This document shows, one piece after another, positions 1 to 64,000 of a stretch of DNA of 64,000 nucleotides. A model generated the notes under the pieces. The model made no database searches. It was not told where the DNA came from and saw nothing but the letters and a program-made list of their open reading frames with translations. Where the stretch lies: the IMG/VR virus record IMGVR_UViG_3300009163_000026, positions 1-64,000 of that record. The stretch is one strand, 5' to 3'. How positions within the stretch are numbered: the first letter of the stretch is position 1; each line of letters begins with the position of its first letter. The position numbers were made by a program, and so were the translations under genes. This DNA comes from a virus.

Positions 1-217
1 AAAAAAGCTAGAGGTATGAAAAATAAAAGTACTAAAGTCAAAAGTACTAAAGTCAAAAAGAAGGTGATGAAAGAATCTACGTCTATATCAACTGCTGACT
101 TTGTTAGTGCAGTTTTATCTAAAAACTATGCTGTAGCGCATAAATACTTACAAGGTATAATAGAAAGTAAAATCGAACAGAGAATTACGACTGCCTTAGA
201 ACAATCACTTTTTTAAT

Positions 218-1072
218 ATGAGCATTAAAACTATACTACCGGATGAAGCTACTGAAATTCTAACTGAAGAATCCTTTAAAGTAATTGAAGAAGCTTTTAA
301 CACTAAACTTCAACTAGCTGTAGAAGCTGCTCTTACGGAGCAGGATGATTTATACTCTGCAAAGCTTGTAGAACTTATTAGTGCTATTGACAAAGATCAT
401 ACTACGAAACTCAAAAGAGTGGTAGAGGCTGTTGATAAGAATAACGCAAATAAACTCGTCAAAGTTATTAAGAAATATGAGCGGGAGATTAATACTGAAG
501 CAAAAGTGTTTAAGGTAACTCTCACAGAGTCAATTTCTAACTATTTAGAAGAATTTCTTGAAGAGTCCATCCCTACAGCTGCAATTATTGAAGCTACTAA
601 AAACAGAACAGCAAGAGAAGTTCTTAATAATCTTCGTAGGGTACTAGCTATTGATTCAGCTCTTATGAGTGAGTCTGTACAAGGTGCAGTTGTTGACGGT
701 AAGAATCAAATTGACATTCTTACAGAGCAAGTTAAAGTTCTTACTAAAGAAAATACTCTTGTTAAAGAAAGTTACTTTAAGACAAAAGCTTCGTTACTTA
801 TTGAAACAAAAACCGCAGGTCTTTCTGATAAAAAGAAAGCATATATTAAAAGAGTACTAGGTGATAAGACAGCGAAATTTATTGAAGAAAACTTCGATTA
901 TACTCTCAGATTGTTTGATAAGAAAGAAACAGAGAGTATCAACATTTTACGTGAAGAAGCCTTTAACACTCGTAGTGTTAAAGCAGATGCACCAATCTTA
1001 ACAGAAAAAGTGCAAGCAGGTAAACAAGTTTCAGTAAATCCTTATTTAGCTGAAATGAATAGATATAAATAA
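218..1072 (+). CDS. T4-like prohead core scaffold protein (gp22-like)
   Basis: Acidic helical/coiled-coil 284 aa protein directly upstream of the gp23-like capsid gene; F...L..AVEAAL and ISNYLEEFLEE segments typical of gp22. Confidence 0.8.
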   Translation: MSIKTILPDEATEILTEESFKVIEEAFNTKLQLAVEAALTEQDDLYSAKLVELISAIDKDHTTKLKRVVEAVDKNNANKLVKVIKKYEREINTEAKVFKVTLTESISNYLEEFLEESIPTAAIIEATKNRTAREVLNNLRRVLAIDSALMSESVQGAVVDGKNQIDILTEQVKVLTKENTLVKESYFKTKASLLIETKTAGLSDKKKAYIKRVLGDKTAKFIEENFDYTLRLFDKKETESINILREEAFNTRSVKADAPILTEKVQAGKQVSVNPYLAEMNRYK

Positions 1073-1151
1073 GGTGTACAGAGTTTCTAACCCTGAACAA
1101 TGAGGTCCATCTTAGTGACCTGAGTTATTTGAAAGGAAAAAAAAATAAATT

Positions 1152-2615
1152 ATGAAAAATATACGTCCAACACAATCATTCGTAGATAAAACCAGAGCTG
1201 ACCAACTTCTTGAGAAGTGGGCTCCAATTCTTGATTTTAAATCCGATTCCGTTAAGGAGATTAGAGATGAAAATACCCGATTGAACACAGCTATGCTTCT
1301 TGAAAACCAAGAAGCGTGGTGTATCCAAGAGACCAACTCCAATGGTGGCGGTGTCTTTGGTGCAAACGCAACCCCGGGCGGATTCTCCAACACAGCCATC
1401 AACAGCACAGATTCCTATGCTAGTGGTGATGCTCGTTTACCGAAAATCCTCATTCCTATGATCCGTCGTACTTTTCCAGAACTTATCTCTAACGAGATTG
1501 TAGGTGTTCAACCTATGTCAGGACCAGTAGGCCTTGCTTTCGCCCTTCGTTATGCTTATCAGTCTCAGAACCTCGGTTCCGGTATTGACGGTGGCGCGAC
1601 CGGTGGTGGTACAGGTGGTAACTATCCTGGTAACCAAGGTTCACAATATGCAGGTACAGTGGCTTCCGCTGAACTTGGATATCAATACCTTGACACTCGC
1701 TTCACTGGTGCAAGCTCATCGAGCTTGTCTGGTAACAGCACGTGGACTTTCGCAGATCAGGATAAAGGCGTTGCTCAAATCCTTAAGAACTTCGAAATCA
1801 CAGGTAACATCCCACAAATCGAAGTTAAGTTTGAGAAGACAGCTGTTGAAGCTGGTACTCGCAGACTTGGCGCTCGTTGGTCCGTTGAACTTGAGCAAGA
1901 CCTTAAGAACATGAATGGTATCGATATCGATGCTGAAATCACAAACGCTATGTCGTATGAGATTCAAGCAGAAATCGACCGTGAAATGATCATGAGAATG
2001 ATTCAGTCCGCCCTTAATGGTGGTAACTATTCGTTCTGGTCCCCTGCTTCTGCTGACGGCCGCTGGCTCGTTGAGAGAAATAGAGACTTCTATCAAAAGC
2101 TTATCATTGAAGCAAACAGAATCGCTGTACGTAACCGTCGCGGCGCTGCTAACTTCATCGTTGCAACACCACGTGTTTGCGCCATTCTTGAAATGCTCCC
2201 TGAATTCCAGTGGGTACCTGTTCAAGGTGACGTTTCGACACAACCTGTTGGAATCGGCAAGGTAGGCTCTGTTGGTGGAAGATTCGCGGTTTACCGTGAT
2301 ACTCGTACTGAAGTTCAGAACACTGCTAGCTATACCGTAACACCGGCTTACTCGAACCAAACTGTTGGTATTGAGTATGCGTTACTTGGCTATAAAGGTT
2401 CTGAGTTTTATGATACTGGTATCATCTACTGCCCATACATTCCTATCATGGTTCAAAGAACTATTGGTCCAAATGACTTCGCACCGCGTGTAGGCTTGCT
2501 TACCCGTTATGGTGTGGTTGATAACATTTTTGGAGCAAATCTTTACTACCATGTTATTATTGTTCAGGGTCTTGGTACTGCGTTTAGTCCGGCTAATCAG
2601 TCGGTCTACTTCTAA
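1152..2615 (+). CDS. gp23: T4-like major capsid protein
   Basis: Hallmarks LLEKWAPIL, TAMLLENQ, IVGVQPMSGPVGLAFALR, WSVELEQDL, EIQAEIDRE, GYKGS..YDTGIIYCPY, TRYG. Confidence 0.97.
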   Translation: MKNIRPTQSFVDKTRADQLLEKWAPILDFKSDSVKEIRDENTRLNTAMLLENQEAWCIQETNSNGGGVFGANATPGGFSNTAINSTDSYASGDARLPKILIPMIRRTFPELISNEIVGVQPMSGPVGLAFALRYAYQSQNLGSGIDGGATGGGTGGNYPGNQGSQYAGTVASAELGYQYLDTRFTGASSSSLSGNSTWTFADQDKGVAQILKNFEITGNIPQIEVKFEKTAVEAGTRRLGARWSVELEQDLKNMNGIDIDAEITNAMSYEIQAEIDREMIMRMIQSALNGGNYSFWSPASADGRWLVERNRDFYQKLIIEANRIAVRNRRGAANFIVATPRVCAILEMLPEFQWVPVQGDVSTQPVGIGKVGSVGGRFAVYRDTRTEVQNTASYTVTPAYSNQTVGIEYALLGYKGSEFYDTGIIYCPYIPIMVQRTIGPNDFAPRVGLLTRYGVVDNIFGANLYYHVIIVQGLGTAFSPANQSVYF

Positions 2616-2638
2616 ATAAAAGAGATACAACGACTTAT

Positions 2639-2675
2639 AGACCTAGGAGCACCGAAGAGCTCCTAGGTCTTCTTG
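2639..2675 (+). terminator. Intrinsic terminator after capsid gene
   Basis: 12-bp stem agacctaggagc/gctcctaggtct followed by T-rich tail. Confidence 0.8.
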
Positions 2676-2767
2676 TATACATTTTACTCAAGCGCTTATA
2701 CTAGGTCTGAGGTTTAATTTGTATTTTTATTAAGTTGATAATATATTCGGTTTGATTAAATATTAAT

Positions 2768-3541
2768 ATGGAAAAGGTGTTTAGACGGAATAAGAAATAT
2801 ACTGAGGTCGAAAAGAAAGAAATTATTGAATATGCGCAAAAATACGGTATGTGGACCGTTAAGGAAAAATTTAATATTTGGCCTGAGAATGTACGTTACT
2901 GGTTATCATCAGAGAAAGTAAAGCTAGAGATATCTGAAAAAGGTAAAAAGAGGCATCAAGAAGCAAAGCTTAATTTAGAGCTAGAGCAGAAAAATAAAGA
3001 ATATAGAGAATATCGTAAGCTACAGGGCATTACGACTGCTAAGTGGAAAGAGTGGTATGATGATATGTCTCCCTTAGACCGTGAGAGTCATAACCAACGT
3101 ATTAAGCAACACAGACTAGATAATCTACAATACTACAAAGCAAAAGCAAAAGATCGATATTTAAAGGATAAGGAGAGCGGTATATCGCGAAAAAAATATA
3201 AAGAAGATCCGCTTCACAAGATGAGATGTAATATACGAGAGCACATTAGACAAGCGGTTAAATACGCTAAAATATCCAAATCACATCCTTCAATTACATA
3301 TCTTGGCTGTAGTATAGAGGAGTTTAAAGTACATATAGAGGTTCAATTTACAGAAGGAATGAATTGGGATAATCACGGTCGTGGTGATAGGTGCTGGCAT
3401 CTAGACCATATACAACCCTTAGCGTGCTTATCATCATTAGGTGATCTCGCTTTGCTACAAAAGATATGTCATTATTCAAATTATCAGCCACTGTGGGAGA
3501 TAGATAACCTATCAAAGAATAGTAAATATGCAGAGCCGTGA
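2768..3541 (+). CDS. HNH-type endonuclease with N-terminal HTH-like region
   Basis: C-terminal YLGCS..EF..HIE.QF..GMNWDNHG..WHLDHIQP...HYSNYQPLW..DNLSK. Confidence 0.75.
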   Translation: MEKVFRRNKKYTEVEKKEIIEYAQKYGMWTVKEKFNIWPENVRYWLSSEKVKLEISEKGKKRHQEAKLNLELEQKNKEYREYRKLQGITTAKWKEWYDDMSPLDRESHNQRIKQHRLDNLQYYKAKAKDRYLKDKESGISRKKYKEDPLHKMRCNIREHIRQAVKYAKISKSHPSITYLGCSIEEFKVHIEVQFTEGMNWDNHGRGDRCWHLDHIQPLACLSSLGDLALLQKICHYSNYQPLWEIDNLSKNSKYAEP

Positions 3542-4490
3542 GATACGAGAAGCAGTTTGCAGCTCTGCGTTGTTGTGGCCTGTAAAGACAGTCATTCAGT
3601 TATTTACCGGTATTGTCTCACCATCTACTGTATATAAGTGGGTAAATCAGCAGAATACACTTAACCACTCATATACCATGGAGGAGTGTTATAGTGAGTG
3701 GAAAAGGATCAAATCATATAGCGGTAGTTATGATGCAAGACCATCTCACAATAGAATTACCACGACATTTTTACCACACTTTTATAATATTGAGCAGGAG
3801 CTCTATAAAGATATAGTTATAAGAAAAAGACTGATAGAGAATCGAAAAAAATATTTACTTAAAGATAACTTTACATCGAGAGAGCTTTTACGTGGGTTTA
3901 AAATATCAGGAATACACACTGGTTATTCGCACTTCTCACCTTTATGGATTAAGCGATTTATTACCGATCTACAGGTAAAGACCGTTTACGACCCGTGTGG
4001 TGGTTGGGGGCACAGGCTAGTAGGGGCCGCGAGTTCAGGTTGTAATTATATTTATAATGATATATGGAAACTCTCATACAATGGTATTAAAAAAATTGTT
4101 AAGTTTTTAGATATACAAGTTACAACATATAATAACGATTGCACAAAGTTTATACCACAAGAGGATTATGATTGTGTTTTTACGTGTCCGCCATATTACA
4201 ATGTTGAAATATATGAAACCTCATTTAAGAGCTTAGAAATATATAATAACTTTATACACTTAATGCTAAAGAACGCTTGTAAACCATGTGTTAATTATAT
4301 TGGCGTTGTTATTAATTCCACCTATAAACATATTATACAAAATAATATACCTGATGATTTTGTTCTTTATGCAGATGAGACGCTAGGAAGTACTAGTGCT
4401 ATATCTCACTTCAACACCAAACAATCTACAAAAAGAGAAATGTTACTCATCTTTAAGAGGATTATTAGGAAAAAAGATACAGAAGATTAA
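3528..4490 (+). CDS. Amino-DNA methyltransferase (m6A/m4C type)
   Basis: SAM motif VYDPCGGWGHRL and catalytic FTCPPYY. Confidence 0.8.
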   Translation: MQSREIREAVCSSALLWPVKTVIQLFTGIVSPSTVYKWVNQQNTLNHSYTMEECYSEWKRIKSYSGSYDARPSHNRITTTFLPHFYNIEQELYKDIVIRKRLIENRKKYLLKDNFTSRELLRGFKISGIHTGYSHFSPLWIKRFITDLQVKTVYDPCGGWGHRLVGAASSGCNYIYNDIWKLSYNGIKKIVKFLDIQVTTYNNDCTKFIPQEDYDCVFTCPPYYNVEIYETSFKSLEIYNNFIHLMLKNACKPCVNYIGVVINSTYKHIIQNNIPDDFVLYADETLGSTSAISHFNTKQSTKREMLLIFKRIIRKKDTED

Positions 4491-4498
4491 ATATTAAT

Positions 4499-4894
4499 AT
4501 GGCACTAATAGGATTCAACAACCAAGCTCTTTCATCGTTTGATACACCGAGAAATCTTTTCTGGTCACTTTCAAATACCGGTACAACTAAAACAGTTGTG
4601 CTTACATCAGTAGGTGTTCATCAAAGCAAACAAATATATGGTGTAGCATTCAACTCCTTGACAGGTACAGCTGCGTCTTCATTTCAAAACTTATCAGTAG
4701 CTACCGGTACTGTTATTAATGTTGATAAAGCACATAATGGACAAAAGTTTGCAGTTCTATTTACTGATCATACATCTTCTCTCTTTACGTGTGTTACTGC
4801 ATCAGGTATGGGTACTGTTCAATCGCTTACAGCTAACGGCTTTGATACTAGCTTTCCTGAAATTCGTAGACTAGTGACTCTCGGTTACCTTTAA
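4499..4894 (+). CDS. Hypothetical late (probably virion) protein
   Basis: Ser/Thr-rich beta-type ORF preceded by TAAATA at 4488. Confidence 0.55.
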   Translation: MALIGFNNQALSSFDTPRNLFWSLSNTGTTKTVVLTSVGVHQSKQIYGVAFNSLTGTAASSFQNLSVATGTVINVDKAHNGQKFAVLFTDHTSSLFTCVTASGMGTVQSLTANGFDTSFPEIRRLVTLGYL

Positions 4895-4907
4895 TTTATA
4901 TTTATTA

Positions 4908-4948
4908 AACAAAAAAAGCCTAGTATTAAGTTACTAGGCTTTTTTGTT
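4908..4948. terminator. Bidirectional terminator
   Basis: aaaaaaagcctagta..tactaggctttttt between convergent genes. Confidence 0.85.
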
Positions 4949-4975
4949 AACTGGAGCTAGAAAGAGTGGAGTATA

Positions 4976-5221
4976 TTATGCAATGCCAAAATGGGTTTTA
5001 ACAGCGTTAACTACATCGTCATTTGTCCACTCTGCTGGAGTATCATAATTATCACCAGATAGAGCATCGAGCTCTATTCTCTCACCCTCTACGAATACTG
5101 CGACTTTACGTTGTGATGGAAAATCTATAATTCTCTCTATAGAGAGGGCAGTGATAGTTTTCCTTACTTCTGGTTGTACTACCACACTAAGTGGTGCTGT
5201 AAGATTGATATCTAAACTCAT
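4976..5221 (-). CDS. Hypothetical protein (start MSLDIN)
   Basis: TATAAATA 5 nt upstream of ATG 5221. Confidence 0.6.
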   Translation of the reverse strand: MSLDINLTAPLSVVVQPEVRKTITALSIERIIDFPSQRKVAVFVEGERIELDALSGDNYDTPAEWTNDDVVNAVKTHFGIA

Positions 5222-5258
5222 ACAAGTATTTATACGTACGTTATAGTTTCTCAACTAC

Positions 5259-6077
5259 TTAATATTTAAAAATATCATTATACCACTTAAAGTTAGTATC
5301 TATCCACTTACATATATCACTACCTAGAATATTTTTAGGCTTGTTATCTGTTAAAGTAAGCTTTGGTCGTATGTTATGATCACCAAAGATGCCATATAAA
5401 CTATCATCCTCCTTTGTTAGCTGATCAATATAGTTAAAGTTATGATGGTTATACACAGGCAACTCAAAGTAATTATATATTTTTTCAAGTTGTCTTTCAG
5501 GTGAATTACACAGATCCTCATATTTAATAAAGAGCATATGCTCATTGATACCTTGTTTAAATATCTCAGTTAACCGCTCTATAGCTAGTCCAAGTGGTTG
5601 AGTAGATAGATAGTGATCTACACGCTTTGCAGTAGTTGTATTAGCAAGCTGTGCGTGATTGACGATACCGGGATCATTCTCTGGAGCTTCACGGAATTTT
5701 TTCTCCATAGAAGTAATAATCTGCTTTAAATCTCTTACCATGCACACTACTTTAGGCTTCTCAGCTAGAGTGAATTCAAGTAAATTATAATGAATGCCCC
5801 AACCTCTTGACTTCTCTAAGACACACGGCTTATCGGTAATAGCGTCATAATAACCATATAGTCCTTGCTGACAGAATCCCTGAAAGCCCTTCCGCATTAG
5901 CTCAGCATCCTGCGCTTTAAATGTTGGATCATTACTATAGTTAGCTCTTGCACCATATATAAGTTCAAGAGTTCCTGAGGTAGGGGTAGAGTAAAAATTA
6001 GGATTTTGAGCTACTATATTTTGTAATAATGTAGACCCTGCGCGTGGTAGAGATGAGTTAAAGAATAATTGTTTCAT
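5259..6077 (-). CDS. Sulfotransferase family protein
   Basis: PAPS motif SLPRAGSTLL, EKSR.W, MVRD....I.S, IKYEDL..P. Confidence 0.88.
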   Translation of the reverse strand: MKQLFFNSSLPRAGSTLLQNIVAQNPNFYSTPTSGTLELIYGARANYSNDPTFKAQDAELMRKGFQGFCQQGLYGYYDAITDKPCVLEKSRGWGIHYNLLEFTLAEKPKVVCMVRDLKQIITSMEKKFREAPENDPGIVNHAQLANTTTAKRVDHYLSTQPLGLAIERLTEIFKQGINEHMLFIKYEDLCNSPERQLEKIYNYFELPVYNHHNFNYIDQLTKEDDSLYGIFGDHNIRPKLTLTDNKPKNILGSDICKWIDTNFKWYNDIFKY

Positions 6078-6967
6078 AGTAATGTGCTTATTATAGTCTC
6101 TACATCAAAGATTTGCAATGGGTCAGTATAAGGACATTCGTGGATAGCACCAGTAAAGTTATAATCATAGAGATACGAGTCTACAGTACCAGCAGGAAAC
6201 TCTACATTTGGTGTAATATTGTTATGAATATTATAGCCGAATATTTTTGGCTGTGTAGCTACCCATACAACTGTTGATGGCAGACCCATTGCTGCAGCTG
6301 CATGCTGTAAGGATGAATCAATAAGTAAACGAGCTTGTGAATATAGCAGTGTACTGAATAATACTTTCTTTTGAAGATTTTGATCTATCCTTAAGCAGTT
6401 ATTAAGTACAGGATGATTATCATAACAAATATGAACTATATTATACTTAGCACTAAGTCTATCTACTATTTGCTGAGCAATAGCCGGATGAATATCTCTC
6501 ATCCATGAATACGGTGTTTCCTGATGACCTTTACCAGGTCCACCAAAAGGTTGAAATAATAGAACAGGTCTATCATCTGTTACTTTAAATACAGTTCTAC
6601 CTAGTTCACGTTCTCTAAAGTTAAAGGTTATTCTAGGCTGTTCATTACTATATTCAAGTCCAATCATATTACACCATGAATCAATGATATGCTTTTGTTT
6701 TGTAATATGAGAGGTTGTTTTATATGGCTCATGAGCAAATACCTCCACGTCTTTATCATAGATGTAATCTTCGTAGAAGTAGGGAGAAGTACCTGCTTTA
6801 TATACTCTGTATATAAACGGATTATTTAAGAAAACCTCAGCCCACGCACACACTACAATAATATCTGTATCAGGGTACTTTTTCTTGTAACACTCAACTA
6901 CAGCAGTTGCGGCAATATGCTTACCTATACCCCCTTCAATATGAAAAACAGCTTTTTTTCTACTCAT
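6074..6967 (-). CDS. Glycosyltransferase (GT9/heptosyltransferase-like)
   Basis: GGIGKHI N-terminus and IDSSLQHAAAAMGLPS.VVW motif. Confidence 0.75.
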   Translation of the reverse strand: MSRKKAVFHIEGGIGKHIAATAVVECYKKKYPDTDIIVVCAWAEVFLNNPFIYRVYKAGTSPYFYEDYIYDKDVEVFAHEPYKTTSHITKQKHIIDSWCNMIGLEYSNEQPRITFNFRERELGRTVFKVTDDRPVLLFQPFGGPGKGHQETPYSWMRDIHPAIAQQIVDRLSAKYNIVHICYDNHPVLNNCLRIDQNLQKKVLFSTLLYSQARLLIDSSLQHAAAAMGLPSTVVWVATQPKIFGYNIHNNITPNVEFPAGTVDSYLYDYNFTGAIHECPYTDPLQIFDVETIISTLL

Positions 6968-7019
6968 ATATTATATAGTATATTATACCCCGGCTAAATC
7001 CACAGTCTACTAATTTATC

Positions 7020-10000
7020 TTACCAATCAAACGAACAATTTTGTACAATTATGCCAATTTGACTCGTTATTGCAGTACTATCAACTAAAACAGCAGCAAC
7101 CAGACCTTTAGATGTAGTTGGTGCACCTGTTAAAGTGCCAAGTAGAGTAGAAGAAGAATTATACAAATATATTGTTCCACTTAAAATTTCAAGCCTATAC
7201 CCCTTATTATTATAACCATTTTGCCATGTATCTACAGTACTAGATGTTTGTAGTGCGTTCGTGCCGTTTGCCGTAACTATAGTCACGTTACCACTCAAAC
7301 ACTGTAAACCGACCCAACCTATAGATGAGCCTGCTCCTGCTATTATATGTGACGACAGACCAGCGGTAGCAGTTGAGCCGCTTAGCTCTCCGAAAATAAA
7401 CGCCCAATTTATACTGGTTGCAATGTTAAAACTTCGACTTACTGCTGCAAAGTTGCAATTAACCTTATTAGCGAAATCAATACCTGTGAATGTACCTGTT
7501 GGTGCAATACCAACATAATGCCTAGTGTTAGAAGAAAAGCTCGCCAACGCCTTACCTGCAGACGAGCCATTACCTGCTTCAACACGTAATACCGATCCTG
7601 CAGTCTGTATGCTACCGCCTGTAGTCGTAGTACTACTCCAGTAAGACCAGTTGTTAAATGAAATTTGTCGAAGAGGGCTTATAGCGTACCTAAAATCACC
7701 GTCACTACGTGTAATAAGACTCGCTGATAATGGTACACCAGTACCATTACTTGTTGGGCGAGTTGTAGATGAAAAGGTATAATTATTAGGCAGTGTTGTG
7801 GATAGACTGATGACACCATTCGTTACAACGATAGGCGTACTTGCTAACATTCCGAGATAAGTTTTTGCAGAAAGAGTACCTTGAACAGTAAGATCACCAC
7901 TTGTCTGTACATTATTCATATATGTAGTATTTGCTGCTGTAGATGTGAGACTAGATCCTATGGTAAAAGAATTTATATGACTAACTTGATTACTACAACC
8001 TCCAAGTATACCTGAATAGTTTCCTGTAGCTGTAATATTATTATTAAGTCCTCCAGCAACAATAGAGTAACAACTAGAAGTTGAATTATCCTGACCTCCA
8101 GCTACAGTAGAGTAATAACTAGAAGCTGAATTCCCACGTCCTCCAGTTATAGTAGACCAATAACCAGAACATGTAATTGTATTACCAAATCCTCCACCTA
8201 TTGTAGAATACAGTCCGCACGCCTTGTTTGTACTCCCACCGCCTATTGTGGCATAACTATTAGAAGCTGTATTAGTGCTTCCTCCACCTATAGTGGAGAC
8301 CCAGCCCCAAGCCTCATTACTATTTCCCCCACCAATAGTACTGTAACCACACTTAACACTATTATACGCTCCTCCACCAATAGCACCCCCAAATTGAGGG
8401 CCAGATACACAGACGCAATTGCAAAAGCCGCCGCCGATTGTATGGCAAGCATAATAACTACTAATAGTATTACTGCTACCGCCACCTATAGTATTAGATC
8501 CATAGTAGCAACTGCTGGTACATGTTAAGTTACACCATCCACCACCAATAGTGTCATGGTCACTTTTAGTAGTATTCCACCGTCCTCCAGCTATATTAGA
8601 ATAACTACCGCTAGCTGCATTACAAGACCCACCAGTTATAGTAGAATACTGACCATAAGCTATACTACTAAGACCTCCTAGTACACTAGAATATACACCA
8701 CAAGTAGTATTATAACACCCACCAGCTACAGTAGAGTAATCACCAGAAGCTGTATTACAATACCCACCACCTACGGTAGACATATACGCACAAGTTTTAT
8801 TAAAACATCCCCCAGCTATGGTAGAGTAGTAACCAGAAGCTGTATTAAACTTCCCACCCGCTATGGTAGACCCCGGACTAAACCAACAAATCGTATTCTC
8901 AAAACCACCGCCTATACTTGTGTAGGCGGTATAGTCACCACTACTTGTATTACAATACCCACCAGCTATATTAGAAAAACTACCGCAAACAGTATTATAA
9001 TACCCACCAGCTACATTAGAACCAGGCGTCCAGCAAATATTATTACTGCACCCGCCCGCTATACTAGAATAATCACTACAATTTACTTTATTACTAAGAC
9101 CGCCTACTACACTAGAATAGTTACCATAAACTGTATTATTACATCCACCAGCTACATTAGAATAAATGCAAGAAGCTGTATTAAAACCTCTTACTGGCTG
9201 AATTGAAGAAGTAGCATTAACAAGGGTATAAGCACCGCCCCCACCTCCTATTAATGTTAAAATATCAACACCATTTTTGAATATAGTACCTGTAACATTT
9301 AAGTTACCGTTCATCGTGCCGCCGTTAGCGAACTGCTTTGCAACAGAACCTCCTCCAGATGACATCTCGATGAGTCGTTTGAGTGCACTTATTTCTGTTG
9401 TAAATTTAGTACCAATAATCTTCTCTAACTCTGACTTAACGCCTTTGAGATCTACTTCTTGACTGCCATTAGATTGCTCAACAATAATATTAGGTACATC
9501 AACCTTAATGTTACTAATTTGCTCTAACAGTGCTTGCTTGCTCTCCTCTATGAGATTGATAAAATACTGCTTATTCTCTTCTGTAAGATCTGTTACTTTA
9601 GTTTCTACAAGATTAATTCTCTCATCGTAAAAGGTTATAATATTATCCTCTGCTAGAATAATTTTATCTTCGAGCTCCTTTATATTAGAGTCTAAACTAA
9701 TACTCTTTACCGTCAATCTATCGATTGAGTTGGTGACTACTCCGAGTTGCTCTGTTATATTTTTTGATACTGACTTAATCTTCTTATCTACTGATACAAC
9801 ATTCGCATCTACATTATGTATTAAAGCGTTGAACCTATCATCAGTATCAGTCGCACTCTTATCAACGGTCCGTTTTAATACATGTACTTCTTGCTCAACT
9901 AAAGTTGTATTTTTACCGGTTAAATCAACTTTATCTTCTGTAATAGATATTTGCTCAGTAAGGTCTTTCTTAAGTTTTGTTATATCTTTCTTAATGTCCG

Positions 10001-11261
10001 TTGAGATAAGACCGGAAATATTATGAATAGACTCTTGTAACTCAGTACGTACCGTGTCGAGCTTAGCGTCAGAATTATTAACAATATCTACTGCAGCATT
10101 TATTTCATCTTTAGCTGCATTAACAGTCCTCTCTACTACAGTAAATTTATTTGTAATAATATCTGCTGTTTTTTCTACAGCATCAATTTTGTTTTCTGTA
10201 AATTGTATTTTATCTAAGAGCTCTTCCTTTGTATTTGTAATGGTAGACTTAAGATCGTTACCTGTATATAAAATAGATTCTTCTAGTTGTGTCTTAACAT
10301 TACCGATACGGCTAAGAGCCTTATTGCTACTCTTGTTTATAAGATCGTTTAATTCAACGTTGGCCTGCTCTAAGCCATTCAGAGAACCACTGTATTCACC
10401 TAATATCTCTTTCATCTCCCCTTTCAACCGACTATCTCTTTGTTCGGTTAGCTTATTTAGGGAAGTTGTGATAGCTTCAAAACGAGAGGTAATATCCTTA
10501 TTTGTCTTCTTATTATTAGAGTCAATCTCTTTAAGCAGAACACCAGATAAGACATTTGTAGCGAGCTCATTTATCTTCTCACTAAATACTTTCTCAGCTT
10601 GCTCATTCTTGTCTTCTATGTCCTTAGACAAGCCATCTGATAAACTATCTAAAGACTCCTTAATAAACAAAACAAGTCTCGTCTTTTCACCTTCGTTGAA
10701 TTCATAAAACTCACTCTTTACATTTTCAACTAACGAGAGGAATTCATTTAGCAAGCTCTTCCTAGACTCACCTATCTCCTCATCAAGAATTTGCTGCTTA
10801 TCATTAAAAAATTTAGTAGTCTCTCTAAGCTTCTGCTGCTTGAGCTCCTTTACATATTGTTCTGCTGATTGCTTAGCTTGATGAATCTCTTTAAGAATAG
10901 ACTCCTTTTTCTCAAAGACAATATCCTCAATTTCATTCTCATGCTCTACAAACTGAATAATTGACTCCTTAGCCTCTTGTACAGCAGGTCCAACAAACGT
11001 AGAGTTAGCCTTGTTAAATAAAATTTCAAATTTGCCTCGTTGTAATACAAACGATGCCGTAAATTCCTTACCTTCCAATACTAGCGGAATATCTACGACA
11101 GGCGATCCCTTATATGTGGATACTTTTTCTGCAATAAACTTTTTCCCGTTTATCTCAAACTCAAAAACATCGAAAAAGACTTCATTGTAGTCTTTAACTG
11201 TTAAGATGTTAAGGTTTGAGCTAGTATAGGTAGGTACTACCTTTTCGCTAAACAGTCTCAT
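7020..11261 (-). CDS. Giant fibre/adhesin: coiled coil plus beta-helix repeats
   Basis: ~640 aa coiled coil, GGTMNGNLNVTG neck, many 14-aa YSTIGGGxxNTA repeats, distinct C-terminal domain; TATAAATA upstream. Confidence 0.7.
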   Translation of the reverse strand: MRLFSEKVVPTYTSSNLNILTVKDYNEVFFDVFEFEINGKKFIAEKVSTYKGSPVVDIPLVLEGKEFTASFVLQRGKFEILFNKANSTFVGPAVQEAKESIIQFVEHENEIEDIVFEKKESILKEIHQAKQSAEQYVKELKQQKLRETTKFFNDKQQILDEEIGESRKSLLNEFLSLVENVKSEFYEFNEGEKTRLVLFIKESLDSLSDGLSKDIEDKNEQAEKVFSEKINELATNVLSGVLLKEIDSNNKKTNKDITSRFEAITTSLNKLTEQRDSRLKGEMKEILGEYSGSLNGLEQANVELNDLINKSSNKALSRIGNVKTQLEESILYTGNDLKSTITNTKEELLDKIQFTENKIDAVEKTADIITNKFTVVERTVNAAKDEINAAVDIVNNSDAKLDTVRTELQESIHNISGLISTDIKKDITKLKKDLTEQISITEDKVDLTGKNTTLVEQEVHVLKRTVDKSATDTDDRFNALIHNVDANVVSVDKKIKSVSKNITEQLGVVTNSIDRLTVKSISLDSNIKELEDKIILAEDNIITFYDERINLVETKVTDLTEENKQYFINLIEESKQALLEQISNIKVDVPNIIVEQSNGSQEVDLKGVKSELEKIIGTKFTTEISALKRLIEMSSGGGSVAKQFANGGTMNGNLNVTGTIFKNGVDILTLIGGGGGAYTLVNATSSIQPVRGFNTASCIYSNVAGGCNNTVYGNYSSVVGGLSNKVNCSDYSSIAGGCSNNICWTPGSNVAGGYYNTVCGSFSNIAGGYCNTSSGDYTAYTSIGGGFENTICWFSPGSTIAGGKFNTASGYYSTIAGGCFNKTCAYMSTVGGGYCNTASGDYSTVAGGCYNTTCGVYSSVLGGLSSIAYGQYSTITGGSCNAASGSYSNIAGGRWNTTKSDHDTIGGGWCNLTCTSSCYYGSNTIGGGSSNTISSYYACHTIGGGFCNCVCVSGPQFGGAIGGGAYNSVKCGYSTIGGGNSNEAWGWVSTIGGGSTNTASNSYATIGGGSTNKACGLYSTIGGGFGNTITCSGYWSTITGGRGNSASSYYSTVAGGQDNSTSSCYSIVAGGLNNNITATGNYSGILGGCSNQVSHINSFTIGSSLTSTAANTTYMNNVQTSGDLTVQGTLSAKTYLGMLASTPIVVTNGVISLSTTLPNNYTFSSTTRPTSNGTGVPLSASLITRSDGDFRYAISPLRQISFNNWSYWSSTTTTGGSIQTAGSVLRVEAGNGSSAGKALASFSSNTRHYVGIAPTGTFTGIDFANKVNCNFAAVSRSFNIATSINWAFIFGELSGSTATAGLSSHIIAGAGSSIGWVGLQCLSGNVTIVTANGTNALQTSSTVDTWQNGYNNKGYRLEILSGTIYLYNSSSTLLGTLTGAPTTSKGLVAAVLVDSTAITSQIGIIVQNCSFDW

Positions 11262-11309
11262 AACTGTATTTATATATAAGGGTAAAATATACTACCCTTT
11301 ATTATAGCA

Positions 11310-11630
11310 TTACCTAATCGGATTAGAACTAAAGAATTGAGTCCTGTAGTATATCTTCCCTGCGGTTGCTGCTTTAGCAGAGACCTCACTAGCATTAGTA
11401 AGGCCGAGTATTGCTACTCTTTCACCAATATCTATTTGAAATGCAAACGGCTCAGCGCTAAACCCGTTATCATAAACACTAAGAAGGCCAGTGGTGGTGT
11501 TATGTATCGTAAGTTGCGAGCAAGGCTGTGTAGAGAGCTGAGTCATACTCGTATTAATAGTTAAATTAAATGATCTACATACATTACTATTATAAAAGGT
11601 AGAACCGTTATTACTTGTTGGTACAGGCAT
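11310..11630 (-). CDS. Hypothetical late protein
   Basis: 106 aa ORF, TAAATA 5 nt upstream. Confidence 0.55.
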   Translation of the reverse strand: MPVPTSNNGSTFYNSNVCRSFNLTINTSMTQLSTQPCSQLTIHNTTTGLLSVYDNGFSAEPFAFQIDIGERVAILGLTNASEVSAKAATAGKIYYRTQFFSSNPIR

Positions 11631-11651
11631 TTAATTATTTAGTCTAAAAAT

Positions 11652-11683
11652 AAAAAACCCCGCTGTAATTAATTACAGCGGGG
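11652..11683 (-). terminator. Terminator after queF
   Basis: Palindrome ccccgctgtaatt/aattacagcgggg with U-tract on minus strand. Confidence 0.8.
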
Positions 11684-11698
11684 GTAAGTTAAAGTAAT

Positions 11699-12643
11699 TT
11701 ACTGCTTAGGTGTCTTAACATGTAGGATAGTTTCATCACTTAATGTATAATGAAGTCGACTTTTATTAGAAACTCGTTCCGGGTTAATATCCCAACCTCC
11801 ACGCCTTGCATATAAACACTTTACAGATAATTCATCGGGTTGTAATACATCCCATAAGCGTTTATATATGGCCTCGCAAATCTCCTCATGAAAATGACAC
11901 TCATCACGAAATGATACAATATATCTTAGTAAGGAGATAGGATCAACAGTCTTCTTACCTTTAATTGTAATATAAACATCTCCAGTATCAGGCTGAGCTG
12001 TAACCCTACATCTCGATCTTAATAAGGCACTATGGTATCTATCCTTATCACTAACAACAGAATCAATTACAGTAAGTAGCTCCGGTGACTCAACATATAC
12101 ATCAAACACTTCATTCTCTATAGGATACTCATCTTCTAACGTAATGAATGAAGTCTTAAGTTCACGTTGATGTGACCACTCATTAGTTGCAAGAGTAAAC
12201 TCTCGAAGCGCTTCATAGTTAGAATGCACCTTAACAGCTACTTTAGTTTCAAGCAATTCAGAAAGATCTTTAATAGCTTTTTCTGTAATATTAGCAAGTA
12301 CCTCAGCTGCCGTTCTACCTAGCTTAGTCATACTAAACGAGTTAAAATAAAGCTTTGTCGATTTAGACTCAACAATATACTTACTACTACAATCATAAAC
12401 AAACTTACAAATACCGACTACAGGTAAACCATTATCAGTAAGACCTGTAACTTCATATCCATTCCAGGTATCACTACCTTCAAACGGAAGATCTTCATCT
12501 TCAAGACCGAGATGAGTTCTATTTGACTGACGAGGTTCGCGTACTAGTAATTGAGGATCATATACAGATGCATACTCTGATGATTTACCTAAATGCTTAC
12601 TAATGTTAGAATTATCTAATACTATTTGTTGTTGTTTTGCCAT
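11699..12643 (-). CDS. queF: NADPH-dependent preQ0 reductase (bimodular QueF)
   Basis: YDPQLL..PR, D.WNGYE, IVESKSTKLYFNSF, catalytic CRVT.QPD, FHEEICE, YARRGG.DINP. Confidence 0.92.
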   Translation of the reverse strand: MAKQQQIVLDNSNISKHLGKSSEYASVYDPQLLVREPRQSNRTHLGLEDEDLPFEGSDTWNGYEVTGLTDNGLPVVGICKFVYDCSSKYIVESKSTKLYFNSFSMTKLGRTAAEVLANITEKAIKDLSELLETKVAVKVHSNYEALREFTLATNEWSHQRELKTSFITLEDEYPIENEVFDVYVESPELLTVIDSVVSDKDRYHSALLRSRCRVTAQPDTGDVYITIKGKKTVDPISLLRYIVSFRDECHFHEEICEAIYKRLWDVLQPDELSVKCLYARRGGWDINPERVSNKSRLHYTLSDETILHVKTPKQ

Positions 12644-12649
12644 AAATTA

Positions 12650-13243
12650 TTATATTTTAGTCTTATAAGGATGCAAGTTTCTATTAAACACTGTGTTTAA
12701 TCCCATTGTCTCGAACTTACTCATCATAAACGTCATTCGATCTCTAACTGGACCTGCAACTCTTAAAACCTTTGATTGCGGAATAGTAGACATATACTTT
12801 TCGAACAGTTCGATTATTTGATTCCTAAATTCTACATTAATACTTCTCTCACCATCATTATCAACCGGTACGTCTTCTGGTTGCGTATACACAATGAGAT
12901 CATACTTATCTATAGTATTATCAAATACCCAACGCGCATGAGTATAAGCCCCCATAGAAACACTTCCATACTCACACAGCCAATGAGTATAAACTAAACC
13001 ATCTAAAGAGCATCTATCAAGAACAGTAGGTATATCGCGCTTAGTATAAGCATTCCGCAAATGCTCACCTGCAATCATCATTTGCGTTACATCATTACCA
13101 CCCTCATTAATCGGTAAGTCATACTCCCTCTTTACAAGTCTTGTAATCTCAGGAATATAGTTCCACTCAGGAATTATATCTTGACATACCTTTAGTAGAG
13201 TACTCTTACCCGTACTTTGCGCACCACTAAAGCTAATTAACAT
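12650..13243 (-). CDS. P-loop nucleotide (dNMP-like) kinase
   Basis: GAQSTGKST Walker A and LDR...D...Y motif. Confidence 0.7.
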   Translation of the reverse strand: MLISFSGAQSTGKSTLLKVCQDIIPEWNYIPEITRLVKREYDLPINEGGNDVTQMMIAGEHLRNAYTKRDIPTVLDRCSLDGLVYTHWLCEYGSVSMGAYTHARWVFDNTIDKYDLIVYTQPEDVPVDNDGERSINVEFRNQIIELFEKYMSTIPQSKVLRVAGPVRDRMTFMMSKFETMGLNTVFNRNLHPYKTKI

Positions 13244-13800
13244 ACAGTATTATAGTACTCTTTAGTAAAAAAATCAATCCATGATGTTAACGATGTTCGA
13301 CGCGCAACATTATATGTCTCCTCTAATGAGGTACAGTTAACATAGGATAGCTGTGACGCACATATTATGTCACCGCAATCTACTTCTGCAGTAACCTTAT
13401 GGATTACACTACCCACATACATAAAGTCAGAGATATTCGCCCACACTTTATCAACCGGATCCTTACCTTTAAGTTGCGGGTAGTAATTAATCAACCCAGG
13501 ATGTCCGTTGTATATTGTAAACTCCTCGCATATCTCAGGCGGTATAATATTAAGCCATCCATGCAAGGTAATAATATCGTAGTCACCTAAAAAATTTCTG
13601 AAGTAATCAAGCTTCGCAGCAGGGGTAAGCTTTCTATAAGCCCGCCACATTACCTTCTTGCAATTTTGCTCAATGCGTTCATCTACCTTATTATCAACTT
13701 TAACATTATCAGAAATAACAAGGTCAGGGTATCTACCTATAGCTTCAGACAAATTACATATCTCTGAACCCGTCTGTGAAAAGAGAGCTAACCAGGTCAT
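13237..13800 (-). CDS. PurN-like formyltransferase (candidate DpdN)
   Basis: ALFSQTGS, LHGWL.II, YNGHPGL...P..KG.DP, GSVIH.VT.EVD.G.II. Confidence 0.8.
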   Translation of the reverse strand: MTWLALFSQTGSEICNLSEAIGRYPDLVISDNVKVDNKVDERIEQNCKKVMWRAYRKLTPAAKLDYFRNFLGDYDIITLHGWLNIIPPEICEEFTIYNGHPGLINYYPQLKGKDPVDKVWANISDFMYVGSVIHKVTAEVDCGDIICASQLSYVNCTSLEETYNVARRTSLTSWIDFFTKEYYNTVC

Positions 13801-14606
13801 CCGTTACAGATCTTACTAAATTCTTCAATATTATAAAAAATATCGTCTTCTTGTTCTCCCGTTAGTTCGCAATTAATTAGATCTGCAAGCATTACTTTCG
13901 GCTTATTATACAGGCCAATACCTTTTAGGTACCGTTGATTTAGTATACCAGCAACAACAGGGTTTGAGGTATCAACGCTACGAATATTTGTAATATTCTT
14001 ATAATACTGATACTTAAATTCACGAGCTAAAGAGCATCCAAGTAAGTGAGTTGGTTTTTCATTATTCCAGATACCATCCGCTATCAACATACTAATAAAC
14101 TTACGACGACCATCGGCCATCCTCTCAAGCGTAGCTAGAGCAGGGTCTATACTCGTCGACTTACCTATGACTTGGTAATATGAATAATCAAACGAAATAG
14201 CAATATAATCAGAATACTCTTCCATATATCTATAGCATTTTACCAACTCATCATACGTCTTACCCTGCACTACCCCCACCTTAAGCCCAGGTAAATGCGG
14301 GTAGTTCATTACAAACTTATGATAAGATGCAATAGTATCGTTGCACTCTTCCAGAACATCAGGTATGATATAGTAAGTTGGCTTTAGCTCCTCAATATAT
14401 TTAGCAAACTTTGAACCATCAAATGCAACACCGAGCTCGAAGATTGAGTTATCAAGCATTACTTCACGTCCTAGGAATAGTGTGGATTTAAAAAAGGTAT
14501 AGTATTTAGGATGAGACTCGAAGAGGTGAACGAGTGCGTACTGAAAGTCAGTCTTTCGACCGACTTCTCCTAATATAGAAATAGGCGCTTCATGTGCAAT
14601 TAACAT
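13797..14606 (-). CDS. TGT-fold protein (candidate DpdA3-like deazaguanine transglycosylase)
   Basis: MLDNS, IPDV, GVVQG, HLLG, SVDTS motifs in TGT order; operon with queF. Confidence 0.65.
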   Translation of the reverse strand: MLIAHEAPISILGEVGRKTDFQYALVHLFESHPKYYTFFKSTLFLGREVMLDNSIFELGVAFDGSKFAKYIEELKPTYYIIPDVLEECNDTIASYHKFVMNYPHLPGLKVGVVQGKTYDELVKCYRYMEEYSDYIAISFDYSYYQVIGKSTSIDPALATLERMADGRRKFISMLIADGIWNNEKPTHLLGCSLAREFKYQYYKNITNIRSVDTSNPVVAGILNQRYLKGIGLYNKPKVMLADLINCELTGEQEDDIFYNIEEFSKICNG

Positions 14607-14610
14607 AATA

Positions 14611-14629
14611 TTATTATAATATAGTTCCT
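14611..14629 (-). promoter_or_regulatory. GGAAC-N5-TATAAT promoter of the deazaguanine operon
   Basis: aaGGAACtatatTATAATaatattATG on minus strand. Confidence 0.7.
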
Positions 14630-14696
14630 TATCAAACTCAAGTAATAAAATAAGTATAAATGTGGTTAAATGTGGAGCTGTATATAAATAATAATT

Positions 14697-15572
14697 ATGG
14701 CTGGCTTTTCTTTCGACTTCGACCCTGCAGCATTTTTAGAATCAGCTGTAGGTAAAGCAACTGAAGCAGTTAAAGCGCAAGTAGCAGGTCAAATAGCAAT
14801 TGCTAAGGGTGCTCTTGCTGGTGTAACTAGTATAGCTTCTGGTATAGCCTCAGGTGTAACAGGGGTAGCTGCCAGTGTAGGTGGGTTGGCTGCTGGTGTA
14901 GGTGGGTTAGCTTCTGGTGTAGGTGGGTTAGCTTCTGGTGTAGGTGGGTTAGCTTCTGGCTTAGGGACAATGAGTGCAATGTCTAATATATTATCGCTAG
15001 GCGGAGCATTGATTAACAAAGTAAATTCAATAACATCAGTTGCAAAAGGTATTTTATGCTTACCATCAATAATTTCAGGGCTACCAGGTATTCTAGGGAA
15101 TGTAGCAGGTCAATTATTAAATTCGCTTACGGGTCGTATAAACGGTATTGTATCTGGAATGGTTGGTTTAGTTTCAAGTATTATAGATGAGCAGATTAAT
15201 AAGGTGCTCGGTGTGGTTAATAAGCTACTACAATTCGAAGCGTTAATACTTGCAACGATAGGTGTTATTGAACAAACAATTCTCGGTATTTTAGGACTTG
15301 TTAATGACGCATTTAATTTTACTAAAGATCAAGAGAATTGTAGGTTTGCAGCAGCAGAACTACTTAAATGTATTACAGGCTCTATTGTAAATGATATGAG
15401 CAATAAGCTTGCTTTAAACGCAGCTACTAATGCAAACGTCAAATCTAATATATTTAATAACGCGTTACAAAAAATGAAAGCGCCAGGTAATGTTATTGAA
15501 AGACATGTAGGTAAAATAAGTAACTCTGTGGATAAAGCTGTAAGGCAAGTAGCTGCATCAAGACTTTTGTAA
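14697..15572 (+). CDS. Gly/Ala-rich late structural protein (baseplate region)
   Basis: TATAAATA upstream; GVGGLAS repeats; coupled to the gp5-like gene. Confidence 0.55.
   Translation: MAGFSFDFDPAAFLESAVGKATEAVKAQVAGQIAIAKGALAGVTSIASGIASGVTGVAASVGGLAAGVGGLASGVGGLASGVGGLASGLGTMSAMSNILSLGGALINKVNSITSVAKGILCLPSIISGLPGILGNVAGQLLNSLTGRINGIVSGMVGLVSSIIDEQINKVLGVVNKLLQFEALILATIGVIEQTILGILGLVNDAFNFTKDQENCRFAAAELLKCITGSIVNDMSNKLALNAATNANVKSNIFNNALQKMKAPGNVIERHVGKISNSVDKAVRQVAASRLL
14875..14958 (+). repeat. 21-nt tandem repeat (GVGGLAS)
   Basis: ggtgtaggtgggttagcttct units. Confidence 0.85.
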
Positions 15573-16261
15573 TGATAAATACACTATACATAGGAACAGT
15601 TATAAGTAACGCTGATTATACACAGAATGTCAACGCGCAGTATCAAGGTAAGGTGTTGGTAAAAATTCCTGGCTTATCAATAACAGGTATAGATAAGATG
15701 CAATATAAGACTGCTGGTGCAGGGGGTGATTTAACTGCAGGTGTTATAAGTAAGCTCGAAGAATCGGAAGTATGGGCATATGTAATATCACCTATAACGG
15801 GTGAAAGTTCGCAAGGTAAATATAATAGATCGAAGGATATCTCTTCGCTTAGTGATGGTAATATAATGTCTACGTTTAATGAATGTAGTCGGTACTCTAG
15901 TCCTCCTTCTGAGCAATTTAAATCACAGACGTTTGATGGTCATGCTGCAGGACCTGCTGTAAATATGTCAGCAGGTGTTAATCCTTACGGTAATAGTTAC
16001 GTAACAGAAAATTATGGTAATTCAGGCAAAGGTTCTTTTAGTGTGCCAGGTATAAATTCAAAAGTTTTAGTCGGGTTTATAGGTGGTGCAAGAGGTCTTC
16101 CTGTTGTATTAGGTAAGTTAAACTCAAGTACTGAATTTGAACAGATATATGGATCTGGAAATGCTTACCCTGACTATCCTAATATATTTGAGAATACCTC
16201 TGTTACGCCACCTGGTGCAATAACACCTAATAGCACCACAGTTACTATAGCAACACCATAA
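15572..16261 (+). CDS. gp5/VgrG N-terminal OB-fold protein
   Basis: G.V..N.D...GKV.V.IPG, WAYV..P, F.VPGINSKVLVGFIGG...PVVLG. Confidence 0.7.
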   Translation: MINTLYIGTVISNADYTQNVNAQYQGKVLVKIPGLSITGIDKMQYKTAGAGGDLTAGVISKLEESEVWAYVISPITGESSQGKYNRSKDISSLSDGNIMSTFNECSRYSSPPSEQFKSQTFDGHAAGPAVNMSAGVNPYGNSYVTENYGNSGKGSFSVPGINSKVLVGFIGGARGLPVVLGKLNSSTEFEQIYGSGNAYPDYPNIFENTSVTPPGAITPNSTTVTIATP

Positions 16262-16328
16262 ATTGCAGTTATTAGTGCTTGAGGAATAAATGTTTGTATA
16301 AGCTATAATAATATCAACCGTTAATACT

Positions 16329-17702
16329 ATGAAAACACCGTCTCCAAAAGATATACCAAACAACAATCCCAACGAAACTGATAACTATAGAAACAAGCAT
16401 GTTGAAAATCATACCGCAGGAGCTATAACAGTTAATAATTCTACAGGTAGAGAGTATATACATCTAGCGCATAAATCAGGCAGTCACCTGACAATGGCTA
16501 ACCAAGCAACATCTGAATTTAATCCTAATAATAGACAGACATTAACAAACGGTGATACATACCATACTACAAAGGGTAGTAACTACGTAATGGCGCAGCA
16601 GTCAGAGCACAGAATCTTTGGCGATTTAACATTTATTACAGGTGATAATAATCTGTTTACTACTCCTTTAGTTGATAACTATATGAAGGAGCAAAATAAG
16701 CTAGCAGCTGCTAAATCAAGTCCAGAAGTATTACAACCAGGATTTGGTAACGTTACAGGAGCATCACACAAAGCTGTGGGTGGCATACCTGATCCGAAAA
16801 CTGGTTCTACACAAGATGTTAATTTTTCACCAAACCCCGTTCATACAAATATTCAAGAGTTGTATAAAGATACACAAAAAAAACTTACACCTTATGAAAA
16901 ACAAATGGGTAACGGTGGTAGTATTAAATTTCAATCTGGTAAAGATATATTGATACAAGCAGGTACTGCTGCAACTAACTTCGATACTGTCTTTATAAAT
17001 CCTATCGGTCGTAAAGTAGTTTCAAACTTAAAATCAGATGGTACCAAAATTACTAAAATTGAAACTTCTGCCCCTTATTTTGAAGAAAAAGATGTCGCAT
17101 CAGGAATACCATTTGGTAATATACATATATTAGCGAGTAATAAGTTAGATTTTAACTCTGCAGCAGGTGGTATAGCGTTCGGCACATCGGGGCCGATAAG
17201 ACTTGCAGGTAAGGGCATAACTACTATCGGAGGCGCTCAGGTTAATATTACCGGAAGTGCAGGTGGAGGTGCGACAGGACATGTGTTTATAGCTGCAGGA
17301 GATTTATTAGAACTTGAAGGTGGTAATATAAATATAAAATCAGCTGTTGATGTAGTCATCGAGCCTGGCTTAAGTGTAATTGGTAATCAGATAGTTAATG
17401 GAGATCTTACTGTAGGGGGTAATTTAACAGTCATGGGTAATATTAAATGCCTTGGAGATATATTAGCAGTTAAAAACATAACTACTAACAAAAATTTACA
17501 AGTTGACATAGATACAAATATTAAAGGTGATTTAAATGTTAAGGGTAGTGTACGTGTTGATCGAAATGTAGAAGTGAAAGGTACAATAAAAGCCAAGGGT
17601 AATATATCGTCTGATGTTGATGTAAAGGCTGGTAATATATCATTAAAAAATCATAGACATCAAGAACAAGGTGATGGGAATTTAGTTAGCGCACCTATTT
17701 AG
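16329..17702 (+). CDS. Central spike beta-helix protein (gp5 C-terminal/gpV-like)
   Basis: EYIHLAHKSGS, V.G.L.V.G repeats, terminal SLKNHRH metal-binding apex. Confidence 0.75.
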   Translation: MKTPSPKDIPNNNPNETDNYRNKHVENHTAGAITVNNSTGREYIHLAHKSGSHLTMANQATSEFNPNNRQTLTNGDTYHTTKGSNYVMAQQSEHRIFGDLTFITGDNNLFTTPLVDNYMKEQNKLAAAKSSPEVLQPGFGNVTGASHKAVGGIPDPKTGSTQDVNFSPNPVHTNIQELYKDTQKKLTPYEKQMGNGGSIKFQSGKDILIQAGTAATNFDTVFINPIGRKVVSNLKSDGTKITKIETSAPYFEEKDVASGIPFGNIHILASNKLDFNSAAGGIAFGTSGPIRLAGKGITTIGGAQVNITGSAGGGATGHVFIAAGDLLELEGGNINIKSAVDVVIEPGLSVIGNQIVNGDLTVGGNLTVMGNIKCLGDILAVKNITTNKNLQVDIDTNIKGDLNVKGSVRVDRNVEVKGTIKAKGNISSDVDVKAGNISLKNHRHQEQGDGNLVSAPI

Positions 17703-17730
17703 TCTTAGTTAATTAGTCATTTGCTAGCTA

Positions 17731-18375
17731 TTATAAAATCTGATCAATTAGTCCGAACTCTAAGCATTTAGCAGCATCAAACCAAAGATCGTGCTTTAAT
17801 ATCTCATCGATTTGCTTCATTGGTACTTTTGTGTACTGTTTATATACATCCTTTATCATTTTCATAATACGGCGATTGCTTTCCATCTCATCTTCCATTT
17901 CAGAAAACTTACCGTAGACGCCAGATGATAGTTGATGAATTAGCATCATTGAATTTTTACCTATAAACCGCTTCTTACCTGCTACAGAAATAATTGTTGC
18001 AGCTGAGGCGGCAGCTCCATCGATATAAGTATGTACATCACAACTAAGACTTCTAATTGCATCTAAGATAGCCATACCTGCAAATACAGAGCCGCCATAT
18101 GAATTAATTCTTAGCTTAATGTGTGGTGTAAAATCAGGCCCAAGAAAATTGAGTGTATTTTTAAGCTTAATATCAAGTTCGTAGAGTATAGTATTAAGAT
18201 CGAGAGCAGATTGCTCTGTTATATCTGAATAAAAGAAAATACAATTTTCTACTACCCGTATATTACTATTTACAGCTCCGCCAGATGCAGCTGTATTAAT
18301 AAAGATCTGCTGATTTTTATTTTCTGCATCTAATTCAGCTTCCTCGTTACCATTTAGGTTATATTTCCATTTCAT
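17731..18375 (-). CDS. clpP: ClpP-like protease
   Basis: INSYGGSVFAG, AASAATII, MLIHQ, DLWFDA..CLEFGLID. Confidence 0.88.
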   Translation of the reverse strand: MKWKYNLNGNEEAELDAENKNQQIFINTAASGGAVNSNIRVVENCIFFYSDITEQSALDLNTILYELDIKLKNTLNFLGPDFTPHIKLRINSYGGSVFAGMAILDAIRSLSCDVHTYIDGAAASAATIISVAGKKRFIGKNSMMLIHQLSSGVYGKFSEMEDEMESNRRIMKMIKDVYKQYTKVPMKQIDEILKHDLWFDAAKCLEFGLIDQIL

Positions 18376-18384
18376 AAGATTTAA

Positions 18385-20034
18385 TTACGATTCACAGTTT
18401 GCACAATTCAAAATATTTCTAGCAAGCTCTTGCGAAGGATTCGCAGAACGTTGATAATATAATGACTTGATGCCCTCTCTCCAAGCATATATAAGCAACT
18501 CGCTTACTTCTTTTGGTTTTGCATTAGGGGGGATCATCAGATTAATTGATTGTCCTTGATCAATAAACTTCTGCCTTTGTGCAGCTTGTATGATAATCTC
18601 TTTTTGTGAGATCTCACCAAAAGTTTTAAACACATCCTTTTCTTCACGAGTAAGAAATTTTATGTGCTGGACAGAACCACCATGGGAAAGAATATCCTTC
18701 CACACATCAAGACTATCTTTATCCTTCAACTTCAACACCTTGGCTAAGTAAGGGTTTTTATAAGTGAACTTACCTTTAGCAAGATCCTTCACAAAGTAAT
18801 TACTATTGTGTGGTTCAATAGATGGAGATACTTGACCTAAAATAAACGAACTCGAGGTAGTAGGAGCAATTGCAAGCGTAGTTGTATTACGTCTTTTATA
18901 ACCTTCAAGTAAAGGAGGCTCTCCGAATATGGTTGCAAGCTCTGTAGTAGCTAGATCTGCTCTGTGTCTAATAGTATGCCAGATATCATTGTTGAGCATC
19001 TTTGCTTCTATTGATTCAAATGGTACAAGCTTTGATTGCAGAAAGGAATGCCAGCCTAAAACACCTACTCCTAATGCTCGTTGATTAATAGCGAACTTTC
19101 TAGGCGCTTCCATAAACGGCACACCTTCTGTCTTATGAATAAACTCAGTCATTACTGCATCTAAGAAGTATACAAGCGTTTCAATTGCATCAGTAGTCTC
19201 GAGTTCATCCCAACGTTCAAGATTAATAGAAGAAAGGTCACAAACAAACGATTCATCATCCTGATTGGAAAGGAATATCTCTGTACAAAGATTAGAATTA
19301 TTAATCTTAAGTCCTTTATCCTTATAGACTTGTGGAGCTTGATTATTAACATTATCAGTAAAGAAAATATACGGGTAGCCTGATTCAAAGCGCTTCTTAA
19401 TAACAAGACCCCAAATCCTTCGTTTAGACTTATCACCCTCTAACATACTCTCCATCCACTCATCGGTAATTGTAACTCCGATAGACAAATCTTGAATATC
19501 ATTACCTTCACCGCGAATAGCTAGAAACTCTTCAATATCACCGTGATCAATAGGAAGATAAGCAGCAAACGAACCACGACGAACATTACCTTGAGATACA
19601 TAGTTAACAAGAGAATCAAATACGGTTAGCTGATGATGCACACCTGTAGCTGTACCACCGGAACTAATAGCTGAACCTCGAGGTCTGATAGCGCCAAAGT
19701 AACCAGAGGTACCACCGCCAATCTTAGACATAGCACCAACCTCACCTAACTTACAGAGAATACTATTCATATCATCAGGAATATAACTTCCGAAGCATGA
19801 AATAGGAGCACCACGCTCTCTACCAAAGTTACTCCAGATAGGAGTAGATAGAGAATAAAAACCACGATGCATATACGATTCAAACTTATCAGCAAAACCG
19901 GCTATACTCAGATATCTTTCAGCAGCATCAGCAATATCTCTAATGCGTTGCTCAGGTGTCTCATCTTTCGTCAGGTAGTCTCTCTCTAGAAATTTTCTAG
20001 AGTCCTTATTAAGCCAGTATATATCTTTACTCAT
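18385..20034 (-). CDS. nrdA: Ribonucleotide reductase class I alpha (short, no ATP cone)
   Basis: STPIWSN, PISCF, RRGSFAAY, SNLCTEI, AIAPT.SSS, IDQGQS.NL, KSLYYQRS. Confidence 0.95.
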   Translation of the reverse strand: MSKDIYWLNKDSRKFLERDYLTKDETPEQRIRDIADAAERYLSIAGFADKFESYMHRGFYSLSTPIWSNFGRERGAPISCFGSYIPDDMNSILCKLGEVGAMSKIGGGTSGYFGAIRPRGSAISSGGTATGVHHQLTVFDSLVNYVSQGNVRRGSFAAYLPIDHGDIEEFLAIRGEGNDIQDLSIGVTITDEWMESMLEGDKSKRRIWGLVIKKRFESGYPYIFFTDNVNNQAPQVYKDKGLKINNSNLCTEIFLSNQDDESFVCDLSSINLERWDELETTDAIETLVYFLDAVMTEFIHKTEGVPFMEAPRKFAINQRALGVGVLGWHSFLQSKLVPFESIEAKMLNNDIWHTIRHRADLATTELATIFGEPPLLEGYKRRNTTTLAIAPTTSSSFILGQVSPSIEPHNSNYFVKDLAKGKFTYKNPYLAKVLKLKDKDSLDVWKDILSHGGSVQHIKFLTREEKDVFKTFGEISQKEIIIQAAQRQKFIDQGQSINLMIPPNAKPKEVSELLIYAWREGIKSLYYQRSANPSQELARNILNCANCES

Positions 20035-20039
20035 ATAAA

Positions 20040-21017
20040 TTAAAATAAATCGTCTTCGCTGAATGATTGACTCTTCTTAGAATACTCAACAGGACGTGAG
20101 TGAAAAAAGTCGGTCATACTATTTCCTAATAGGTCTTCAGAGAACCACATTGTAGACTCAAGAATAGTAGAATCTACTTCAAAGGGCTTAGGAAGACCAA
20201 TTTGTGTAAGCGATTCGTTAATGCGATTTTTAATAAATTCCTTAAGAATCGGAGCAGATAATCCTGGCTCATCTATACCGTTAATCATCCAATCAATAAT
20301 TTTACTTTCTGATTTAAATGCCTCGTGAGCAGCAGTTACAATCCGATCCGTTAACTCCTCATCAAACAGCTCAGGATGTTCATCACGTATAGTATTGATA
20401 ATCTGAATACCTACAAGAGCGTGAATGTTTTCTTCATTACGGGTATACTTAACCTGTTGATCAGTATCCTTTAAGACATTCTTAAAACGAGCAAAATGAT
20501 TGATAACGTAAAACTGTGAAAACAGAGAAACATTCTCCACGAATAAAGTAAACAGCGTCAACGCGTAGAGGTATTGCTTCTTCGAGTCCTTGTAGAACCT
20601 ATGGGTATACTTACGGAGATACTTGACTCTCCCCTGTATCCATTCTAGCTTAAGGTTCTCTTCAAAAATATCCTCTAACTCGAGAACACAGAGCAAACGT
20701 TCATAAGCGTTGTTATGAATAACCTCAGTATTAGACATAACGATACCGAGATCATATAGAGCTGGGTGTGGTAAGTTTTCACCGAGCTTAGCCCAGAATG
20801 TCTTAACTGCTACTTCAATCTGACCAATGGCAGAGAGAGTGCGAACTACGATTTCTCTTTCCTGATCAGTCAGCTCAACTTTAAACTGCTGAACATCAGA
20901 CTTAAAGTTAAACTCCTTATCGGTCCAAAAACCATTATGCATTGCTTCAATGAACTGCTCAGTCCATGGATACAAATTTGGCTTGCGACTAATCTGCTCT
21001 TCAAAAATACTAGGCAT
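20040..21017 (-). CDS. nrdB: Ribonucleotide reductase class I beta
   Basis: FW...E, E.IH..AY, ENVSLFSQF, EENIH, DFF..RPVEYSK. Confidence 0.95.
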   Translation of the reverse strand: MPSIFEEQISRKPNLYPWTEQFIEAMHNGFWTDKEFNFKSDVQQFKVELTDQEREIVVRTLSAIGQIEVAVKTFWAKLGENLPHPALYDLGIVMSNTEVIHNNAYERLLCVLELEDIFEENLKLEWIQGRVKYLRKYTHRFYKDSKKQYLYALTLFTLFVENVSLFSQFYVINHFARFKNVLKDTDQQVKYTRNEENIHALVGIQIINTIRDEHPELFDEELTDRIVTAAHEAFKSESKIIDWMINGIDEPGLSAPILKEFIKNRINESLTQIGLPKPFEVDSTILESTMWFSEDLLGNSMTDFFHSRPVEYSKKSQSFSEDDLF

Positions 21018-21038
21018 ATATGTTAGTATGCAGTAGGA

Positions 21039-21266
21039 TTATTGAAGCGGCAGACTGGTTTTAAGGCTACCACTAGAAACATTATATAATTTTATAGTTT
21101 TAACTGTACCGGTCTGAACCATTACAGATAACTCACTTTCTGATATAATTGGTTGTGATATAATAGTACCACTGACATTAATTATTCTGTGCAAGTTACC
21201 TGTAGTAGCATCATATATTTTCACTGTATTATTACTTCCTGTTTGTGCGATAAATTTTTTAGTCAT
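21039..21266 (-). CDS. Small hypothetical protein with beta-repeat
   Basis: Two TVKIYD.T.G / TIKLYN.S.G repeats. Confidence 0.5.
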   Translation of the reverse strand: MTKKFIAQTGSNNTVKIYDATTGNLHRIINVSGTIISQPIISESELSVMVQTGTVKTIKLYNVSSGSLKTSLPLQ

Positions 21267-21618
21267 AATTTAAATTCTTAATATTATTTATGAAGATAGA
21301 TACAACATCATCGGACTTATCTTCACTAAATCCATATGTCTTCTTTTTCTGCAGCTTAGTATCTTGAAGCTTATGATAATTAATAACGTCTTTAACCTCT
21401 TGAGAATCAGCTGGTAATACATCTGTATTACGAATATCAAGAATATTCCGTATTTCATTAACATCATAACCTCTTATAATTAAAGACTTTACCTTTTTTG
21501 TAACATAATACTTTAAGAGGGTGGTAGCGTCGCCATATTCTGCGGCACGCTTTTCAAAATATACTTTTGAAAACAAAAAACTTTTACCGGATAGTAGACA
21601 AGTAATACGGGAAGACAT
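21259..21618 (-). CDS. Hypothetical protein
   Basis: 119 aa ORF with sigma70-like promoter upstream. Confidence 0.55.
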   Translation of the reverse strand: MSSRITCLLSGKSFLFSKVYFEKRAAEYGDATTLLKYYVTKKVKSLIIRGYDVNEIRNILDIRNTDVLPADSQEVKDVINYHKLQDTKLQKKKTYGFSEDKSDDVVSIFINNIKNLNYD

Positions 21619-21658
21619 ATATTATTATATAATAGTGTTGAGTAGATACAAGCTATTT

Positions 21659-22096
21659 TTAGGATTCTTCCCATGGAAATGTTAACCACGTTTCTTCAGG
21701 TACAGAAAACCCATAACAGTTAACCATATGAGATGATTTGTCTTTAACAAATAGTGAAGCATAGTCAAAGGTGTGAATAGTATTACTATACATACCTTTA
21801 AATATATTAAACGTATTACCTGTATCGCATATATCATCTACTACTAAAAATTTCGAAGGAGCTGTTGGTAGTGTCACTGGCTGATAAATGGTCCATTTGC
21901 CTGTGTGTATAGTATTATTATATGTATTGATTCCAAAAACCAATACCTTTTTGTTAAGTTTATATGCTAGCATAGTAGCAGGTATAAGACCTCCACGACC
22001 AATACCGATAATATAATCGTAGTTTGAACCAACCCGCTGCGCCAGTAAATCTATGATAAATGACATATATTCATAACTTACAGCTTTTTTATTCAT
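21659..22096 (-). CDS. Purine phosphoribosyltransferase (Gpt-like)
   Basis: GIGRGGLIPA, LVVDDICDTGNT PRPP motif, W..FPWE. Confidence 0.88.
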   Translation of the reverse strand: MNKKAVSYEYMSFIIDLLAQRVGSNYDYIIGIGRGGLIPATMLAYKLNKKVLVFGINTYNNTIHTGKWTIYQPVTLPTAPSKFLVVDDICDTGNTFNIFKGMYSNTIHTFDYASLFVKDKSSHMVNCYGFSVPEETWLTFPWEES

Positions 22097-22142
22097 TATT
22101 TAATATTATAAGCTGATATTGTAGTTAATCTACTAAATAACA

Positions 22143-22511
22143 ATGATGAGCAAATATGGTTATAGTGAGCTTGAGGCATTATATGAAAACAATCTAGCGT
22201 CAGGATATTCAGATACACGCTATATTCCAAATAATACAATAGGTGATAAAAACTCTTACGGTACAAAGGGTATGATACCTACAACAGTAGCAGGTAATGC
22301 AGGAACTGCTTGGAGTGTAAATTTAACTAATTCAAACGATAGCTTTAGATCTTTTAGCGAAGAGGAAGATGAGCGTGTCAAAGATCGGCAGATATCAGTA
22401 CAGGCTGTCGTAGATGAAGTAAATAAAAAGTTAGCTGAAGCTTCGGAGATAGGTATGATTTATGCGTGTGAGTATCTTACCGATATACTTAACTTTTTAA
22501 AATCGGAGTGA
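22143..22511 (+). CDS. Acidic late protein with leader-like N-terminus
   Basis: TAAATA upstream; ELEALYE. Confidence 0.55.
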   Translation: MMSKYGYSELEALYENNLASGYSDTRYIPNNTIGDKNSYGTKGMIPTTVAGNAGTAWSVNLTNSNDSFRSFSEEEDERVKDRQISVQAVVDEVNKKLAEASEIGMIYACEYLTDILNFLKSE

Positions 22512-22515
22512 TTAA

Positions 22516-22785
22516 TTACTCTGACTTAGCAATAATAAGACTTAAAAGGTGATCTGCATACCAGCAAACCGCAGCACCATATGTCGCAAAAATTACTGGA
22601 TTATATGGTCCGAGGAGACCTGTAAGAACTCCCGACCAAAATCCAAGACAGAGAGAGCACGAAAAAAGATCTTTAAAGAAAGGATAAGCTATCAGCCTAT
22701 TACGCGGAACGGATAATATACTACCGTACTTTAGTATAAAACTTAAACCTATACACGATATAGTATATAAAATAAGATCAACCAC
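22516..22785 (-). CDS. Small membrane protein with CxxC-GFW motif
   Basis: Hydrophobic helices, FSCSLCLGFW. Confidence 0.55.
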   Translation of the reverse strand: MVDLILYTISCIGLSFILKYGSILSVPRNRLIAYPFFKDLFSCSLCLGFWSGVLTGLLGPYNPVIFATYGAAVCWYADHLLSLIIAKSE

Positions 22786-22984
22786 AAATTAGTTGTTCGT
22801 CTCTTGGTTTATCTAGATTTTTAACTGCGTCGGATACCATTTCAAGTTCACTTTTCTTAACTATAATCTTATTACCATAGTCATCAAGAACCTCGTAGTT
22901 ATCATCGTCGAGTTTTGTAATAATGGGGCAGCAGTTACCTTTGCCACATAATTGGATTTCATTTTCAGATAGTCGTTTAAGCAT
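22778..22984 (-). CDS. Small Cys-containing hypothetical protein (start MLKRLS)
   Basis: TAAATA 5 nt upstream; LCGKGNCCP. Confidence 0.55.
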   Translation of the reverse strand: MLKRLSENEIQLCGKGNCCPIITKLDDDNYEVLDDYGNKIIVKKSELEMVSDAVKNLDKPRDEQLICG

Positions 22985-23036
22985 ACCAGTATTTAGTTTA
23001 TTATTTATATAAACAACTAATATTTTTAAAAAGATA

Positions 23037-23813
23037 TTATACGCAAGACATGACAAGCGCTGCTTCTTCATCACGCCGCTTTAATAATCCATCTAAACCC
23101 TTACCTACCCACAACCGCTTCATACTAAGAATCTGCTGTGCAATATATGGGTATATATTTTTGCTGCCCGATTTTATAGTTGTTTGAATATTAAACATTT
23201 CTACCCTACTCGGACCGGTGGTTGAAGCACCTCTATTAAAAACAACACTCACAAGAGCGCCAAACGCATCAGGGTGCAACTTGTCTGCTCCAGGAAACGC
23301 CTTTATTGTTTCAGCGATAAATCTAGGCAAAGTATTTTTATTAAAGACAATCAGAGCATTCTCCCACGGTATATCAATATTCTTTACAGATGCGACTTGC
23401 TTACGAGCAGATTCACTTTTGTATCCAAGTACTGTAGTAAGTCGGTTAAAATCGGTAGGTGGTAGCAATTCTTTCCAGTCGCGGGTAAACTGACCTGTCG
23501 TATTATAACCTAAATCATATCCAATACCTATTGTTACGCCTGAGGCTCCGCCAGGCCAACAAGGGTGTTTTAGTTGCTTATTATAATAAACTGAACCTCC
23601 ACCTACTTCATAATCTATTATCAATTGTAATGCGCGATCAGATAGAGGATTAAAACTTACTGTACTTAGAGTAGATGTAGGCAACTCTTTTTCTAAAGGA
23701 CATATTCGCTTACTTATAGCGAGCCATGTCTGCATACCATCAATACCATCCTCTACTATTCCAAGTTCACGTTGAACCTGTTTGACTAATATCTCGCGGT
23801 CTGTTGAGCTCAT
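23037..23813 (-). CDS. Endolysin: PG-binding N-terminus plus lysozyme-like domain
   Basis: VQRELG..DGIDG..T; EVGGG..YY, WPGGASGVTIGIGYDLG, LVSVVFNRG, GLLKRR.EEA. Confidence 0.85.
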   Translation of the reverse strand: MSSTDREILVKQVQRELGIVEDGIDGMQTWLAISKRICPLEKELPTSTLSTVSFNPLSDRALQLIIDYEVGGGSVYYNKQLKHPCWPGGASGVTIGIGYDLGYNTTGQFTRDWKELLPPTDFNRLTTVLGYKSESARKQVASVKNIDIPWENALIVFNKNTLPRFIAETIKAFPGADKLHPDAFGALVSVVFNRGASTTGPSRVEMFNIQTTIKSGSKNIYPYIAQQILSMKRLWVGKGLDGLLKRRDEEAALVMSCV

Positions 23814-23854
23814 AACATTTATATTTAAGCAGTAGTAGACTAAATATAAATGTT

Positions 23855-24052
23855 ATGGAAATTATATTAAACTTAATAAAAGACTATCCTTGGTTCACAA
23901 TCGTATCAGCTGTTGTTACGCTTGCTTCTGCAATAGCAGCTGCTACACCTACCCCGAAAGCAGGTACCCCGCTCGCTAAAGTATATTTCTTCATCGATCT
24001 TCTTGCTTTGAACATCGGTAAGGCTAAAGACACCGGTGCAGGAAAGAAATAA
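23855..24052 (+). CDS. Holin-like membrane protein
   Basis: 65 aa, TM helix, ASAIAAATPTP, LALNIGKAK; adjacent to endolysin. Confidence 0.6.
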   Translation: MEIILNLIKDYPWFTIVSAVVTLASAIAAATPTPKAGTPLAKVYFFIDLLALNIGKAKDTGAGKK

Positions 24053-24064
24053 ATATTACAACCG

Positions 24065-24325
24065 ATGGATATAATCGGTCTCATCAAGAACGCCCTGTTA
24101 GCTTTAACTGCTTTTTTAGAGTTAAAGAACAAGGCGTTCTATTATGATATACTCAGATCATCAAAAACAAGACAAAAAGAACTTATAAATGAAATTGAAT
24201 CTCTTCGCACTAAGACTAATAATGCTGATAGTGATTATGCAGACCTCTTGCGGTCTGAACTTCTCGACGAAAAAAGAAACGCTGAACATCTATCAGCCTT
24301 CTATTCTATCACTGGAAAAAAGTAA
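24065..24325 (+). CDS. Putative inner-membrane spanin
   Basis: N-terminal hydrophobic segment plus coiled coil, overlapped by a lipoprotein ORF. Confidence 0.5.
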   Translation: MDIIGLIKNALLALTAFLELKNKAFYYDILRSSKTRQKELINEIESLRTKTNNADSDYADLLRSELLDEKRNAEHLSAFYSITGKK

Positions 24326-24428
24326 GCCAGTAATTACTAAAGACGGTATATATACACCGAGTACAGATGAAATATGGCATTCAGATAAGCGGTTCCGTTT
24401 ATTAGAGCGTGAGATTTACTATAAGTAA
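24189..24428 (+). CDS. Putative outer-membrane spanin lipoprotein
   Basis: Signal ending QTSC in an overlapping frame (Rz/Rz1-like). Confidence 0.5.
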   Translation: MKLNLFALRLIMLIVIMQTSCGLNFSTKKETLNIYQPSILSLEKSKPVITKDGIYTPSTDEIWHSDKRFRLLEREIYYK

Positions 24429-24441
24429 TATTTTACTTTAG

Positions 24442-24564
24442 TTATCGTCCTTGACCGCGGTATTTTTTCTTGTAATTTTTTGATTGCTTAAGGTGTGACG
24501 TTTTTGCTTTTGCGTGAATGCCTTTACGTTTAATTTTTTTATTTTTTTGTGCTAAGAATTTCAT
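24442..24564 (-). CDS. 40-aa basic protein ending KKKYRGQGR (not in ORF track)
   Basis: Manual translation MKFLAQKNKKIKRKGIHAKAKTSHLKQSKNYKKKYRGQGR; TATAAT upstream. Confidence 0.6.
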   Translation of the reverse strand: MKFLAQKNKKIKRKGIHAKAKTSHLKQSKNYKKKYRGQGR

Positions 24565-24915
24565 ACCATATTATATAATGTGAATCATATTTAGCTACCA
24601 TAAATAAAAGATATGGAGCTATTTGACGAGGGTGTAAAGAGAATGCAAAAAATGCAAAAAATATTCAAATTCAATAGTGATTTTTTAGATTTATACACTA
24701 TATATTAGTATCTATGACAGACAAAGTATATATCAACAATATATTCAAACAGGAGCTCTCTAACTTAAAATGCGGAACAGCAGATGACTTCATTATTGTT
24801 ACACGGATTGAAGGTGGTAAGGTGTTTTTTACCTATGGTGATTGTAAGCTACACGTCACAACGGCTGAGCTAGAGGAAGCTAGAGTTAATTAATTTAAAC
24901 AAGCACACATAAGAA

Positions 24916-26025
24916 ATGTCGGATAAGCGTGATTACTATGTAGTGCTAGAGGTAGATCGTAATGTCGATGCAGAGGGTATTAAAAAAGCATATCGTCGAC
25001 TTGCTATTAAGCATCACCCAGATAAAAATCAAGGTGATAGTGCTGCAGAAGAGAAATTCAAAGAGTTAGGTGAAGCATATGAGATTCTAAGTGATCAAGA
25101 TAAGCGAGCTGCTTACGATAGACACGGTCACGCTGCCTTCGTAGGTGGAGGTAGACCGCAAAGTCACTCACATCAAGATATTTTCGCTCAGATGTTCGGT
25201 GGTGGATTTGGTAGCTTCTTTGGCGGTCACGCTGGGCCTAGACAGCAGAAGGGTGAAGATATACGTTGTGATATATCTCTTAATCTAGAAGAAGTAATAC
25301 ACTCAACTGCAAAAGAAATTACCATTCCACGGTTCGTTGGCTGTGAGGCGTGTAGTTCAAACGGTACACAGTCGACAAATGGCCTACAGACTTGTACGAC
25401 GTGCAGTGGTAACGGTGTTGTTATTCAACAGTCTGGTATGTTTGTCCAGCAAACCACATGCCCTGAATGTCGTGGTGCGGGTGAGATAATTACAGACCCA
25501 TGTAACGTTTGCAGCGGTGAAGGCCGTGTACAATGTAACACTCAGATACAGGTGAATATACCTGCAGGGGTTGATGCAGATACGCGTATGTGTATGCAAG
25601 GCAATGGTAACAGTGGTAGAAGAGGTAGTCCAAGTGGCGACCTCTATATACACACTAATATTGTGCAACACAGTGTCTTTAGGAGAGAAGGAACTGAGCT
25701 GTTCTGCGATGTACTGTTGGATATTAAAACCGCTACCCTAGGCGGTACACTAACCGTGCCTACGTTTGAAGGAGGAGTAGTAATAAAAATACCAACTGGT
25801 ACGCAAAGCGGTTCTGTGTTTAAGTTAAGTCATAGAGGTTCACCAATGATTAATTCAAGCGATAGAGGTAGTCTGAATATTACAGTACAGGTCGAAATAC
25901 CAGTAGAGCTTGATAGCTATCAACAAGAGTTATTAAATGCATTTACTAACTCACTAGCACCAGTAAACACCCCTTTACATAAAGGCTTTACTACAGTAGC
26001 GGAAAGATTCCTGAACAAGATTTAA
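24916..26025 (+). CDS. dnaJ: Chaperone DnaJ
   Basis: J-domain HPDKN, G/F region, four CxxCxGxG-type repeats, C-terminal domain. Confidence 0.95.
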   Translation: MSDKRDYYVVLEVDRNVDAEGIKKAYRRLAIKHHPDKNQGDSAAEEKFKELGEAYEILSDQDKRAAYDRHGHAAFVGGGRPQSHSHQDIFAQMFGGGFGSFFGGHAGPRQQKGEDIRCDISLNLEEVIHSTAKEITIPRFVGCEACSSNGTQSTNGLQTCTTCSGNGVVIQQSGMFVQQTTCPECRGAGEIITDPCNVCSGEGRVQCNTQIQVNIPAGVDADTRMCMQGNGNSGRRGSPSGDLYIHTNIVQHSVFRREGTELFCDVLLDIKTATLGGTLTVPTFEGGVVIKIPTGTQSGSVFKLSHRGSPMINSSDRGSLNITVQVEIPVELDSYQQELLNAFTNSLAPVNTPLHKGFTTVAERFLNKI

Positions 26026-26038
26026 TTTTAAGATTATA

Positions 26039-26377
26039 TTATAATATCTCGTTATCTTTATAATATACATGAATTGCGGGGAAATGTTCAAGTATAAAAT
26101 TATTTAGTCTCTCTGTACCAGGACGGAAATCGCGACTTTCTCCTTCATCACCCTCTTCGTCGAGAGTATCTGACCTGTGCCACAAATCAAAGTTAAAATT
26201 AGGATGGTCTTCCGCTACCATTATCTCCCTTTCAAATTTGAACCTCCTAGGATTAGGGGTAGGTCCCATATAGGTAACGTCTACATAAATATTTCCTAAT
26301 TCCGGTAAGTCACCATCCTCACCATACATTTCGTGCGAAACAACATCAGCCTCAATTTCAAATATTTTATATCTCAT
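26039..26377 (-). CDS. MRY-family paralog
   Basis: MRYK start; VAEDHPNFN. Confidence 0.75.
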   Translation of the reverse strand: MRYKIFEIEADVVSHEMYGEDGDLPELGNIYVDVTYMGPTPNPRRFKFEREIMVAEDHPNFNFDLWHRSDTLDEEGDEGESRDFRPGTERLNNFILEHFPAIHVYYKDNEIL

Positions 26378-26825
26378 TGTCGTATGTATTTAAATTTACA
26401 AAGTCAGGAAGACATTTGTGTAGTATAGTACGTGTCATATCACGTGCAGCTTCTTTATCATCAGTAATAAAATAATATAGTTCGGCATCCTTCCTACGGG
26501 CGGCGTTTAGAACATCAAAATTAAAGCTGGGGTGTGATTCAGGTAGTATGTAATAGTACCGTGTTGCGTTACCGTATTGTGCATCTGTATTGCTACCACC
26601 ATCAACCATCCTATATAGGTATTGAGCAACCCTAATAAATTCATATTTTGATAGATCATCATCCTCATCGGTTCCTGCTGGACTCCAGTGGCTATTCAAA
26701 GCATTTTCTGGTACTCGGTCATACTTGAGTATACTACCATCGACTATCTTAACGTCTTCTATATGTAGTGTCTCAACTTCATCGAGATCAACAGCGCCTT
26801 GTATTTGAAATTTCTTGTATCTCAT
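26367..26825 (-). CDS. MRY-family paralog
   Basis: MRYK start; LPESHPSFN. Confidence 0.75.
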   Translation of the reverse strand: MRYKKFQIQGAVDLDEVETLHIEDVKIVDGSILKYDRVPENALNSHWSPAGTDEDDDLSKYEFIRVAQYLYRMVDGGSNTDAQYGNATRYYYILPESHPSFNFDVLNAARRKDAELYYFITDDKEAARDMTRTILHKCLPDFVNLNTYDNEI

Positions 26826-26826
26826 T

Positions 26827-27210
26827 TTAAAAGTAGTTACGTAACAAGTTATTAAATTGCTTCCAAGCGGGGTGGTCTTTAGATATTATAGGCTTTACAG
26901 GTGTGTTATATGTACCACCTTCTCCAAGTACAACTCTATCTACTACATATATATTAAAGAATGGATGTGTCTCTGGTACAAAGAAAGCATTCCGAGAAAA
27001 CGTCCGTTGATATTCTAACAACTCGTAAATACCATCACGCCATAAGCGGTAGCGATTGTCTCTATATATCGGAGTATACGGAGGTGCACCAGGCTCCATT
27101 TTAAATTCGTCATCGGTTAGATAGAAAAAGCCATCAGGTATATCCGGATAGTTCATACGCACAGATCGCTGTTGATCATTATAGCCGAAAAAGTATAGCC
27201 TATATCTCAT
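26827..27210 (-). CDS. MRY-family paralog
   Basis: MRYR start; VPETHPFFN; TATAAATA upstream. Confidence 0.75.
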   Translation of the reverse strand: MRYRLYFFGYNDQQRSVRMNYPDIPDGFFYLTDDEFKMEPGAPPYTPIYRDNRYRLWRDGIYELLEYQRTFSRNAFFVPETHPFFNIYVVDRVVLGEGGTYNTPVKPIISKDHPAWKQFNNLLRNYF

Positions 27211-27243
27211 TTTTATAACCAGTTAAGTATATTTATAGTAAAA

Positions 27244-27316
27244 GCGTCCGAAGGACGCCCGGCACACACATCTTTGTCTCGTTGGTCTCGTTTGTCTCAC
27301 TGGTCTCGTGTGGTCT
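27244..27316. repeat. Hairpin plus 9-nt GTCTC tandem repeats
   Basis: gcgtcc gaa ggacgc, then ttgtctcgt tggtctcgt ttgtctcac tggtctcgt. Confidence 0.7.
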
Positions 27317-27321
27317 TTTTA

Positions 27322-27888
27322 CTATCGCCCGAATTCAAAAGGCGTCCCGTTAGGTCCAGCGGTAGCCATTACTCTCCCAAAATCATCAGTGTCTTCATTC
27401 GCTACAAGCGAGTTGTATTGTTCGTGGGTGATAATTAAATCACGTAGTTGCCTCTTAGTATCGAGATTGTGAAACTCAGTTGAGGATATAAAATAATCAT
27501 CAACACAATTATACATTAAGTCTATATTAAACAAAGGATCTGTTTCATCTACTACCTTTATAAAGAACTGTGTCATGGTGAAATGAAGATCTTGTTTAAC
27601 GGATCGATCACCATATTCTTTCGATGTAGGTTGATCCTTACGTGTAACATAGTTATAGAACTGAGTTTTACCTAACTGAACATAGTATAGGTGTCGGAGA
27701 TTATAAGAGTAATTAGGAGAGATTATAATGTCGTCTCTACCATAAATGAACCTACCAGGCGGCTTCTTAAGTATACCGGCAAGAGCGCCTATAAAATCTA
27801 TTTCGGAGCCGTCGTGGATCTCGTCACCGTTAGTATCATAGGCAGCATCGTAAACCCTATAGGAAAAATCAATTGCTTTATATCTCAT
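27322..27888 (-). CDS. MRY-family paralog (start corrected)
   Basis: MRYKA at 27888; VDETDPLFN. Confidence 0.72.
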   Translation of the reverse strand: MRYKAIDFSYRVYDAAYDTNGDEIHDGSEIDFIGALAGILKKPPGRFIYGRDDIIISPNYSYNLRHLYYVQLGKTQFYNYVTRKDQPTSKEYGDRSVKQDLHFTMTQFFIKVVDETDPLFNIDLMYNCVDDYFISSTEFHNLDTKRQLRDLIITHEQYNSLVANEDTDDFGRVMATAGPNGTPFEFGR

Positions 27889-27896
27889 ATTATTTA

Positions 27897-28193
27897 TTAC
27901 CAATTTCTACACGACCAGTAACCGGCCGATGTCTTATCTTTCTTCTGAGAACACTTGTGTCTAGCTCTGAATGACTTGCGGCGCTTTGGATTAGACTTCT
28001 TAATACGTAGATTAGGGTCTCCGTAATGCACTCGCTTATAACCGGTCTTTGTCTTCACACACCGCATATATTTCTTATCGGATCTACTAGAGGACTGCTG
28101 ACCGGTTACCTTAGTGCATTGGGTGGCCTCTATGATAATAGAGGTATCAGCTAATGCTTCCAGTAACTCATAATACTCGATAAACGATATCAT
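27897..28193 (-). CDS. Basic conserved phage protein with CTS-like leader
   Basis: MISFIEYYELLE; HYGDPN...RRKSFRARHKC...AGYWSC; TATAAATA upstream. Confidence 0.7.
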   Translation of the reverse strand: MISFIEYYELLEALADTSIIIEATQCTKVTGQQSSSRSDKKYMRCVKTKTGYKRVHYGDPNLRIKKSNPKRRKSFRARHKCSQKKDKTSAGYWSCRNW

Positions 28194-28201
28194 ATTAGTA
28201 T

Positions 28202-28540
28202 TTATAGCTTTAGGGATTGCAGATATTTAAATAGTAGACTTGACAGTATGGGTGCTAGATCTAGAGAGAGGGCCGTGTTTATTTGAGTTTGATAAGCAGG
28301 AATATCAAAGATTTCTGTTTTAATAGCAGAATAATTAAAGAATTTATTATCCTCTGGTACCATATATATATCACCGTACATAGAACCGAGGAACCAAACA
28401 CCATCTTTAGCCTCCTTAAATCCTTTAAGTACAAGGTTAGCCGGGTAGTTCACTCCTGCAAAGTTGCTTCCGTGTCTGATATATAATGTTTGATCATAAT
28501 CCATCATTCCTTTATGTTTAAAATATGATTTGTATCTCAT
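28202..28540 (-). CDS. MRY-family paralog
   Basis: MRYK; VPEDNKFFN; close paralog of next gene. Confidence 0.78.
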   Translation of the reverse strand: MRYKSYFKHKGMMDYDQTLYIRHGSNFAGVNYPANLVLKGFKEAKDGVWFLGSMYGDIYMVPEDNKFFNYSAIKTEIFDIPAYQTQINTALSLDLAPILSSLLFKYLQSLKL

Positions 28541-28545
28541 TGTTA

Positions 28546-28884
28546 TTAGAGCTTTAAGGAGAAGAAATATTTAAGTATTAAATTTGACACTCTACCAGAT
28601 ACATCAAACCCAAAGACCGCGTTTAGTTCAGTTCGATAAACAGAATAATCAAAGATTTCTTTTTTAAGAGGGTAAAAATTAAAGAATTCATTATCCTCTG
28701 GTACCAGATATGTATCACCGTACTGAGAACCGATGAACCAAACACCATCTTTAGCCTCCTTAGCTCTTTTAAGTCCAATGTTATTTGGGTTCTCCACGTC
28801 TACAAAGCTGTTTCCGTGTCTGATATATAATATCGAACCACAACTTATCGTTCTCCCCTCCACAAAATACGGTTTATATCTCAT
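28546..28884 (-). CDS. MRY-family paralog
   Basis: MRYK; VPEDNEFFN. Confidence 0.78.
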   Translation of the reverse strand: MRYKPYFVEGRTISCGSILYIRHGNSFVDVENPNNIGLKRAKEAKDGVWFIGSQYGDTYLVPEDNEFFNFYPLKKEIFDYSVYRTELNAVFGFDVSGRVSNLILKYFFSLKL

Positions 28885-29828
28885 CTTTTGGTTAAGTTTG
28901 AATTATCTGGCAAAAACTTGCCTTTGAGTTCTAAGCGTTCTTGGTTATCGATCCAATATTGCTGAAGGTCCTCAGGAATGTCGGCTCGGGTACTATCGAG
29001 GATTTTTAAGTATATATCATATACAGCGTGTAGGTCTCGGGCTGGTAAGCTATTCTTAAGCGCTCCAATTAGTTTAAAATAATCACCAGCTGTATCCGTG
29101 GTTAAATCTAAACCATATAGTCTATTAAGGAGACTTATAGCCTGGGGAGGACTCGATGCCGCAATCTCTTGAGTTGCCTTATTTTTGATTCCATAGTTGT
29201 GGGAGAATGTATATCCTTTGTGAGAGAAAAGAGCTACAATAAGCTGGGTTCTGTGTAACCCTTTAATACTTCCTTTATAAACTGCCGAGTGGTAGGCAAA
29301 CGATAACCAATCTATATCACCTACATTGATATCAATCTGAACATTCTGCCCTACTTCCCTACCCTGTTCATCATATTGAGGAAACTGACAGAAGAGAGAA
29401 CCAGAGGAAGAACCTTTAATGTCTACTAAAATCTGCTTATCAGAGGCTTGGAGTTTTTCTGCAATTGCTACAATAACTGCTCGCTTAAGAAGCTGGGTAT
29501 CTACAGCGGTCTTTGAGCGTTTCTTAAAACCAACAAAGAGGTCTTGAACTCTGTTATCATCTAATCCCCAATCAGAAATATCTTTGAAAGAGTCCTCTGA
29601 TAGAGCAAGATCTATGTCTCCTGAGTAGTCTTTTTTACCGACAGATCCAAGTGTGCGCACACCTTTAAAGTGTGGGTGTGCTTTAGGAAACACACCTCCA
29701 AACTGCTTAAAGAATTCTCGAAGAGTTGGATTTATATGCTCCTTTTTAATCGGACCAGTCTCATCAAAAACATTACCCCCCTCTGTGAGAATTTGTCTTG
29801 TAGTAAAGAACCTAGCAAACGATATCAT
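28881..29828 (-). CDS. Pol-beta-superfamily nucleotidyltransferase with CTS-like leader
   Basis: LGSVGKKDYSGDIDL (GS..DxD) and VQIDI; MISFARFF..ILTE|GG; TATAAATA upstream. Confidence 0.7.
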   Translation of the reverse strand: MISFARFFTTRQILTEGGNVFDETGPIKKEHINPTLREFFKQFGGVFPKAHPHFKGVRTLGSVGKKDYSGDIDLALSEDSFKDISDWGLDDNRVQDLFVGFKKRSKTAVDTQLLKRAVIVAIAEKLQASDKQILVDIKGSSSGSLFCQFPQYDEQGREVGQNVQIDINVGDIDWLSFAYHSAVYKGSIKGLHRTQLIVALFSHKGYTFSHNYGIKNKATQEIAASSPPQAISLLNRLYGLDLTTDTAGDYFKLIGALKNSLPARDLHAVYDIYLKILDSTRADIPEDLQQYWIDNQERLELKGKFLPDNSNLTKR

Positions 29829-29891
29829 ATACAAGTGTATTTATAGGAGACCCATTATAAAGAGCTCGAGAATTTTGGCAAAAAAAATTTT

Positions 29892-30239
29892 TTAGGGCTT
29901 AAAATTGTCAATTGCTAGTTGCTGTATCTCACGGGTCCGGTGTATGACATGATTAGGATACATTTCATCGTTTGCTCTGATAAGACGATCTATATTAAAA
30001 AATGGGTTACTCTCTGGTACCATATAGACAGCACCATTTGAACGGCGTTCGCTAGGGACCCATATACCATTTTTAATCTCCGTACAATTAATAAGATTAA
30101 TACCCCATCTATAAGCCGGCTGATCGCTTTGCGGGTAGTGGAAGTTGTTACCCTGTTTTATAAACACCTCCCCACACCCCGCAAGCTCCGTCTGGTGAGT
30201 TATCTGTTCAACTTGAATTAAATATGCTTTGTATCTCAT
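29892..30239 (-). CDS. MRY-family paralog
   Basis: MRYK; VPESNPFFN. Confidence 0.75.
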   Translation of the reverse strand: MRYKAYLIQVEQITHQTELAGCGEVFIKQGNNFHYPQSDQPAYRWGINLINCTEIKNGIWVPSERRSNGAVYMVPESNPFFNIDRLIRANDEMYPNHVIHRTREIQQLAIDNFKP

Positions 30240-30248
30240 TATTACAAT

Positions 30249-30605
30249 TTAAGACTTTAAGGATTTGAGATATTTAATTACAAGAACCTTTACTCTAACC
30301 TGTAGATAAATAGGATCTGCATCCAATCCATTTATAATAACACCTGTAGTAAAAAATTGGTGGCTCTCTGGTAAAATAAAGATATCACCTACTTCATGTT
30401 TGAGGAAATAGACACCATCGTTAAGCTCTTCACAATTCTTAAGGTTACTCATGACAACGTTGCTTGTTTTATAATCAAAATGATCTCTATTGCTAATACC
30501 AGCGAGCTCCTTCATATCTACAAAGTCATTACCTTGTCTAGCTAACACCAACCCACCAGGATATAATGACCTGTACCCCTGTATAATGCATGCTTTGTAT
30601 CTCAT
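30249..30605 (-). CDS. MRY-family paralog
   Basis: MRYK; LPESHQFF. Confidence 0.75.
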   Translation of the reverse strand: MRYKACIIQGYRSLYPGGLVLARQGNDFVDMKELAGISNRDHFDYKTSNVVMSNLKNCEELNDGVYFLKHEVGDIFILPESHQFFTTGVIINGLDADPIYLQVRVKVLVIKYLKSLKS

Positions 30606-30614
30606 TATTAGTAT

Positions 30615-31022
30615 TTAAGACTTTATGGATTCGAGATACTTTATTGCTAAATTTCTTATTATATCTTTAGTGAGCAGCGTTTCGTCGATGTCCCGTAATT
30701 CATCCAACCCAACTAGAATAAGATCTACATTAAAGAAAGGATGAGTCTCTGGTATACAAAAGATAGCTGTTTCCCGTGCTCGGCCCGCTAAGCCCCTAGT
30801 TCCAGCAATCTCCTCTGCTGACGGAGGGTCAGCATGCATCCAGATACCATCTTCAACTTCGTGTAGATCTTCAAGCATCATACTACCTGAGGACCCCCAT
30901 TCAGTCCGAGAATTATTTACGAAGTTATTACCATTCCTAAACAGCATTGGCTCGTACCCTAATCTAAATCTAACGGTTCCGGTGCGCAAAAATGTCTCTA
31001 TAAGGTATCCTTTGTATCTCAT
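30615..31022 (-). CDS. MRY-family paralog (start corrected)
   Basis: MRYKG at 31022; IPETHPFFN; TATAAATA upstream. Confidence 0.75.
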   Translation of the reverse strand: MRYKGYLIETFLRTGTVRFRLGYEPMLFRNGNNFVNNSRTEWGSSGSMMLEDLHEVEDGIWMHADPPSAEEIAGTRGLAGRARETAIFCIPETHPFFNVDLILVGLDELRDIDETLLTKDIIRNLAIKYLESIKS

Positions 31023-31156
31023 CTTTGTGTGTGTATATTTATACAAAGCCCTATATAGAGACCACGAGAATTTTGACAAAAATTTTTGGACATGGGCTCA
31101 AACCCCGCCCTCCGGCGTCGCTATTATACACAATTCGGAGCGCTGGAGGCTCCATA

Positions 31157-31192
31157 GAGCGTCTCTCTCCAGCACCATAGAGAGAGACGCTC
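31157..31192. other. 13-bp perfect hairpin
   Basis: gagcgtctctctc / gagagagacgctc with 10-nt loop, downstream of 31204..31599. Confidence 0.7.
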
Positions 31193-31203
31193 GCCCTCGG
31201 CGA

Positions 31204-31599
31204 TCACTTCGTACCATCAATCACTAGGCAGCCCATATCATCATCGTCCTCCCCCACAAAGGTTTCCGGTTCTTCTTTACCTTCAAACACTACTACCTTC
31301 TTTACTGGCTTAGGCTTAGCTTCTTTCTTCACGGCTGTCTTCTTTACCTTAGCCTTAGCTGCAGCTGGTAACGCCTCAACGATCTCACCGCGAGTAATCT
31401 TACCTACCTCCTTGAGGTGCTCAGCTACCATCTTGAGCTCTACTACCTCTTGGCGTAGATCATCAGTGTACTTCATTGCGACGTTCCACAGAGCTTGCAT
31501 CAACTGCTTATCAGTCGTCATCAGGTCTTGACGCACATAGGTAAACTCAGAGCGGACTTGTTCAGGTGCAACGATAGTAACGAATTTGCTTTTAGTCAT
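31204..31599 (-). CDS. Hypothetical protein with Lys/Ala-rich tail
   Basis: 131 aa; GGAAC-N5-TATAAT promoter at 31639-31658. Confidence 0.7.
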   Translation of the reverse strand: MTKSKFVTIVAPEQVRSEFTYVRQDLMTTDKQLMQALWNVAMKYTDDLRQEVVELKMVAEHLKEVGKITRGEIVEALPAAAKAKVKKTAVKKEAKPKPVKKVVVFEGKEEPETFVGEDDDDMGCLVIDGTK

Positions 31600-31657
31600 T
31601 TGATTAATTTGGTTTTAAGTTTAGCTTCTCTCTTCGCCTTATTATACGGCAGTTCCC

Positions 31658-31783
31658 TTACAAGAGCTCATCAAGCCCAGCAATGAAGTTCTCCCAAGTC
31701 TCTTGCTCTTCGTCAGAGAACGAGTCCCAGTTTTGGTTGATTGCAGCGATGATGGCTTTGATTTGATCGATTGATTGTTTCAT
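31658..31783 (-). CDS. 41-aa cassette ORF (MKQSIDQ; not in track)
   Basis: Lies between two GGAAC promoters; ends TAA-GGGAAC. Confidence 0.6.
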   Translation of the reverse strand: MKQSIDQIKAIIAAINQNWDSFSDEEQETWENFIAGLDELL

Positions 31784-31789
31784 TACGCC

Positions 31790-31809
31790 TTATTATAATA
31801 GAGTTCCCT
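31790..31809 (-). promoter_or_regulatory. GGAAC-N5-TATAAT promoter (representative of ~28 copies)
   Basis: TAAgGGAACtctatTATAATaa. Confidence 0.8.
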
Positions 31810-32033
31810 TAGCGGCGTTTGCTGACAACATAATGCCAGACTTCTTTTTCAGTAACAGGATCGTAACTTTCGCAATCCTTTCCACATTCCAAATCACCTT
31901 TCAGGTAGCAGACATATTGTCCGGATTGGGAGAAGTGCCAAGGCATATGCCATCCCTTTTCAACTTCATACTTTGCCTTCACATCTTTAAAGGTCTTAAA
32001 AATCTCTTCAGTGTGTTGATTAATTTCGGTCAT
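31809..32033 (-). CDS. Hypothetical cassette gene
   Basis: Bounded by GGAAC motifs. Confidence 0.6.
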   Translation of the reverse strand: MTEINQHTEEIFKTFKDVKAKYEVEKGWHMPWHFSQSGQYVCYLKGDLECGKDCESYDPVTEKEVWHYVVSKRR

Positions 32034-32284
32034 ATCTTATTATAATAGAGTTCCCTTCGGCCAGTTACATCAGCAGCGGCATCAAGAATGAATTCAACGA
32101 TGCTATAGCCGTCGAATCCGGTTTTGTAAGGCGCGCGCTTTAAAAGGTCGTTGTCGTAAGTATCAACTGCAGCCTTGTAAGCATCAAGAGCAGACTCAGC
32201 CGCTTCCTTGGTGCTGTATGCACCTATTGCTTGTCCTCCCTCGTAATCAACGAGGCCTTCTAGTATGAATATTGATTGTTTCAT
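32030..32284 (-). CDS. Hypothetical protein
   Basis: GAYSTKEAAE motif common in small phage proteins. Confidence 0.6.
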   Translation of the reverse strand: MKQSIFILEGLVDYEGGQAIGAYSTKEAAESALDAYKAAVDTYDNDLLKRAPYKTGFDGYSIVEFILDAAADVTGRRELYYNKI

Positions 32285-32310
32285 TACCGTTAGTGTATTA
32301 GATGTCCATA

Positions 32311-32538
32311 TTAGGCATACATCACAGACTCATCAATGATGGCATAGAGTTCTTCCATGGCTGCTTGCTGCGAGCCATAGTCAGAGATGGTAACCTCCCA
32401 GCGGTCTCTGAGGAATGAGTTGTTGGTATATGTTCCGGTGACGAGCTTATCGCCTTCACGACGTACCTCAGTGTAGAGATAATCTCCATTTTCTAGCTTG
32501 ATCTCTATCGGCCCGATACTATAATTAGTTAATGACAT
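32311..32538 (-). CDS. Hypothetical cassette gene
   Basis: GGAAC promoter 32544-32562. Confidence 0.6.
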   Translation of the reverse strand: MSLTNYSIGPIEIKLENGDYLYTEVRREGDKLVTGTYTNNSFLRDRWEVTISDYGSQQAAMEELYAIIDESVMYA

Positions 32539-32561
32539 ATCAGTATTATACCTAAGTTCCC

Positions 32562-32879
32562 TTACGCGGAGAAGACCATCTCTGCCTGCTCTTCCTGCTC
32601 AGTGGGGAGCTCTAGATCGTAGAAGAAGACCATCTCTTCCTGCTCAGTGGGACATCCTCGAGGTGTTTGGCTGAGGGGCAAGCATGGGCATGCCTTCTCT
32701 CCATCAGACCAGCCCCAGGAGTAGAGCTCTTCCACTAGCTCTCCAATTGGTCTAGCGGTGTATACTCCTTCAAAGAAATAGACGCCGAACACTGTCTTAC
32801 AGATGTTCAGGGGCAGACCACCAGTGATGTCCTTATACCAGCCCATACGCAGGGCTAAGCGATGTAGTGCAGTCTTCAT
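32562..32879 (-). CDS. Hypothetical cassette gene with duplicated C-terminal PTEQEE..MVF
   Basis: Promoter 32895-32914; start MKTAL. Confidence 0.55.
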   Translation of the reverse strand: MKTALHRLALRMGWYKDITGGLPLNICKTVFGVYFFEGVYTARPIGELVEELYSWGWSDGEKACPCLPLSQTPRGCPTEQEEMVFFYDLELPTEQEEQAEMVFSA

Positions 32880-32946
32880 TAGTCGTGGATATTTATATTG
32901 TATTAGAGTTCCCTTAGCGCCGCTCTTTAACGACATAATCTGTACG

Positions 32947-33222
32947 TTAAAGTTGTTTTGGTAATATCAATTTAGGAAGATCAATTCCATCAATACTTTT
33001 CAAACTTCCAATAACTAACCAAAAAGCTCCTTCATCGTAAACAGCCATTAAGATATTAGGAACCATTATTTCTAATCTATAAAAAATATGAGAAGTTGTA
33101 TCTTCAAAGAACTTTTTAATGTATGGATGATTAACTAATTCTTCTTGTGTTTCAAATAGAAATGGATCTGGTTCTTCGTCCATTTCGATGAAGTCTGGAA
33201 TATATGGCATGAATTTATTCAT
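32947..33222 (-). CDS. Hypothetical cassette gene
   Basis: Promoter 33227-33245. Confidence 0.6.
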   Translation of the reverse strand: MNKFMPYIPDFIEMDEEPDPFLFETQEELVNHPYIKKFFEDTTSHIFYRLEIMVPNILMAVYDEGAFWLVIGSLKSIDGIDLPKLILPKQL

Positions 33223-33455
33223 ACCTGATGATATCAGAGTTCCCTTAGCGGCTCTCCATCAGCCAGTCGACTGGGCTGCGGCTAACAGAGAGCGCCCAGT
33301 GGTCTGCGAATCGCGCAGCATAGACTAGGCGCTCTTCTGCTGTCAGAAGTTCCGATAAGGCTTTATTGGACGGGCATGCGGCGATCTTCTCATTGACCGA
33401 GCGCTTGAGTTTCTCTTTAGTTTTCCAATGCATGCCTGATGGTATCGGAGTTCCC

Positions 33456-33803
33456 TTAACCCTCGAACTCTGTCCACCAGATAGTATCGACGATGAGATC
33501 AAGCTGCATTCCGAACAGCTCACCTATCATATCAAGCGACTCATCATATGAGATATCCGCGGCATCATCACCGTATTTCTCATCGATGAACGCATCCCAA
33601 GCATCTACGCTGATGGCACCCTTCTGCCTTAGTGTGTTATAGACTCCTTCTTCTACGCTGCCAGGCTCAGGCACATAAGCACCGCCGCTATCGTCTTTAA
33701 ACTGACCCTTGAATGAGTATTCGTTCAGCAGATGATTCACGGTCTTATCGTATTCTTCTTGAATCTTAGAGTGGGATTGAGTTGATTTCTTCATGTGTGT
33801 CAC
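33456..33803 (-). CDS. Acidic hypothetical cassette gene
   Basis: Promoter 33806-33824; ends TAA-GGGAAC. Confidence 0.6.
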   Translation of the reverse strand: MTHMKKSTQSHSKIQEEYDKTVNHLLNEYSFKGQFKDDSGGAYVPEPGSVEEGVYNTLRQKGAISVDAWDAFIDEKYGDDAADISYDESLDMIGELFGMQLDLIVDTIWWTEFEG

Positions 33804-33832
33804 TATATTTATATCAGAGTTCCCTAATGAGG

Positions 33833-34074
33833 AAACCAGTTTCCGCCTAGGCGTAGGAGTTTGGAGCTATAGGGAACACCGGGATAATGGGTCTCAGAAG
33901 TTCTGAGTGGCCGAGCTGGGAAAACCAGTTTCTGCCTGGGCGTCGGAGCGCAGAACCACAGAATACGGGGTATATTAGTATTTCAGGCCTATGCAGCATA
34001 AGCTCTAACTACTATATATCTATATAGACAGTGGTATTAGATAACTTTTTTTATTAGATAACTTTTTTTATTAG
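33833..34074. repeat. Non-coding block: 27-nt direct repeats and 17-nt AT-rich tandem repeat
   Basis: aaaccagtttcYgcctRggcgtMggag at 33833 and 33922; attagataacttttttt x2 at 34036. Confidence 0.8.
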
Positions 34075-34174
34075 TGTTACTTAACAGGTGACTTTTACCC
34101 TTTTTATGATAATATTTTAAGTATTTTTTTACTTTTTTAAATACCTCTGGGCAAGATAAGTCTCATATCTTATC

Positions 34175-35368
34175 TTATTTAACGCCTAGTGTCATAAACC
34201 TCGATAAAGCAGACATCTTTCCTACCGGATAAGACTTATTACCCAATCCGTCGGATCTTAATACCATGCACTTTTCAATTGTTTCTTTACCTTCGTCGAA
34301 ATCAAAATCTACATTAATTTGCCAGATCCTATCAGGGTTGTCAGGGTGATCCCTATCCACTTTATAATAGTATGTACCACTGATACCATTATCATGGAAG
34401 GTTTTGAGTATGCAGTATGTAGGACTATAAGGATTTTCTGATTTAAGTGTAAAGTTATTAACAATCTCTTTACTACGAAAAACTCCTTCCTCATCGTCTT
34501 CTACCTCACCCTCTACAAGTGAATAGTTATCATTTATGTTACGCGGAGGTGTAGCTTTAAGGTCTGATATCTTCTCTCGGTCTTTTTCGCTAAGATATTT
34601 TTCAAACTCACTACCCATAATATGGTCTACTATTATTTTATTAAGGACAGCTACTCTACATCCAATACTCACATCCTCTTCATCCATATATTGTTCACCA
34701 GCGTAGTGAAGCTGATACTTAATACTGGGGTCTTTTTTGCTTATAAAAATTATTAATTGTCCTGATTTGGAATAATGTTCATAATAATTTAATCCTGGTG
34801 CAGCTGTACACCAGTCAGTATCCTTACCGAGTGAGCAGGCAGCACCTTTTGTTTGAGGAAAATACACCTGCCAAATATCGTTTTCATATACAAGAAGTTG
34901 TCCTTCACCTTTTGTGGATCTTTCTATTTTTTGAGAGTTATACTGCTGGTAAGGACCTTCTGCCTCGATTAAATCTACAACAAATTCTTCAAAAGTCTTA
35001 TATCTTTCAATAGCACTATACTTTAAAAACTTATCCGCAAGATTTTGTTGTTTTATTTGATAGAATAATTCTAGATATTTCCTTAACTCCATGTGATAGT
35101 TCGATAAGAGTGTCGCACCACCTGCTCTTATTATGTATTGCTTATTCTGCTTCTCGTTTTTAATAGAACTTATAAGCCAGTTTAGAGCATTAGCCTTGTC
35201 TTTTTCTCTAATATCATTAGGGATAATGCTCATTATTATATTCTTTACCGCTAGATATTCTATATCTGTGAATATTCCTTTAAACTTTTCACTATCCATT
35301 AACTTTGTTACTTCATCAAAAGAAAGTTCTAAAAGTAAAACCTTATATGTTTCATAAAATGTCTTCAT
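34175..35368 (-). CDS. Large-phage WCT-motif protein with CTS-like leader
   Basis: Start MKTFYETYKVLLLE; ACSLGKDTDWCTA...YY..Y...KYQLH. Confidence 0.65.
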   Translation of the reverse strand: MKTFYETYKVLLLELSFDEVTKLMDSEKFKGIFTDIEYLAVKNIIMSIIPNDIREKDKANALNWLISSIKNEKQNKQYIIRAGGATLLSNYHMELRKYLELFYQIKQQNLADKFLKYSAIERYKTFEEFVVDLIEAEGPYQQYNSQKIERSTKGEGQLLVYENDIWQVYFPQTKGAACSLGKDTDWCTAAPGLNYYEHYSKSGQLIIFISKKDPSIKYQLHYAGEQYMDEEDVSIGCRVAVLNKIIVDHIMGSEFEKYLSEKDREKISDLKATPPRNINDNYSLVEGEVEDDEEGVFRSKEIVNNFTLKSENPYSPTYCILKTFHDNGISGTYYYKVDRDHPDNPDRIWQINVDFDFDEGKETIEKCMVLRSDGLGNKSYPVGKMSALSRFMTLGVK

Positions 35369-35390
35369 ATTATTTGTATTCATCTTTCTT

Positions 35391-35741
35391 TTATAATGTT
35401 TTGCGTATGCTATCGTATAAATCATATAGTATCTCTGATACACGGTAACCTCCTTCAATATGACCTTCAGATACTCTACATCTTTTTATGAACATACCCG
35501 CATTGAAGTACTGGTGTGTCTCTGGTATAAGTAGTTTATCAACTATTGGGCGGTCATTAAGTCCTGGTACTATCATAGAATAAAATCTTATGCCATTCTC
35601 TTCTATCTTTCTCAGTTCAAACAATGAAAGGTCGCCGCCGTGTGTTAGCTCTATATCATCTCCATCGCTTATGCCTATTTCATATACTAGTGGTGTAGCT
35701 ACAAACGTCCCTGGTACAAATTTTATACTGCTGTATCTCAT
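35391..35741 (-). CDS. MRY-family paralog
   Basis: MRYS; IPETHQYFN. Confidence 0.75.
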   Translation of the reverse strand: MRYSSIKFVPGTFVATPLVYEIGISDGDDIELTHGGDLSLFELRKIEENGIRFYSMIVPGLNDRPIVDKLLIPETHQYFNAGMFIKRCRVSEGHIEGGYRVSEILYDLYDSIRKTL

Positions 35742-35746
35742 ATACT

Positions 35747-36127
35747 TTAAAATAATTCTGGTTGAGTGGTTACGCTCTTTAGATAGTTACCGAACATTCT
35801 AAAAAGAACTTTTAATATATCGCCATGAACATCGTTAATATCATTTTTGTCGTTAATTTGTGAAATTCCATACATAATAGAACCACAACCAAAGAGTGGG
35901 TTATCTTCCCGGGTAAGAACTACAAAATCATCTGAGCTACGATTACCCACATACACACTCAAGCTATCATCTGTTGTTGGTATTAGTTGGATACTGTTAA
36001 CCTGCCCTGTAATAAATGTGAATGGTAGGTCTTTTACAGCTGCTTCAAGTGAGGTATATACCCTAGATAATGGGTCGATATAACCACCTCCTGAATATTT
36101 AAAGTAACGTGTTATTGTGTATCTCAT
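35747..36127 (-). CDS. MRY-family paralog
   Basis: MRYT; TREDNPLF. Confidence 0.7.
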   Translation of the reverse strand: MRYTITRYFKYSGGGYIDPLSRVYTSLEAAVKDLPFTFITGQVNSIQLIPTTDDSLSVYVGNRSSDDFVVLTREDNPLFGCGSIMYGISQINDKNDINDVHGDILKVLFRMFGNYLKSVTTQPELF

Positions 36128-36131
36128 ATCG

Positions 36132-36500
36132 TTATTTTTTTTGTTTTGCGCGCCACTCTTTCATCACTCCTAGGTAAAGTTTATGTAGTATATCAATTAT
36201 TATATCATTAAAACTTATTGGAAGGTCATTTTCTACCTGAAGTATCACATAGCTGTTAAACAACGCGTGTGTCTCTGGGAGAAACATATGACACTCGGGC
36301 GCAACTGCAAAGGACAGTACAATGCCTTCCTTACTCACAAAGTTTACAGGAAATCGAATAATCTCTGGAATATAATCGCTATTTGTCCTCTTCTTACTAT
36401 AATAATATAGATTCATACTATCATCTTTTACTATAGATAATCCAGGTGATATATATAGATGATCCTTATTATTAGGGTATCCTATGTATGAGTATCTCAT
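36132..36500 (-). CDS. MRY-family paralog
   Basis: MRYS; LPETHALFN. Confidence 0.75.
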   Translation of the reverse strand: MRYSYIGYPNNKDHLYISPGLSIVKDDSMNLYYYSKKRTNSDYIPEIIRFPVNFVSKEGIVLSFAVAPECHMFLPETHALFNSYVILQVENDLPISFNDIIIDILHKLYLGVMKEWRAKQKK

Positions 36501-36507
36501 ATCGCTT

Positions 36508-36834
36508 TTAATTATTTAACTCTCTCACTATGCCTTCTGATGTATTCTTCAAGAACGAATCTATCTTGTACAAATTAAATCTAAGGATACACACTGCACT
36601 GAACAGTGGGTGTGACTCTGGTATAAGAAGAAATATATCATATTTCAGGTTCGTGCTTGTACTGCCCAGTAGGTATACTCCATCCTTTTGCTTAATTAAA
36701 TCCAACATCCAACTCTTTGGGTTTCCGGTAATAGCGGTGAGCTTATTATACTCTGGATTAAAGTTATAGGTATACGGGCTCGTATTATTATAGACAGAAC
36801 CTTCCTTAGCAAATGTAATAACTGTGTATCTCAT
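36508..36834 (-). CDS. MRY-family paralog
   Basis: MRYT; IPESHPLF. Confidence 0.75.
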   Translation of the reverse strand: MRYTVITFAKEGSVYNNTSPYTYNFNPEYNKLTAITGNPKSWMLDLIKQKDGVYLLGSTSTNLKYDIFLLIPESHPLFSAVCILRFNLYKIDSFLKNTSEGIVRELNN

Positions 36835-36840
36835 ATGCTT

Positions 36841-37194
36841 TTAATTTGTAGTAAACAACTCAGCGAGTTTTATTGCTTCTGGTAATAGGAACGCTCGTAC
36901 TTTCCCTCGTAAGCTATATAGATCAGTGCTATATAAGGCTGTGTAATAATTAAACAGTGGGTGTGTCTCTGGTATGACTAGATACTCATCCCTATGACTG
37001 TCTCTTCCATTAGCGACTGCAAAGCAAAAAAAGACACCAGAGACCTCGTCCGTTTTTATTAGCATCGTTGGTTGATCGGATCTGTTAAGCTCTTTAAAAG
37101 CACCATTGATTTTCTGAAACGGGCGGAACACTACCTGCGGTGAATGATTGCGCGCTGCTTCTCTTTTTGAATAGTGTATAGCTCTATATCTCAT
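36841..37194 (-). CDS. MRY-family paralog
   Basis: MRYR; IPETHPLFN. Confidence 0.75.
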   Translation of the reverse strand: MRYRAIHYSKREAARNHSPQVVFRPFQKINGAFKELNRSDQPTMLIKTDEVSGVFFCFAVANGRDSHRDEYLVIPETHPLFNYYTALYSTDLYSLRGKVRAFLLPEAIKLAELFTTN

Positions 37195-37198
37195 TTTT

Positions 37199-37534
37199 TT
37201 AAAAGGTTTTTACTAAGTTCTTAAGGACTAAATAGGTTATTTCAGGGTGGGACCACTGTCGGGGGAAGTTTGGACCTAGAGCTGCTATATACAGATTGAA
37301 TATAGGGTGTCTCTCATCTACTATAAAGCAATACTTCCCAAAAGTTCCTGGTGTCTTATATACTGTTAGACCTAGTTGACCGGTGTTAATCATTTTCATA
37401 TGCTTACCATATATTCCTTCGATGACATCAATAGCTTTCCCTCTTGTATTATAACAAAATCTATATGCGTCTGTATCGTGTGCTTCGCCTACTACTTTTG
37501 TAGTATTCTTGAGAGTGTATAAATGGTATCTCAT
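37199..37534 (-). CDS. MRY-family paralog
   Basis: MRYH; VDERHPIFN. Confidence 0.75.
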   Translation of the reverse strand: MRYHLYTLKNTTKVVGEAHDTDAYRFCYNTRGKAIDVIEGIYGKHMKMINTGQLGLTVYKTPGTFGKYCFIVDERHPIFNLYIAALGPNFPRQWSHPEITYLVLKNLVKTF

Positions 37535-37866
37535 AATGTTCCTTCTTCACCATACTTCTCTGCTTCATCTAGAGTTGTGGGTATACCAACCTTCCTAAAC
37601 TCCCTGGCTCCATAGAGATGAATCCTTCTAAAAAGCCTTTTTCGTGTACTAAACTCGCAATCTATTATAACACCAATGTTAAATAATGGATGTGTCTCAG
37701 GTACCTTAACATCTACTAAACGTAATGTAGGATCATCTTTTAGGTGTACGTAGTATCCAAGCCCATCTGACGTAAAGATCCATTCATTACCCATCTTGTC
37801 GTAGAGTTCTATTTCAATATCATTTAGACTCTCTTCTATATATACCTCAAGATAGCTGTATCTCAT
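37531..37866 (-). CDS. MRY-family paralog (first of a 7-gene array)
   Basis: MRYS; VPETHPLFN; TATAAATA upstream. Confidence 0.75.
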   Translation of the reverse strand: MRYSYLEVYIEESLNDIEIELYDKMGNEWIFTSDGLGYYVHLKDDPTLRLVDVKVPETHPLFNIGVIIDCEFSTRKRLFRRIHLYGAREFRKVGIPTTLDEAEKYGEEGTL

Positions 37867-37873
37867 ACTTTTT

Positions 37874-37882
37874 ATATTTATA
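37874..37882 (-). promoter_or_regulatory. T4-type late promoter TATAAATA (representative of >20 TAAATA sites)
   Basis: Directly upstream of the MRY array start 37866; matches gp55 consensus. Confidence 0.75.
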
Positions 37883-38002
37883 CTTTAATAGACACATAGG
37901 TTACTATTTATAATAGCTCTTGGGAGATAGACAAAGACTCCTGCAGAGCTAAACTCATACAGGAGTCCTTACAAATAGGGAGATGCAAGAGCATCCTATG
38001 AA

Positions 38003-38530
38003 TTACATGCGACGTTGGGTGTCCTTAAGAGGGCGACCCATAGCGTCTAGCCTAGGAGTTTTCCTCGGTTTGTTAAGCTCTTCGTTTCCTAAACCTCTAA
38101 CGCCTTCAGGTTTAGGTCTAGGACTGTTCTTCGGTTCGTTGAGATCTTTGTTTCCTAAACCTCTAACACCAGCCGGGCGTTTGAATTTGCCAGCCGATGG
38201 ACGCCTAACGTTCTCAGCATCCTCTTCGTCATCGTACTCCTCATCTTCCATGTCTTGCTCTTCAGGAGATTCATCTTCCATCGCTTCTACCTCACCACTA
38301 AGAATCATCGAAAGGTGCTCGCAAGCTTCACCTTCATCAATCGATCCATCTTCAACACCCTGTAATAACTGGGCTAAGAGGCCCATCAATCCTGGTTCAT
38401 CAGACTCTTCTGAGTCATTACCACTTGATTGACCTGAAGAGGACGACTTCGAACTACCACCGAGAGGCCCGCCTTGAGATATTGAACCTTCAAAAGCTTC
38501 CCACATTAAAACCTGATCTGTTTTGCGCAT
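38003..38530 (-). CDS. Disordered acidic/basic late protein with leader
   Basis: MRKTDQVLMWEAFE; GVRGLGN repeat x2; TATAAATA upstream. Confidence 0.65.
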   Translation of the reverse strand: MRKTDQVLMWEAFEGSISQGGPLGGSSKSSSSGQSSGNDSEESDEPGLMGLLAQLLQGVEDGSIDEGEACEHLSMILSGEVEAMEDESPEEQDMEDEEYDDEEDAENVRRPSAGKFKRPAGVRGLGNKDLNEPKNSPRPKPEGVRGLGNEELNKPRKTPRLDAMGRPLKDTQRRM

Positions 38531-38770
38531 AATATTATTTATACTAACAATAAAGATTTAATCTATTACCCTACCTTGATAGAGCTTTTTAGTTCTCCGC
38601 AAAGGTCTGAGATTCGATGTCTTAAATACTCTAGAGTTTCATCAAGCTCAGATTTTGTTGGATAGTCGCATTCAAACAGCTCATTGACTGCATTATGAAT
38701 TATAAAATCAACCGCTAATATTTGTTCTTTCTGCATATTCTTATTATAAGAGAGTTCCTATGCAGACAGA

Positions 38771-39082
38771 TCATACGGGCTTAGATTTTGCTTTAATCGT
38801 CACACGCAGTTTTTTAACTGCATCATGAAATAATTCTTCAGTACCGATTTTAATATAATCAGCTGTTTTAAGCACTAGTAATCCATAATTATAATACGGG
38901 TGGGTTTCAGGTATACCCATCCAATGTTCTGTAAGAAATATACCGGTTTCATCATCTGTTGAAATAATATCCCAGCTGCCATTCCTTGCAGCTAACACCA
39001 TATCATTCCCATCTCTATAGCAAAACGCAGACCTAAATTGTATCGGCCCATGCCGGCCAAAATATACAGCTGAATATCTCAT
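38771..39082 (-). CDS. MRY-family paralog (start corrected)
   Basis: MRYSA at 39082; IPETHPYYN. Confidence 0.72.
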   Translation of the reverse strand: MRYSAVYFGRHGPIQFRSAFCYRDGNDMVLAARNGSWDIISTDDETGIFLTEHWMGIPETHPYYNYGLLVLKTADYIKIGTEELFHDAVKKLRVTIKAKSKPV

Positions 39083-39093
39083 CTGTAAGATAT

Positions 39094-39513
39094 TTACTCT
39101 AAACAAACCAATAAAGGTCGCAACCTGTACTCTATTGCTGATTCAATTATATACCACCTACCGTCCTCGAACAAGTAATTATACTCTTCTAGGTCCTGTG
39201 TTAGATCGCTGAGCGTATCATAATGAGAGATCACCATTGACTCGCCGCGGTCGCGATGATATGCTACCGTGACGTCATTGATAGGCTCTTTAAACGAATG
39301 ATTCTCATCAGCAGTTGGCGCGATACGCTCTCTGAGACAGCTTAGAGAACCCAGAGCAATTAAAGCTTCGACCTTCTCGTCCGTATCGTAATGCTTTAAC
39401 AGCATAGCGCCTACCCCTGATGGATATCCATCATAATGACAATAGATTGTCTTGTAGCCGAAATCGTTATACTCTTTATTTGAGCTGATTGTAATGGTTG
39501 ATCTTGTCGACAT
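39094..39513 (-). CDS. Conserved phage hypothetical protein
   Basis: MSTRS...IYCHYDGYP..VG..L..HY...EEYNYLF. Confidence 0.7.
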   Translation of the reverse strand: MSTRSTITISSNKEYNDFGYKTIYCHYDGYPSGVGAMLLKHYDTDEKVEALIALGSLSCLRERIAPTADENHSFKEPINDVTVAYHRDRGESMVISHYDTLSDLTQDLEEYNYLFEDGRWYIIESAIEYRLRPLLVCLE

Positions 39514-39668
39514 ATTTTGTTGGATTATAATTCTGATACTTCAACACTAAAGCCATCCTGACGATAAGCAAGAGCGCATTCTGCGGCATTGCCATAATCG
39601 TCATAGTAAATAGTGAAAGCTTCGGGTCCGGAATTAACTGTTACTGCATAGGTCATAATATTATTATA

Positions 39669-40037
39669 TCAGAGTTCCTTTCGCTTTTTACGTCGCTTAT
39701 AATTAGAAAGAAGCTTTACAAGCCAAGGTTCTACAACTTTACTAGCAGGTAAGACAGCATCATACGTATCTAATACTGTTACTAATTCTGAATAACGCAA
39801 AAGCGTGCAATTAAAAAACGGATGATTCTCAAAAAAAGCAATTATGTAGCTATGCTGATCTTCCTCACCGATAAAATTCGGACACCACGCAAAGTCTTTT
39901 TCCTTTATCCAACTGTAATAATCATCCTCTAGGTCCTCCAGACCTTTAATAGAACTACTACCCAGTCGTGTTGGATCTTGATAACGGTAGAAGCTGTCAG
40001 CTTCAGTCATATCAATTGCTATAAAGTTAACACGCAT
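39669..40037 (-). CDS. Divergent MRY-family member (MRV start)
   Basis: FFENHPFFN at the equivalent position; TAAATA upstream. Confidence 0.6.
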   Translation of the reverse strand: MRVNFIAIDMTEADSFYRYQDPTRLGSSSIKGLEDLEDDYYSWIKEKDFAWCPNFIGEEDQHSYIIAFFENHPFFNCTLLRYSELVTVLDTYDAVLPASKVVEPWLVKLLSNYKRRKKRKEL

Positions 40038-40054
40038 GTAAGATTATTTATTAA

Positions 40055-40348
40055 CTAAACATCTAATTCTCTACGTGTCTCAAAATCCCGAGGATCAATA
40101 CCAATCTCTTTTAGACGAGCATCATATGCATCGCTGCTTGCATCATAAGGATCTGGAAGGTTCCAATATCCAAACCATTCGTCTACTTGGCCTTCGAGAC
40201 GTTGACGCGCTCTCTTATCAAAGATTGTACGGTTGTTGTTGCAGTAACCGCAGCCGCCATGATTGCGGCAAGAGCAGTCAAAAACCTTCGCACCGCGGTA
40301 GGGCTTACGATACTCCTTGTTGTACTTGATTGCTTTTTCTAGACTCAT
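40055..40348 (-). CDS. Conserved Cys-rich small phage protein
   Basis: RKPYRGAK..DCSCRNHGGC.YC. Confidence 0.7.
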   Translation of the reverse strand: MSLEKAIKYNKEYRKPYRGAKVFDCSCRNHGGCGYCNNNRTIFDKRARQRLEGQVDEWFGYWNLPDPYDASSDAYDARLKEIGIDPRDFETRRELDV

Positions 40349-40369
40349 AACTGATTATATCAGTGTTCC

Positions 40370-40579
40370 TTAATGGCTCAGAGCTTCTTCTCTGTCGCAA
40401 GCGTCTTTGATAACGCTATCAAGACCGCATATATCCTTGTTAGCAGACTCAATATCAACTACGAGAGCCATGGACTGCTCTTGAAATGCTTGAATCAATG
40501 CTGTATATCTTTCAAGGAGCTCACACTTCTGCTGTATCAGCTTATCTTGCTTTTCCTGTAATTGTATAACACTCATCAT
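40370..40579 (-). CDS. Small coiled-coil cassette gene
   Basis: Bounded by GGAAC motifs. Confidence 0.55.
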   Translation of the reverse strand: MMSVIQLQEKQDKLIQQKCELLERYTALIQAFQEQSMALVVDIESANKDICGLDSVIKDACDREEALSH

Positions 40580-40869
40580 ACATTTATTATATCAGAGTTC
40601 CTTTAACTATTAAAGTCTTCTGTCTTCTTCTTGATTAAATTCACTAGCTCCTTCTGCTTTAACACAAGGACAGCTAAGTCTTTTTTATCATCCTCTTTTG
40701 ATTTACCGAGCACATCACCGTAGTTTCTAAAGTTCATCAGCAATTTAATCTTCTTCTTAATCGTCAATAATTCCAACTGTAATGCGCCTTTATTCATACG
40801 TTATTATATACTGGGTGAGGTAGTTAGCAAGTTAATAAGTTAACTACGAGTATACAAGTTATTTAACGC

Positions 40870-41781
40870 TTAGATAGCATTTGATAACGTCTTTTTAAAG
40901 ACAGCGTTCTCTCCTCGCCCGTAGCGTTTTAGTTTACCAGCATCTTGAAGCTCTTTTAATGCAAGGTATGCTTGAGAAGGTGTGAGATTGAATTGCTGCA
41001 TTACTGCTTGCTTAGTAATATTAGGCGGATCTAGTTCAAGAATCGCGTTAGCGATCTCAGCTTTACGATCACCCTTACTCTGCGATCTCGCAACTTCTTT
41101 TTTACCTGTAACCTCAATACCACGTGAAGTCATAATAGCCGAATAATCTCCAATTCTCCCGTAGCGATTCTTATAGACGCTCAATACGCGTTGAGTCTCG
41201 TCGCCATCAGGATCTAGAGTAATCATAAAGTTAACATCAACACTATGCGGCACTAAAGTACTGCCTTTCAATTGATTACCAGACTTAGTAAAGTGCATTA
41301 CAAAGACAACAGCGCAATTCGTACGCTTAGCAGCGCTAATTAAAGTCGTAACAGCATAGCGTTCAAGCTCGGAGCGATTGAGCTTATGCTCAGTAGTAAG
41401 CGCTTGAAAAGAATCGACAACGAGAATATCGAGATCATCCATAGCAGCAGCAAGACTATCAATATCAGTCTCGTTAGCAATTTGAACATTCTGAACGTTC
41501 AATCGCTTGCAAGTATAAGCAACTTGCTGCATACTCTCTTCACCGCTCGCATAGCCTACGCTATAGCCATTATTAGCGAGAGCTTCAGTTAATTGAAGCA
41601 ACGCTGTAGACTTACCCGCTCCTGCAGCTCCTGTAAACGTCATTGCACATCCAGGAAGAATTCCATCTCCGAAGAGATTATCAAACTCTTCAATTCCAGT
41701 TTTCATTCGGCAATAGAATGAGCTTGGAATCTCAATATCTGATACCTTTCTAAACGACGATTTAGTTAAATTTAAGTTCAT
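40870..41781 (-). CDS. RadA/Sms-like RecA-family ATPase with C-terminal wHTH-like region
   Basis: GAAGAGKST, SGEES, VVDSFQ, H.TKSG..KGS..PH.VD, KNRYG. Confidence 0.8.
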   Translation of the reverse strand: MNLNLTKSSFRKVSDIEIPSSFYCRMKTGIEEFDNLFGDGILPGCAMTFTGAAGAGKSTALLQLTEALANNGYSVGYASGEESMQQVAYTCKRLNVQNVQIANETDIDSLAAAMDDLDILVVDSFQALTTEHKLNRSELERYAVTTLISAAKRTNCAVVFVMHFTKSGNQLKGSTLVPHSVDVNFMITLDPDGDETQRVLSVYKNRYGRIGDYSAIMTSRGIEVTGKKEVARSQSKGDRKAEIANAILELDPPNITKQAVMQQFNLTPSQAYLALKELQDAGKLKRYGRGENAVFKKTLSNAI

Positions 41782-42369
41782 AATTTATTTTCTCTTCTCC
41801 TAATTATACGAGTGTTCCCTTTGCTAATCTCTTGAAACTATTACTTATTATTGTAATAGTTCTCGAGCGGGTGCCGCAGGTTTACTTTAAAAGGAGTTTT
41901 ATACCAGCCACGAATCTGCTCACCGTTAACGTTGTAAAAGTTAGCAACTCTCCCGCTACCTGAGAGTTTAATGTAAGCTCTCATCGCTTTTGCATTATCA
42001 ATAGTAGCTTTGTAATTACTTCCAAGTTTTACTTTATAATACGCTCTCCAAAATATATTCATTGTATCGCAATTATACGATAGTTCCCTTACCAGGAAAT
42101 CGTTCGCGAAGAACCAAGCTCATTACCGCCTTCAAACTTATAACCAGCACGCTGAAGAAATTCTTCGACGCAAGGCGAAAGACTAGTTCGCGTAATATTA
42201 ATAGAGAATTTTCCCAAAACAGCTGCGCCCCAAATATCCCCATCCAGAGCTTTAAGTTGGTTCTGACTCTCAAGTGTTGTAATCTTGTTAGCGATGTCTC
42301 TTGCTTCTTGCGCTGTAATCATACTTAATATTAGTATCAAATGTAGCAGAGTCAACTGTTTAAAACAAA

Positions 42370-42404
42370 AAAAACTCCTGTAGATTAAATCTACAGGAGT
42401 TTTT
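42370..42404 (-). terminator. Intrinsic terminator
   Basis: aaaaactcctgtagat/atctacaggagttttt. Confidence 0.85.
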
Positions 42405-42417
42405 ACTTTAATTTTCT

Positions 42418-42840
42418 TTACATGTTATCAAAATCAATTTCTGCTACACCTTTATCCTTTACTTCAATATCTGCCATGGTTTTGCCAGCGGATGCTTTAA
42501 AAGCATCTGTCCATTGTTTACTGTTGTGATCGATCTTCACATCATCGAGGAAGTAAAAAGCTAACTTAGGATCCTCCTGATCATACTCACCTTGTTCATT
42601 AGCAAAAACAATAGCAGGTCCTGCTGCGTTATGAAGAACATCATTTTCTGTATCACTTATCTTCTTTGTATAAAACATAACAATATTTTTTGAACCATCT
42701 TTAAAATCATTTAGTCTAAGATTTTGACCTTTTTGGTTATAAAGGTGACTGGCGGAATTATTAAGATTCTCTGCATCTGCAGTACCTTCTAGGATAAGAC
42801 GAGCAATGTCGCCTAGGGATTGGATGTCTGATTTTCTCAT
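42418..42840 (-). CDS. Late protein with leader
   Basis: MRKSD...LILE|G; LHN..GPAI motif; TATAAATA upstream. Confidence 0.6.
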   Translation of the reverse strand: MRKSDIQSLGDIARLILEGTADAENLNNSASHLYNQKGQNLRLNDFKDGSKNIVMFYTKKISDTENDVLHNAAGPAIVFANEQGEYDQEDPKLAFYFLDDVKIDHNSKQWTDAFKASAGKTMADIEVKDKGVAEIDFDNM

Positions 42841-42866
42841 ATGTTTATATTTATATAGTCTGTTTA

Positions 42867-43964
42867 TTATTTATCAAGATTAATAGCGTTAAATTCTACA
42901 TCTGATCCATTATCTAATGCCCATTTAACAAACGGTAAACTACTACTACGATCTGTTCCGCCTGTCGGTATTAAGAATACAGTTTTTACCTCTGGCAGGT
43001 AGGACTTTTTAAAGTCAGCCTCTATACAATCTGTAAGGAATATAAATCCGTGAAATCTATCCATAGGCATATCAGTATCATCAAAATCAACGCGTTCACC
43101 AGTAATTGTATCTCTAAAGCCTTTCTCAAATATGCATTTCATTGTTGTTCCCCAGTCGTTACCACCAGAGAAGCCTGTTTCTATAGTCGGTCTAATAATA
43201 TCAATCATTGCATAGGGATCTTTATTGCCTTCAGATGGAGTAAAATCGATATAATGCCAGACATTACCACTGTAAAAAATAATACGAATGACACCTAGAC
43301 TACTTCGATGTTCTTCAGCGATGCTAAAGACAGCACCCATAAACGTTTCTAGCATTGGAGGATTACCAGCAGTAATAGAACCAGAAGTATCTATACATAT
43401 AGCAAGATTACCTAAGGTAGGCTTGCCTGGAACCTTTCCTGGTACACCTGAACTTCCCTGCTCTATACGATTTAAACTAGCTCTATGACTCTTCGAGTGA
43501 TCTCGACCACCTTTTGGTTTGAATGCTCCAAGCATGCCTTGAAGAATATAGCGCCAATCTGCTTCAGGTATTTCTATATCGTCTAAAATAGTTTTAGCCT
43601 TAGCGTTTTCTCTCTGAGCTCTAACCTGTTCAGCGTGTTTATGAGCTTTACGTATAATTTCTACTTCACTTTCCTGATCTTCATTATTTCCATCATTGGG
43701 TACATCAGAACCAGGTAGACCTTCAGCTCCATCACCTTCATGCATATCATTAACGGGTATAATACCTCCTGGAGTACCTGGAGGACCTTTACCTCCTCCT
43801 GGAGTACCTGGAGGACCTTTACCTCCTCCTGGAGTACCTGGAGGACCTTTACCTCCTCCTGGAGGACCGTCGCCCGGAGTACCGCTGCCACCGCCACCGC
43901 CCCCGCTTGGTACCCCACCACCTGGACCTACAACACCTTCTATTATAAACTTAAACTTCTTCAT
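42867..43964 (-). CDS. vWA (MIDAS) protein, DUF2201 C-terminal-like, Gly/Pro-rich N-terminus
   Basis: ICIDTSGSI, GG.D, FLTD; GPPGTPGGGK x3. Confidence 0.8.
   Translation of the reverse strand: MKKFKFIIEGVVGPGGGVPSGGGGGGSGTPGDGPPGGGKGPPGTPGGGKGPPGTPGGGKGPPGTPGGIIPVNDMHEGDGAEGLPGSDVPNDGNNEDQESEVEIIRKAHKHAEQVRAQRENAKAKTILDDIEIPEADWRYILQGMLGAFKPKGGRDHSKSHRASLNRIEQGSSGVPGKVPGKPTLGNLAICIDTSGSITAGNPPMLETFMGAVFSIAEEHRSSLGVIRIIFYSGNVWHYIDFTPSEGNKDPYAMIDIIRPTIETGFSGGNDWGTTMKCIFEKGFRDTITGERVDFDDTDMPMDRFHGFIFLTDCIEADFKKSYLPEVKTVFLIPTGGTDRSSSLPFVKWALDNGSDVEFNAINLDK
43765..43868. repeat. 30-nt tandem repeat in vWA gene
   Basis: cctcctggagtacctggaggacctttac units. Confidence 0.85.
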
Positions 43965-43970
43965 AATTCA

Positions 43971-44867
43971 TTAATATTTAATTACCTCTATAGGTATGGG
44001 AAATACAGGGACTTGAATAACAGGTTTTGTTTCATAATCTCCGTTTGGTAAGATACTTACAACTTCTTGCCAATCAGGAGGATCAGAGCCTTTAATCATA
44101 AGCTTATCACCTACTTTAAACTTATAATCTGCAGGTGCTAATAAATTAGGGGTAAGTGTCGGATTCTCTTTCTGTATTCTTTCTATCTCACGAGCATCTT
44201 TTAACATTAGAGTATATAATCTTTCTGCAGAGCTGCCCTTCACCATATACCTCTTCCCAGTGAAGAATACCGGAAACTGTGTAAGACCATCTGCACCACA
44301 TAACATACCGTCCTCGGGCGGTTTGAGACCATATGTATGCTCTAAATGATAATTCATCTCATAATCTGTAGCGATATTCCAAAGCCGGATTGGTCGCTTG
44401 TCATGGTCAAAGAGTACTATAGCTTGTCGTCCTCGCTTACGATCAAACGTTTGATTAAAAATATGATAAACTTCATGCGCGAGAACAAACGCTATTGGAT
44501 TATTTTGGTCAAGTATTTTAAAGCCCTTGTCACTCAGTTGTACACTACCTTTACCAATCTCGAGCATAAAATCAGGGTTAATATAAAGATTACGTTTATC
44601 ATCTACGGCCATAGTAGGTACATCAAAAGTTATTTGAATACTCATTTGTCTAAGGAGAAATCCAAAGTATGGATGAGTGTTATCCATATGATCTCTGAGT
44701 GCTGCTATTAAAGATTGTACAACGGTTGGATTATAATCAGAATGTCCAGGTGTATTGCTCTCATTAATAGCTTGTTTATAACGACGGGTAATGACTTGCT
44801 TACTCGGTAATGGTCTCTTATAAAGCTCATTTATAAGAAGGTTATATTGATTATTAAACTTAAGCAT
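43971..44867 (-). CDS. Zn metallopeptidase-like (DUF2201 N-terminal-like)
   Basis: TMAVD...INPDF, FVLAHEVYH, WNIATDY..N. Confidence 0.8.
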   Translation of the reverse strand: MLKFNNQYNLLINELYKRPLPSKQVITRRYKQAINESNTPGHSDYNPTVVQSLIAALRDHMDNTHPYFGFLLRQMSIQITFDVPTMAVDDKRNLYINPDFMLEIGKGSVQLSDKGFKILDQNNPIAFVLAHEVYHIFNQTFDRKRGRQAIVLFDHDKRPIRLWNIATDYEMNYHLEHTYGLKPPEDGMLCGADGLTQFPVFFTGKRYMVKGSSAERLYTLMLKDAREIERIQKENPTLTPNLLAPADYKFKVGDKLMIKGSDPPDWQEVVSILPNGDYETKPVIQVPVFPIPIEVIKY

Positions 44868-44870
44868 ATA

Positions 44871-46847
44871 TTATGGATGAGTTAAAAACTTAAGACTCTG
44901 TTGAACTAAAATGTTAATTTCTTCTAATGAAGCTCCTTCTTCTTCCTCGTCTTCTGATGAAGCTCCTTCTTCTTCCTCGTTATCGTCATTAAAATGTTCG
45001 CTCAGCTTACGTTGCAGCGACGCCATAGCGTCTTTCATTTCTTGCTGGCTAAATTCAATATCTTTGCCTCTATCATCTTTGATTTTCTGTTGTTGTGCTG
45101 GAGTGAGATTCTTATCTAGAGCGAGCTTGAATAAAGGAAATAGCTCTATATCATTATGCTTAGCATTTGCAAGATAGCTATATGTTACTGCCGCAAGATC
45201 TCTAGCATTTTCCGCTATCTGTGTATTTATAATACTATAAATTCTTGAGATAGTTTTAAATTCATTATCAATATCTTTATTAAAACTAACAGGTATGCTA
45301 TCAGCAAACTCTTTATACTTTTTCTCATTACCATGAGGGTGCGGGATTGGTACCTTACCAGTAACATAATCACCTAACCCACAGTTTGTAATAAACTGTC
45401 TCATGATTGATTGAAATAGATTTTTAAGTTGACCCATACCGCTAGTCACCTGCTGCGCTGTACCACCCTTACTTTTCCCAGTAGAAGTTTTTGAAGCGTA
45501 AGTCAGCTTTTGTATAATTGAATCCCTAGCTTCAGAATCACTACTAAACTTAAAGATACCCTTAATGTTATTATTTATACTCATTATGTATTCTTTAAAT
45601 CGACTGGCCCACTTCGAGTTAATTTTAGCTTGTGTGTCTTGTATTATATCCTTTAAATATGTCTCAGCGAGTATCTTGTCTAATTCACTCTTTTTACTTT
45701 GAAGTTGCGCATTCGCACGAGCCTTCTCCGGTGTACCATCAATAAGCGTCTCATAGTTTGATGTTAATTCAGCAATTTCACCTGTTAATCGCTTATTTGC
45801 CGCATTAGTTATAAAATCTTGCGTGTATATAAATTCAGAGAGAGCAACGAAGTTTCTCGGATTCGGGGCATTATGGCCGATTGATTTTTTGTTACCTCCC
45901 TGTTTAATGAATGTGGTTTTAAATTCCTCTTCAGACTGAGCTTCTTTCATTTGCTTTAAGAATCCCATTACAAGTGGATGAATCAGAGAGTGTTCAGTAC
46001 CATCTCTCTTGGTAACTTTTACAGTATCAGCCCATTCTTTCCAGCTTTTGAAATCTATTTCAAGCCATACCGATTTAAAGCGGTCCCGTAGAGCATCTAA
46101 CATCTTCTCTACTCCTAAACCACTTTCAGGAAGATTACCAGCACCATGAACTGTCCAAGCTTCTTTGTTAGCTATTCTTCGTCCAGAGATCATTCTCTCA
46201 TCCTTATGAAGAAGTCCGTATAGAGCTGTCTGTGTACCGGTCTCAGCTTGGTTGATCTCATCTAAGAATAACATACCTGCAGCATTAGGCAAGAATAAAA
46301 CTACCATCCAGGTTTCAAATAAAGAGTCCATTGTATCTTTTTTTGTTTGAGATTTAAATGGCGTGCCTTTTAGTTCATATTTTTCGTAAGCTGTCATACG
46401 AACATCAATAAAAATATAATACTTATCGGGGTTTTCGTAAACTTCGGTAAATTTATCCTCATTTGAGCCTAATTTTACAAGCTCGATAAATTCCCTTGTG
46501 CCGTTATACCTTGATTGACAAATATGTTTAGCAGTATCAAGTATAATAGCGGATTTACCCATCCCGGGATCACCTAATACACAAATAGAATGATTAAGAT
46601 CGTTATCATAACCGTTAGAATTTTTAAAGAGATATTCTCTTAAAGAAGGTATATCCATAACGGGTAATTCCATCCCGCCTCTGATTGCTGTCTTATCAAC
46701 TGTAGATCTAAACGGTATATTTTCCATAGATGAAGGTAGTAGACCTTCATCTGAATCCTCATAGTCAAAGGGAGCCTCAGTTAGTAATGATACTCGTTGA
46801 CCTTTGTTATTTTTCTCTAAAAATTGTAAATAGTAGTCAGTTGACAT
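44871..46847 (-). CDS. MoxR-like AAA+ ATPase
   Basis: GDPGMGKS, LFLDEINQA, AGN, ALRDRF, PNPRNF. Confidence 0.85.
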   Translation of the reverse strand: MSTDYYLQFLEKNNKGQRVSLLTEAPFDYEDSDEGLLPSSMENIPFRSTVDKTAIRGGMELPVMDIPSLREYLFKNSNGYDNDLNHSICVLGDPGMGKSAIILDTAKHICQSRYNGTREFIELVKLGSNEDKFTEVYENPDKYYIFIDVRMTAYEKYELKGTPFKSQTKKDTMDSLFETWMVVLFLPNAAGMLFLDEINQAETGTQTALYGLLHKDERMISGRRIANKEAWTVHGAGNLPESGLGVEKMLDALRDRFKSVWLEIDFKSWKEWADTVKVTKRDGTEHSLIHPLVMGFLKQMKEAQSEEEFKTTFIKQGGNKKSIGHNAPNPRNFVALSEFIYTQDFITNAANKRLTGEIAELTSNYETLIDGTPEKARANAQLQSKKSELDKILAETYLKDIIQDTQAKINSKWASRFKEYIMSINNNIKGIFKFSSDSEARDSIIQKLTYASKTSTGKSKGGTAQQVTSGMGQLKNLFQSIMRQFITNCGLGDYVTGKVPIPHPHGNEKKYKEFADSIPVSFNKDIDNEFKTISRIYSIINTQIAENARDLAAVTYSYLANAKHNDIELFPLFKLALDKNLTPAQQQKIKDDRGKDIEFSQQEMKDAMASLQRKLSEHFNDDNEEEEGASSEDEEEEGASLEEINILVQQSLKFLTHP

Positions 46848-46888
46848 GATATATCTATTTATGCCTCGTGAGTAAATACTCTATAAAC

Positions 46889-47248
46889 TTAAAGCTTAAA
46901 ACTATTCGGCTTAACACTACGGATATACTGCTCACCATATGCCTCAAGTGTTCCAGAGATAAACTGAAACTGTCTCTGTGAGAGGGAGTCAATATCTTTT
47001 AACTTCTTATAGCTTATAAGGTATTCAGCTTTAAATTTATCCTCCCTATCCTCTCTCTTATACCATTTAAGTCCATTGGCGTAAGGCTTAACCTTACCAG
47101 CAAAGTGGAAAGCTGTTAATGTAGCGTAACCACCTTTCTTTTCTGCGGCTGCTTGTATCTTAGCAGCTCCAGAAGCCCGCTTCTTTATAAATTCAAGGAA
47201 ATCATCTACTGTATCTATAATTTTTTCAAAAAGTCCAATGAATTGCAT
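46889..47248 (-). CDS. Late protein with CTS-like leader
   Basis: MQFIGLFE; TATAAATA upstream. Confidence 0.6.
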   Translation of the reverse strand: MQFIGLFEKIIDTVDDFLEFIKKRASGAAKIQAAAEKKGGYATLTAFHFAGKVKPYANGLKWYKREDREDKFKAEYLISYKKLKDIDSLSQRQFQFISGTLEAYGEQYIRSVKPNSFKL

Positions 47249-47540
47249 ATAGATATATTTATAGGTAAGGCTGTTGATTATAATTAATACCTTCAGTTAC
47301 TCCACATGAGAACATATGAAGAATAGCTTTTTCAAGCTGCTCGATAGTAAAGAGTTTCAGTGTCATAAAGTCTCTATAGGTGTTGAACTTGAATGCATTG
47401 CCTTCTAAGCATGTATATGCTGTATTAAATGCATCCTGCGTGTTAAACTTAATGTAGAGGCCTTCGAGCGGTTGGTTGATATCAATTGTCATATTATGAT
47501 TGTAAGTAAGTTCCTTTGTCGTAATTATTTGTAGAGAAAA

Positions 47541-47573
47541 TAAAACGCCCGGTACTAAGTACCGGGCGTTTTA
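47541..47573 (-). terminator. Intrinsic terminator
   Basis: taaaacgcccggtact/agtaccgggcgtttta. Confidence 0.85.
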
Positions 47574-47594
47574 TTTAGTTATGCAATCAGTATA

Positions 47595-47822
47595 TTACTT
47601 AGTAGTAATGCCATTCATCTTGAGCGCACGTGCCAGGTCGCGTGGTGCGACTCGGACCCACTCAGACGATCCACCTGTCTTAGTCTCCATCAACGCACTA
47701 TGGCCTTGGATCTCAAACTCACCATTCGGCTGCCGCAGAAAGGTAACGTTGAAGTTCTTAGGGTTCTTAGTTGCATTGCGATTTGCGAGATACTCGCTCC
47801 ATGTTTCGTTTGTTTTCTTCAT
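47595..47822 (-). CDS. Hypothetical protein
   Basis: 75 aa ORF followed by terminator. Confidence 0.6.
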   Translation of the reverse strand: MKKTNETWSEYLANRNATKNPKNFNVTFLRQPNGEFEIQGHSALMETKTGGSSEWVRVAPRDLARALKMNGITTK

Positions 47823-48327
47823 AAATTATATTATCATTATATGATCTATCCTATACAAATCAAGAGATATTCTCAGATGATTTGACCTTCTCAATCCAGC
47901 CTTCCTGGATGATCATCCAATCGTGGATGCATGCACGCTCAGCAATTAACCGCTGAGCGCATCCCTGACGGGCATCGGTTATGTGAGTACGAGACCATCG
48001 AGTGAAGAAGCGCTCCAGTACCTCCTCACGCGTAAGGCGTACCGTCCTGGTGCCGATTGGATGATCGTTCTCAGCGTATTCAGGCTCTGTGTGGCAGTAG
48101 TAAATCATATTATTATTATATTAGAGTTCCCTTAATAGCATTCACTATCTGTCATTCCTTTTAATGAGATTGACTTACGCTTACGATATGTTGGTGACCG
48201 CAGGTAGATATTCTCACGCTCCACTGGCTTGAAGATGACTGACGAGACGTCTTTATGCTTCAGCAGTGAGATTGGATCTGGCTTAATAACTTGTTTTACA
48301 AACATACTTTATTATATTGAAGTTCCC

Positions 48328-48360
48328 AAAAAACCCCTACCTGGAAAACCAAGTAGGGGT
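48328..48360 (-). terminator. Terminator after dnaK
   Basis: aaaaaacccctac...gtaggggt. Confidence 0.8.
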
Positions 48361-48377
48361 AAGTTAGTACTTACTTG

Positions 48378-50246
48378 TTATGCGGCAGTTTCCTCAACCA
48401 CTTCAGCATCGAACACACCATCTTTATCAGCTTGTGATTCATCTACTGGCTTAGGCATTGCTTGCGCTAATTGCATAAGCAATGCTTCAAGTTCACCTTG
48501 AGCAGCCTTAAGCGCATCAATATCTTCACCAGCTAAAGCTAGGTTACAAGCAGCAATCTTTTCTGTTACTGTCTCTTTAAGCTCACTCGGGATATTCTCT
48601 CCCAGCTCTCTTACCTGACCTTCAACATTAAACACAAGTGAACTACACTGATTGCGTTGATCGATCATATCTACGCGCAGCTTATCAGCATCAGCGTGCA
48701 GCTCTGCGTCAGCTTTTGCCTGCTCAATCTCTTCTTTTGATAGTCCAGACGATCCTTCAATTGAAATTTTCTGCTCCTTGCCGGACTGCTTATCTTTAGC
48801 AGACACATGCAGGATACCGTTTGCATCAATATCGAAGGTTACTTCAATTTGAGGTTCACCTCTACGCGCAGGTGCAATACCGTCTAGTTTAAATTGACCT
48901 AGTAATTTATTATCACTAAACATCTTACGCTCACCTTGACAGATTTGAATATCTACAGCGGGCTGATTATCAGCTGCTGTAGAGAACGTTTGACTTTTCT
49001 TAGCAGGTATAGTTGTATTACGTTCGATAATGTTAGTAGCGATGCCGCCCATTGTTTCAATTGAGAGTGAGAGAGGAGTAACATCAAGTAGTAGTACATC
49101 TGTTACATCTCCTGCTAACACACCGCCTTGAATAGCAGCACCTAACGCAACAACCTCATCAGGATTAACACCTTGGTTTGGTGCTTTACCTGCTAATGCA
49201 GCAGCGGTTTCAACAACCTTAGGCATACGCGTCATACCCCCTACCAAGACAAGTTCTACAGCACCTTTAATACCACCATCCTTTAAACATTCTTTAACAG
49301 GCTTTTTAGTGCGAGTAAACAATGAGTCAGTTAGCTGTTCGAGCTGTGATCTCGTCATTGTGAGGGAGATATGCTTAGGACCTGTAGCATCAGCCGTAAC
49401 AAACGGAATTGAAATATCATAAGTCTGTGCTGATGATAGAGCAATCTTAGCCTTCTCAGACTCCTCTTTGATTCGTTGCAACGCGTCGGGCTGATTAGAT
49501 AGATCAATGCCTTGATCCTTCTTAAACTCTCCTACAATCCATTCAATTAAAGCATTATCCCAATCATCGCCACCTAGTGAGGTATCACCGTTTGTAGATA
49601 GAACTTCAAATACTCCATCACCGATTTCGAGTACTGAGATGTCGAAGGTACCGCCACCTAAGTCATAGACAGCGATCTTACCGTCTGCCTTCTTATCTAA
49701 ACCGTAAGCCAAAGCAGCTGCAGTTGGTTCGTTAATGATACGTAACACTTCAAGACCGGCAATTTCTCCCGCTGCTTTAGTAGCGCTGCGTTGTGAATCA
49801 TTAAAGTAAGCTGGTACAGTGATGACTGCTTTAGTAATTTTCTCTCCGATCTTTGCTTCTGCATCTGCTTTTAGTTTACTTAGAAGCATTGCAGCAATTT
49901 CTTGTGGTGAGTATACTTTCTTTTGACCTTCAACTTCAACTTCAATATGTGCATCACCGTTAGCTGCTTCTACGATAGTATAAGGTACGCGCTTATCAGC
50001 GTCCTTAAGCTCGGAGAATTTGCGACCAATAAGTCGCTTTGCAGAGCTAATTGTATTTTTTGGATTGGTTACTGCTTGACGCTTAGCGGCTTGGCCTACA
50101 AGGCGTTCACCGTTCTTAGCGAACGCTACTACTGATGGAGTAGTGCGTGCGCCTTCTGCGTTTTCAAGAATGTTCGCATCTTTACCATCCATGATGGCCA
50201 TGCACGAGTTAGTAGTTCCTAGGTCGATTCCTAATATTTTTGACAT
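48378..50246 (-). CDS. dnaK: Chaperone DnaK (Hsp70)
   Basis: [54 protein letters not shown]. Confidence 0.98.
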
Positions 50247-50330
50247 ATATACGAATTTATATTATCAAATGTATTTTTCAACTATTTTTAATAAGAAAAT
50301 CTAAGTACTATTGTTTTTTATAGTCGTATT

Positions 50331-51539
50331 TTAAGGAAGACTTCTAATCATCGCTCCCTCGAAGAATCCGGTTACCGTAACATTATTACTTGCTATGACC
50401 CAAATTTGCATTTTATCTCCCGCTGTACATGAAAGAATAGTTTGACAAGTGCTTCTAACTGTAGCCGCGCCCATTTGATTTCCTTCTATCATACTAACTC
50501 CATTTTGCTTAATCCTTGGATTTATGTTGGCGACTCCGGCGACGCTATTGTAAATCGTTGATAGAAATAAATAGTATCCCGTTATAGGTATTGTATACTC
50601 ACCGGCTGAAACTCCACTATTTGTATCATACATCACCGTAAAGTTTGTAAGTCTTTCATCAATATTCCCATTAGGCACAATGGTTGTTGTCGTCGTGGGT
50701 ACAATTGTAACCTTAAACAATGGTCCTTGACCAACGACGTTAGGGGCGAGTTTAACTTGAGTAATAGCTTGGTTGTTAATCCTATCAGTTGTAACAGCGC
50801 TTAAGGCTATTCTATCGGTTGTTACCGCAGTTAAAGCAAGCTTAGCTGTTGTGATCGCCTTATTGTTAATTACCTCGGTCGTCACTGCACTTAATGAGAT
50901 TTTGTCTGTTGTTATTGTAAGCCCAGCAAGTGCATCATTAAGTATGTTTGGAGCTAGTTTTGCTAGCGTGACAGATTGGTTGTTAATCCTGTCAGTTGTA
51001 ACAGCGCTTAAGGCTATCTTATCAGTTGTGATAGCGGTTAGAGCTATTCTATCAGTTGTAATAGCGCTTAAAGCTATCTTATCAGTTGTAATAGCTTTAT
51101 TGTTAATTACTGCGGTTGTTACTGCACTTAAAGCAATCTTCTCTGTTGTAACAGCCTGACTGTAAATCTTTGGTGTTATGACAGAGTCTACAGCAAGCTT
51201 ATCTGAATTAACAGCTTGATTTACAATTTTTACTGTTGTAACAGAATCAACAGCGAGCTTATCCGCTGTAACAGCGAGGTTGTTAATTCTATTAGTTGTG
51301 ACAGCACTTAAAGCAATTTTCTCTGTTGTTATAGCACTTAAAGCAATTTTCTCTGTTGTAATCTGTGATTCTGCAACTGCAGGAATTTGAGATATAATAG
51401 ATGCAGCAAAATTCGCTATTGTTATTTTTTTATTAGTACCACTTGTAGACATAGTTGTATCTGCAATGTCAACTAGTTGTAATACGTCTGTAGCTCTTAG
51501 GTTAGTTGCTGCTGTTAGTGACGTGATTTTGCGTGCCAT
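50331..51539 (-). CDS. Fibre protein with 10-aa repeats and C1q-like tip
   Basis: Start MARKITSL after TAAATA; (V/I)TT.KIALSA repeats; YTIPITGYYLF. Confidence 0.7.
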   Translation of the reverse strand: MARKITSLTAATNLRATDVLQLVDIADTTMSTSGTNKKITIANFAASIISQIPAVAESQITTEKIALSAITTEKIALSAVTTNRINNLAVTADKLAVDSVTTVKIVNQAVNSDKLAVDSVITPKIYSQAVTTEKIALSAVTTAVINNKAITTDKIALSAITTDRIALTAITTDKIALSAVTTDRINNQSVTLAKLAPNILNDALAGLTITTDKISLSAVTTEVINNKAITTAKLALTAVTTDRIALSAVTTDRINNQAITQVKLAPNVVGQGPLFKVTIVPTTTTTIVPNGNIDERLTNFTVMYDTNSGVSAGEYTIPITGYYLFLSTIYNSVAGVANINPRIKQNGVSMIEGNQMGAATVRSTCQTILSCTAGDKMQIWVIASNNVTVTGFFEGAMIRSLP

Positions 51540-51590
51540 ATCTATATTTAGTCTAATAGGTAAACAACTAAACTGATTACTAAAACTATA

Positions 51591-51622
51591 GACCCTCACC
51601 TAGCGTTAGCCAAGTGAGGGTC
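51591..51622 (-). terminator. Hairpin/terminator
   Basis: gaccctcac...gtgagggtc. Confidence 0.65.
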
Positions 51623-51650
51623 TTGTAATTGTTAATATTAACGTTACGTA

Positions 51651-52388
51651 TTAGAACGCACGCTTGAAGGCGATGCCGCCAAAGAATTCGTTCTCTGTAT
51701 TGCCGTTAGCGCCTTGAAAATCGCTCAGTGAGATTGAGTATGCCACAAACGGTACAGCAACAATGCCGCAGAATGTAGTATCGATTTCAGTAGACAGGGT
51801 TGTCTCTACATAAGTAGCCTCTCCTTGTTCTACGATATAACCAAGAGCTGTATTCAGATCAAGGGTAAAGGGCAGACCGAAGCTGTTTTTATAATCGACG
51901 CTGAATTCACCGTAGCTATTGTTGTCTCCTTCAACAGCGATATACTGTGTAAGGGATAGATCAACAGGACCAACAGCTCTCGAAACGCCAAGGCCAACCT
52001 CCTGAGCTGCACCGCCAGTGTTGGTGACGAAGCCAGAGCTAAACCAGGTATAGCTTGCCGAGAAGCGAAAGTCGGCGATGTCTTTAGAAAAGACAGCAGA
52101 CAGATCACCTTGATTATCCTCAATGGATTGCGAATTACTATAATCAGCAATCAAACTAAGGTTAATATCAGCAGGTAGAACGATTGAACCAGTAACAACA
52201 GCAGACGCTTCATTCTGACCAATGTCTTGACCACGCCACATGTTAGTTGAACTATAACCAACTTCAACGCTTGCATCAATTGTAGGTGATGGGCTTGGAG
52301 TTAGTTGAGGTGAACCAGCCGTAACGACTTGTACATTAGCGAGTGTAGCTAGAGCTACGATTGTAAACAGTGTGTTTAGTTTCTTCAT
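51651..52388 (-). CDS. Outer-membrane beta-barrel protein (TIGR02001-like)
   Basis: Signal peptide, YSS.NMWRG, alternating strands, C-terminal Phe. Confidence 0.72.
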   Translation of the reverse strand: MKKLNTLFTIVALATLANVQVVTAGSPQLTPSPSPTIDASVEVGYSSTNMWRGQDIGQNEASAVVTGSIVLPADINLSLIADYSNSQSIEDNQGDLSAVFSKDIADFRFSASYTWFSSGFVTNTGGAAQEVGLGVSRAVGPVDLSLTQYIAVEGDNNSYGEFSVDYKNSFGLPFTLDLNTALGYIVEQGEATYVETTLSTEIDTTFCGIVAVPFVAYSISLSDFQGANGNTENEFFGGIAFKRAF

Positions 52389-52432
52389 ATAAGAATAATG
52401 TAAACACTGTAACTGTTAATGCAAGCAGAAAA

Positions 52433-52744
52433 TTAAATCTCTTTCCAGCCGCAACCACAGCATAAAAATTGCTTATCCATGTAAGAGCCATACCCTTTAG
52501 TTCTAACTAAAACAGCATCCCCTACAGAAAGAGCGCGATGTGATTTCCATCGTGTGCTAAGTATTTCAAGCTGCGATTGACTTAATAATGACTCTGGTGC
52601 ATTGGAGATATGAAAGGCTTCTTCTGCTGCAGCTTCACCCTGACACTCCGTCCAATACCATAACGCAAATGTACGATGCGCGTCGCGTTCTTCAGAAAAT
52701 AATTTTGTATTATCAATATTTAAATAAATCTCTACTTCCGTCAT
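52433..52744 (-). CDS. Hypothetical protein (ALSVGD...C...GW motif)
   Basis: GGAAC promoter 52749-52766. Confidence 0.6.
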   Translation of the reverse strand: MTEVEIYLNIDNTKLFSEERDAHRTFALWYWTECQGEAAAEEAFHISNAPESLLSQSQLEILSTRWKSHRALSVGDAVLVRTKGYGSYMDKQFLCCGCGWKEI

Positions 52745-52793
52745 ACCTTGATTATAAGGATGTTCCTTTCAACTAAGTTACGAGCCAAAAATA

Positions 52794-53006
52794 TTACCAA
52801 TAAGGACTTCTCCTAAGAGAGTAATAATAATTCAACGGCCTTGAATAGTATTCGTAAGGATAGGAATACCTTGGGTAAAATCTGTAATAATTAACACACG
52901 GATATTCTATGGGCTCAATATAAGCCGGGTCAATATATACATTACCTGTTGGTGTTATGACGCAAGAACACAATGCTAGTGATGCAAGTAAGGATAATAG
53001 TTTCAT
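52794..53006 (-). CDS. Small Tyr-rich lipoprotein
   Basis: Lipobox LCSC; TAAATA upstream. Confidence 0.55.
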   Translation of the reverse strand: MKLLSLLASLALCSCVITPTGNVYIDPAYIEPIEYPCVNYYRFYPRYSYPYEYYSRPLNYYYSLRRSPYW

Positions 53007-53024
53007 GTTGATATTTAGTATATA

Positions 53025-53101
53025 TGGTGAGAGTGGAGGAATTCGAATCCCCGACCTAAGGAGTAGAAATCCTTTGCTCTATCCAGCTGAGCTACACTCC
53101 C
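53025..53101 (-). tRNA. tRNA-Arg(UCU)
   Basis: GGGAGTG acceptor, AAGGA-TT TCT AC-TCCTT, TTCGAAT, CCA. Confidence 0.92.
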
Positions 53102-53112
53102 TTTTATAAATT

Positions 53113-53189
53113 TGGTACCCCCGCTTGGGCTTGAACCAAGGACCTGTCGATTATGAGTCGAATGCTCTAACCAGCTGAGCTACAAGGGT
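53113..53189 (-). tRNA. tRNA(CAU), likely Ile2
   Basis: CGACTCATAATCG anticodon arm as in ileX-type tRNAs; CCA. Confidence 0.85.
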
Positions 53190-53254
53190 ATATAGAAAAT
53201 TATTCGAACCTTTTAAAGACATGCTCAGGTCTTACCTAAGTATATCGAAGTTCC

Positions 53255-53452
53255 TTAAGCGGAAGCCTTAGCGTCTCGGCGTGCATTCTTCTCAGCAGTA
53301 ATCTCATTGCGGCGAGCTTTAGCAACAGCGATGATTTCCTGAAGAACCTTACGTGCACGTGTTGAAGCAGATGCATTACCATTAATAAACTTCTCATCAT
53401 CTACTGAGAAGGTACCTGCAAGTTGAATTAGTTGTTCTGTTGTCTTTGTCAT
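53255..53452 (-). CDS. Histone H1-like Hc1-family protein
   Basis: KF..GN.SA.TRARK.LQEI...AK..R.EI. Confidence 0.7.
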   Translation of the reverse strand: MTKTTEQLIQLAGTFSVDDEKFINGNASASTRARKVLQEIIAVAKARRNEITAEKNARRDAKASA

Positions 53453-53507
53453 ATGAGTTATTTTATAATAAAGCTCGTTGATATCAAGGAGGTATTTATA
53501 AGAAAGG

Positions 53508-53664
53508 TTTTATCTGCCAGACCTTAGAGTCCTATACCCCTCGCGCATAGGAAAGCATCTTCGCCGAGTCACGGAAGGGCCACTTTGTAGAAACTTTCGT
53601 TTCCTCAGACGGATCTTCGGCATAGGTCTTCACAGCTGTGTGTAGATATTCTCGACAGATAAAA
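53508..53664 (-). ncRNA. Candidate structured ncRNA
   Basis: Ends pair (TTTTATCTG/CAGATAAAA); nested AGACC/GGTCT, GCCGA/TCGGC, GAAAC-GAAA-GTTTC, CCTAT/ATAGG. Confidence 0.5.
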
Positions 53665-53869
53665 ATTGTGGAGGAAGCCCGTAACCTCCGTATGGCTTTT
53701 TAAGCAGTGAGAGAAGCTCGAAACTCTCAATAAGTGATTTGTCAGACTGGTTCACTCAGACCTTGATAGGCTTTTTATATTTACAATGTATGGTTATTAA
53801 CCCACACGGAATCTCAAGCCTGTAAGTATATTGCTATACTCCTAACTCACCGATTGGCATTGCAAAAAA

Positions 53870-53972
53870 TGGTCAATGTAGACAGAATCGAACTGTCGCT
53901 TCGGCATGTTTGCCTATCCTATCGGACAAGAAACCCTTTGCTTGGGGTGTGCTACCACTACACTATACATTG
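53870..53972 (-). ncRNA. tRNA-like RNA with aberrant anticodon arm and double-hairpin variable region
   Basis: CAATGTA/TACATTG acceptor+ACCA, D-arm, GACAG-TTCGATT-CTGTC T-arm. Confidence 0.7.
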
Positions 53973-53977
53973 AAAAT

Positions 53978-54051
53978 TGGAGCGTAATAAGAGAATCGAA
54001 CTCTTGACACCTACTTGGAAAGAAGGAGTTTTACCATTAAACTAATCACGC
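53978..54051 (-). tRNA. tRNA-Gly(UCC)
   Basis: GCGTGAT acceptor, TT TCC AA loop, U73, CCA. Confidence 0.9.
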
Positions 54052-54059
54052 GAAAAAAG

Positions 54060-54134
54060 TTGCGGGTTTCGGAATTGCACCGAAACTATTTCTGCTTATG
54101 AGACAGATCCAGCACTGCTACTGATTGACCCGCG
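54060..54134 (-). tRNA. tRNA-Met(CAU), initiator-like, atypical
   Basis: CGCGGG/CCCGCA with C1:A72 mismatch, CT CAT AA loop, TGCAATT T-loop. Confidence 0.7.
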
Positions 54135-54380
54135 ATTTAAAAATTTAAAGAGCTTTAACAGGCATACGACCTCGACAGTCCGAAGACTAGAACTTAATCT
54201 AAATCGAGAGCATCGCCACTCTTCATGAGTCCGGTTGCATTTTATATCAAAGAGCGAAAATTAATCACTAACCTTTAGTTAGTGAGGATCTTTCAAGTCT
54301 GGCTAATCCCTACTCAATCGATCCGTTTATATTGTAAATACTATTTATACTTTATCTACTTCTAAGTATATCGAAGTTCC

Positions 54381-54548
54381 TTAACCTGGTTTCGATCCAA
54401 AGACAATTCGTGAGGAATATGAATGCTGATTGTATTCAAAATGCATCATATCACCAGCAAAGGTCTCTTCAATGTCGATAAATTCAGTGTCCTCAACGTT
54501 CACCCAACCGTAATGCTTATCCGTAAATACCCAAGTATTGTCTTTCAT
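54381..54548 (-). CDS. Small cassette gene (MKDNTW)
   Basis: Bounded by GGAAC motifs. Confidence 0.55.
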   Translation of the reverse strand: MKDNTWVFTDKHYGWVNVEDTEFIDIEETFAGDMMHFEYNQHSYSSRIVFGSKPG

Positions 54549-54555
54549 ATGATTA

Positions 54556-55041
54556 TTATAAGTAAGTTCCATTGAAAATTAGCGGTGTTAATAATTCTGC
54601 TCGACTGATCGCTTCAGCCTCCCAAGGTAAGCTAGTATACTCTTCATCGCAAGAAGGTTTAACAGTCACAATATCCTTACCTTTCCATTTATAGCATTGA
54701 GCTTTGGAGCTATTTCCGAGTCTCTTAGCGTAAAATTGCTCGATATGCACGAGCTCATGTAACAACGTATCTTTAAAAGAGTCGAAATCTTGCCGCACAT
54801 CAACCTCAACAATATAATTCTTACCGTATGACGTTAAAGGTATGTGCTCCGTCGTAGCGCTGCCGTAAATATTGCGAATTGGTCGCAAGCGTATGAACAG
54901 ATTTCTAGGTAAGATCATATGCTTTCTAATATCCTTAAACCGCTCTTTGATGACATCAGCTAGAAGCCGTGCATATGCGCGGTGTTCTCTGTAGTTACCG
55001 GAAAGAATTGATGAAGATATGGTAATGGTGGGTAAACTCAT
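54556..55041 (-). CDS. Zn metallopeptidase-like (HExxH)
   Basis: TLLHELVHIEQ, Y..LPWEAEA. Confidence 0.72.
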   Translation of the reverse strand: MSLPTITISSSILSGNYREHRAYARLLADVIKERFKDIRKHMILPRNLFIRLRPIRNIYGSATTEHIPLTSYGKNYIVEVDVRQDFDSFKDTLLHELVHIEQFYAKRLGNSSKAQCYKWKGKDIVTVKPSCDEEYTSLPWEAEAISRAELLTPLIFNGTYL

Positions 55042-55237
55042 TATGCGGGTATAATTTTAATGATTTCGCTTATATCTGGGCATATTTCGTAAAAGAAATC
55101 ACGCGCTTCTGTCTTATCTGCAGCATAAACAATAATTGAATTCTCCAGCTGCGTCCGTGGTACAATAAATTTTACAAAATACATTCCTAAATTTTTAACC
55201 TTGGCTTCTCTCATACCATTATTATATTAGAGTTCCC

Positions 55238-55435
55238 TTAACTCTTAACTCTTAAACAACGCAGGTTGATCAGTTGTCTTGGTGAGATATAGAATGTATT
55301 CTCTGGATCGGAATATGATCTGAGCATATAACTTCTACCTTCTCTATTCATAGGATCTTACCAGAAGATCTCTCGTTCATATTGGTTATAAGCTATTTTG
55401 GTTCTTTCACTACGACTGCAAACTTTGTATCTCAT
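55238..55435 (-). pseudogene. Disrupted MRY-family gene
   Basis: ATGAGATAC start, in-frame TAA after 25 codons, frame continues and ends at TAA-GGGAAC. Confidence 0.5.
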
Positions 55436-55797
55436 AGCTTAACTCCTACCTTTGTTTGTATAAAATTGCGCATATACTTGTTAGCAAAATCACGAATGAC
55501 TTCCCGTTTATCTTTTGGTACATTATAATACAACATATCATAACACATTGATGCATTAAACAGAAAATGGGTCTCAGGCATCATAAAATATATTACAGGC
55601 TTTTTAAATCTTAGCTCCCTATCTGCGAAATAGATACCGTCAACATTGTTTTTAAAAACTACACCCATGCTATAGCCATCCTGCGATCGAAACTCACCTG
55701 TATCTTCATCTCTATACCACAACTGACCATCACGCTGCAGCAATGTCCCTTCATTAGTTCGCTTACCTCCAGAACATTCACATACAATATATCTCAT
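55432..55797 (-). CDS. MRY-family paralog
   Basis: MRYI; MPETHFLFN; TATAAATA upstream. Confidence 0.75.
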   Translation of the reverse strand: MRYIVCECSGGKRTNEGTLLQRDGQLWYRDEDTGEFRSQDGYSMGVVFKNNVDGIYFADRELRFKKPVIYFMMPETHFLFNASMCYDMLYYNVPKDKREVIRDFANKYMRNFIQTKVGVKL

Positions 55798-55828
55798 CTT
55801 TTATATATTTATAAAGTTTTGTATAAAG

Positions 55829-55902
55829 TAGGAGTAGAGAGATTCGAACTCTCACTTTACGAATTTTAAGTTCGTTGGCTCTACCCGTTGGCCTATACTC
55901 CC
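55829..55902 (-). tRNA. tRNA-Leu(UAA) with short variable loop
   Basis: GGGAGTA/TACTCCT, ACGAA-CT TAA AA-TTCGT, TTCGAAT. Confidence 0.85.
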
Positions 55903-56167
55903 TTTATTATTCGAAGAGCATTTAATCTCTCTTATGCCAAGGCCAATTAACTGCGACAGCCAAAGCAATTGAAAAGCTTGCTGCAATAGTTAAAAAGTTC
56001 ATAAAGCGATGTATCCGGTTAAATGTTTCTAAAGGTACATCATCAGCAAAGCTCGTGGCGTTAAAGTTATTGATAGCATCGTCAAGCAATGAAACCTCAA
56101 TAACGCCACGAACTGTAAAAATAACGATGCAGATTACAATTAGGTTAATTATAGTCTTATTACTCAT

Positions 56168-57196
56168 TTAGTTTTTTGCGTAAATATCAACCAGCTTGTA
56201 CTCTAACGCAGGACCTTTAACAAACATATCGCCAGCTGCTTTATTAAGCTCAGCGCTTGCTTTAACACCAATCACTTCGCGTTGATGCGACGCAAGATTT
56301 GTAGCAAGATTAAAGACATCGTATAAATTTTCATCAGTATACATGAATCTCGTTTGCTTCGAATTAAGCTTTTCGATATTATAACCTCTCTCAGCAAATT
56401 CTTGTCGCATATTAGCATATTGCGGGAAGAAAGTAGACTTATTCTCTTTACTCAAGCTATCAGCAACAAGCTTAACCTCATACAACGACGCGCGACAATT
56501 GCGGAGACGGTCGACGCGAGGTTTAATTGCGCTAATTGCTTCGCGCGATGAAGAATATTTAAGAAACTGCCTACCAATATTAGTATTGTTATTACTATTT
56601 CGATATGCAATACCTTGCGATGTTGTCATACCGTTTGTGCAGATGAGTCTATTAAAGAACTGCTTAAACTGCTGATTGAGAGCGCCAATAGTAGTCGACG
56701 TACCGAAATTCCAAAGATCTCCTAAGCCGCAATCTACTTGATCAAGCAGCGCAGCATTAACTTCAACCTGGCAATTATGATTGAGGTTAATAGTTTGCAA
56801 ATTGTGAGTTGAGTTCGACATAATAGCATCAATCAAACTATCAATACGATTATCATAATTTAACTGCGTATTTTCTTGAACAGCTTTACTATTTAAAGTA
56901 ATCATCTGATTATTTTCATTAACAATACCAGAGAACTGTTTCTTTTTATCAATACTGCTAATTGCTGCTTGAATATAGTTCCAGTTCTCGTCTGGCTTAC
57001 TAAAAATATCTTTAGTTAGGTTAGAACGGATACCAAGAGAATCCATAATTTCTTTATTGTTACTCACTGCATATTTATCTTTGATATAGATAAAATTTGT
57101 ATTGTTAACACGTTCACACTTTACATCTGCTGCTGCAAATGGGATAATAGTGTGACGTTTTACTGCTTGCTTAATATTTTCAATTTGATCAATCAT
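56168..57196 (-). CDS. DUF932-like protein
   Basis: RLICTNGM motif, N.YD..N..T. Confidence 0.6.
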   Translation of the reverse strand: MIDQIENIKQAVKRHTIIPFAAADVKCERVNNTNFIYIKDKYAVSNNKEIMDSLGIRSNLTKDIFSKPDENWNYIQAAISSIDKKKQFSGIVNENNQMITLNSKAVQENTQLNYDNRIDSLIDAIMSNSTHNLQTINLNHNCQVEVNAALLDQVDCGLGDLWNFGTSTTIGALNQQFKQFFNRLICTNGMTTSQGIAYRNSNNNTNIGRQFLKYSSSREAISAIKPRVDRLRNCRASLYEVKLVADSLSKENKSTFFPQYANMRQEFAERGYNIEKLNSKQTRFMYTDENLYDVFNLATNLASHQREVIGVKASAELNKAAGDMFVKGPALEYKLVDIYAKN

Positions 57197-57265
57197 AATT
57201 TTAGGTTACTTCTTACAACCTCATTATATGCTTGTTCCCTTTAAAAAGCAACACTATTTAACTCA

Positions 57266-57586
57266 CTATTTACGTTTGAAGAAACTCAATGGATTCTTAG
57301 CAAACGCACGACCAAGATCTACGATACCATCAATAATCTCTGGTGAGATAACACCGATGATCCCGTAAACTATAGCTTTATATAGCGATGAAATATCTGT
57401 TTGCTCCAAAACAAACCAAGCAATACCTGCTGCAAGTGCAGCAGTTGTTACCCTTTTAAATTGATCAAGCAGGCTAATCTTTACATTAGAAGAGAGTAAG
57501 CGTGCAAGCATTGATGCAGCACCGATAACTGGCACAAGCCAACCTCCATTAATGAATTCTCGTATCAGAGATCTTTCCGGTTCCAT
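57266..57586 (-). CDS. Holin-like 3-TM membrane protein
   Basis: Three hydrophobic segments, basic C-terminus, TAAATA upstream. Confidence 0.55.
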   Translation of the reverse strand: MEPERSLIREFINGGWLVPVIGAASMLARLLSSNVKISLLDQFKRVTTAALAAGIAWFVLEQTDISSLYKAIVYGIIGVISPEIIDGIVDLGRAFAKNPLSFFKRK

Positions 57587-57597
57587 TATGTTATTAT

Positions 57598-58002
57598 TTA
57601 TGGCTTTTCAACATAAACTTGCATGTATTGCGGGTTAGTTCGTGCGTTTAAACGTAATTTTGAGTGAGTGCTAACATAAACATCAAAGACATAACATTTA
57701 CCACGCGATGCCCTTTTCTTAGTTACTGCAGACCCTCGATCTTGTACGATAAATATACCATCATCAAACTTATTTTTAAGTTGCGGTATATATACTTTGG
57801 TTCCAAACGCAAAATCAGGGTGAGCAGCAATAGTTACGCTTTCTTTCGCATATCTTATTTTAGTATCTGCTACCCTGTTACCCCATTTCTTGTCACTACT
57901 ATAAAACGTTATTCTAGCTTTATATTCACGAACAACTTCTGCTTTACTCTGTATGCAACTCGTTAGAGTACATAGCAATAATAATATATAAATCATCTTC
58001 AC
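57598..58002 (-). CDS. 3D-domain (MltA-like) lipoprotein
   Basis: Lipobox LTSC; AAHP...FGTKVYI...QDRG...FDVY. Confidence 0.72.
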   Translation of the reverse strand: MKMIYILLLLCTLTSCIQSKAEVVREYKARITFYSSDKKWGNRVADTKIRYAKESVTIAAHPDFAFGTKVYIPQLKNKFDDGIFIVQDRGSAVTKKRASRGKCYVFDVYVSTHSKLRLNARTNPQYMQVYVEKP

Positions 58003-59680
58003 ACGAGAATTGTACTATAAAAAATTATTATAGCAACTACTCAGACTTTAGACAACACATACCTATCAGTGAAGCCATTTAACGCAAGAGCGTAGTTTAG
58101 TAGGCTAGCAGTCCACTTATCTAACTTACAAGTCATACCTCTAAAGGTATAAGATTCTTGAATACAATCTCTATCTATTGGTTCTAACATAATTTTATTT
58201 AATTTTAACGCCGATATACGCTGGTAAACTATACTTTGTGTCTCGTGGACAAACAAACCAACTATCAATAGTAGCTTTATTTTCACTGTGAGTTATGTCT
58301 GAAGCTCTAACCACATGACAAGGCTTCCAGCTCTTAACGGGAATGTTTATAAGATCACTAACTGTCTTAAAGTCACCTTCAAAGCGGTAAGGATCGATAT
58401 TGTATAGGAATCCGCTCTCCACAAAGTAGATATGCGAGTGTTTTTGGTTTGTAAGTAAATTCATAGTTGTTAATCTAAGTTTAGAGAATAGGCCTGAAGA
58501 GTTTGATAAATTTTTTCTCTTATCACGCTAGCAACATTTACCTCTTCGTTGGTCGCCTCTCTATTGTCAAATGTTGCGTACTTTGTAATGCTTCTTAGCT
58601 CCTGATCAAGATCCCAAAGCGCGCATTTCCATTTGCGACCATCTAAGGCTGTTCGTGCTTCGTCCTCTTCCTCTGTATCAAACTCAAGTGTTATTTTTGC
58701 CATATTATAATTTATTTAGTTTTATAGAATACCGGTTGACAACTCTACGACAGTTATAATTACCAGCCACATAAAAGTATTAACGCGTAAAGCAGCTTTT
58801 AAATTATAGTCACACTTGATCAAAAGGTCAACAGAATTTAATACTAGAGCGCAAAGCCCAAGCAATAGAAAGAAATTAAAGTTGGTTTGCGGTAAGAATT
58901 CTCTAAGCAAAGCAGCTACAAGAGCTGTTGCCCAAACAGCTTCAAAAATCACATAAGCGCCAGCAAGGCAGCTTAATAGTATTGTTCTCATTGTCATAAT
59001 TATTTTTGCAATAGTGCTTCGATGATTTTCTCAGCGTTTTCTTGAATGGACGGATATTCAAGAGTGGTAAATTGTTCTCCATGTTTAGCAATAAAGGCTT
59101 GCCAATCAGCGAGAGCTTCTGGGGTCAGTGGTCGTTGTTGTGGGCGAGCTTCAGAAGCTTTGCGAATGATTTCAACCAATTGATCTTCTTTATCTCGCGC
59201 TGCGGCAGAAATTTCTGATTTGTTGGGATAGACTTGCTGACGAATAGAAGTGCTTCCTGGAGCAACTTTAACTAACCACCAACCTTCACGTAAGCCATCA
59301 TAAACATAAGGGTCATTCTCCTGTACATACTTACGTCCGACTTTCTTGTAACGAATTTGGCTCATCTTATCATATATTCTTGTTTGTGCATTCATATTTT
59401 ATATTATTTTATTGGTGTTCCGTAGCGCGGGGTTCCGTAGAGCCTCGAATACGATGAGCCGAAGTAACCCATTGCCCAATGCATGGATTTGTTTCACCTC
59501 GTTGTTGCATGATGATAGCTTCCTTGATCTTCTTAGCGTACTTAGCTGGGTCAAATTCAACCAAGCCAACATCATTGTAACCTCCACAGCTCAAAAAGAG
59601 TGCAATCTCACGCAGCGCGTCTTCCGCTAAGTAAGCTTTCTCTTCTGCTGCTTCAGCTCTTTTAAGTAATTGTTCTTTGG

Positions 59681-60376
59681 TCATGCCTTATTATATCTTT
59701 GTTCCTTACTGTGTTCTAAGAATTCCAACTCCGCAAGTATCCTAGCACGGCATCCATTAAAGTCAGTACTAAAATGATTATGGAAATGTCCAGCGTAGCT
59801 TTTTTTCGGCCTTGCCAATTTAAACAAGATATCATGATCATATCTTTCTTGGAGACATTCATCCCAAAGTGTGGGATCGTCTTTTAACCAATGATAGAAC
59901 GGTTGTTTATCAGTTGGTCCCAGCCAAGACGGAACAGAGTGAGTAATCAAAACATCACACTCTTCAATCTTAGATTTATTAAGGACGAATGGCTCGTCTT
60001 TCCAATAAGAGAATCCTTCTCGCCGTATCTTTCGGTCAATAGAGATTGCTCCACCAACAAATAAAAACTTTTCATCGTTTATGATTTGTGTGTGGTAATC
60101 TGGAAGCAATTTAAAATGACTTAAATCTACTGAACCATCAAAGTAAGCGGGATCTGAGTGATTGCCTCTGATGCTCAAATACTCAATGTCTTTTGATTTT
60201 AAATAATCGTTGTATTCGTTAAATTGTTCTAGCTGTTTATCTCTAGGCACAAAGCCTTCACCGCCATCTCCAACATGAATCAAAATGCAATCTTTAATGC
60301 CATAAGCTTCAATAAGACGAAACATAACAGCATATTTGCCATGATTGTCACCAACAATATAAACTTTACGGTACAT
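59681..60376 (-). CDS. Metallophosphoesterase
   Basis: GDNHG, HVGD, RGNH, ITH, GHFH. Confidence 0.88.
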   Translation of the reverse strand: MYRKVYIVGDNHGKYAVMFRLIEAYGIKDCILIHVGDGGEGFVPRDKQLEQFNEYNDYLKSKDIEYLSIRGNHSDPAYFDGSVDLSHFKLLPDYHTQIINDEKFLFVGGAISIDRKIRREGFSYWKDEPFVLNKSKIEECDVLITHSVPSWLGPTDKQPFYHWLKDDPTLWDECLQERYDHDILFKLARPKKSYAGHFHNHFSTDFNGCRARILAELEFLEHSKEQRYNKA

Positions 60377-60576
60377 CTTTAATATATTTTTCTTGTTTTA
60401 AATAATGCAAGATTTCGTCTTGCGGTCCATGAGTATAGCCTACCTTTTTTAATTTTCCACGTGCTTGTATTAGGGTAAGATCACGATAAGTCTCACCAAA
60501 AGAATGATAAAATATCATAGCGAACTTTGTAAACACGATGCTGTTGCCAGATTTATAGTATCTCACTCTATTATAA

Positions 60577-61266
60577 TTATGCTTTCATGTATCCTTGCTT
60601 TTTTGCTTCAGACGGAGATAACGTTGCATACCAGCTACCTCTCTTACATATATCTCCCGCCTTGCCGCTATCCTGACAAGTCTTTGAAGTAAGATACTCT
60701 GCAAAACGAATCATACCATCAATGGTCTTGTCTCCGCTGTCAACATATACTCTTAGAGTTCCAAACTTTTCTTTATACTGAGCAACCTTTACTTGGCGTG
60801 GTTTGACATAGATATACATCTCACTTATAAACCATGCCGTAATCCTTAGCGTGAGTCTTCTTACCTTCATTGCAAAACTTTTGTTCATCTTTTTTGTTTG
60901 CTCTTCATTTCTAGCAACAGTATAGTCAACCTTTTTGTATGGATTAAAGATGACATCTAGCCGCGCGTGAATCTTTCTCCAGATATTTTTATACACCCAA
61001 GCTTTGATCTTCTTGTCTGGATTGTCTTCAGTTTTGGTGGTGTACTTAATGTACTGATCGATGCTACCAAACAGATTATCCACAAGCGTCTCCCAACCCT
61101 TTGGGCAATCATTCCAGCATCGCTGAAATTGCGGCAGTAGTTGTCCATCTTCTCCAGTGTAGAAAAGATCAGGATACTTCTTAAATAAGTGTTGCTCAAA
61201 GTCAAATTCTGCTTTGGCCGTTGCTTCAATCTTTTCTTTTAGTTCTTTTGTGTTTTTTGCTTTCAT
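60577..61266 (-). CDS. Conserved phage hypothetical protein
   Basis: GW..L, QYKEKFGTLRVY, S..TC...G, W..TL. Confidence 0.65.
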   Translation of the reverse strand: MKAKNTKELKEKIEATAKAEFDFEQHLFKKYPDLFYTGEDGQLLPQFQRCWNDCPKGWETLVDNLFGSIDQYIKYTTKTEDNPDKKIKAWVYKNIWRKIHARLDVIFNPYKKVDYTVARNEEQTKKMNKSFAMKVRRLTLRITAWFISEMYIYVKPRQVKVAQYKEKFGTLRVYVDSGDKTIDGMIRFAEYLTSKTCQDSGKAGDICKRGSWYATLSPSEAKKQGYMKA

Positions 61267-61868
61267 AATTTATTTAAATTTTTATCAAACAATCCAAGCA
61301 CCCAATTCAATCGGAATTGGCAATTAAAACGATCACTGGTGTAAAACAAATTACCAGCAATATCTTCCTCACTCTTATAGCCATAAGTATCTAACGGACT
61401 TCGCTCATCACGGCCATAATAATCATCAACGGCAAGCCACTTAGATTGTGCAGCAATCACTCCAACATAAGGACGAATAATATCTTTTGCAGTTTCTAGA
61501 GGTACTCCTTGGCGGTAGAAATTACTAAACACATGTTTAGTCAACAGCTTGTAACGTGCTGTTGCTTTTTTCTCAAGGCGATCCTTGGTCTTTTTTTTCA
61601 TATCTTATTGTATCAGTGTTTCAGTTATTTTTAATGAATATAAATTGCTTCGCAGTCAAATGGATCGGTGTGGGAGTATGCTACGTCATGCTTACCATAA
61701 TACCATTCAGTGAACGTATTGAGCTTGATTTTGACTTGACCTGCGTGTTCAGCTTCATTTACGCCACCTTCATAGCCGCTAACAATTACCATAAGTTCTG
61801 GATCGTAGCCTTGCAGCTTTTCAATTAAATGTTTGACTTGCATAACTATATTATATCAAAGTTCCTTC

Positions 61869-62261
61869 TCAAAGTAAAGGTTTATTTTCAAAAATGTTGC
61901 CGATTACTTCACAGCTGGCGAAGGCAGGAATACTACTGCTTCCAAAATTTCTATGCGTGACTATAGGATCTTGAATGAAGCAGCCAAGCATGTCGTCCTC
62001 ACCATTGGAGTATTGACCGATTCTGATTTCTCGATTCTTTTCTCTATAGACTACAATGTCACCTTCATAAATGTCAACTCCGTTCTTATCTTTAAGACCT
62101 GTATATTGTTGCACGATGCATTCATTACCACCAGATCCATTTTGAAGATTGTGAAATTCACCCTTCAAGGAAAGAACATAATGCCCTTGATAGCCTTCAT
62201 CGCATCGAGTGAATCGTTCTGCTAGTTTATCCCAAGCTCTAAATTTTAGTTCTCTTTGCAT
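61869..62261 (-). CDS. YopX-family protein
   Basis: RELKFRAWD, QYTGLKDKNG..IYEGDIV, EVIGNIFEN. Confidence 0.88.
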   Translation of the reverse strand: MQRELKFRAWDKLAERFTRCDEGYQGHYVLSLKGEFHNLQNGSGGNECIVQQYTGLKDKNGVDIYEGDIVVYREKNREIRIGQYSNGEDDMLGCFIQDPIVTHRNFGSSSIPAFASCEVIGNIFENKPLL

Positions 62262-62736
62262 ATTAATTTCCGTCTTCTGCTGGATTTGCATACAGCTTAT
62301 CAATCTTACTAAGTTCGTCAAGGATTCCTTGACGATCCATACTAATATTTCGAGCAATATAAATTTTAGCACAAATATTGTCAAGCATAAGTAATTGCTC
62401 TTCTTTTGAATATTCGTGAATACGTTTGTATTTGTCTTCCATACTTGATTATATTGGTGTTCCTACTTTGTCTTAATCTCCCAATCAAAGCAAAGTAGAT
62501 TAAAGAATGGCAGGTCTCTCTCAGCGTCATACACCTCAATCTCTTCTAGCCAAACATAAGTAGATGAAGAATTAAGTTCTGTCTTGCGCACAGTGTATTC
62601 TTGATCCTTAACCAAATACTTTTGATCGTCAACTACATTAGAAAACCATGCGTGTTCGCACGGGTACTTAAATATAATTTTCTGACCATCTGCTGGGAAT
62701 CCCAGTCTTTCTTTATCGTCTTCATACGTATTCATA

Positions 62737-63063
62737 TTAATAATTTAATTTTAAAAAATCTGTATCTTTATCAAGCGTCTCGACAACATAATTAAAGCTC
62801 TGTGAATCTTTAGTTAATTTATCTAAAACGGATGCTCCATAAGAATGAAGTCCGTATCTAGTTTTGTTACACCTGTAAATTGAACCTGAATGGCCAGTAA
62901 ACTCGTATGCGTAACCAATGTCAGTGACTTTCTTAATACCGCTATTCAGCTGCCAACTTGCGCTGCCTGTATAACTGCCATTCCAGCAAGCAAAAACCTT
63001 GTAGTTTGCTTGCTTACCGTCAATTTTAATAACTACCCATTTATCTGGTTTATTTACGTCCAT
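62737..63063 (-). CDS. Conserved phage hypothetical protein
   Basis: PDKWVVIK...YKVFACW.G.Y....W.LNSGI. Confidence 0.65.
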   Translation of the reverse strand: MDVNKPDKWVVIKIDGKQANYKVFACWNGSYTGSASWQLNSGIKKVTDIGYAYEFTGHSGSIYRCNKTRYGLHSYGASVLDKLTKDSQSFNYVVETLDKDTDFLKLNY

Positions 63064-63548
63064 AATACTTGTCTTAATTCAAGTATAGTTGATAAAGTCT
63101 CATTATCAAGCCTTTCCATTTCTGCTTCAATACTAATTACTCCAGCATACCTTTTCAGATAATTGCTTTTATTATTAATCATGTCATCAATATTAGTAAA
63201 CTCAGGATAAGCCTTGTATAAATCTTTATCTAATTGTGGCCTTTGCTTTGTGATATAATCATAGCATTTAAGGATTTTTGCTTTTGTTTCTTTCTTCTCC
63301 TCAAATATTTTTTCCCAGTTTGGACTGCTATCCCTAAAATCTTCTTCGTCCCAAGCAACATTCTCAAAGCATTTTTCTCCGTCAACGTAATGCACCAAGC
63401 ATTCGAACAGTATCATTCGAATCAACTCTACTTTATCGCACCAATGATTAGGAATCTTTTTGGTGAGCCACCTTTGGCGGGGATTAAACATGCATTTAAA
63501 GTCTGACCAAGCATTACTCCAGAACCACCACTTAAATATTTTCTTCAT
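63054..63548 (-). CDS. Hypothetical protein
   Basis: 164 aa ORF behind GGAAC promoter. Confidence 0.6.
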   Translation of the reverse strand: MKKIFKWWFWSNAWSDFKCMFNPRQRWLTKKIPNHWCDKVELIRMILFECLVHYVDGEKCFENVAWDEEDFRDSSPNWEKIFEEKKETKAKILKCYDYITKQRPQLDKDLYKAYPEFTNIDDMINNKSNYLKRYAGVISIEAEMERLDNETLSTILELRQVLWT

Positions 63549-63570
63549 ACACCTATGGTACTAGAGTTCC

Positions 63571-63771
63571 TTATTTGGCACGCTTAGATTTTTTCCACCA
63601 TTTACACCATGCGGTTGGCTTAATAACTCCAGCAACAGCAGAACAACCATGGGGCGGTCTCCACATGGTGCAGGCTTGACAAGCCTGTCCTTTAACAGTG
63701 CGCGCTACATAACCAGCCTCTACTTTAGAATGCTTGACTTTTTCTAAAAAGTATTGTATAAACTTTTTCAT
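63571..63771 (-). CDS. HiPIP-like 4Fe-4S protein with CTS-like leader
   Basis: Y...CQAC..W....C..V.G.I...WC.WW; MKKFIQYFLE; TATAAATA upstream. Confidence 0.65.
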   Translation of the reverse strand: MKKFIQYFLEKVKHSKVEAGYVARTVKGQACQACTMWRPPHGCSAVAGVIKPTAWCKWWKKSKRAK

Positions 63772-64000
63772 ACTATATTATTTATAACCACTTTGTGATT
63801 AAATATAAACTAATTCAAAATCTCCGTAATCATCAATAATGCAATAAGAACATGACTCATCGCAAAAGCTACCAGTATTGATATATGTGCATTTTGCAAA
63901 GTGTCGTATCTCTGGATAGTGCGTATGACCAGCAATAAGTATCTCTGCTGTTTTTTGATGCTTTAAGACAAACTTTGAACGAACTAAATCTTTAGCTCTT

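Follow-up and report, generated by a model that had tools for sequence, protein, structure and literature searches.

The DNA analysed here, called the window, is a stretch of 64,000 nt from the IMG/VR virus record IMGVR_UViG_3300009163_000026, whose contig of 86,855 nt (86.9 kb) is ~41% complete. It belongs to an uncultured phage from a freshwater habitat. From position 14606 to 11699 the minus strand carries four tightly packed ORFs that encode, in cassette order, proteins of 269, 187, 197 and 314 aa. An earlier note on this DNA had described overlapping or closely spaced TGT-like, PurN-like, kinase and queF genes, and the four ORFs were recovered with exactly the coordinates it gave. These genes, their putative signals and two neighbouring features are as follows:

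14613..14641, minus strand: promoter-like site, sigma-70-like TTGAGT-17-TATAAT, 10/12 matches, just 5' of the dpdA3 ATG
13797..14606, minus strand: dpdA3, minimal TGT-fold 7-deazaguanine transglycosylase, 269 aa, assigned by orthology to DpdA3 and by fold
13237..13800, minus strand: dpdN, PurN-like formyltransferase, 187 aa, assigned by its immuto DpdN match and PF00551
12650..13243, minus strand: AAA_28 P-loop nucleoside/nucleotide kinase (PF13521), 197 aa, conserved partner of DpdA3
11699..12643, minus strand: queF, bimodular NADPH-dependent preQ0 reductase (PF14819 and PF14489), 314 aa
11658..11683, minus strand: predicted intrinsic terminator hairpin, 11-bp stem with 7 GC pairs followed by a T-run, directly after the queF stop, closing the operon
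18385..21017, minus strand: class I ribonucleotide reductase, nrdA (18385-20034) and nrdB (20040-21017), a nucleotide-metabolism context that is syntenic in relatives
21659..22096, minus strand: Gpt-like (xanthine-guanine) phosphoribosyltransferase, PF00156, E 1.5e-11 to XPRT 5xtk/1a95 over its full length

The genes dpdA3 and dpdN overlap by 4 nt and dpdN and the kinase gene by 7 nt, a 6-nt gap separates the kinase gene from queF, and all four genes are translationally coupled. They had been proposed to lie under one promoter and one terminator. The terminator is borne out as a strong predicted hairpin with its T-run, but the region holds 18 promoter-like sites against 15.7 in shuffled sequences, which is not above chance, so that only the position of the 14641..14613 site is suggestive. 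It is very likely that the four genes form one operon, with which a T4-like freshwater phage encodes a 7-deazaguanine DNA-modification module of the DpdA3 type. The nucleotide sequence of the cassette gave no blastn match among 50,697 phage records, and its kinship is visible at the protein level only. Contigs from RNA libraries align at ~92-96% with portions of queF, of the kinase/dpdN region and of dpdA3, where DNA carry-over is possible.

The 269-aa protein is 46% identical to the DpdA3 of the Flavobacterium phage immuto_2-6A over 99% of its length and 42% identical to gp056 of the Campylobacter phage CP220 over 100%, and it matches phrog_19058 (E 8e-52); Pfam and NCBIfam searches with it gave no match. 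The AF2 model is of high confidence (pLDDT 96.9, pTM 0.92), and the top 50 Foldseek matches to it are all tRNA-guanine transglycosylases or the DpdA structure 7ui4 (best E 1.8e-7, probability 1.00, TMq 0.52-0.66). When the single sequence was compared with the PDB by phmmer, Argonaute PAZ and other matches were obtained at E > 0.01 and were rejected as spurious. The family profile gave a weak DpdA match (E 0.097), and it was the fold search that settled the identity. By its fold and its orthology to DpdA3 the protein is TGT-like.

Three aspartates never vary among 46 diverse DpdA3 members, namely D52, D83 and D212; they correspond to the three active-site aspartates of TGT/DpdA enzymes (Asp95, Asp130 and Asp256 in S. 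Montevideo DpdA), and the HLLG...DTSNP region aligns with HLLG...SIDSTTP of 7ui4. Motif spacing suggests that D52 and F56, which lies at +4 from it, pair with Asp95 and Phe99 of DpdA. Both the DpdA and the TGT family conserve a structural Zn site, CxCx2Cx22H (PMC10164549). None of the 46 DpdA3 family members has a CxCxxC Zn motif, and the window protein has five scattered Cys and ends directly after the barrel. The missing Zn site is the one that pins the insertion Ins8, which is part of the DpdA-DNA model. DpdA3 is thus a stripped-down TGT barrel that keeps the catalytic aspartates and lacks the Zn/insertion module of its DNA- and tRNA-acting relatives. Published attempts to obtain its exchange activity in E. 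coli failed (PMC10516641). Natural fusions tie DpdA3 to each of the other cassette genes, namely kinase-DpdA3 (P0390), DpdA3-DpdN (P0290, P0293) and DpdA3-QueF (three proteins), each fusion being a singleton on a short contig and the kinase-DpdA3 fusion a single sequence on a 2.9-kb contig.

The dpdN product is 38.9% identical to the immuto DpdN YP_010114479 over 94% of its length, and only the immuto phages match it among the 50,697 phage records. It matches PF00551 above the cut-off, and its family profile aligns with E. coli PurN by hhalign at 97.2% probability (E 4e-11). The residues N98, H100 and D141, which are invariant in 16 DpdN sequences, align with N106, H108 and D144 of PurN, and the N-terminal SQTGSE loop aligns with SGNGSN of PurN, a loop that presumably holds the 5'-phosphate of GAR. 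In PHROG and in the record annotations the formyltransferase is called PurN-like. The published criterion for DpdN asks for a DpdA and for all pathway enzymes from FolE to QueF in the same phage (PMC10516641). Here DpdA3 and QueF are adjacent, but FolE, QueD, QueE and QueC were not found on this partial contig and are known only from its syntenic relatives.

QueF matches PF14819 (E 2e-30), PF14489 (E 1e-19) and the V. cholerae QueF 3bp1 (E 4e-40), and it keeps the Cys of SRC, VESKSTKLY (motif ESKSxKLY), QPD and HFHE. It is a diverged family member, because the NCBIfam equivalog score (TIGR03138, 231 bits) is under the cut-off of 293. The earlier note had reported that folE, queD, queE and queC are not in the window; this is confirmed and extends to the whole contig, on which QueC, QueD, FolE and radical-SAM genes were not found and to which the QueD, QueE, FolE and hydrolase gp208 of immuto gave no tblastn match. 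The genes that it proposed to look for in the rest of the genome turned up in two relatives with shared synteny, G001 (197 kb and 93% complete) and G002: both have QueC, QueD and FolE, as well as a probable QueE, towards gp23, corresponding to the region past the left end of the studied contig. Because these relatives carry the genes beyond that end, their absence is ascribed to truncation of the contig, and the missing part of the genome is expected to encode them.

The kinase matches PF13521 (AAA_28) with 44.3 bits against a cut-off of 27 over the whole model and is 33.5% identical to immuto gp203. Its structural model (pLDDT 86) was compared with solved structures by VIA-align, and the best match was the ribosylnicotinamide kinase domain of NadR (6gye, Z 18.0, rmsd 3.1 A over 179 residues; 8x7f, Z 17.2), followed by human deoxyguanosine kinase (Z 15.2) and thymidylate kinases (~14-15). 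On the model, its nearest solved structures are nucleoside kinases, slightly ahead of thymidylate kinases; the margin is modest (Z 18 against 15), and the fold would suit a nucleoside or an NMP alike. The NadR domain shares the AAA_28 Pfam family with it, but at only 14-16% identity; the phage kinase stands alone, without the NMN adenylyltransferase domain, and lies in a 7-deazaguanine gene context rather than in NAD metabolism. The JGI name for its family is 'nicotinamide riboside kinase'. It also matches phrog_2107 'thymidylate kinase' (E 1e-17), whereas the Thymidylate_kin Pfam model gave no match and the PDB profile match to the thymidylate kinase 2pbr reached E 0.03 only. Many pocket residues beyond the P-loop are invariant in the family.

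In all 77 related IMG/VR loci, which represent related phages and not 77 independent events, the kinase gene lies downstream of dpdA3, with a median gap of 9 nt. Homologues among the 50,697 phage records occur in Flavobacterium immuto and Campylobacter phage records only, and all four of the immuto records and most of the Campylobacter ones match DpdA3 too. In the Chryseobacterium phage MA9V-3 a P-loop kinase gene lies directly upstream of a distant DpdA3-like gene. The kinase, which the earlier note called dedicated, is a core partner of DpdA3 and not peculiar to the studied phage; CP220 and immuto already have it. Operon position, the constant linkage to DpdA3 and the fusion argue for a 7-deazaguanine (deoxy)nucleoside or nucleotide as its substrate. 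The note's more precise step, from dNMP to dNTP, is not favoured by homology, because the closest solved relatives are nucleoside kinases.

The Gpt-like phosphoribosyltransferase sits 7 kb from the cassette. Over 146 aa it shares 29% identity with gp211 of immuto, a protein encoded within the queE-folE cluster of that phage. It is possibly an accessory enzyme of the pathway. The gene order PRT-nrdB-nrdA-clpP-...-dpdA3 occurs in the loci L003 and L004 and in further loci, but of 80 loci only about one in four showed the phosphoribosyltransferase gene at a distance of up to 8 kb from dpdA3; the same loci carry nrdA nearby, and most have DpdN. A Pfam scan of 38 further window ORFs gave no HD, MazG, Nudix or second nucleotide kinase. 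The designation of the phage as T4-like agrees with its gp23-like capsid protein, which reaches only ~33% identity to its counterparts in cultured phages (cyanomyophages).

Among known systems, the cassette compares most closely with that of immuto_2-6A, in which fdPreQ1 replaces every dG (345,000 per 10^6 nt, with the dG peak absent) (PMC10516641). The same four genes are found in the same order, and gp206, gp204, gp203 and gp202 are 46%, 39%, 34% and 43% identical to the window DpdA3, DpdN, kinase and QueF, with the catalytic residues kept; the Gpt-like phosphoribosyltransferase is common to both phages. The gene set that had been linked to fdPreQ1 is thus matched gene for gene, and the studied cassette is a further environmental copy of the published DpdA3/DpdN system. 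In immuto, however, a small extra ORF lies between dpdA3 and dpdN, whereas the four genes of the studied phage are contiguous and overlapping, and folE, queD and queE lie directly upstream of the immuto cassette but far away in the relatives of the studied phage. The backbone of the latter is that of another, freshwater gp23-type lineage without a cultured relative. By analogy with immuto_2-6A, the virion DNA probably carries fdPreQ1 in place of dG.

In the Firehammervirus group of Campylobacter phages, to which CP220 belongs, dADG stands in for dG throughout, and gp056 is the DpdA3 (PMC10516641). A homologous AAA_28 kinase, gp057, follows immediately downstream, but QueF and DpdN are missing beside DpdA3, the pathway ends at the amide (ADG), and an extra protein with HD and AAA_33 domains is encoded upstream. 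The bacterial DpdA/DpdB preQ0 insertase (Salmonella Montevideo, 7UI4; PMC10164549) shares with the studied system the TIM-barrel TGT fold, the Asp pair and the stacking Phe, and a separate nucleotide-hydrolysing partner is needed there (DpdB) or present here (the kinase). The bacterial DpdA is, however, a protein of ~400 aa with four insertions and the CxCx2Cx22H Zn site, none of which the 269-aa DpdA3 has, and DpdB is a ParB-like ATPase to which the nucleoside/nucleotide kinase is unrelated. The bacterial enzyme modifies < 0.1% of G in a site-specific manner (PMC10516641).

For the assembly of the pathway, we infer what the DNA contains, what each enzyme acts on and in which order the steps follow one another. 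QueF would reduce the free base preQ0 to preQ1, DpdA3 would exchange guanine for the 7-deazaguanine base, DpdN would formylate the aminomethyl group with formyl-folate as the donor, and the kinase would phosphorylate a modified (deoxy)nucleoside or nucleotide. In the mechanism that we favour, a free deoxynucleoside or deoxynucleotide would undergo both base exchange and formylation, after which the kinase would feed the product towards the dNTP pool, and the route would be pre-replicative; the Gpt-like phosphoribosyltransferase would recycle the guanine released by the exchange. Pre-replicative base replacement is familiar from T4, with hydroxymethyl-dC (gp42, the dNMP kinase gp1, and gp56), and from the Z-genome phages (PurZ, DatZ, MazZ). 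The likeness to these pathways is one of functional analogy only, in that one base is wholly replaced and the phage encodes a dedicated nucleotide kinase or pool enzymes. The enzymes are not homologous, the base here would be exchanged on a TGT-fold enzyme and not modified from an existing one, and a dGTP-removing enzyme was not found on the studied contig.

That a kinase always accompanies DpdA3 is a hint, short of proof, that synthesis of the new base uses free nucleosides or nucleotides and precedes DNA replication. We count in favour of this the linkage in 77 of 77 loci, the co-occurrence in phage records, the neighbours in CP220 and MA9V-3, the fusions, the small-molecule kinase fold, the absence of the Zn/Ins8 site from DpdA3 and the SQTGSE loop of DpdN. 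Complete replacement of G in all three DpdA3 phages analysed so far and the detection of the ADG nucleoside in CP220-infected cells (PMC10516641) are counted likewise. A pre-replicative route at the nucleoside or nucleotide level is plausible, unproven, and in our judgement evenly balanced. Its more specific form, in which DpdA3 is a free (deoxy)nucleoside/nucleotide:7-deazaguanine transglycosylase and not a DNA transglycosylase, acting with the kinase (and with DpdN on a phosphorylated intermediate) so that the dNTP is supplied to the polymerase, is put forward tentatively, at slightly short of an even chance.

This route contradicts the published reading. The only DpdA3 paper concludes that insertion is post-replicative for all DpdA subfamilies, on the ground that each phage with 7-deazaguanines has a DpdA (PMC10516641), and our literature search for a pre-replicative 7-deazaguanine pathway found none. 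With the same module and the same DNA product, DpdA3 would then swap guanine for preQ1 in finished DNA, where DpdN would formylate dPreQ1. To our knowledge, the TGT/DpdA enzymes characterised so far all have polynucleotide substrates, and DpdA3 shares with DpdA both the catalytic Asp pair and the Phe that stacks on the base. The bacterial DpdA needs the separate ATPase DpdB, and therefore the P-loop partner could have a non-kinase role, as a DpdB-like ATPase driving DNA transglycosylation; it could also be a salvage or pool-balancing kinase dispensable for insertion. That a dGTPase was not found on the studied contig fits as well. Against this stand the small-molecule nucleoside/nucleotide kinase fold of a partner unrelated to the ParB-like DpdB, its invariant pocket residues beyond the P-loop, the absence from DpdA3 of the Zn/Ins8 module of the DpdA-DNA model, and the HD and second-kinase domains that flank DpdA3 in CP220. 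Moreover, DpdA1, DpdA2 and DpdA4, which as published have no such partner, reach <= ~30% of G, as opposed to 100% in the DpdA3 phages (PMC10516641). We regard post-replicative insertion as a serious contender, if a somewhat doubtful one.

A ribonucleotide route is improbable. The phosphoribosyltransferase would join preQ1 or formyl-preQ1 to PRPP to give a ribonucleoside monophosphate, the kinase would produce the diphosphate, NrdAB would reduce it and the dNTP would be incorporated, while DpdA3 would only clear the remaining G from DNA or from the nucleotide pool. A Gpt-like phosphoribosyltransferase is shared by the studied phage, its syntenic relatives and the deazaguanine cluster of immuto, NrdAB adjoins it, and DpdN aligns from its N-terminal loop onward with PurN, which acts on a ribonucleotide. 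The phosphoribosyltransferase, however, is seldom near DpdA3, whereas the kinase is always beside it; it would serve equally well in salvage of the released guanine, the kinase is more like nucleoside than NMP kinases, and acceptance of the substrate by the reductase is an assumption. Hardly credible is a set of auxiliary metabolic genes with no DNA modification (QueF to supply preQ1 for host queuosine-tRNA, a nicotinamide riboside kinase for NAD salvage, a PurN-like enzyme for purines), to which the JGI family name, the PurN-like annotations and the low TIGR03138 score would lend themselves, but against which stand the gene-for-gene orthology to the cassette of immuto, whose DNA carries fdPreQ1, the translational coupling of the four genes, the fusions of DpdA3 to the other three and the absence from DpdA3 of the Zn site conserved in tRNA TGTs.

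As a gene set the cassette is ordinary. Its value lies in the comparison, as the kinase accompanies DpdA3 without exception in the loci examined and yet receives no mention in the paper that defines the DpdA3 family (PMC10516641). If the swap occurs on free nucleotides, the account of 100% guanine replacement in these phages must be rewritten. The TGT superfamily would then gain free (deoxy)nucleosides or nucleotides as a new class of substrates, and a pre-replicative origin of a 7-deazapurine genome, the first of its kind, would overturn the published post-replicative model for DpdA3 phages; the enzymes would be usable for enzymatic synthesis of 7-deazaguanine dNTPs. The DpdA3 family itself is very large, since a protein search gave 3,303 clusters at E <= 0.001 and IMG/VR holds at least 543 matches, and it recurs in freshwater metagenomes.

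The deazaguanine cassette consists of four genes on the minus strand. The first and second overlap by 4 nt, the second and third by 7 nt, and 6 nt separate the third from the fourth. The genes and their putative signals are as follows.

14641..14613, minus: promoter-like site TTGAGT-17-TATAAT, just upstream of the operon
14606..13797, minus: dpdA3 ORF, 269 aa
13800..13237, minus: dpdN ORF, 187 aa (PF00551)
13243..12650, minus: AAA_28 P-loop kinase ORF, 197 aa
12643..11699, minus: queF ORF, 314 aa (PF14819 + PF14489)
11683..11658, minus: putative terminator, an 11-bp GC-rich hairpin with a T-run, 3' of the last stop codon

The earlier note had placed these genes under one promoter and terminator. 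The four ORFs are found as described and the predicted terminator is convincing, but the promoter is suggested by its position only because similar matches are no commoner in the region than in shuffled sequence. A 106-aa ORF without a family match (11310-11630, minus) lies just past the terminator. Its position is kept in the closest relatives (loci L004/L092, L014-L018, L046, L063, and L071; 44-63% identity) and not in others.

A tblastn search of 50,697 phage records with the 269-aa protein returned only the Flavobacterium immuto phages, in which the 46%-identical protein is annotated 'DNA guanine transglycosylase', Campylobacter phages of the CP220 group (~42%), and two distant matches at 25%. 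The immuto and CP220-group phages are the DpdA3 phages of Cui, Hutinet et al. (PMC10516641). The formyltransferase matches the immuto phages only (39% identity), at the gene named DpdN in that study. The immuto gene order is dpdA3, a small ORF, dpdN, a 'thymidylate kinase', and queF. The four genes occur in the same order in the window and all four proteins are mutual homologues, the difference being the small ORF between dpdA3 and dpdN in immuto. Because of this homology and shared order, the cassette is assigned by sequence to the known, experimentally anchored formyl-preQ1 (fdPreQ1) system, and the link to fdPreQ1 that the earlier note drew for a DpdA3/DpdN set is upheld. LC-MS of immuto_2-6A DNA determined 345,000 fdPreQ1 per 10^6 nt with no dG peak (PMC10516641), and from orthology fdPreQ1 is predicted in the DNA of this phage.

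The last gene encodes a bimodular QueF, with an E value of 4e-40 to V. cholerae QueF (3bp1) and with the nucleophilic Cys, the ESKSxKLY QueF motif, QPD, and HFHE all kept. Its NCBIfam equivalog score of 231 bits is under the 293 cut-off, as expected of a diverged phage copy. The DpdN-family profile (16 orthologues) matches E. coli PurN with 97.2% probability (E 4e-11), and N98, H100, and D141 align onto PurN N106, H108, and D144. The alignment starts at the very N-terminus, and the strongly conserved SQTGSE loop of DpdN falls on SGNGSN of PurN, which we take to bind the 5'-phosphate of glycinamide ribonucleotide. This loop is a lead that DpdN may act on a phosphorylated substrate.

The 269-aa DpdA3 has no match in Pfam, NCBIfam, or a direct PDB sequence search. 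An AlphaFold model made from 46 diverse relatives (pLDDT 96.9) was compared by Foldseek, and the best 50 matches are all tRNA-guanine transglycosylases or the DNA preQ0 insertase DpdA. Residues D52 (within LDNSxFEL, where F56 is at +4), D83, and D212 (within DTSNP) are invariant in 46/46 members; their probable counterparts in Salmonella DpdA are Asp95 (general acid/base) with Phe99 (gate) for D52/F56, Asp130, and Asp256 (nucleophile). Since D52, D83, and D212 match the DpdA catalytic residues, base-exchange chemistry is expected of DpdA3. The CxCx2C...H zinc site is absent from the family (0/46 members). This site is conserved in both TGT and DpdA, and in DpdA it pins the insertion Ins8, which is part of the DpdA-DNA model (PMC10164549). 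DpdA3 is essentially a bare barrel.

The kinase has no mention in the paper that defined DpdA3 (PMC10516641). Among phage records its homologues occur only in Flavobacterium immuto and Campylobacter phages, and these records are also DpdA3 matches (4/4 for immuto and most for Campylobacter). In CP220, the kinase comes directly after DpdA3, and the product of the gene before DpdA3 combines an HD domain with a second (AAA_33) kinase. We collected 80 IMG/VR loci with DpdA3 at 51-70% identity, and in 77 of them the sequence continues for 700 nt or more downstream; these belong to related phages and are not independent events. The kinase lies downstream of DpdA3 on the same strand in all 77 (median gap 9 nt) and is followed by QueF in 75, whereas DpdN is found in only 24. 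What is conserved is therefore a DpdA3-kinase-QueF core, into which DpdN is optionally inserted, as in this phage. Additionally, Chryseobacterium phage MA9V-3 has a distant DpdA3-like gene with a P-loop kinase directly upstream, and natural fusions join kinase to DpdA3 (P0390), DpdA3 to DpdN (P0290, P0293), and DpdA3 to QueF (P0393, P0394, P0396), each a singleton on a short contig.

Locus L090 (IMGVR_UViG_3300032093_013297, 653-1987) has DpdA3 (51% identity) and then a diverged kinase (29% identity). A PRTase is nearby, neither QueF nor DpdN lies within 7 kb, and the product there may be another 7-deazaguanine derivative. In Weizmannia phage Youna2 (L095, OM293949, 4399-5717), a distant DpdA3-like gene (25% identity, weak DUF6610/DpdA4 Pfam match) comes after queC-queD-queE-folE and directly before a family A DNA polymerase gene. 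A 183-aa protein with a weak P-loop (Septin) match overlaps its start and may be another kinase partner. In the syntenic relative G001 (L003, 8791-14839), dpdA3 and dpdN are split by an insert of ~6 kb that encodes a CHASE2 adenylate/guanylate cyclase, a FecR-like protein, the curli secretion parts CsgG and CsgF, and a DUF3307 protein, an unusual load for a phage genome. The two genes are about as far apart in L019-L021, L042, L053, and L085. Among metagenomic homologues of DpdA3, P0395 (634 aa) has LAGLIDADG and intein-splicing domains and is probably interrupted by an intein, and P0256 (475 aa) has a C-terminal NUMOD3 homing-endonuclease motif.

The kinase scores 44 bits to PF13521 (AAA_28; cut-off 27) and its Walker A motif is GAQSTGKS. 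Its sequence profiles reach PDB kinases weakly. A model (pLDDT 86) was aligned by VIA-align to ~48,000 PDB representatives, and it matched the NadR ribosylnicotinamide kinase domain (6gye, Z 18.0; 8x7f, Z 17.2), human deoxyguanosine kinase (Z 15.2), and thymidylate and deoxyadenosine kinases (Z ~14-15); Foldseek returned the same families. The many invariant polar residues outside the P-loop (PE-TR, DRCS, DGERS..R) are as expected of a specific small-molecule pocket. This homology slightly favors a nucleoside 5'-kinase over a dNMP kinase and does not decide between them. The earlier interpretation as a whole is partly supported: the cassette identity and the P-loop kinase are retained, a dNMP-kinase step is slightly disfavored as the NadR and deoxyguanosine kinase matches rank above thymidylate kinases, and the kinase, with homologues in immuto, CP220, and 77/77 related loci, is not peculiar to this phage.

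In the proposed pathway, QueF would reduce free preQ0 to preQ1, the TGT-fold enzyme would swap guanine for preQ1, and the PurN-type enzyme would formylate the primary amine with formyl-folate as donor. These steps follow from established enzymology. The exchange would occur at the nucleoside or nucleotide level, before replication, a proposal that we rate about as likely as not. We commit to it because the partner has a modeled nucleoside/nucleotide-kinase fold, is linked to DpdA3 in all 77 loci and is sometimes fused to it, because in CP220 DpdA3 is flanked by HD and second-kinase domains, and because of the stripped-down barrel and the PurN-like loop of DpdN. Two published results are also counted in its favor: G replacement is complete in all three DpdA3 phages analyzed compared to <=30% for other DpdA subfamilies, and the ADG nucleoside was reported in CP220-infected cells (PMC10516641). 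The published route, in which the exchange takes place in DNA after replication (PMC10516641), is somewhat less likely. Bacterial DpdA requires the ATPase DpdB, so by analogy a P-loop protein beside DpdA3 could have a function other than that of a metabolic kinase. A route through PRTase and RNR at the ribonucleotide level is improbable. The Gpt-like purine phosphoribosyltransferase located 7 kb from the operon beside nrdAB (E 1.5e-11 to XPRT structures) has a homologue in the deazaguanine cluster of immuto; it could synthesize a 7-deazaguanine ribonucleotide, or it could salvage released guanine under any model. Neither a dGTP-removing enzyme nor a second kinase turned up on this contig, which leaves a gap in the pre-replicative model for this phage, although the contig lacks 59% of the genome. 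What makes the cassette interesting is the testable challenge that it poses to the published mechanism, rather than the operon copy itself.

The window makes up the initial 64 kb of an IMG/VR contig of 86,855 nt (CheckV completeness ~41%), and no QueC, PTPS/QueD, GTP cyclohydrolase I, or radical-SAM genes were found on it, which confirms for window and entire contig that folE, queD, queE, and queC are missing. The earlier note had proposed searching the rest of the genome; the contig itself yielded none, but the syntenic relatives did. G001 (IMGVR_UViG_3300030419_007641; 196,877 nt, 93% complete) and G002 have the local order PRTase, nrdB, nrdA, clpP, tail genes, dpdA3, ..., queF, gp23, and both carry QueC, QueD, and FolE in the direction of gp23, at a distance of tens of kilobases; G001 has a probable QueE there as well. 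In the window contig gp23 is at 1152-2615, and the absence is best read as truncation because the gp23-side region falls beyond the left end of the contig.

The gp23-like capsid protein (PF07068, E 2e-88) shares only ~33% identity with its counterparts in cultured phages, among which cyanomyophages come closest. The 31-mers of the cassette are present in freshwater and lake metagenomes of 14 or more studies (2017-2025), and one DNA contig from another sample covers all four genes at ~96.6% identity. The DpdA3 family is large: of the protein clusters scored, 3,303 reach E <= 0.001, the representatives at 50% identity number 1,313, and IMG/VR contains at least 543 matches. Other genes in the window include the following.

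5259-6077, minus: sulfotransferase-family protein (PF13469/PF00685), flanked by the capsid region and by an ORF of 1,413 aa (7020-11261) without assigned function
17731-18375, minus: ClpP protease
24916-26025, plus: DnaJ, complete (J, CXXCXGXG, and C-terminal domains)
40870-41781: KaiC/RecA-like ATPase
42867-43964, minus: VWA protein, weak match
43971-44867, minus: DUF2201 putative metallopeptidase
44871-46847, minus: MoxR-type AAA_5 ATPase
48378-50246, minus: DnaK, full-length (PF00012, 813 bits)
53025-55902, minus: four tRNA genes, Arg-TCT, Met-CAT, Gly-TCC, and Leu-TAA

DnaK, DnaJ, and ClpP make up a virus-carried chaperone/protease set, and the MoxR-type, DUF2201, and VWA genes are neighbors within 42867-46847. 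Past the window, the contig encodes a 3,645-aa ORF (72926-83863, plus) preceded by 982-aa and 225-aa ORFs.

Follow-up and report, generated by a model that had tools for sequence, protein, structure and literature searches.

A lineage-specific family of small, divergent paralogues in freshwater T4-like phages

What does a tailed phage gain from 19 strongly diverged copies of one small gene? To our knowledge, tailed phages seldom carry large paralogue families, and the question is raised by the 64,000-nt stretch of DNA analysed here (the window), part of an 86.9-kb record from a distant, freshwater T4-like phage of lake water. The contig is a fragment, ∼41% complete, from which a genome of 210 kb is estimated; the footprint of the family, ∼7 kb, would be roughly 3% of it. 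The phage-encoded DnaK is 70 to 85% identical to DnaK of Verrucomicrobiales, and the hosts of the lineage are probably freshwater Verrucomicrobia (Verrucomicrobiales), for which we know of very few characterised phages.

The MRY family and its predicted fold

A script that scanned both strands for ORFs of ≥80 aa beginning with MR[YV] returned exactly 19, all on the minus strand and 103 to 188 aa long (Table 1), at the same coordinates as in the initial annotation; 18 start with MRY and one (39669-40037) with MRV, again as described there. The pattern P-E-[TSD]-[HN]-x-x-F-N, under which the family was first presented, fits 12 of the 19, with three others deviating only at the last two residues (FFT, LFS, and YYN). 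Outside it are four degenerate forms (AEDHPNFN, DETDPLFN, REDNPLFG, and FENHPFFN) and likewise DERHPIFN, itself quoted as an example, but the relaxed form [ILVM]-x-E-x-[HND]-x-x-[FY]-[NTGS] is present in all 19.

In the window and the relatives taken together, invariance is confined to M1, R2, and the motif Glu, and Y3, one Gly, and the motif F and N are >90% conserved. Codon 2 varies among AGA, AGG, CGA, and CGT, and some of the genes begin with GTG, which indicates that MRY is kept at the protein level. Pairwise identities among the 19 are 17 to 41% (52% for the pair 28202/28546), and “hypervariable” is therefore a fair description. Indels and sequence differences are mostly concentrated in four stretches, which include loops between secondary-structure elements, and conservation is limited to a few anchors, in line with the proposed division into constant anchors and variable sequence. 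In the intervening sequence, first described as largely unalignable, two further anchors, G[ND]xF and DG[IV][YW], are family-wide and not peculiar to 29892/30249/30615, the subfamily in which GN.F and E..[DN]G had been noted. The pI ranges from 4.4 to 9.9, and among 89 members 34% are acidic and 42% basic.

Table 1. Members of the MRY family and nearby putative promoter elements in the window (E values are for the family profile; percentages are amino acid identities of orthologues)
Feature	Position	Strand	Length (aa)	Motif	Remarks
MRY member	26039..26377	-	112	AEDHPNFN	pI 4.5; last of three-gene array; E 7e-18; G001/G004 orthologues 35-43%
MRY member	26367..26825	-	152	PESHPSFN	E 3e-24; orthologues 56-58%
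MRY member	26827..27210	-	127	PETHPFFN	First of three-gene array; E 2e-25
Late-promoter motif	27230..27237	-		TATAAATA	19 nt ahead of 26827-27210 start
GC hairpin and T-run	∼27240-27258				Precedes TATAAATA motif at 27230..27237
MRY member	27322..27888	-	188	DETDPLFN	Insertion and C-terminal extension; E 8e-22
Late-promoter motif	28199..28206	-		TATAAATA	Just upstream of 98-aa gene 27897-28193; MRY gene 27322-27888 comes after that gene
MRY member	28202..28540	-	112	PEDNKFFN	Recent duplicate of 28546-28884
MRY member	28546..28884	-	112	PEDNEFFN	E 4e-29
Late-promoter motif	29838..29845	-		TATAAATA	Upstream of 317-aa gene 28881-29834, then MRY genes 28546 and 28202
MRY member	29892..30239	-	115	PESNPFFN	E 1e-29; missing from close relative
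MRY member	30249..30605	-	118	PESHQFFT	E 3e-27
MRY member	30615..31022	-	135	PETHPFFN	First of three-gene array; E 5e-32
Late-promoter motif	31036..31043	-		TATAAATA	13 nt ahead of 30615-31022 start
MRY member	35391..35741	-	116	PETHQYFN	Last of seven-gene array; profile match
MRY member	35747..36127	-	126	REDNPLFG	Degenerate motif; E 5e-17
MRY member	36132..36500	-	122	PETHALFN	Profile match
MRY member	36508..36834	-	108	PESHPLFS	Profile match
MRY member	36841..37194	-	117	PETHPLFN	High-confidence AlphaFold2 model
MRY member	37199..37534	-	111	DERHPIFN	Exact RNA-library contig over 37441-37591
MRY member	37531..37866	-	111	PETHPLFN	First of seven-gene array; E 7e-11; exact RNA-library contig 37632-37794
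Late-promoter motif	37875..37882	-		TATAAATA	8 nt ahead of seven-gene array; second copy 37905-37912
MRY member	38771..39082	-	103	PETHPYYN	After phrog_1987 gene 39094-39513; downstream of GGAAC-N5-TATAAT promoter 39663-39678
MRV variant	39669..40037	-	122	FENHPFFN	E 7e-19; G001 orthologue 57%; downstream of GGAAC-N5-TATAAT promoter 40354-40369
MRY member, solitary	55432..55797	-	121	PETHFLFN	Adjoins tRNA-Leu; E 1e-28
Late-promoter motif	55806..55813	-		TATAAATA	8 nt ahead of 55432-55797 start

A profile built from the 19 recovered these loci and no others from the entire 86.9-kb record, with no match in 64001-86855; this recovery is by construction, and independent support comes from matches outside the record. 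Against 1.84 billion representatives the profile gave only 83 matches, nearly all MRY-type proteins of 90 to 150 aa. Besides these look-alike proteins, it found multiple copies in four related phage contigs: 20 and 14 in two of them, and no fewer than 10 and 5 in the other two. The 19 genes therefore form one homologous, lineage-specific family of small soluble proteins in freshwater T4-like phages. The initial annotation recognised no named family, and searches of Pfam, PHROGs, NCBIfam, PADLOC, and PDB sequences agree: they gave isolated single-member matches at E 0.001 or weaker and none common to two members. No PHROG family matched any of the 19 at E < 0.01, no PDB sequence matched at E up to 10, and tblastn of the relative P0085 against 50,697 phage records found no match. 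On these searches, the family appears to be previously unnamed, with no relative in any curated library searched.

The AlphaFold2 model of 36841-37194 (pLDDT 86, pTM 0.77) is a compact α/β domain. It predicts an N-terminal strand (fMet-Arg-Tyr; residues 2 to 8 make up strand 1 of the modelled domain), a short helix, a five-stranded antiparallel sheet, the motif loop, and two C-terminal helices, into which the conserved loop [ILV]-P-E-[TS]-H-P-x-F-N leads; the loop is modelled as well ordered (pLDDT ∼94). A second model, of the divergent MRV member 39669-40037 (pLDDT 69), has the same element order. A common predicted fold is thus supported, and in both models the C-terminal amphipathic helix noted earlier comes out as a long helix. 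A Foldseek search of BFVD found no match at E 0.001 or better. In further fold searches, with Foldseek (best E 0.15, TM ∼0.3) and VIA, the commonest weak matches were PH-like, Ran-binding/PTB/EVH1 domains, which share an antiparallel sheet with a C-terminal helix cap. With VIA, RanBD, PH, and EVH1 chains scored Z 3 to 4 and the top match, a designed scaffold, Z 6.4, against a noise level of 7 to 8 for the tool; the resemblance is one of fold only, at noise level, and membership of these families cannot be claimed. The predicted fold thus seems to have no convincing structural neighbour. With no structural neighbour and no curated relative, a footprint of ∼7 kb, and recurrence at 14 to 20 copies in the larger related contigs found, the family points to an unexplored function and heavy investment by the lineage.

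Selection, turnover, and late-promoter motifs

Orthologues between related phages are colinear and 31 to 57% identical, compared with 55 to 96% for core proteins. Their dN/dS is 0.14 to 0.98 (median ∼0.35, mostly 0.15 to 0.45), above the 0.02 to 0.2 of core genes yet similar to that of other small accessory ORFs, which indicates fast evolution under purifying selection. With colinear orthologues and dN/dS of <1, the MRY ORFs are real genes under selection. The diversifying selection first proposed is not borne out by the orthologues, and only the pair 28202/28546 reaches 1.1 (bootstrap 95% interval, 0.68 to 1.93); at 52% amino acid and 75% nucleotide identity, these two are the recent duplicates that they had been taken for. 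Array content varies among relatives: copy number differs between contigs, and close relatives gain or lose whole-gene cassettes. One contig of a close relative from another lake metagenome (run X2) skips 29891-30247. Gene boundaries carry a direct repeat of 56 nt (89% identity; 30224-30279 and 30590-30645), and the TATAAATA motif at 29838..29845 sits in a 50-nt direct repeat (D19) common with 31033-31082.

The TATAAATA motif, which resembles T4-type late promoters, occurs 24 times against 11.3 expected. It stands 8 to 19 nt before the starts of array-head genes (27210, 31022, 37866, and 55797) and also precedes the major capsid gene. Motifs of this kind (consensus matches, not mapped starts) stand ahead of the arrays both in this phage and in four relatives, and most of the 19 genes lie behind one; there is a variant, CTAAATA, 5 to 8 nt before the start codon in G002 and G003. 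Overall, a late-type motif is found ≤40 nt upstream of 36 of 70 MRY genes versus 64 of 365 other ORFs. Small neighbouring genes outside the family have another promoter class, GGAAC-N5-TATAAT, and members 38771 and 39669 apparently lie behind it too. In a lake metatranscriptome, exact contigs occur only just downstream of late motifs, two MRY genes included, which is weak evidence. We infer from the motifs that MRY proteins may be made in bulk late in infection. Anti-defence genes of phages are usually early and mostly early-expressed; late-promoter wiring, as read from these motifs, would not fit that timing unless the proteins were packaged and delivered with the DNA.

Candidate roles

Our tentative choice, to which we give a probability of about one in three, is that the MRY proteins are internal or ejected proteins packaged in the head, by analogy with the T4 internal proteins (IPs) and family B of SPN3US. 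Late in infection, they would enter the prohead together with the scaffold core and later reach the next host cell along with the DNA. The distinct surface of each paralogue could bind a different host factor, e.g., a defence or takeover target, and the conserved N terminus and loop would serve as a common fold clasp, perhaps also as a packaging handle. A bolder form of this proposal strikes us as unlikely: a second, independently evolved T4-type “internal protein” system, i.e., a capsid-delivered repertoire of ∼20 effectors on a new small fold, in which the fMet-Arg-Tyr strand and the PETHPxFN loop dock to the scaffold core or prohead protease and the variable stretches neutralise different host factors on entry. 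Were they packaged effectors, the proteins would make up a natural library in which a single scaffold carries many binders for host factors, and their packaging signal would be new; even otherwise, they are an obvious choice for structure determination and for screens against defence panels.

Outside a conserved targeting sequence, T4 IPs differ widely from one another; they are packaged along with the scaffold core and later ejected, and one of them, IPI, blocks a restriction enzyme of the host (PMC3012670, PMC9026906). IPI, IPII, IPIII, and the polymorphic T-even IP loci resemble the MRY family in small size (8 to 20 kDa), great diversity, a conserved N-terminal element, and location in plastic genome regions. 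A T4-type prohead protease (Peptidase_S77) is likewise encoded in the MRY lineage, and its gene adjoins a scaffold-like gene and gp23 in G001 and G002. In the capsid protein of the lineage, a conserved [IM]-x-E with T or A directly after it stands at the expected place of the maturation site. Since [ILVM]-x-E of the MRY motif fits P3 to P1 of the sites cut by T4-type prohead proteases, the proteins might be cleaved behind the invariant Glu. Against this, the motif loop is modelled as well ordered and is conserved six residues beyond this Glu, more than a protease site needs.

There are also differences. The T4 targeting sequence has ∼10 residues and is removed by the prohead protease after L/I-x-E, whereas the MRY proteins have Met-Arg-Tyr only; their positions 4 to 20 are variable, and an [LI]-x-E is nowhere conserved in the first 20 residues. 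T4 IPs are basic and lysine-rich, in contrast to the pI range of 4.4 to 9.9 here, and T4 has 3 IP genes, compared with 14 to 20 MRY genes. These differences in leader and charge count against packaging, as the conserved part of the N terminus is three residues long and belongs to strand 1 of the modelled fold instead of forming a leader that could be detached; so does the apparent position of 38771 and 39669 behind the other promoter class. Nor did PHROGs profiles or the BFVD Foldseek search link the family, by sequence or by fold, to head proteins of T4 or phiKZ/SPN3US.

In SPN3US, head paralogue family B comprises 20 members (gp83, gp138-154, gp161, and gp237), mostly tandem and highly diverged, every one of them found in the head by mass spectrometry; copy number varies from 2 to 20 between related phages, and dsDNA phages otherwise seldom have paralogue families (PMC5694885). 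The MRY family is like it, and like the phiKZ inner-body families, in having ∼20 tandem, diverged paralogues whose copy number varies among related phages. SPN3US and phiKZ-like phages are jumbo phages, whereas the MRY phage is a gp23-type T4 relative.

Possible, though doubtful, is a late repertoire that stays unpackaged in the cytoplasm of the infected cell, each protein binding a different host or competitor factor; targets might include sensors that respond to late structural proteins with abortive infection, superinfecting phages, or components of lysis timing. Late motifs, one fold with variable stretches, fast-evolving yet constrained orthologues, and cassettes gained or lost between close relatives would be expected here as under packaging, and mixed charge, a compact fold, and an integrated N terminus suit ordinary cytoplasmic binders better than DNA-embedded head proteins. 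However, known phage counter-defence proteins are mostly products of early genes, and the searches found no similarity to known inhibitors (AcrIE2 against the model gave Z 3.4 only, within noise). Moreover, the large tandem paralogue families examined in giant phages are virion proteins (PMC5694885).

That the proteins are accessories of head or virion assembly (minor structural, decoration, or helper proteins, not host-aimed effectors), for example, clients or adaptors of the phage DnaK/DnaJ, MoxR/vWA, or ClpP, is quite unlikely. Their late wiring is that of structural genes; the window encodes DnaJ, beside the first array, as well as Hsp70, a MoxR-type AAA protein, a vWA-like protein, and ClpP, and the MoxR operon has a TATAAATA motif at 47256. 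Nevertheless, proteins with structural or assembly roles tend to be conserved and encoded by single-copy genes, whereas MRY orthologues are much less identical than core proteins and their copy number differs between close relatives. In addition, tblastn found no DnaJ, Hsp70, or MoxR counterparts in G001 or G002, which carry 14 to 20 MRY genes, a weak argument because both contigs are incomplete.

Very unlikely are selfish or nearly neutral cassettes of little benefit to the phage, duplicated by unequal recombination through a module of promoter and gene start (TAAATA-N6-ATGAGATAY) and conserved gene ends: the gene-boundary and promoter repeats, the whole-gene indels, and the dN/dS of 28202/28546 would suit them, but colinear orthologues persist where core proteins differ by up to 45%, dN/dS is mostly low, and synonymous changes preserve open frames, fold anchors, and N-terminal residues.

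The MRY family and its predicted fold

The MRY genes form a new family that is expanded in every relative, has one predicted fold and late-type wiring, and is under selection at the protein level. A script listing on both strands of the window gave 19 ORFs of ≥80 amino acids beginning with MR[YV], all of them minus-strand and matching the coordinates of the initial annotation. Eighteen start with MRY and one with MRV, and each of the 19 has [ILVM]-x-E-x-[HND]-x-x-[FY]-[NTGS] at roughly two-thirds of its length. Pairwise identity is 17 to 41%, except for the pair 28202/28546 (52%), and a profile of the 19 found no further copy in the remainder of the 86.9-kb record. When the 19 are aligned with 70 relatives, three residues are invariant, namely, M1, R2, and the motif Glu (the E of PETHPxFN); Y3, the Gly of a DG[IV][YW] turn, and the motif F and N are >90% conserved; and a G[ND]xF turn is kept in most members. 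The MRY start and the motif were therefore correctly seen as anchors, but the two turns bring the number to four. Arg2 is encoded by AGA in 52 genes, AGG in 10, CGA in 3, and CGT in 2, TAT and TAC are used equally at codon 3, and some MRY genes start with GTG. Because codon 2 and the start codon vary among relatives, MRY conservation, as judged from codon usage, is at the protein level, and nucleotide-level conservation of ATGAGATAY was rejected as its cause.

No family in Pfam, PHROGs, NCBIfam, or PADLOC was matched by more than one of the 19 members, and PDB sequences gave no match at E values up to 10, in agreement with the earlier view that the family was unrecognized. A HMMER search of 1.84 billion representatives with the MRY profile gave only 83 matches at E values up to 0.001, nearly all of 90 to 150 amino acids with the MRY start and the motif. 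When 5.8 billion proteins were searched by indexed words, the 28 matches were all unnamed and lacked Pfam domains, and cluster members of MRY proteins are all annotated “hypothetical protein.” Against 50,697 phage records, neither the 14-kb array region (megablast) nor one MRY relative (tblastn) found a match. A single-protein query for related loci also found nothing; such loci were recovered with an alignment of a motif-rich subset of MRY proteins. A literature search on this phage group found nothing relevant. Two long proteins, P0019 (1,470 amino acids) and P0031 (727 amino acids), match only via a 30-residue ETDP[LI]FN repeat and were treated as short-motif coincidence. They are unrelated proteins with 8 to 11 tandem repeats of ∼30 residues, every repeat containing [ST]E[TS]DP[LI]FN; the resemblance of this repeat to the MRY motif and following helix may be coincidence or reflect a shared strand-turn-helix unit.

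The AlphaFold2 model of 36841-37194, built from an 89-sequence alignment, has a pLDDT of 86 and a pTM of 0.77 (see the table for its elements). A second, less confident model (pLDDT 69), of the most atypical member (MRV, FENHPFFN), places the elements in the same order. Homology and these two models thus support the common fold that had been anticipated, and the expected scaffold with variable stretches is likewise seen in the model, where indel-rich, low-information alignment columns group in four stretches (residues 9 to 24, 36 to 47, 58 to 70, and 88 to 98). Searches with the MRY model found nothing above background with Foldseek against PDB and BFVD or with VIA-align against 48,161 chains; PH-like domains recurred as weak matches below noise. 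No usable feature match came from the ESM Atlas, whose structural rows all had a TM of <0.42. Two candidate fold relatives were dropped: Bas11 Gp54 (VIA Z of 4.4), which is known just as a trigger of CapRel, and AcrIE2 (Z of 3.4), which is within noise.

Promoter motifs and possible transcripts

There are 24 copies of the T4 late-promoter consensus TATAAATA, where 11.3 would be expected. The motif lies upstream of the capsid gene and 8 to 19 nt before the array-first genes at 27210, 31022, and 37866 and the solitary gene at 55797, and copies at 28199 and 29838 precede non-MRY genes heading operons that include MRY genes. In the more distantly related G002 and G003, its place is taken by GACTAAATA, the cyanophage-type late variant, at a near-fixed 5 to 8 nt ahead of the start codon, a spacing from which we infer that leaders would be very short or absent. 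Across five contigs, a late motif is found ≤40 nt upstream of 36 of 70 MRY genes versus 64 of 365 other ORFs.

GGAAC-N5-TATAAT, found 30 times with one mismatch allowed (2.1 expected), looks like a second promoter-like class, probably early or middle. Its copies span positions 14613 to 62463, mostly on the minus strand; it lies upstream of neighboring non-MRY small genes and probably also serves MRY members 38771 and 39669.

Within the 14-kb region, five contigs from a lake metatranscriptome match exactly; each lies shortly downstream of a late motif, and two are on MRY genes 37531 and 37199. Because DNA carry-over is possible, these contigs are only a hint of transcription. The absence of RNA-library contigs over most of the arrays was not accepted as evidence of silence. 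Exact RNA-library contigs cover 38064-38437, within a non-MRY gene that has a TATAAATA motif at 38536 and whose product is very acidic and rich in Ser. This protein begins with MRKTD, and the product of another late-motif gene (42418-42840) begins similarly with MRKSD.

Phage, relatives, and evolution of the arrays

The record is an estimated 41% complete viral contig (IMG/VR). It encodes a Gp23-type major capsid protein ∼33% identical to those of cyanomyophages, a scaffold-like protein encoded at 218-1072, ribonucleotide reductase, ClpP, a baseplate spike domain, QueF and neighbors, DnaJ, Hsp70, a MoxR-type AAA protein, a vWA-like protein, and four tRNAs. DNA of the phage and close relatives is present in freshwater and lake metagenomes, in an assessment that keeps only X2 (a lake run) and X6 among small-share sequencing runs. 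The phage Hsp70/DnaK shares 70 to 85% identity with the DnaK proteins of MAGs from freshwater Verrucomicrobiales (Akkermansiaceae, Luteolibacter), and because its best 80 genomic loci are all from Verrucomicrobiales, this order is suggested as the host or gene-donor lineage. The MRY profile had no match in five incomplete Verrucomicrobiales MAGs, those with the closest DnaK genes, a result that does not establish absence.

MRY genes are carried by four related contigs: G001 (105 kb, 14 copies, capsid protein 83 to 86% identical), G002 (122 kb, 20 copies), G004 (24 kb, at least 10 copies), and G003 (12 kb, at least 5 copies). Wherever a contig is long enough to tell, the arrays adjoin a conserved ribonucleotide reductase block. 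Comparison of array content, as the initial annotation had proposed, revealed 14 to 20 copies in the larger contigs and whole-gene indels. Gene boundaries in the arrays form direct repeats. A close relative in another lake differs by the absence of exactly gene 29892-30239 and, at other places, by insertions of ∼365 and ∼920 nt, so by this comparison MRY cassettes are gained and lost. Over the MRY region, G002 24374-35435 differs from G003 (L014) by a dS of 0.02 to 0.14 versus 0.58 to 0.68 in the adjacent ribonucleotide reductase genes, which suggests recent exchange of the array region via recombination.

For seven members, G001 has a colinear reciprocal-best orthologue, with 31 to 57% identity versus 55 to 96% for core proteins. 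Ortholog dN/dS is 0.14 to 0.98 for MRY genes, 0.02 to 0.2 for core genes, and 0.1 to 0.6 for other small ORFs. On these ratios the MRY genes are constrained but fast-evolving, and the diversifying selection proposed earlier is not demonstrated. For the recent pair 28202/28546 (dN 0.32, dS 0.28), the ratio of 1.1 (bootstrap interval, 0.68 to 1.93) indicates relaxed or positive selection following duplication.

Candidate roles and neighboring genes

MRY proteins may be head-packaged internal or ejected proteins, a reading to which we give a probability of roughly one in three. It is favored because the wiring matches that of virion genes and because a T4-type prohead protease, Peptidase_S77 in G001 and G002, adjoins a scaffold-like gene and gp23 in this lineage. 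It is favored also because the internal proteins of T4 show a similar diversity outside a conserved N-terminal element (PMC3012670, PMC9026906) and because every member of a 20-member tandem paralogue family examined in one giant phage is a head protein (PMC5694885). The motif start, [ILVM]-x-E, is similar to the [IM]-x-E preceding T/A at what is probably the capsid maturation site. Against packaging, the N-terminal element of the MRY proteins is only three residues long and is modeled within the fold, the motif loop is ordered in the model and conserved well past the Glu, MRY charge is not consistently basic, and searches of PHROGs and, with Foldseek, of BFVD gave no homology to known head proteins. 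The main rival, a late repertoire of cytoplasmic binders, is nearly as probable. A role as assembly accessories, in genes wired like those of the virion, is unlikely. Near-neutral selfish cassettes, with which gain and loss of whole genes would be compatible, are highly improbable for orthologues under constraint. Overall, the initial interpretation is partly supported, and its adaptor or anti-defence role is hypothetical. The family is new, but the phenomenon is of a known sort, since large phages carry other expanded families of accessory or head paralogues.

Elements of the modeled MRY protein and neighboring genes
Feature	Location	Position	Remarks
Strand	Model of 36841-37194	Residues 2-8	
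Helix	Model of 36841-37194	Residues 10-16	
Five antiparallel strands	Model of 36841-37194	Ending at residue 75	
Motif loop	Model of 36841-37194	Residues 76-82	
Helix	Model of 36841-37194	Residues 83-89	
Long helix	Model of 36841-37194	Residues 93-115	
QueF, AAA_28 P-loop, formyltransferase-like, 269-aa gene	Window	11699-14606 (-)	Tight cluster; kept in G001, G002
Histone-H1-like stretch protein	Window	31204-31599 (-)	131 aa; no family match
Acidic, Ser-rich protein	Window	38003-38530 (-)	175 aa; internal 66-nt tandem duplication at 38052-38170
MoxR-type AAA ATPase and vWA-like (DUF2201_N) operon	Window	44871-47263 (-)	TATAAATA ahead at 47256
Hsp70/DnaK	Window	48378-50246 (-)	
Calcineurin-like metallophosphoesterase	G000 (whole record)	63799-64470 (-)	Crosses window end; Pfam match on G001 orthologue
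Calcineurin-like metallophosphoesterase	L004	15238-15906	

The MoxR/vWA operon may be late expressed, since TATAAATA precedes it, and the gene content of the QueF cluster suggests a 7-deazaguanine DNA modification pathway. The protein with the histone-H1-like stretch (Lys/Ala/Pro rich, approximately residues 79 to 103) has an acidic C-terminal end, and its gene is kept among the arrays in G001, G002, and G004. The metallophosphoesterase gene sits within the MRY arrays in G001 to G004; in this phage, ∼8 kb separates its orthologue from the closest MRY gene (55432-55797), and the distance to the main arrays is ∼24 kb.
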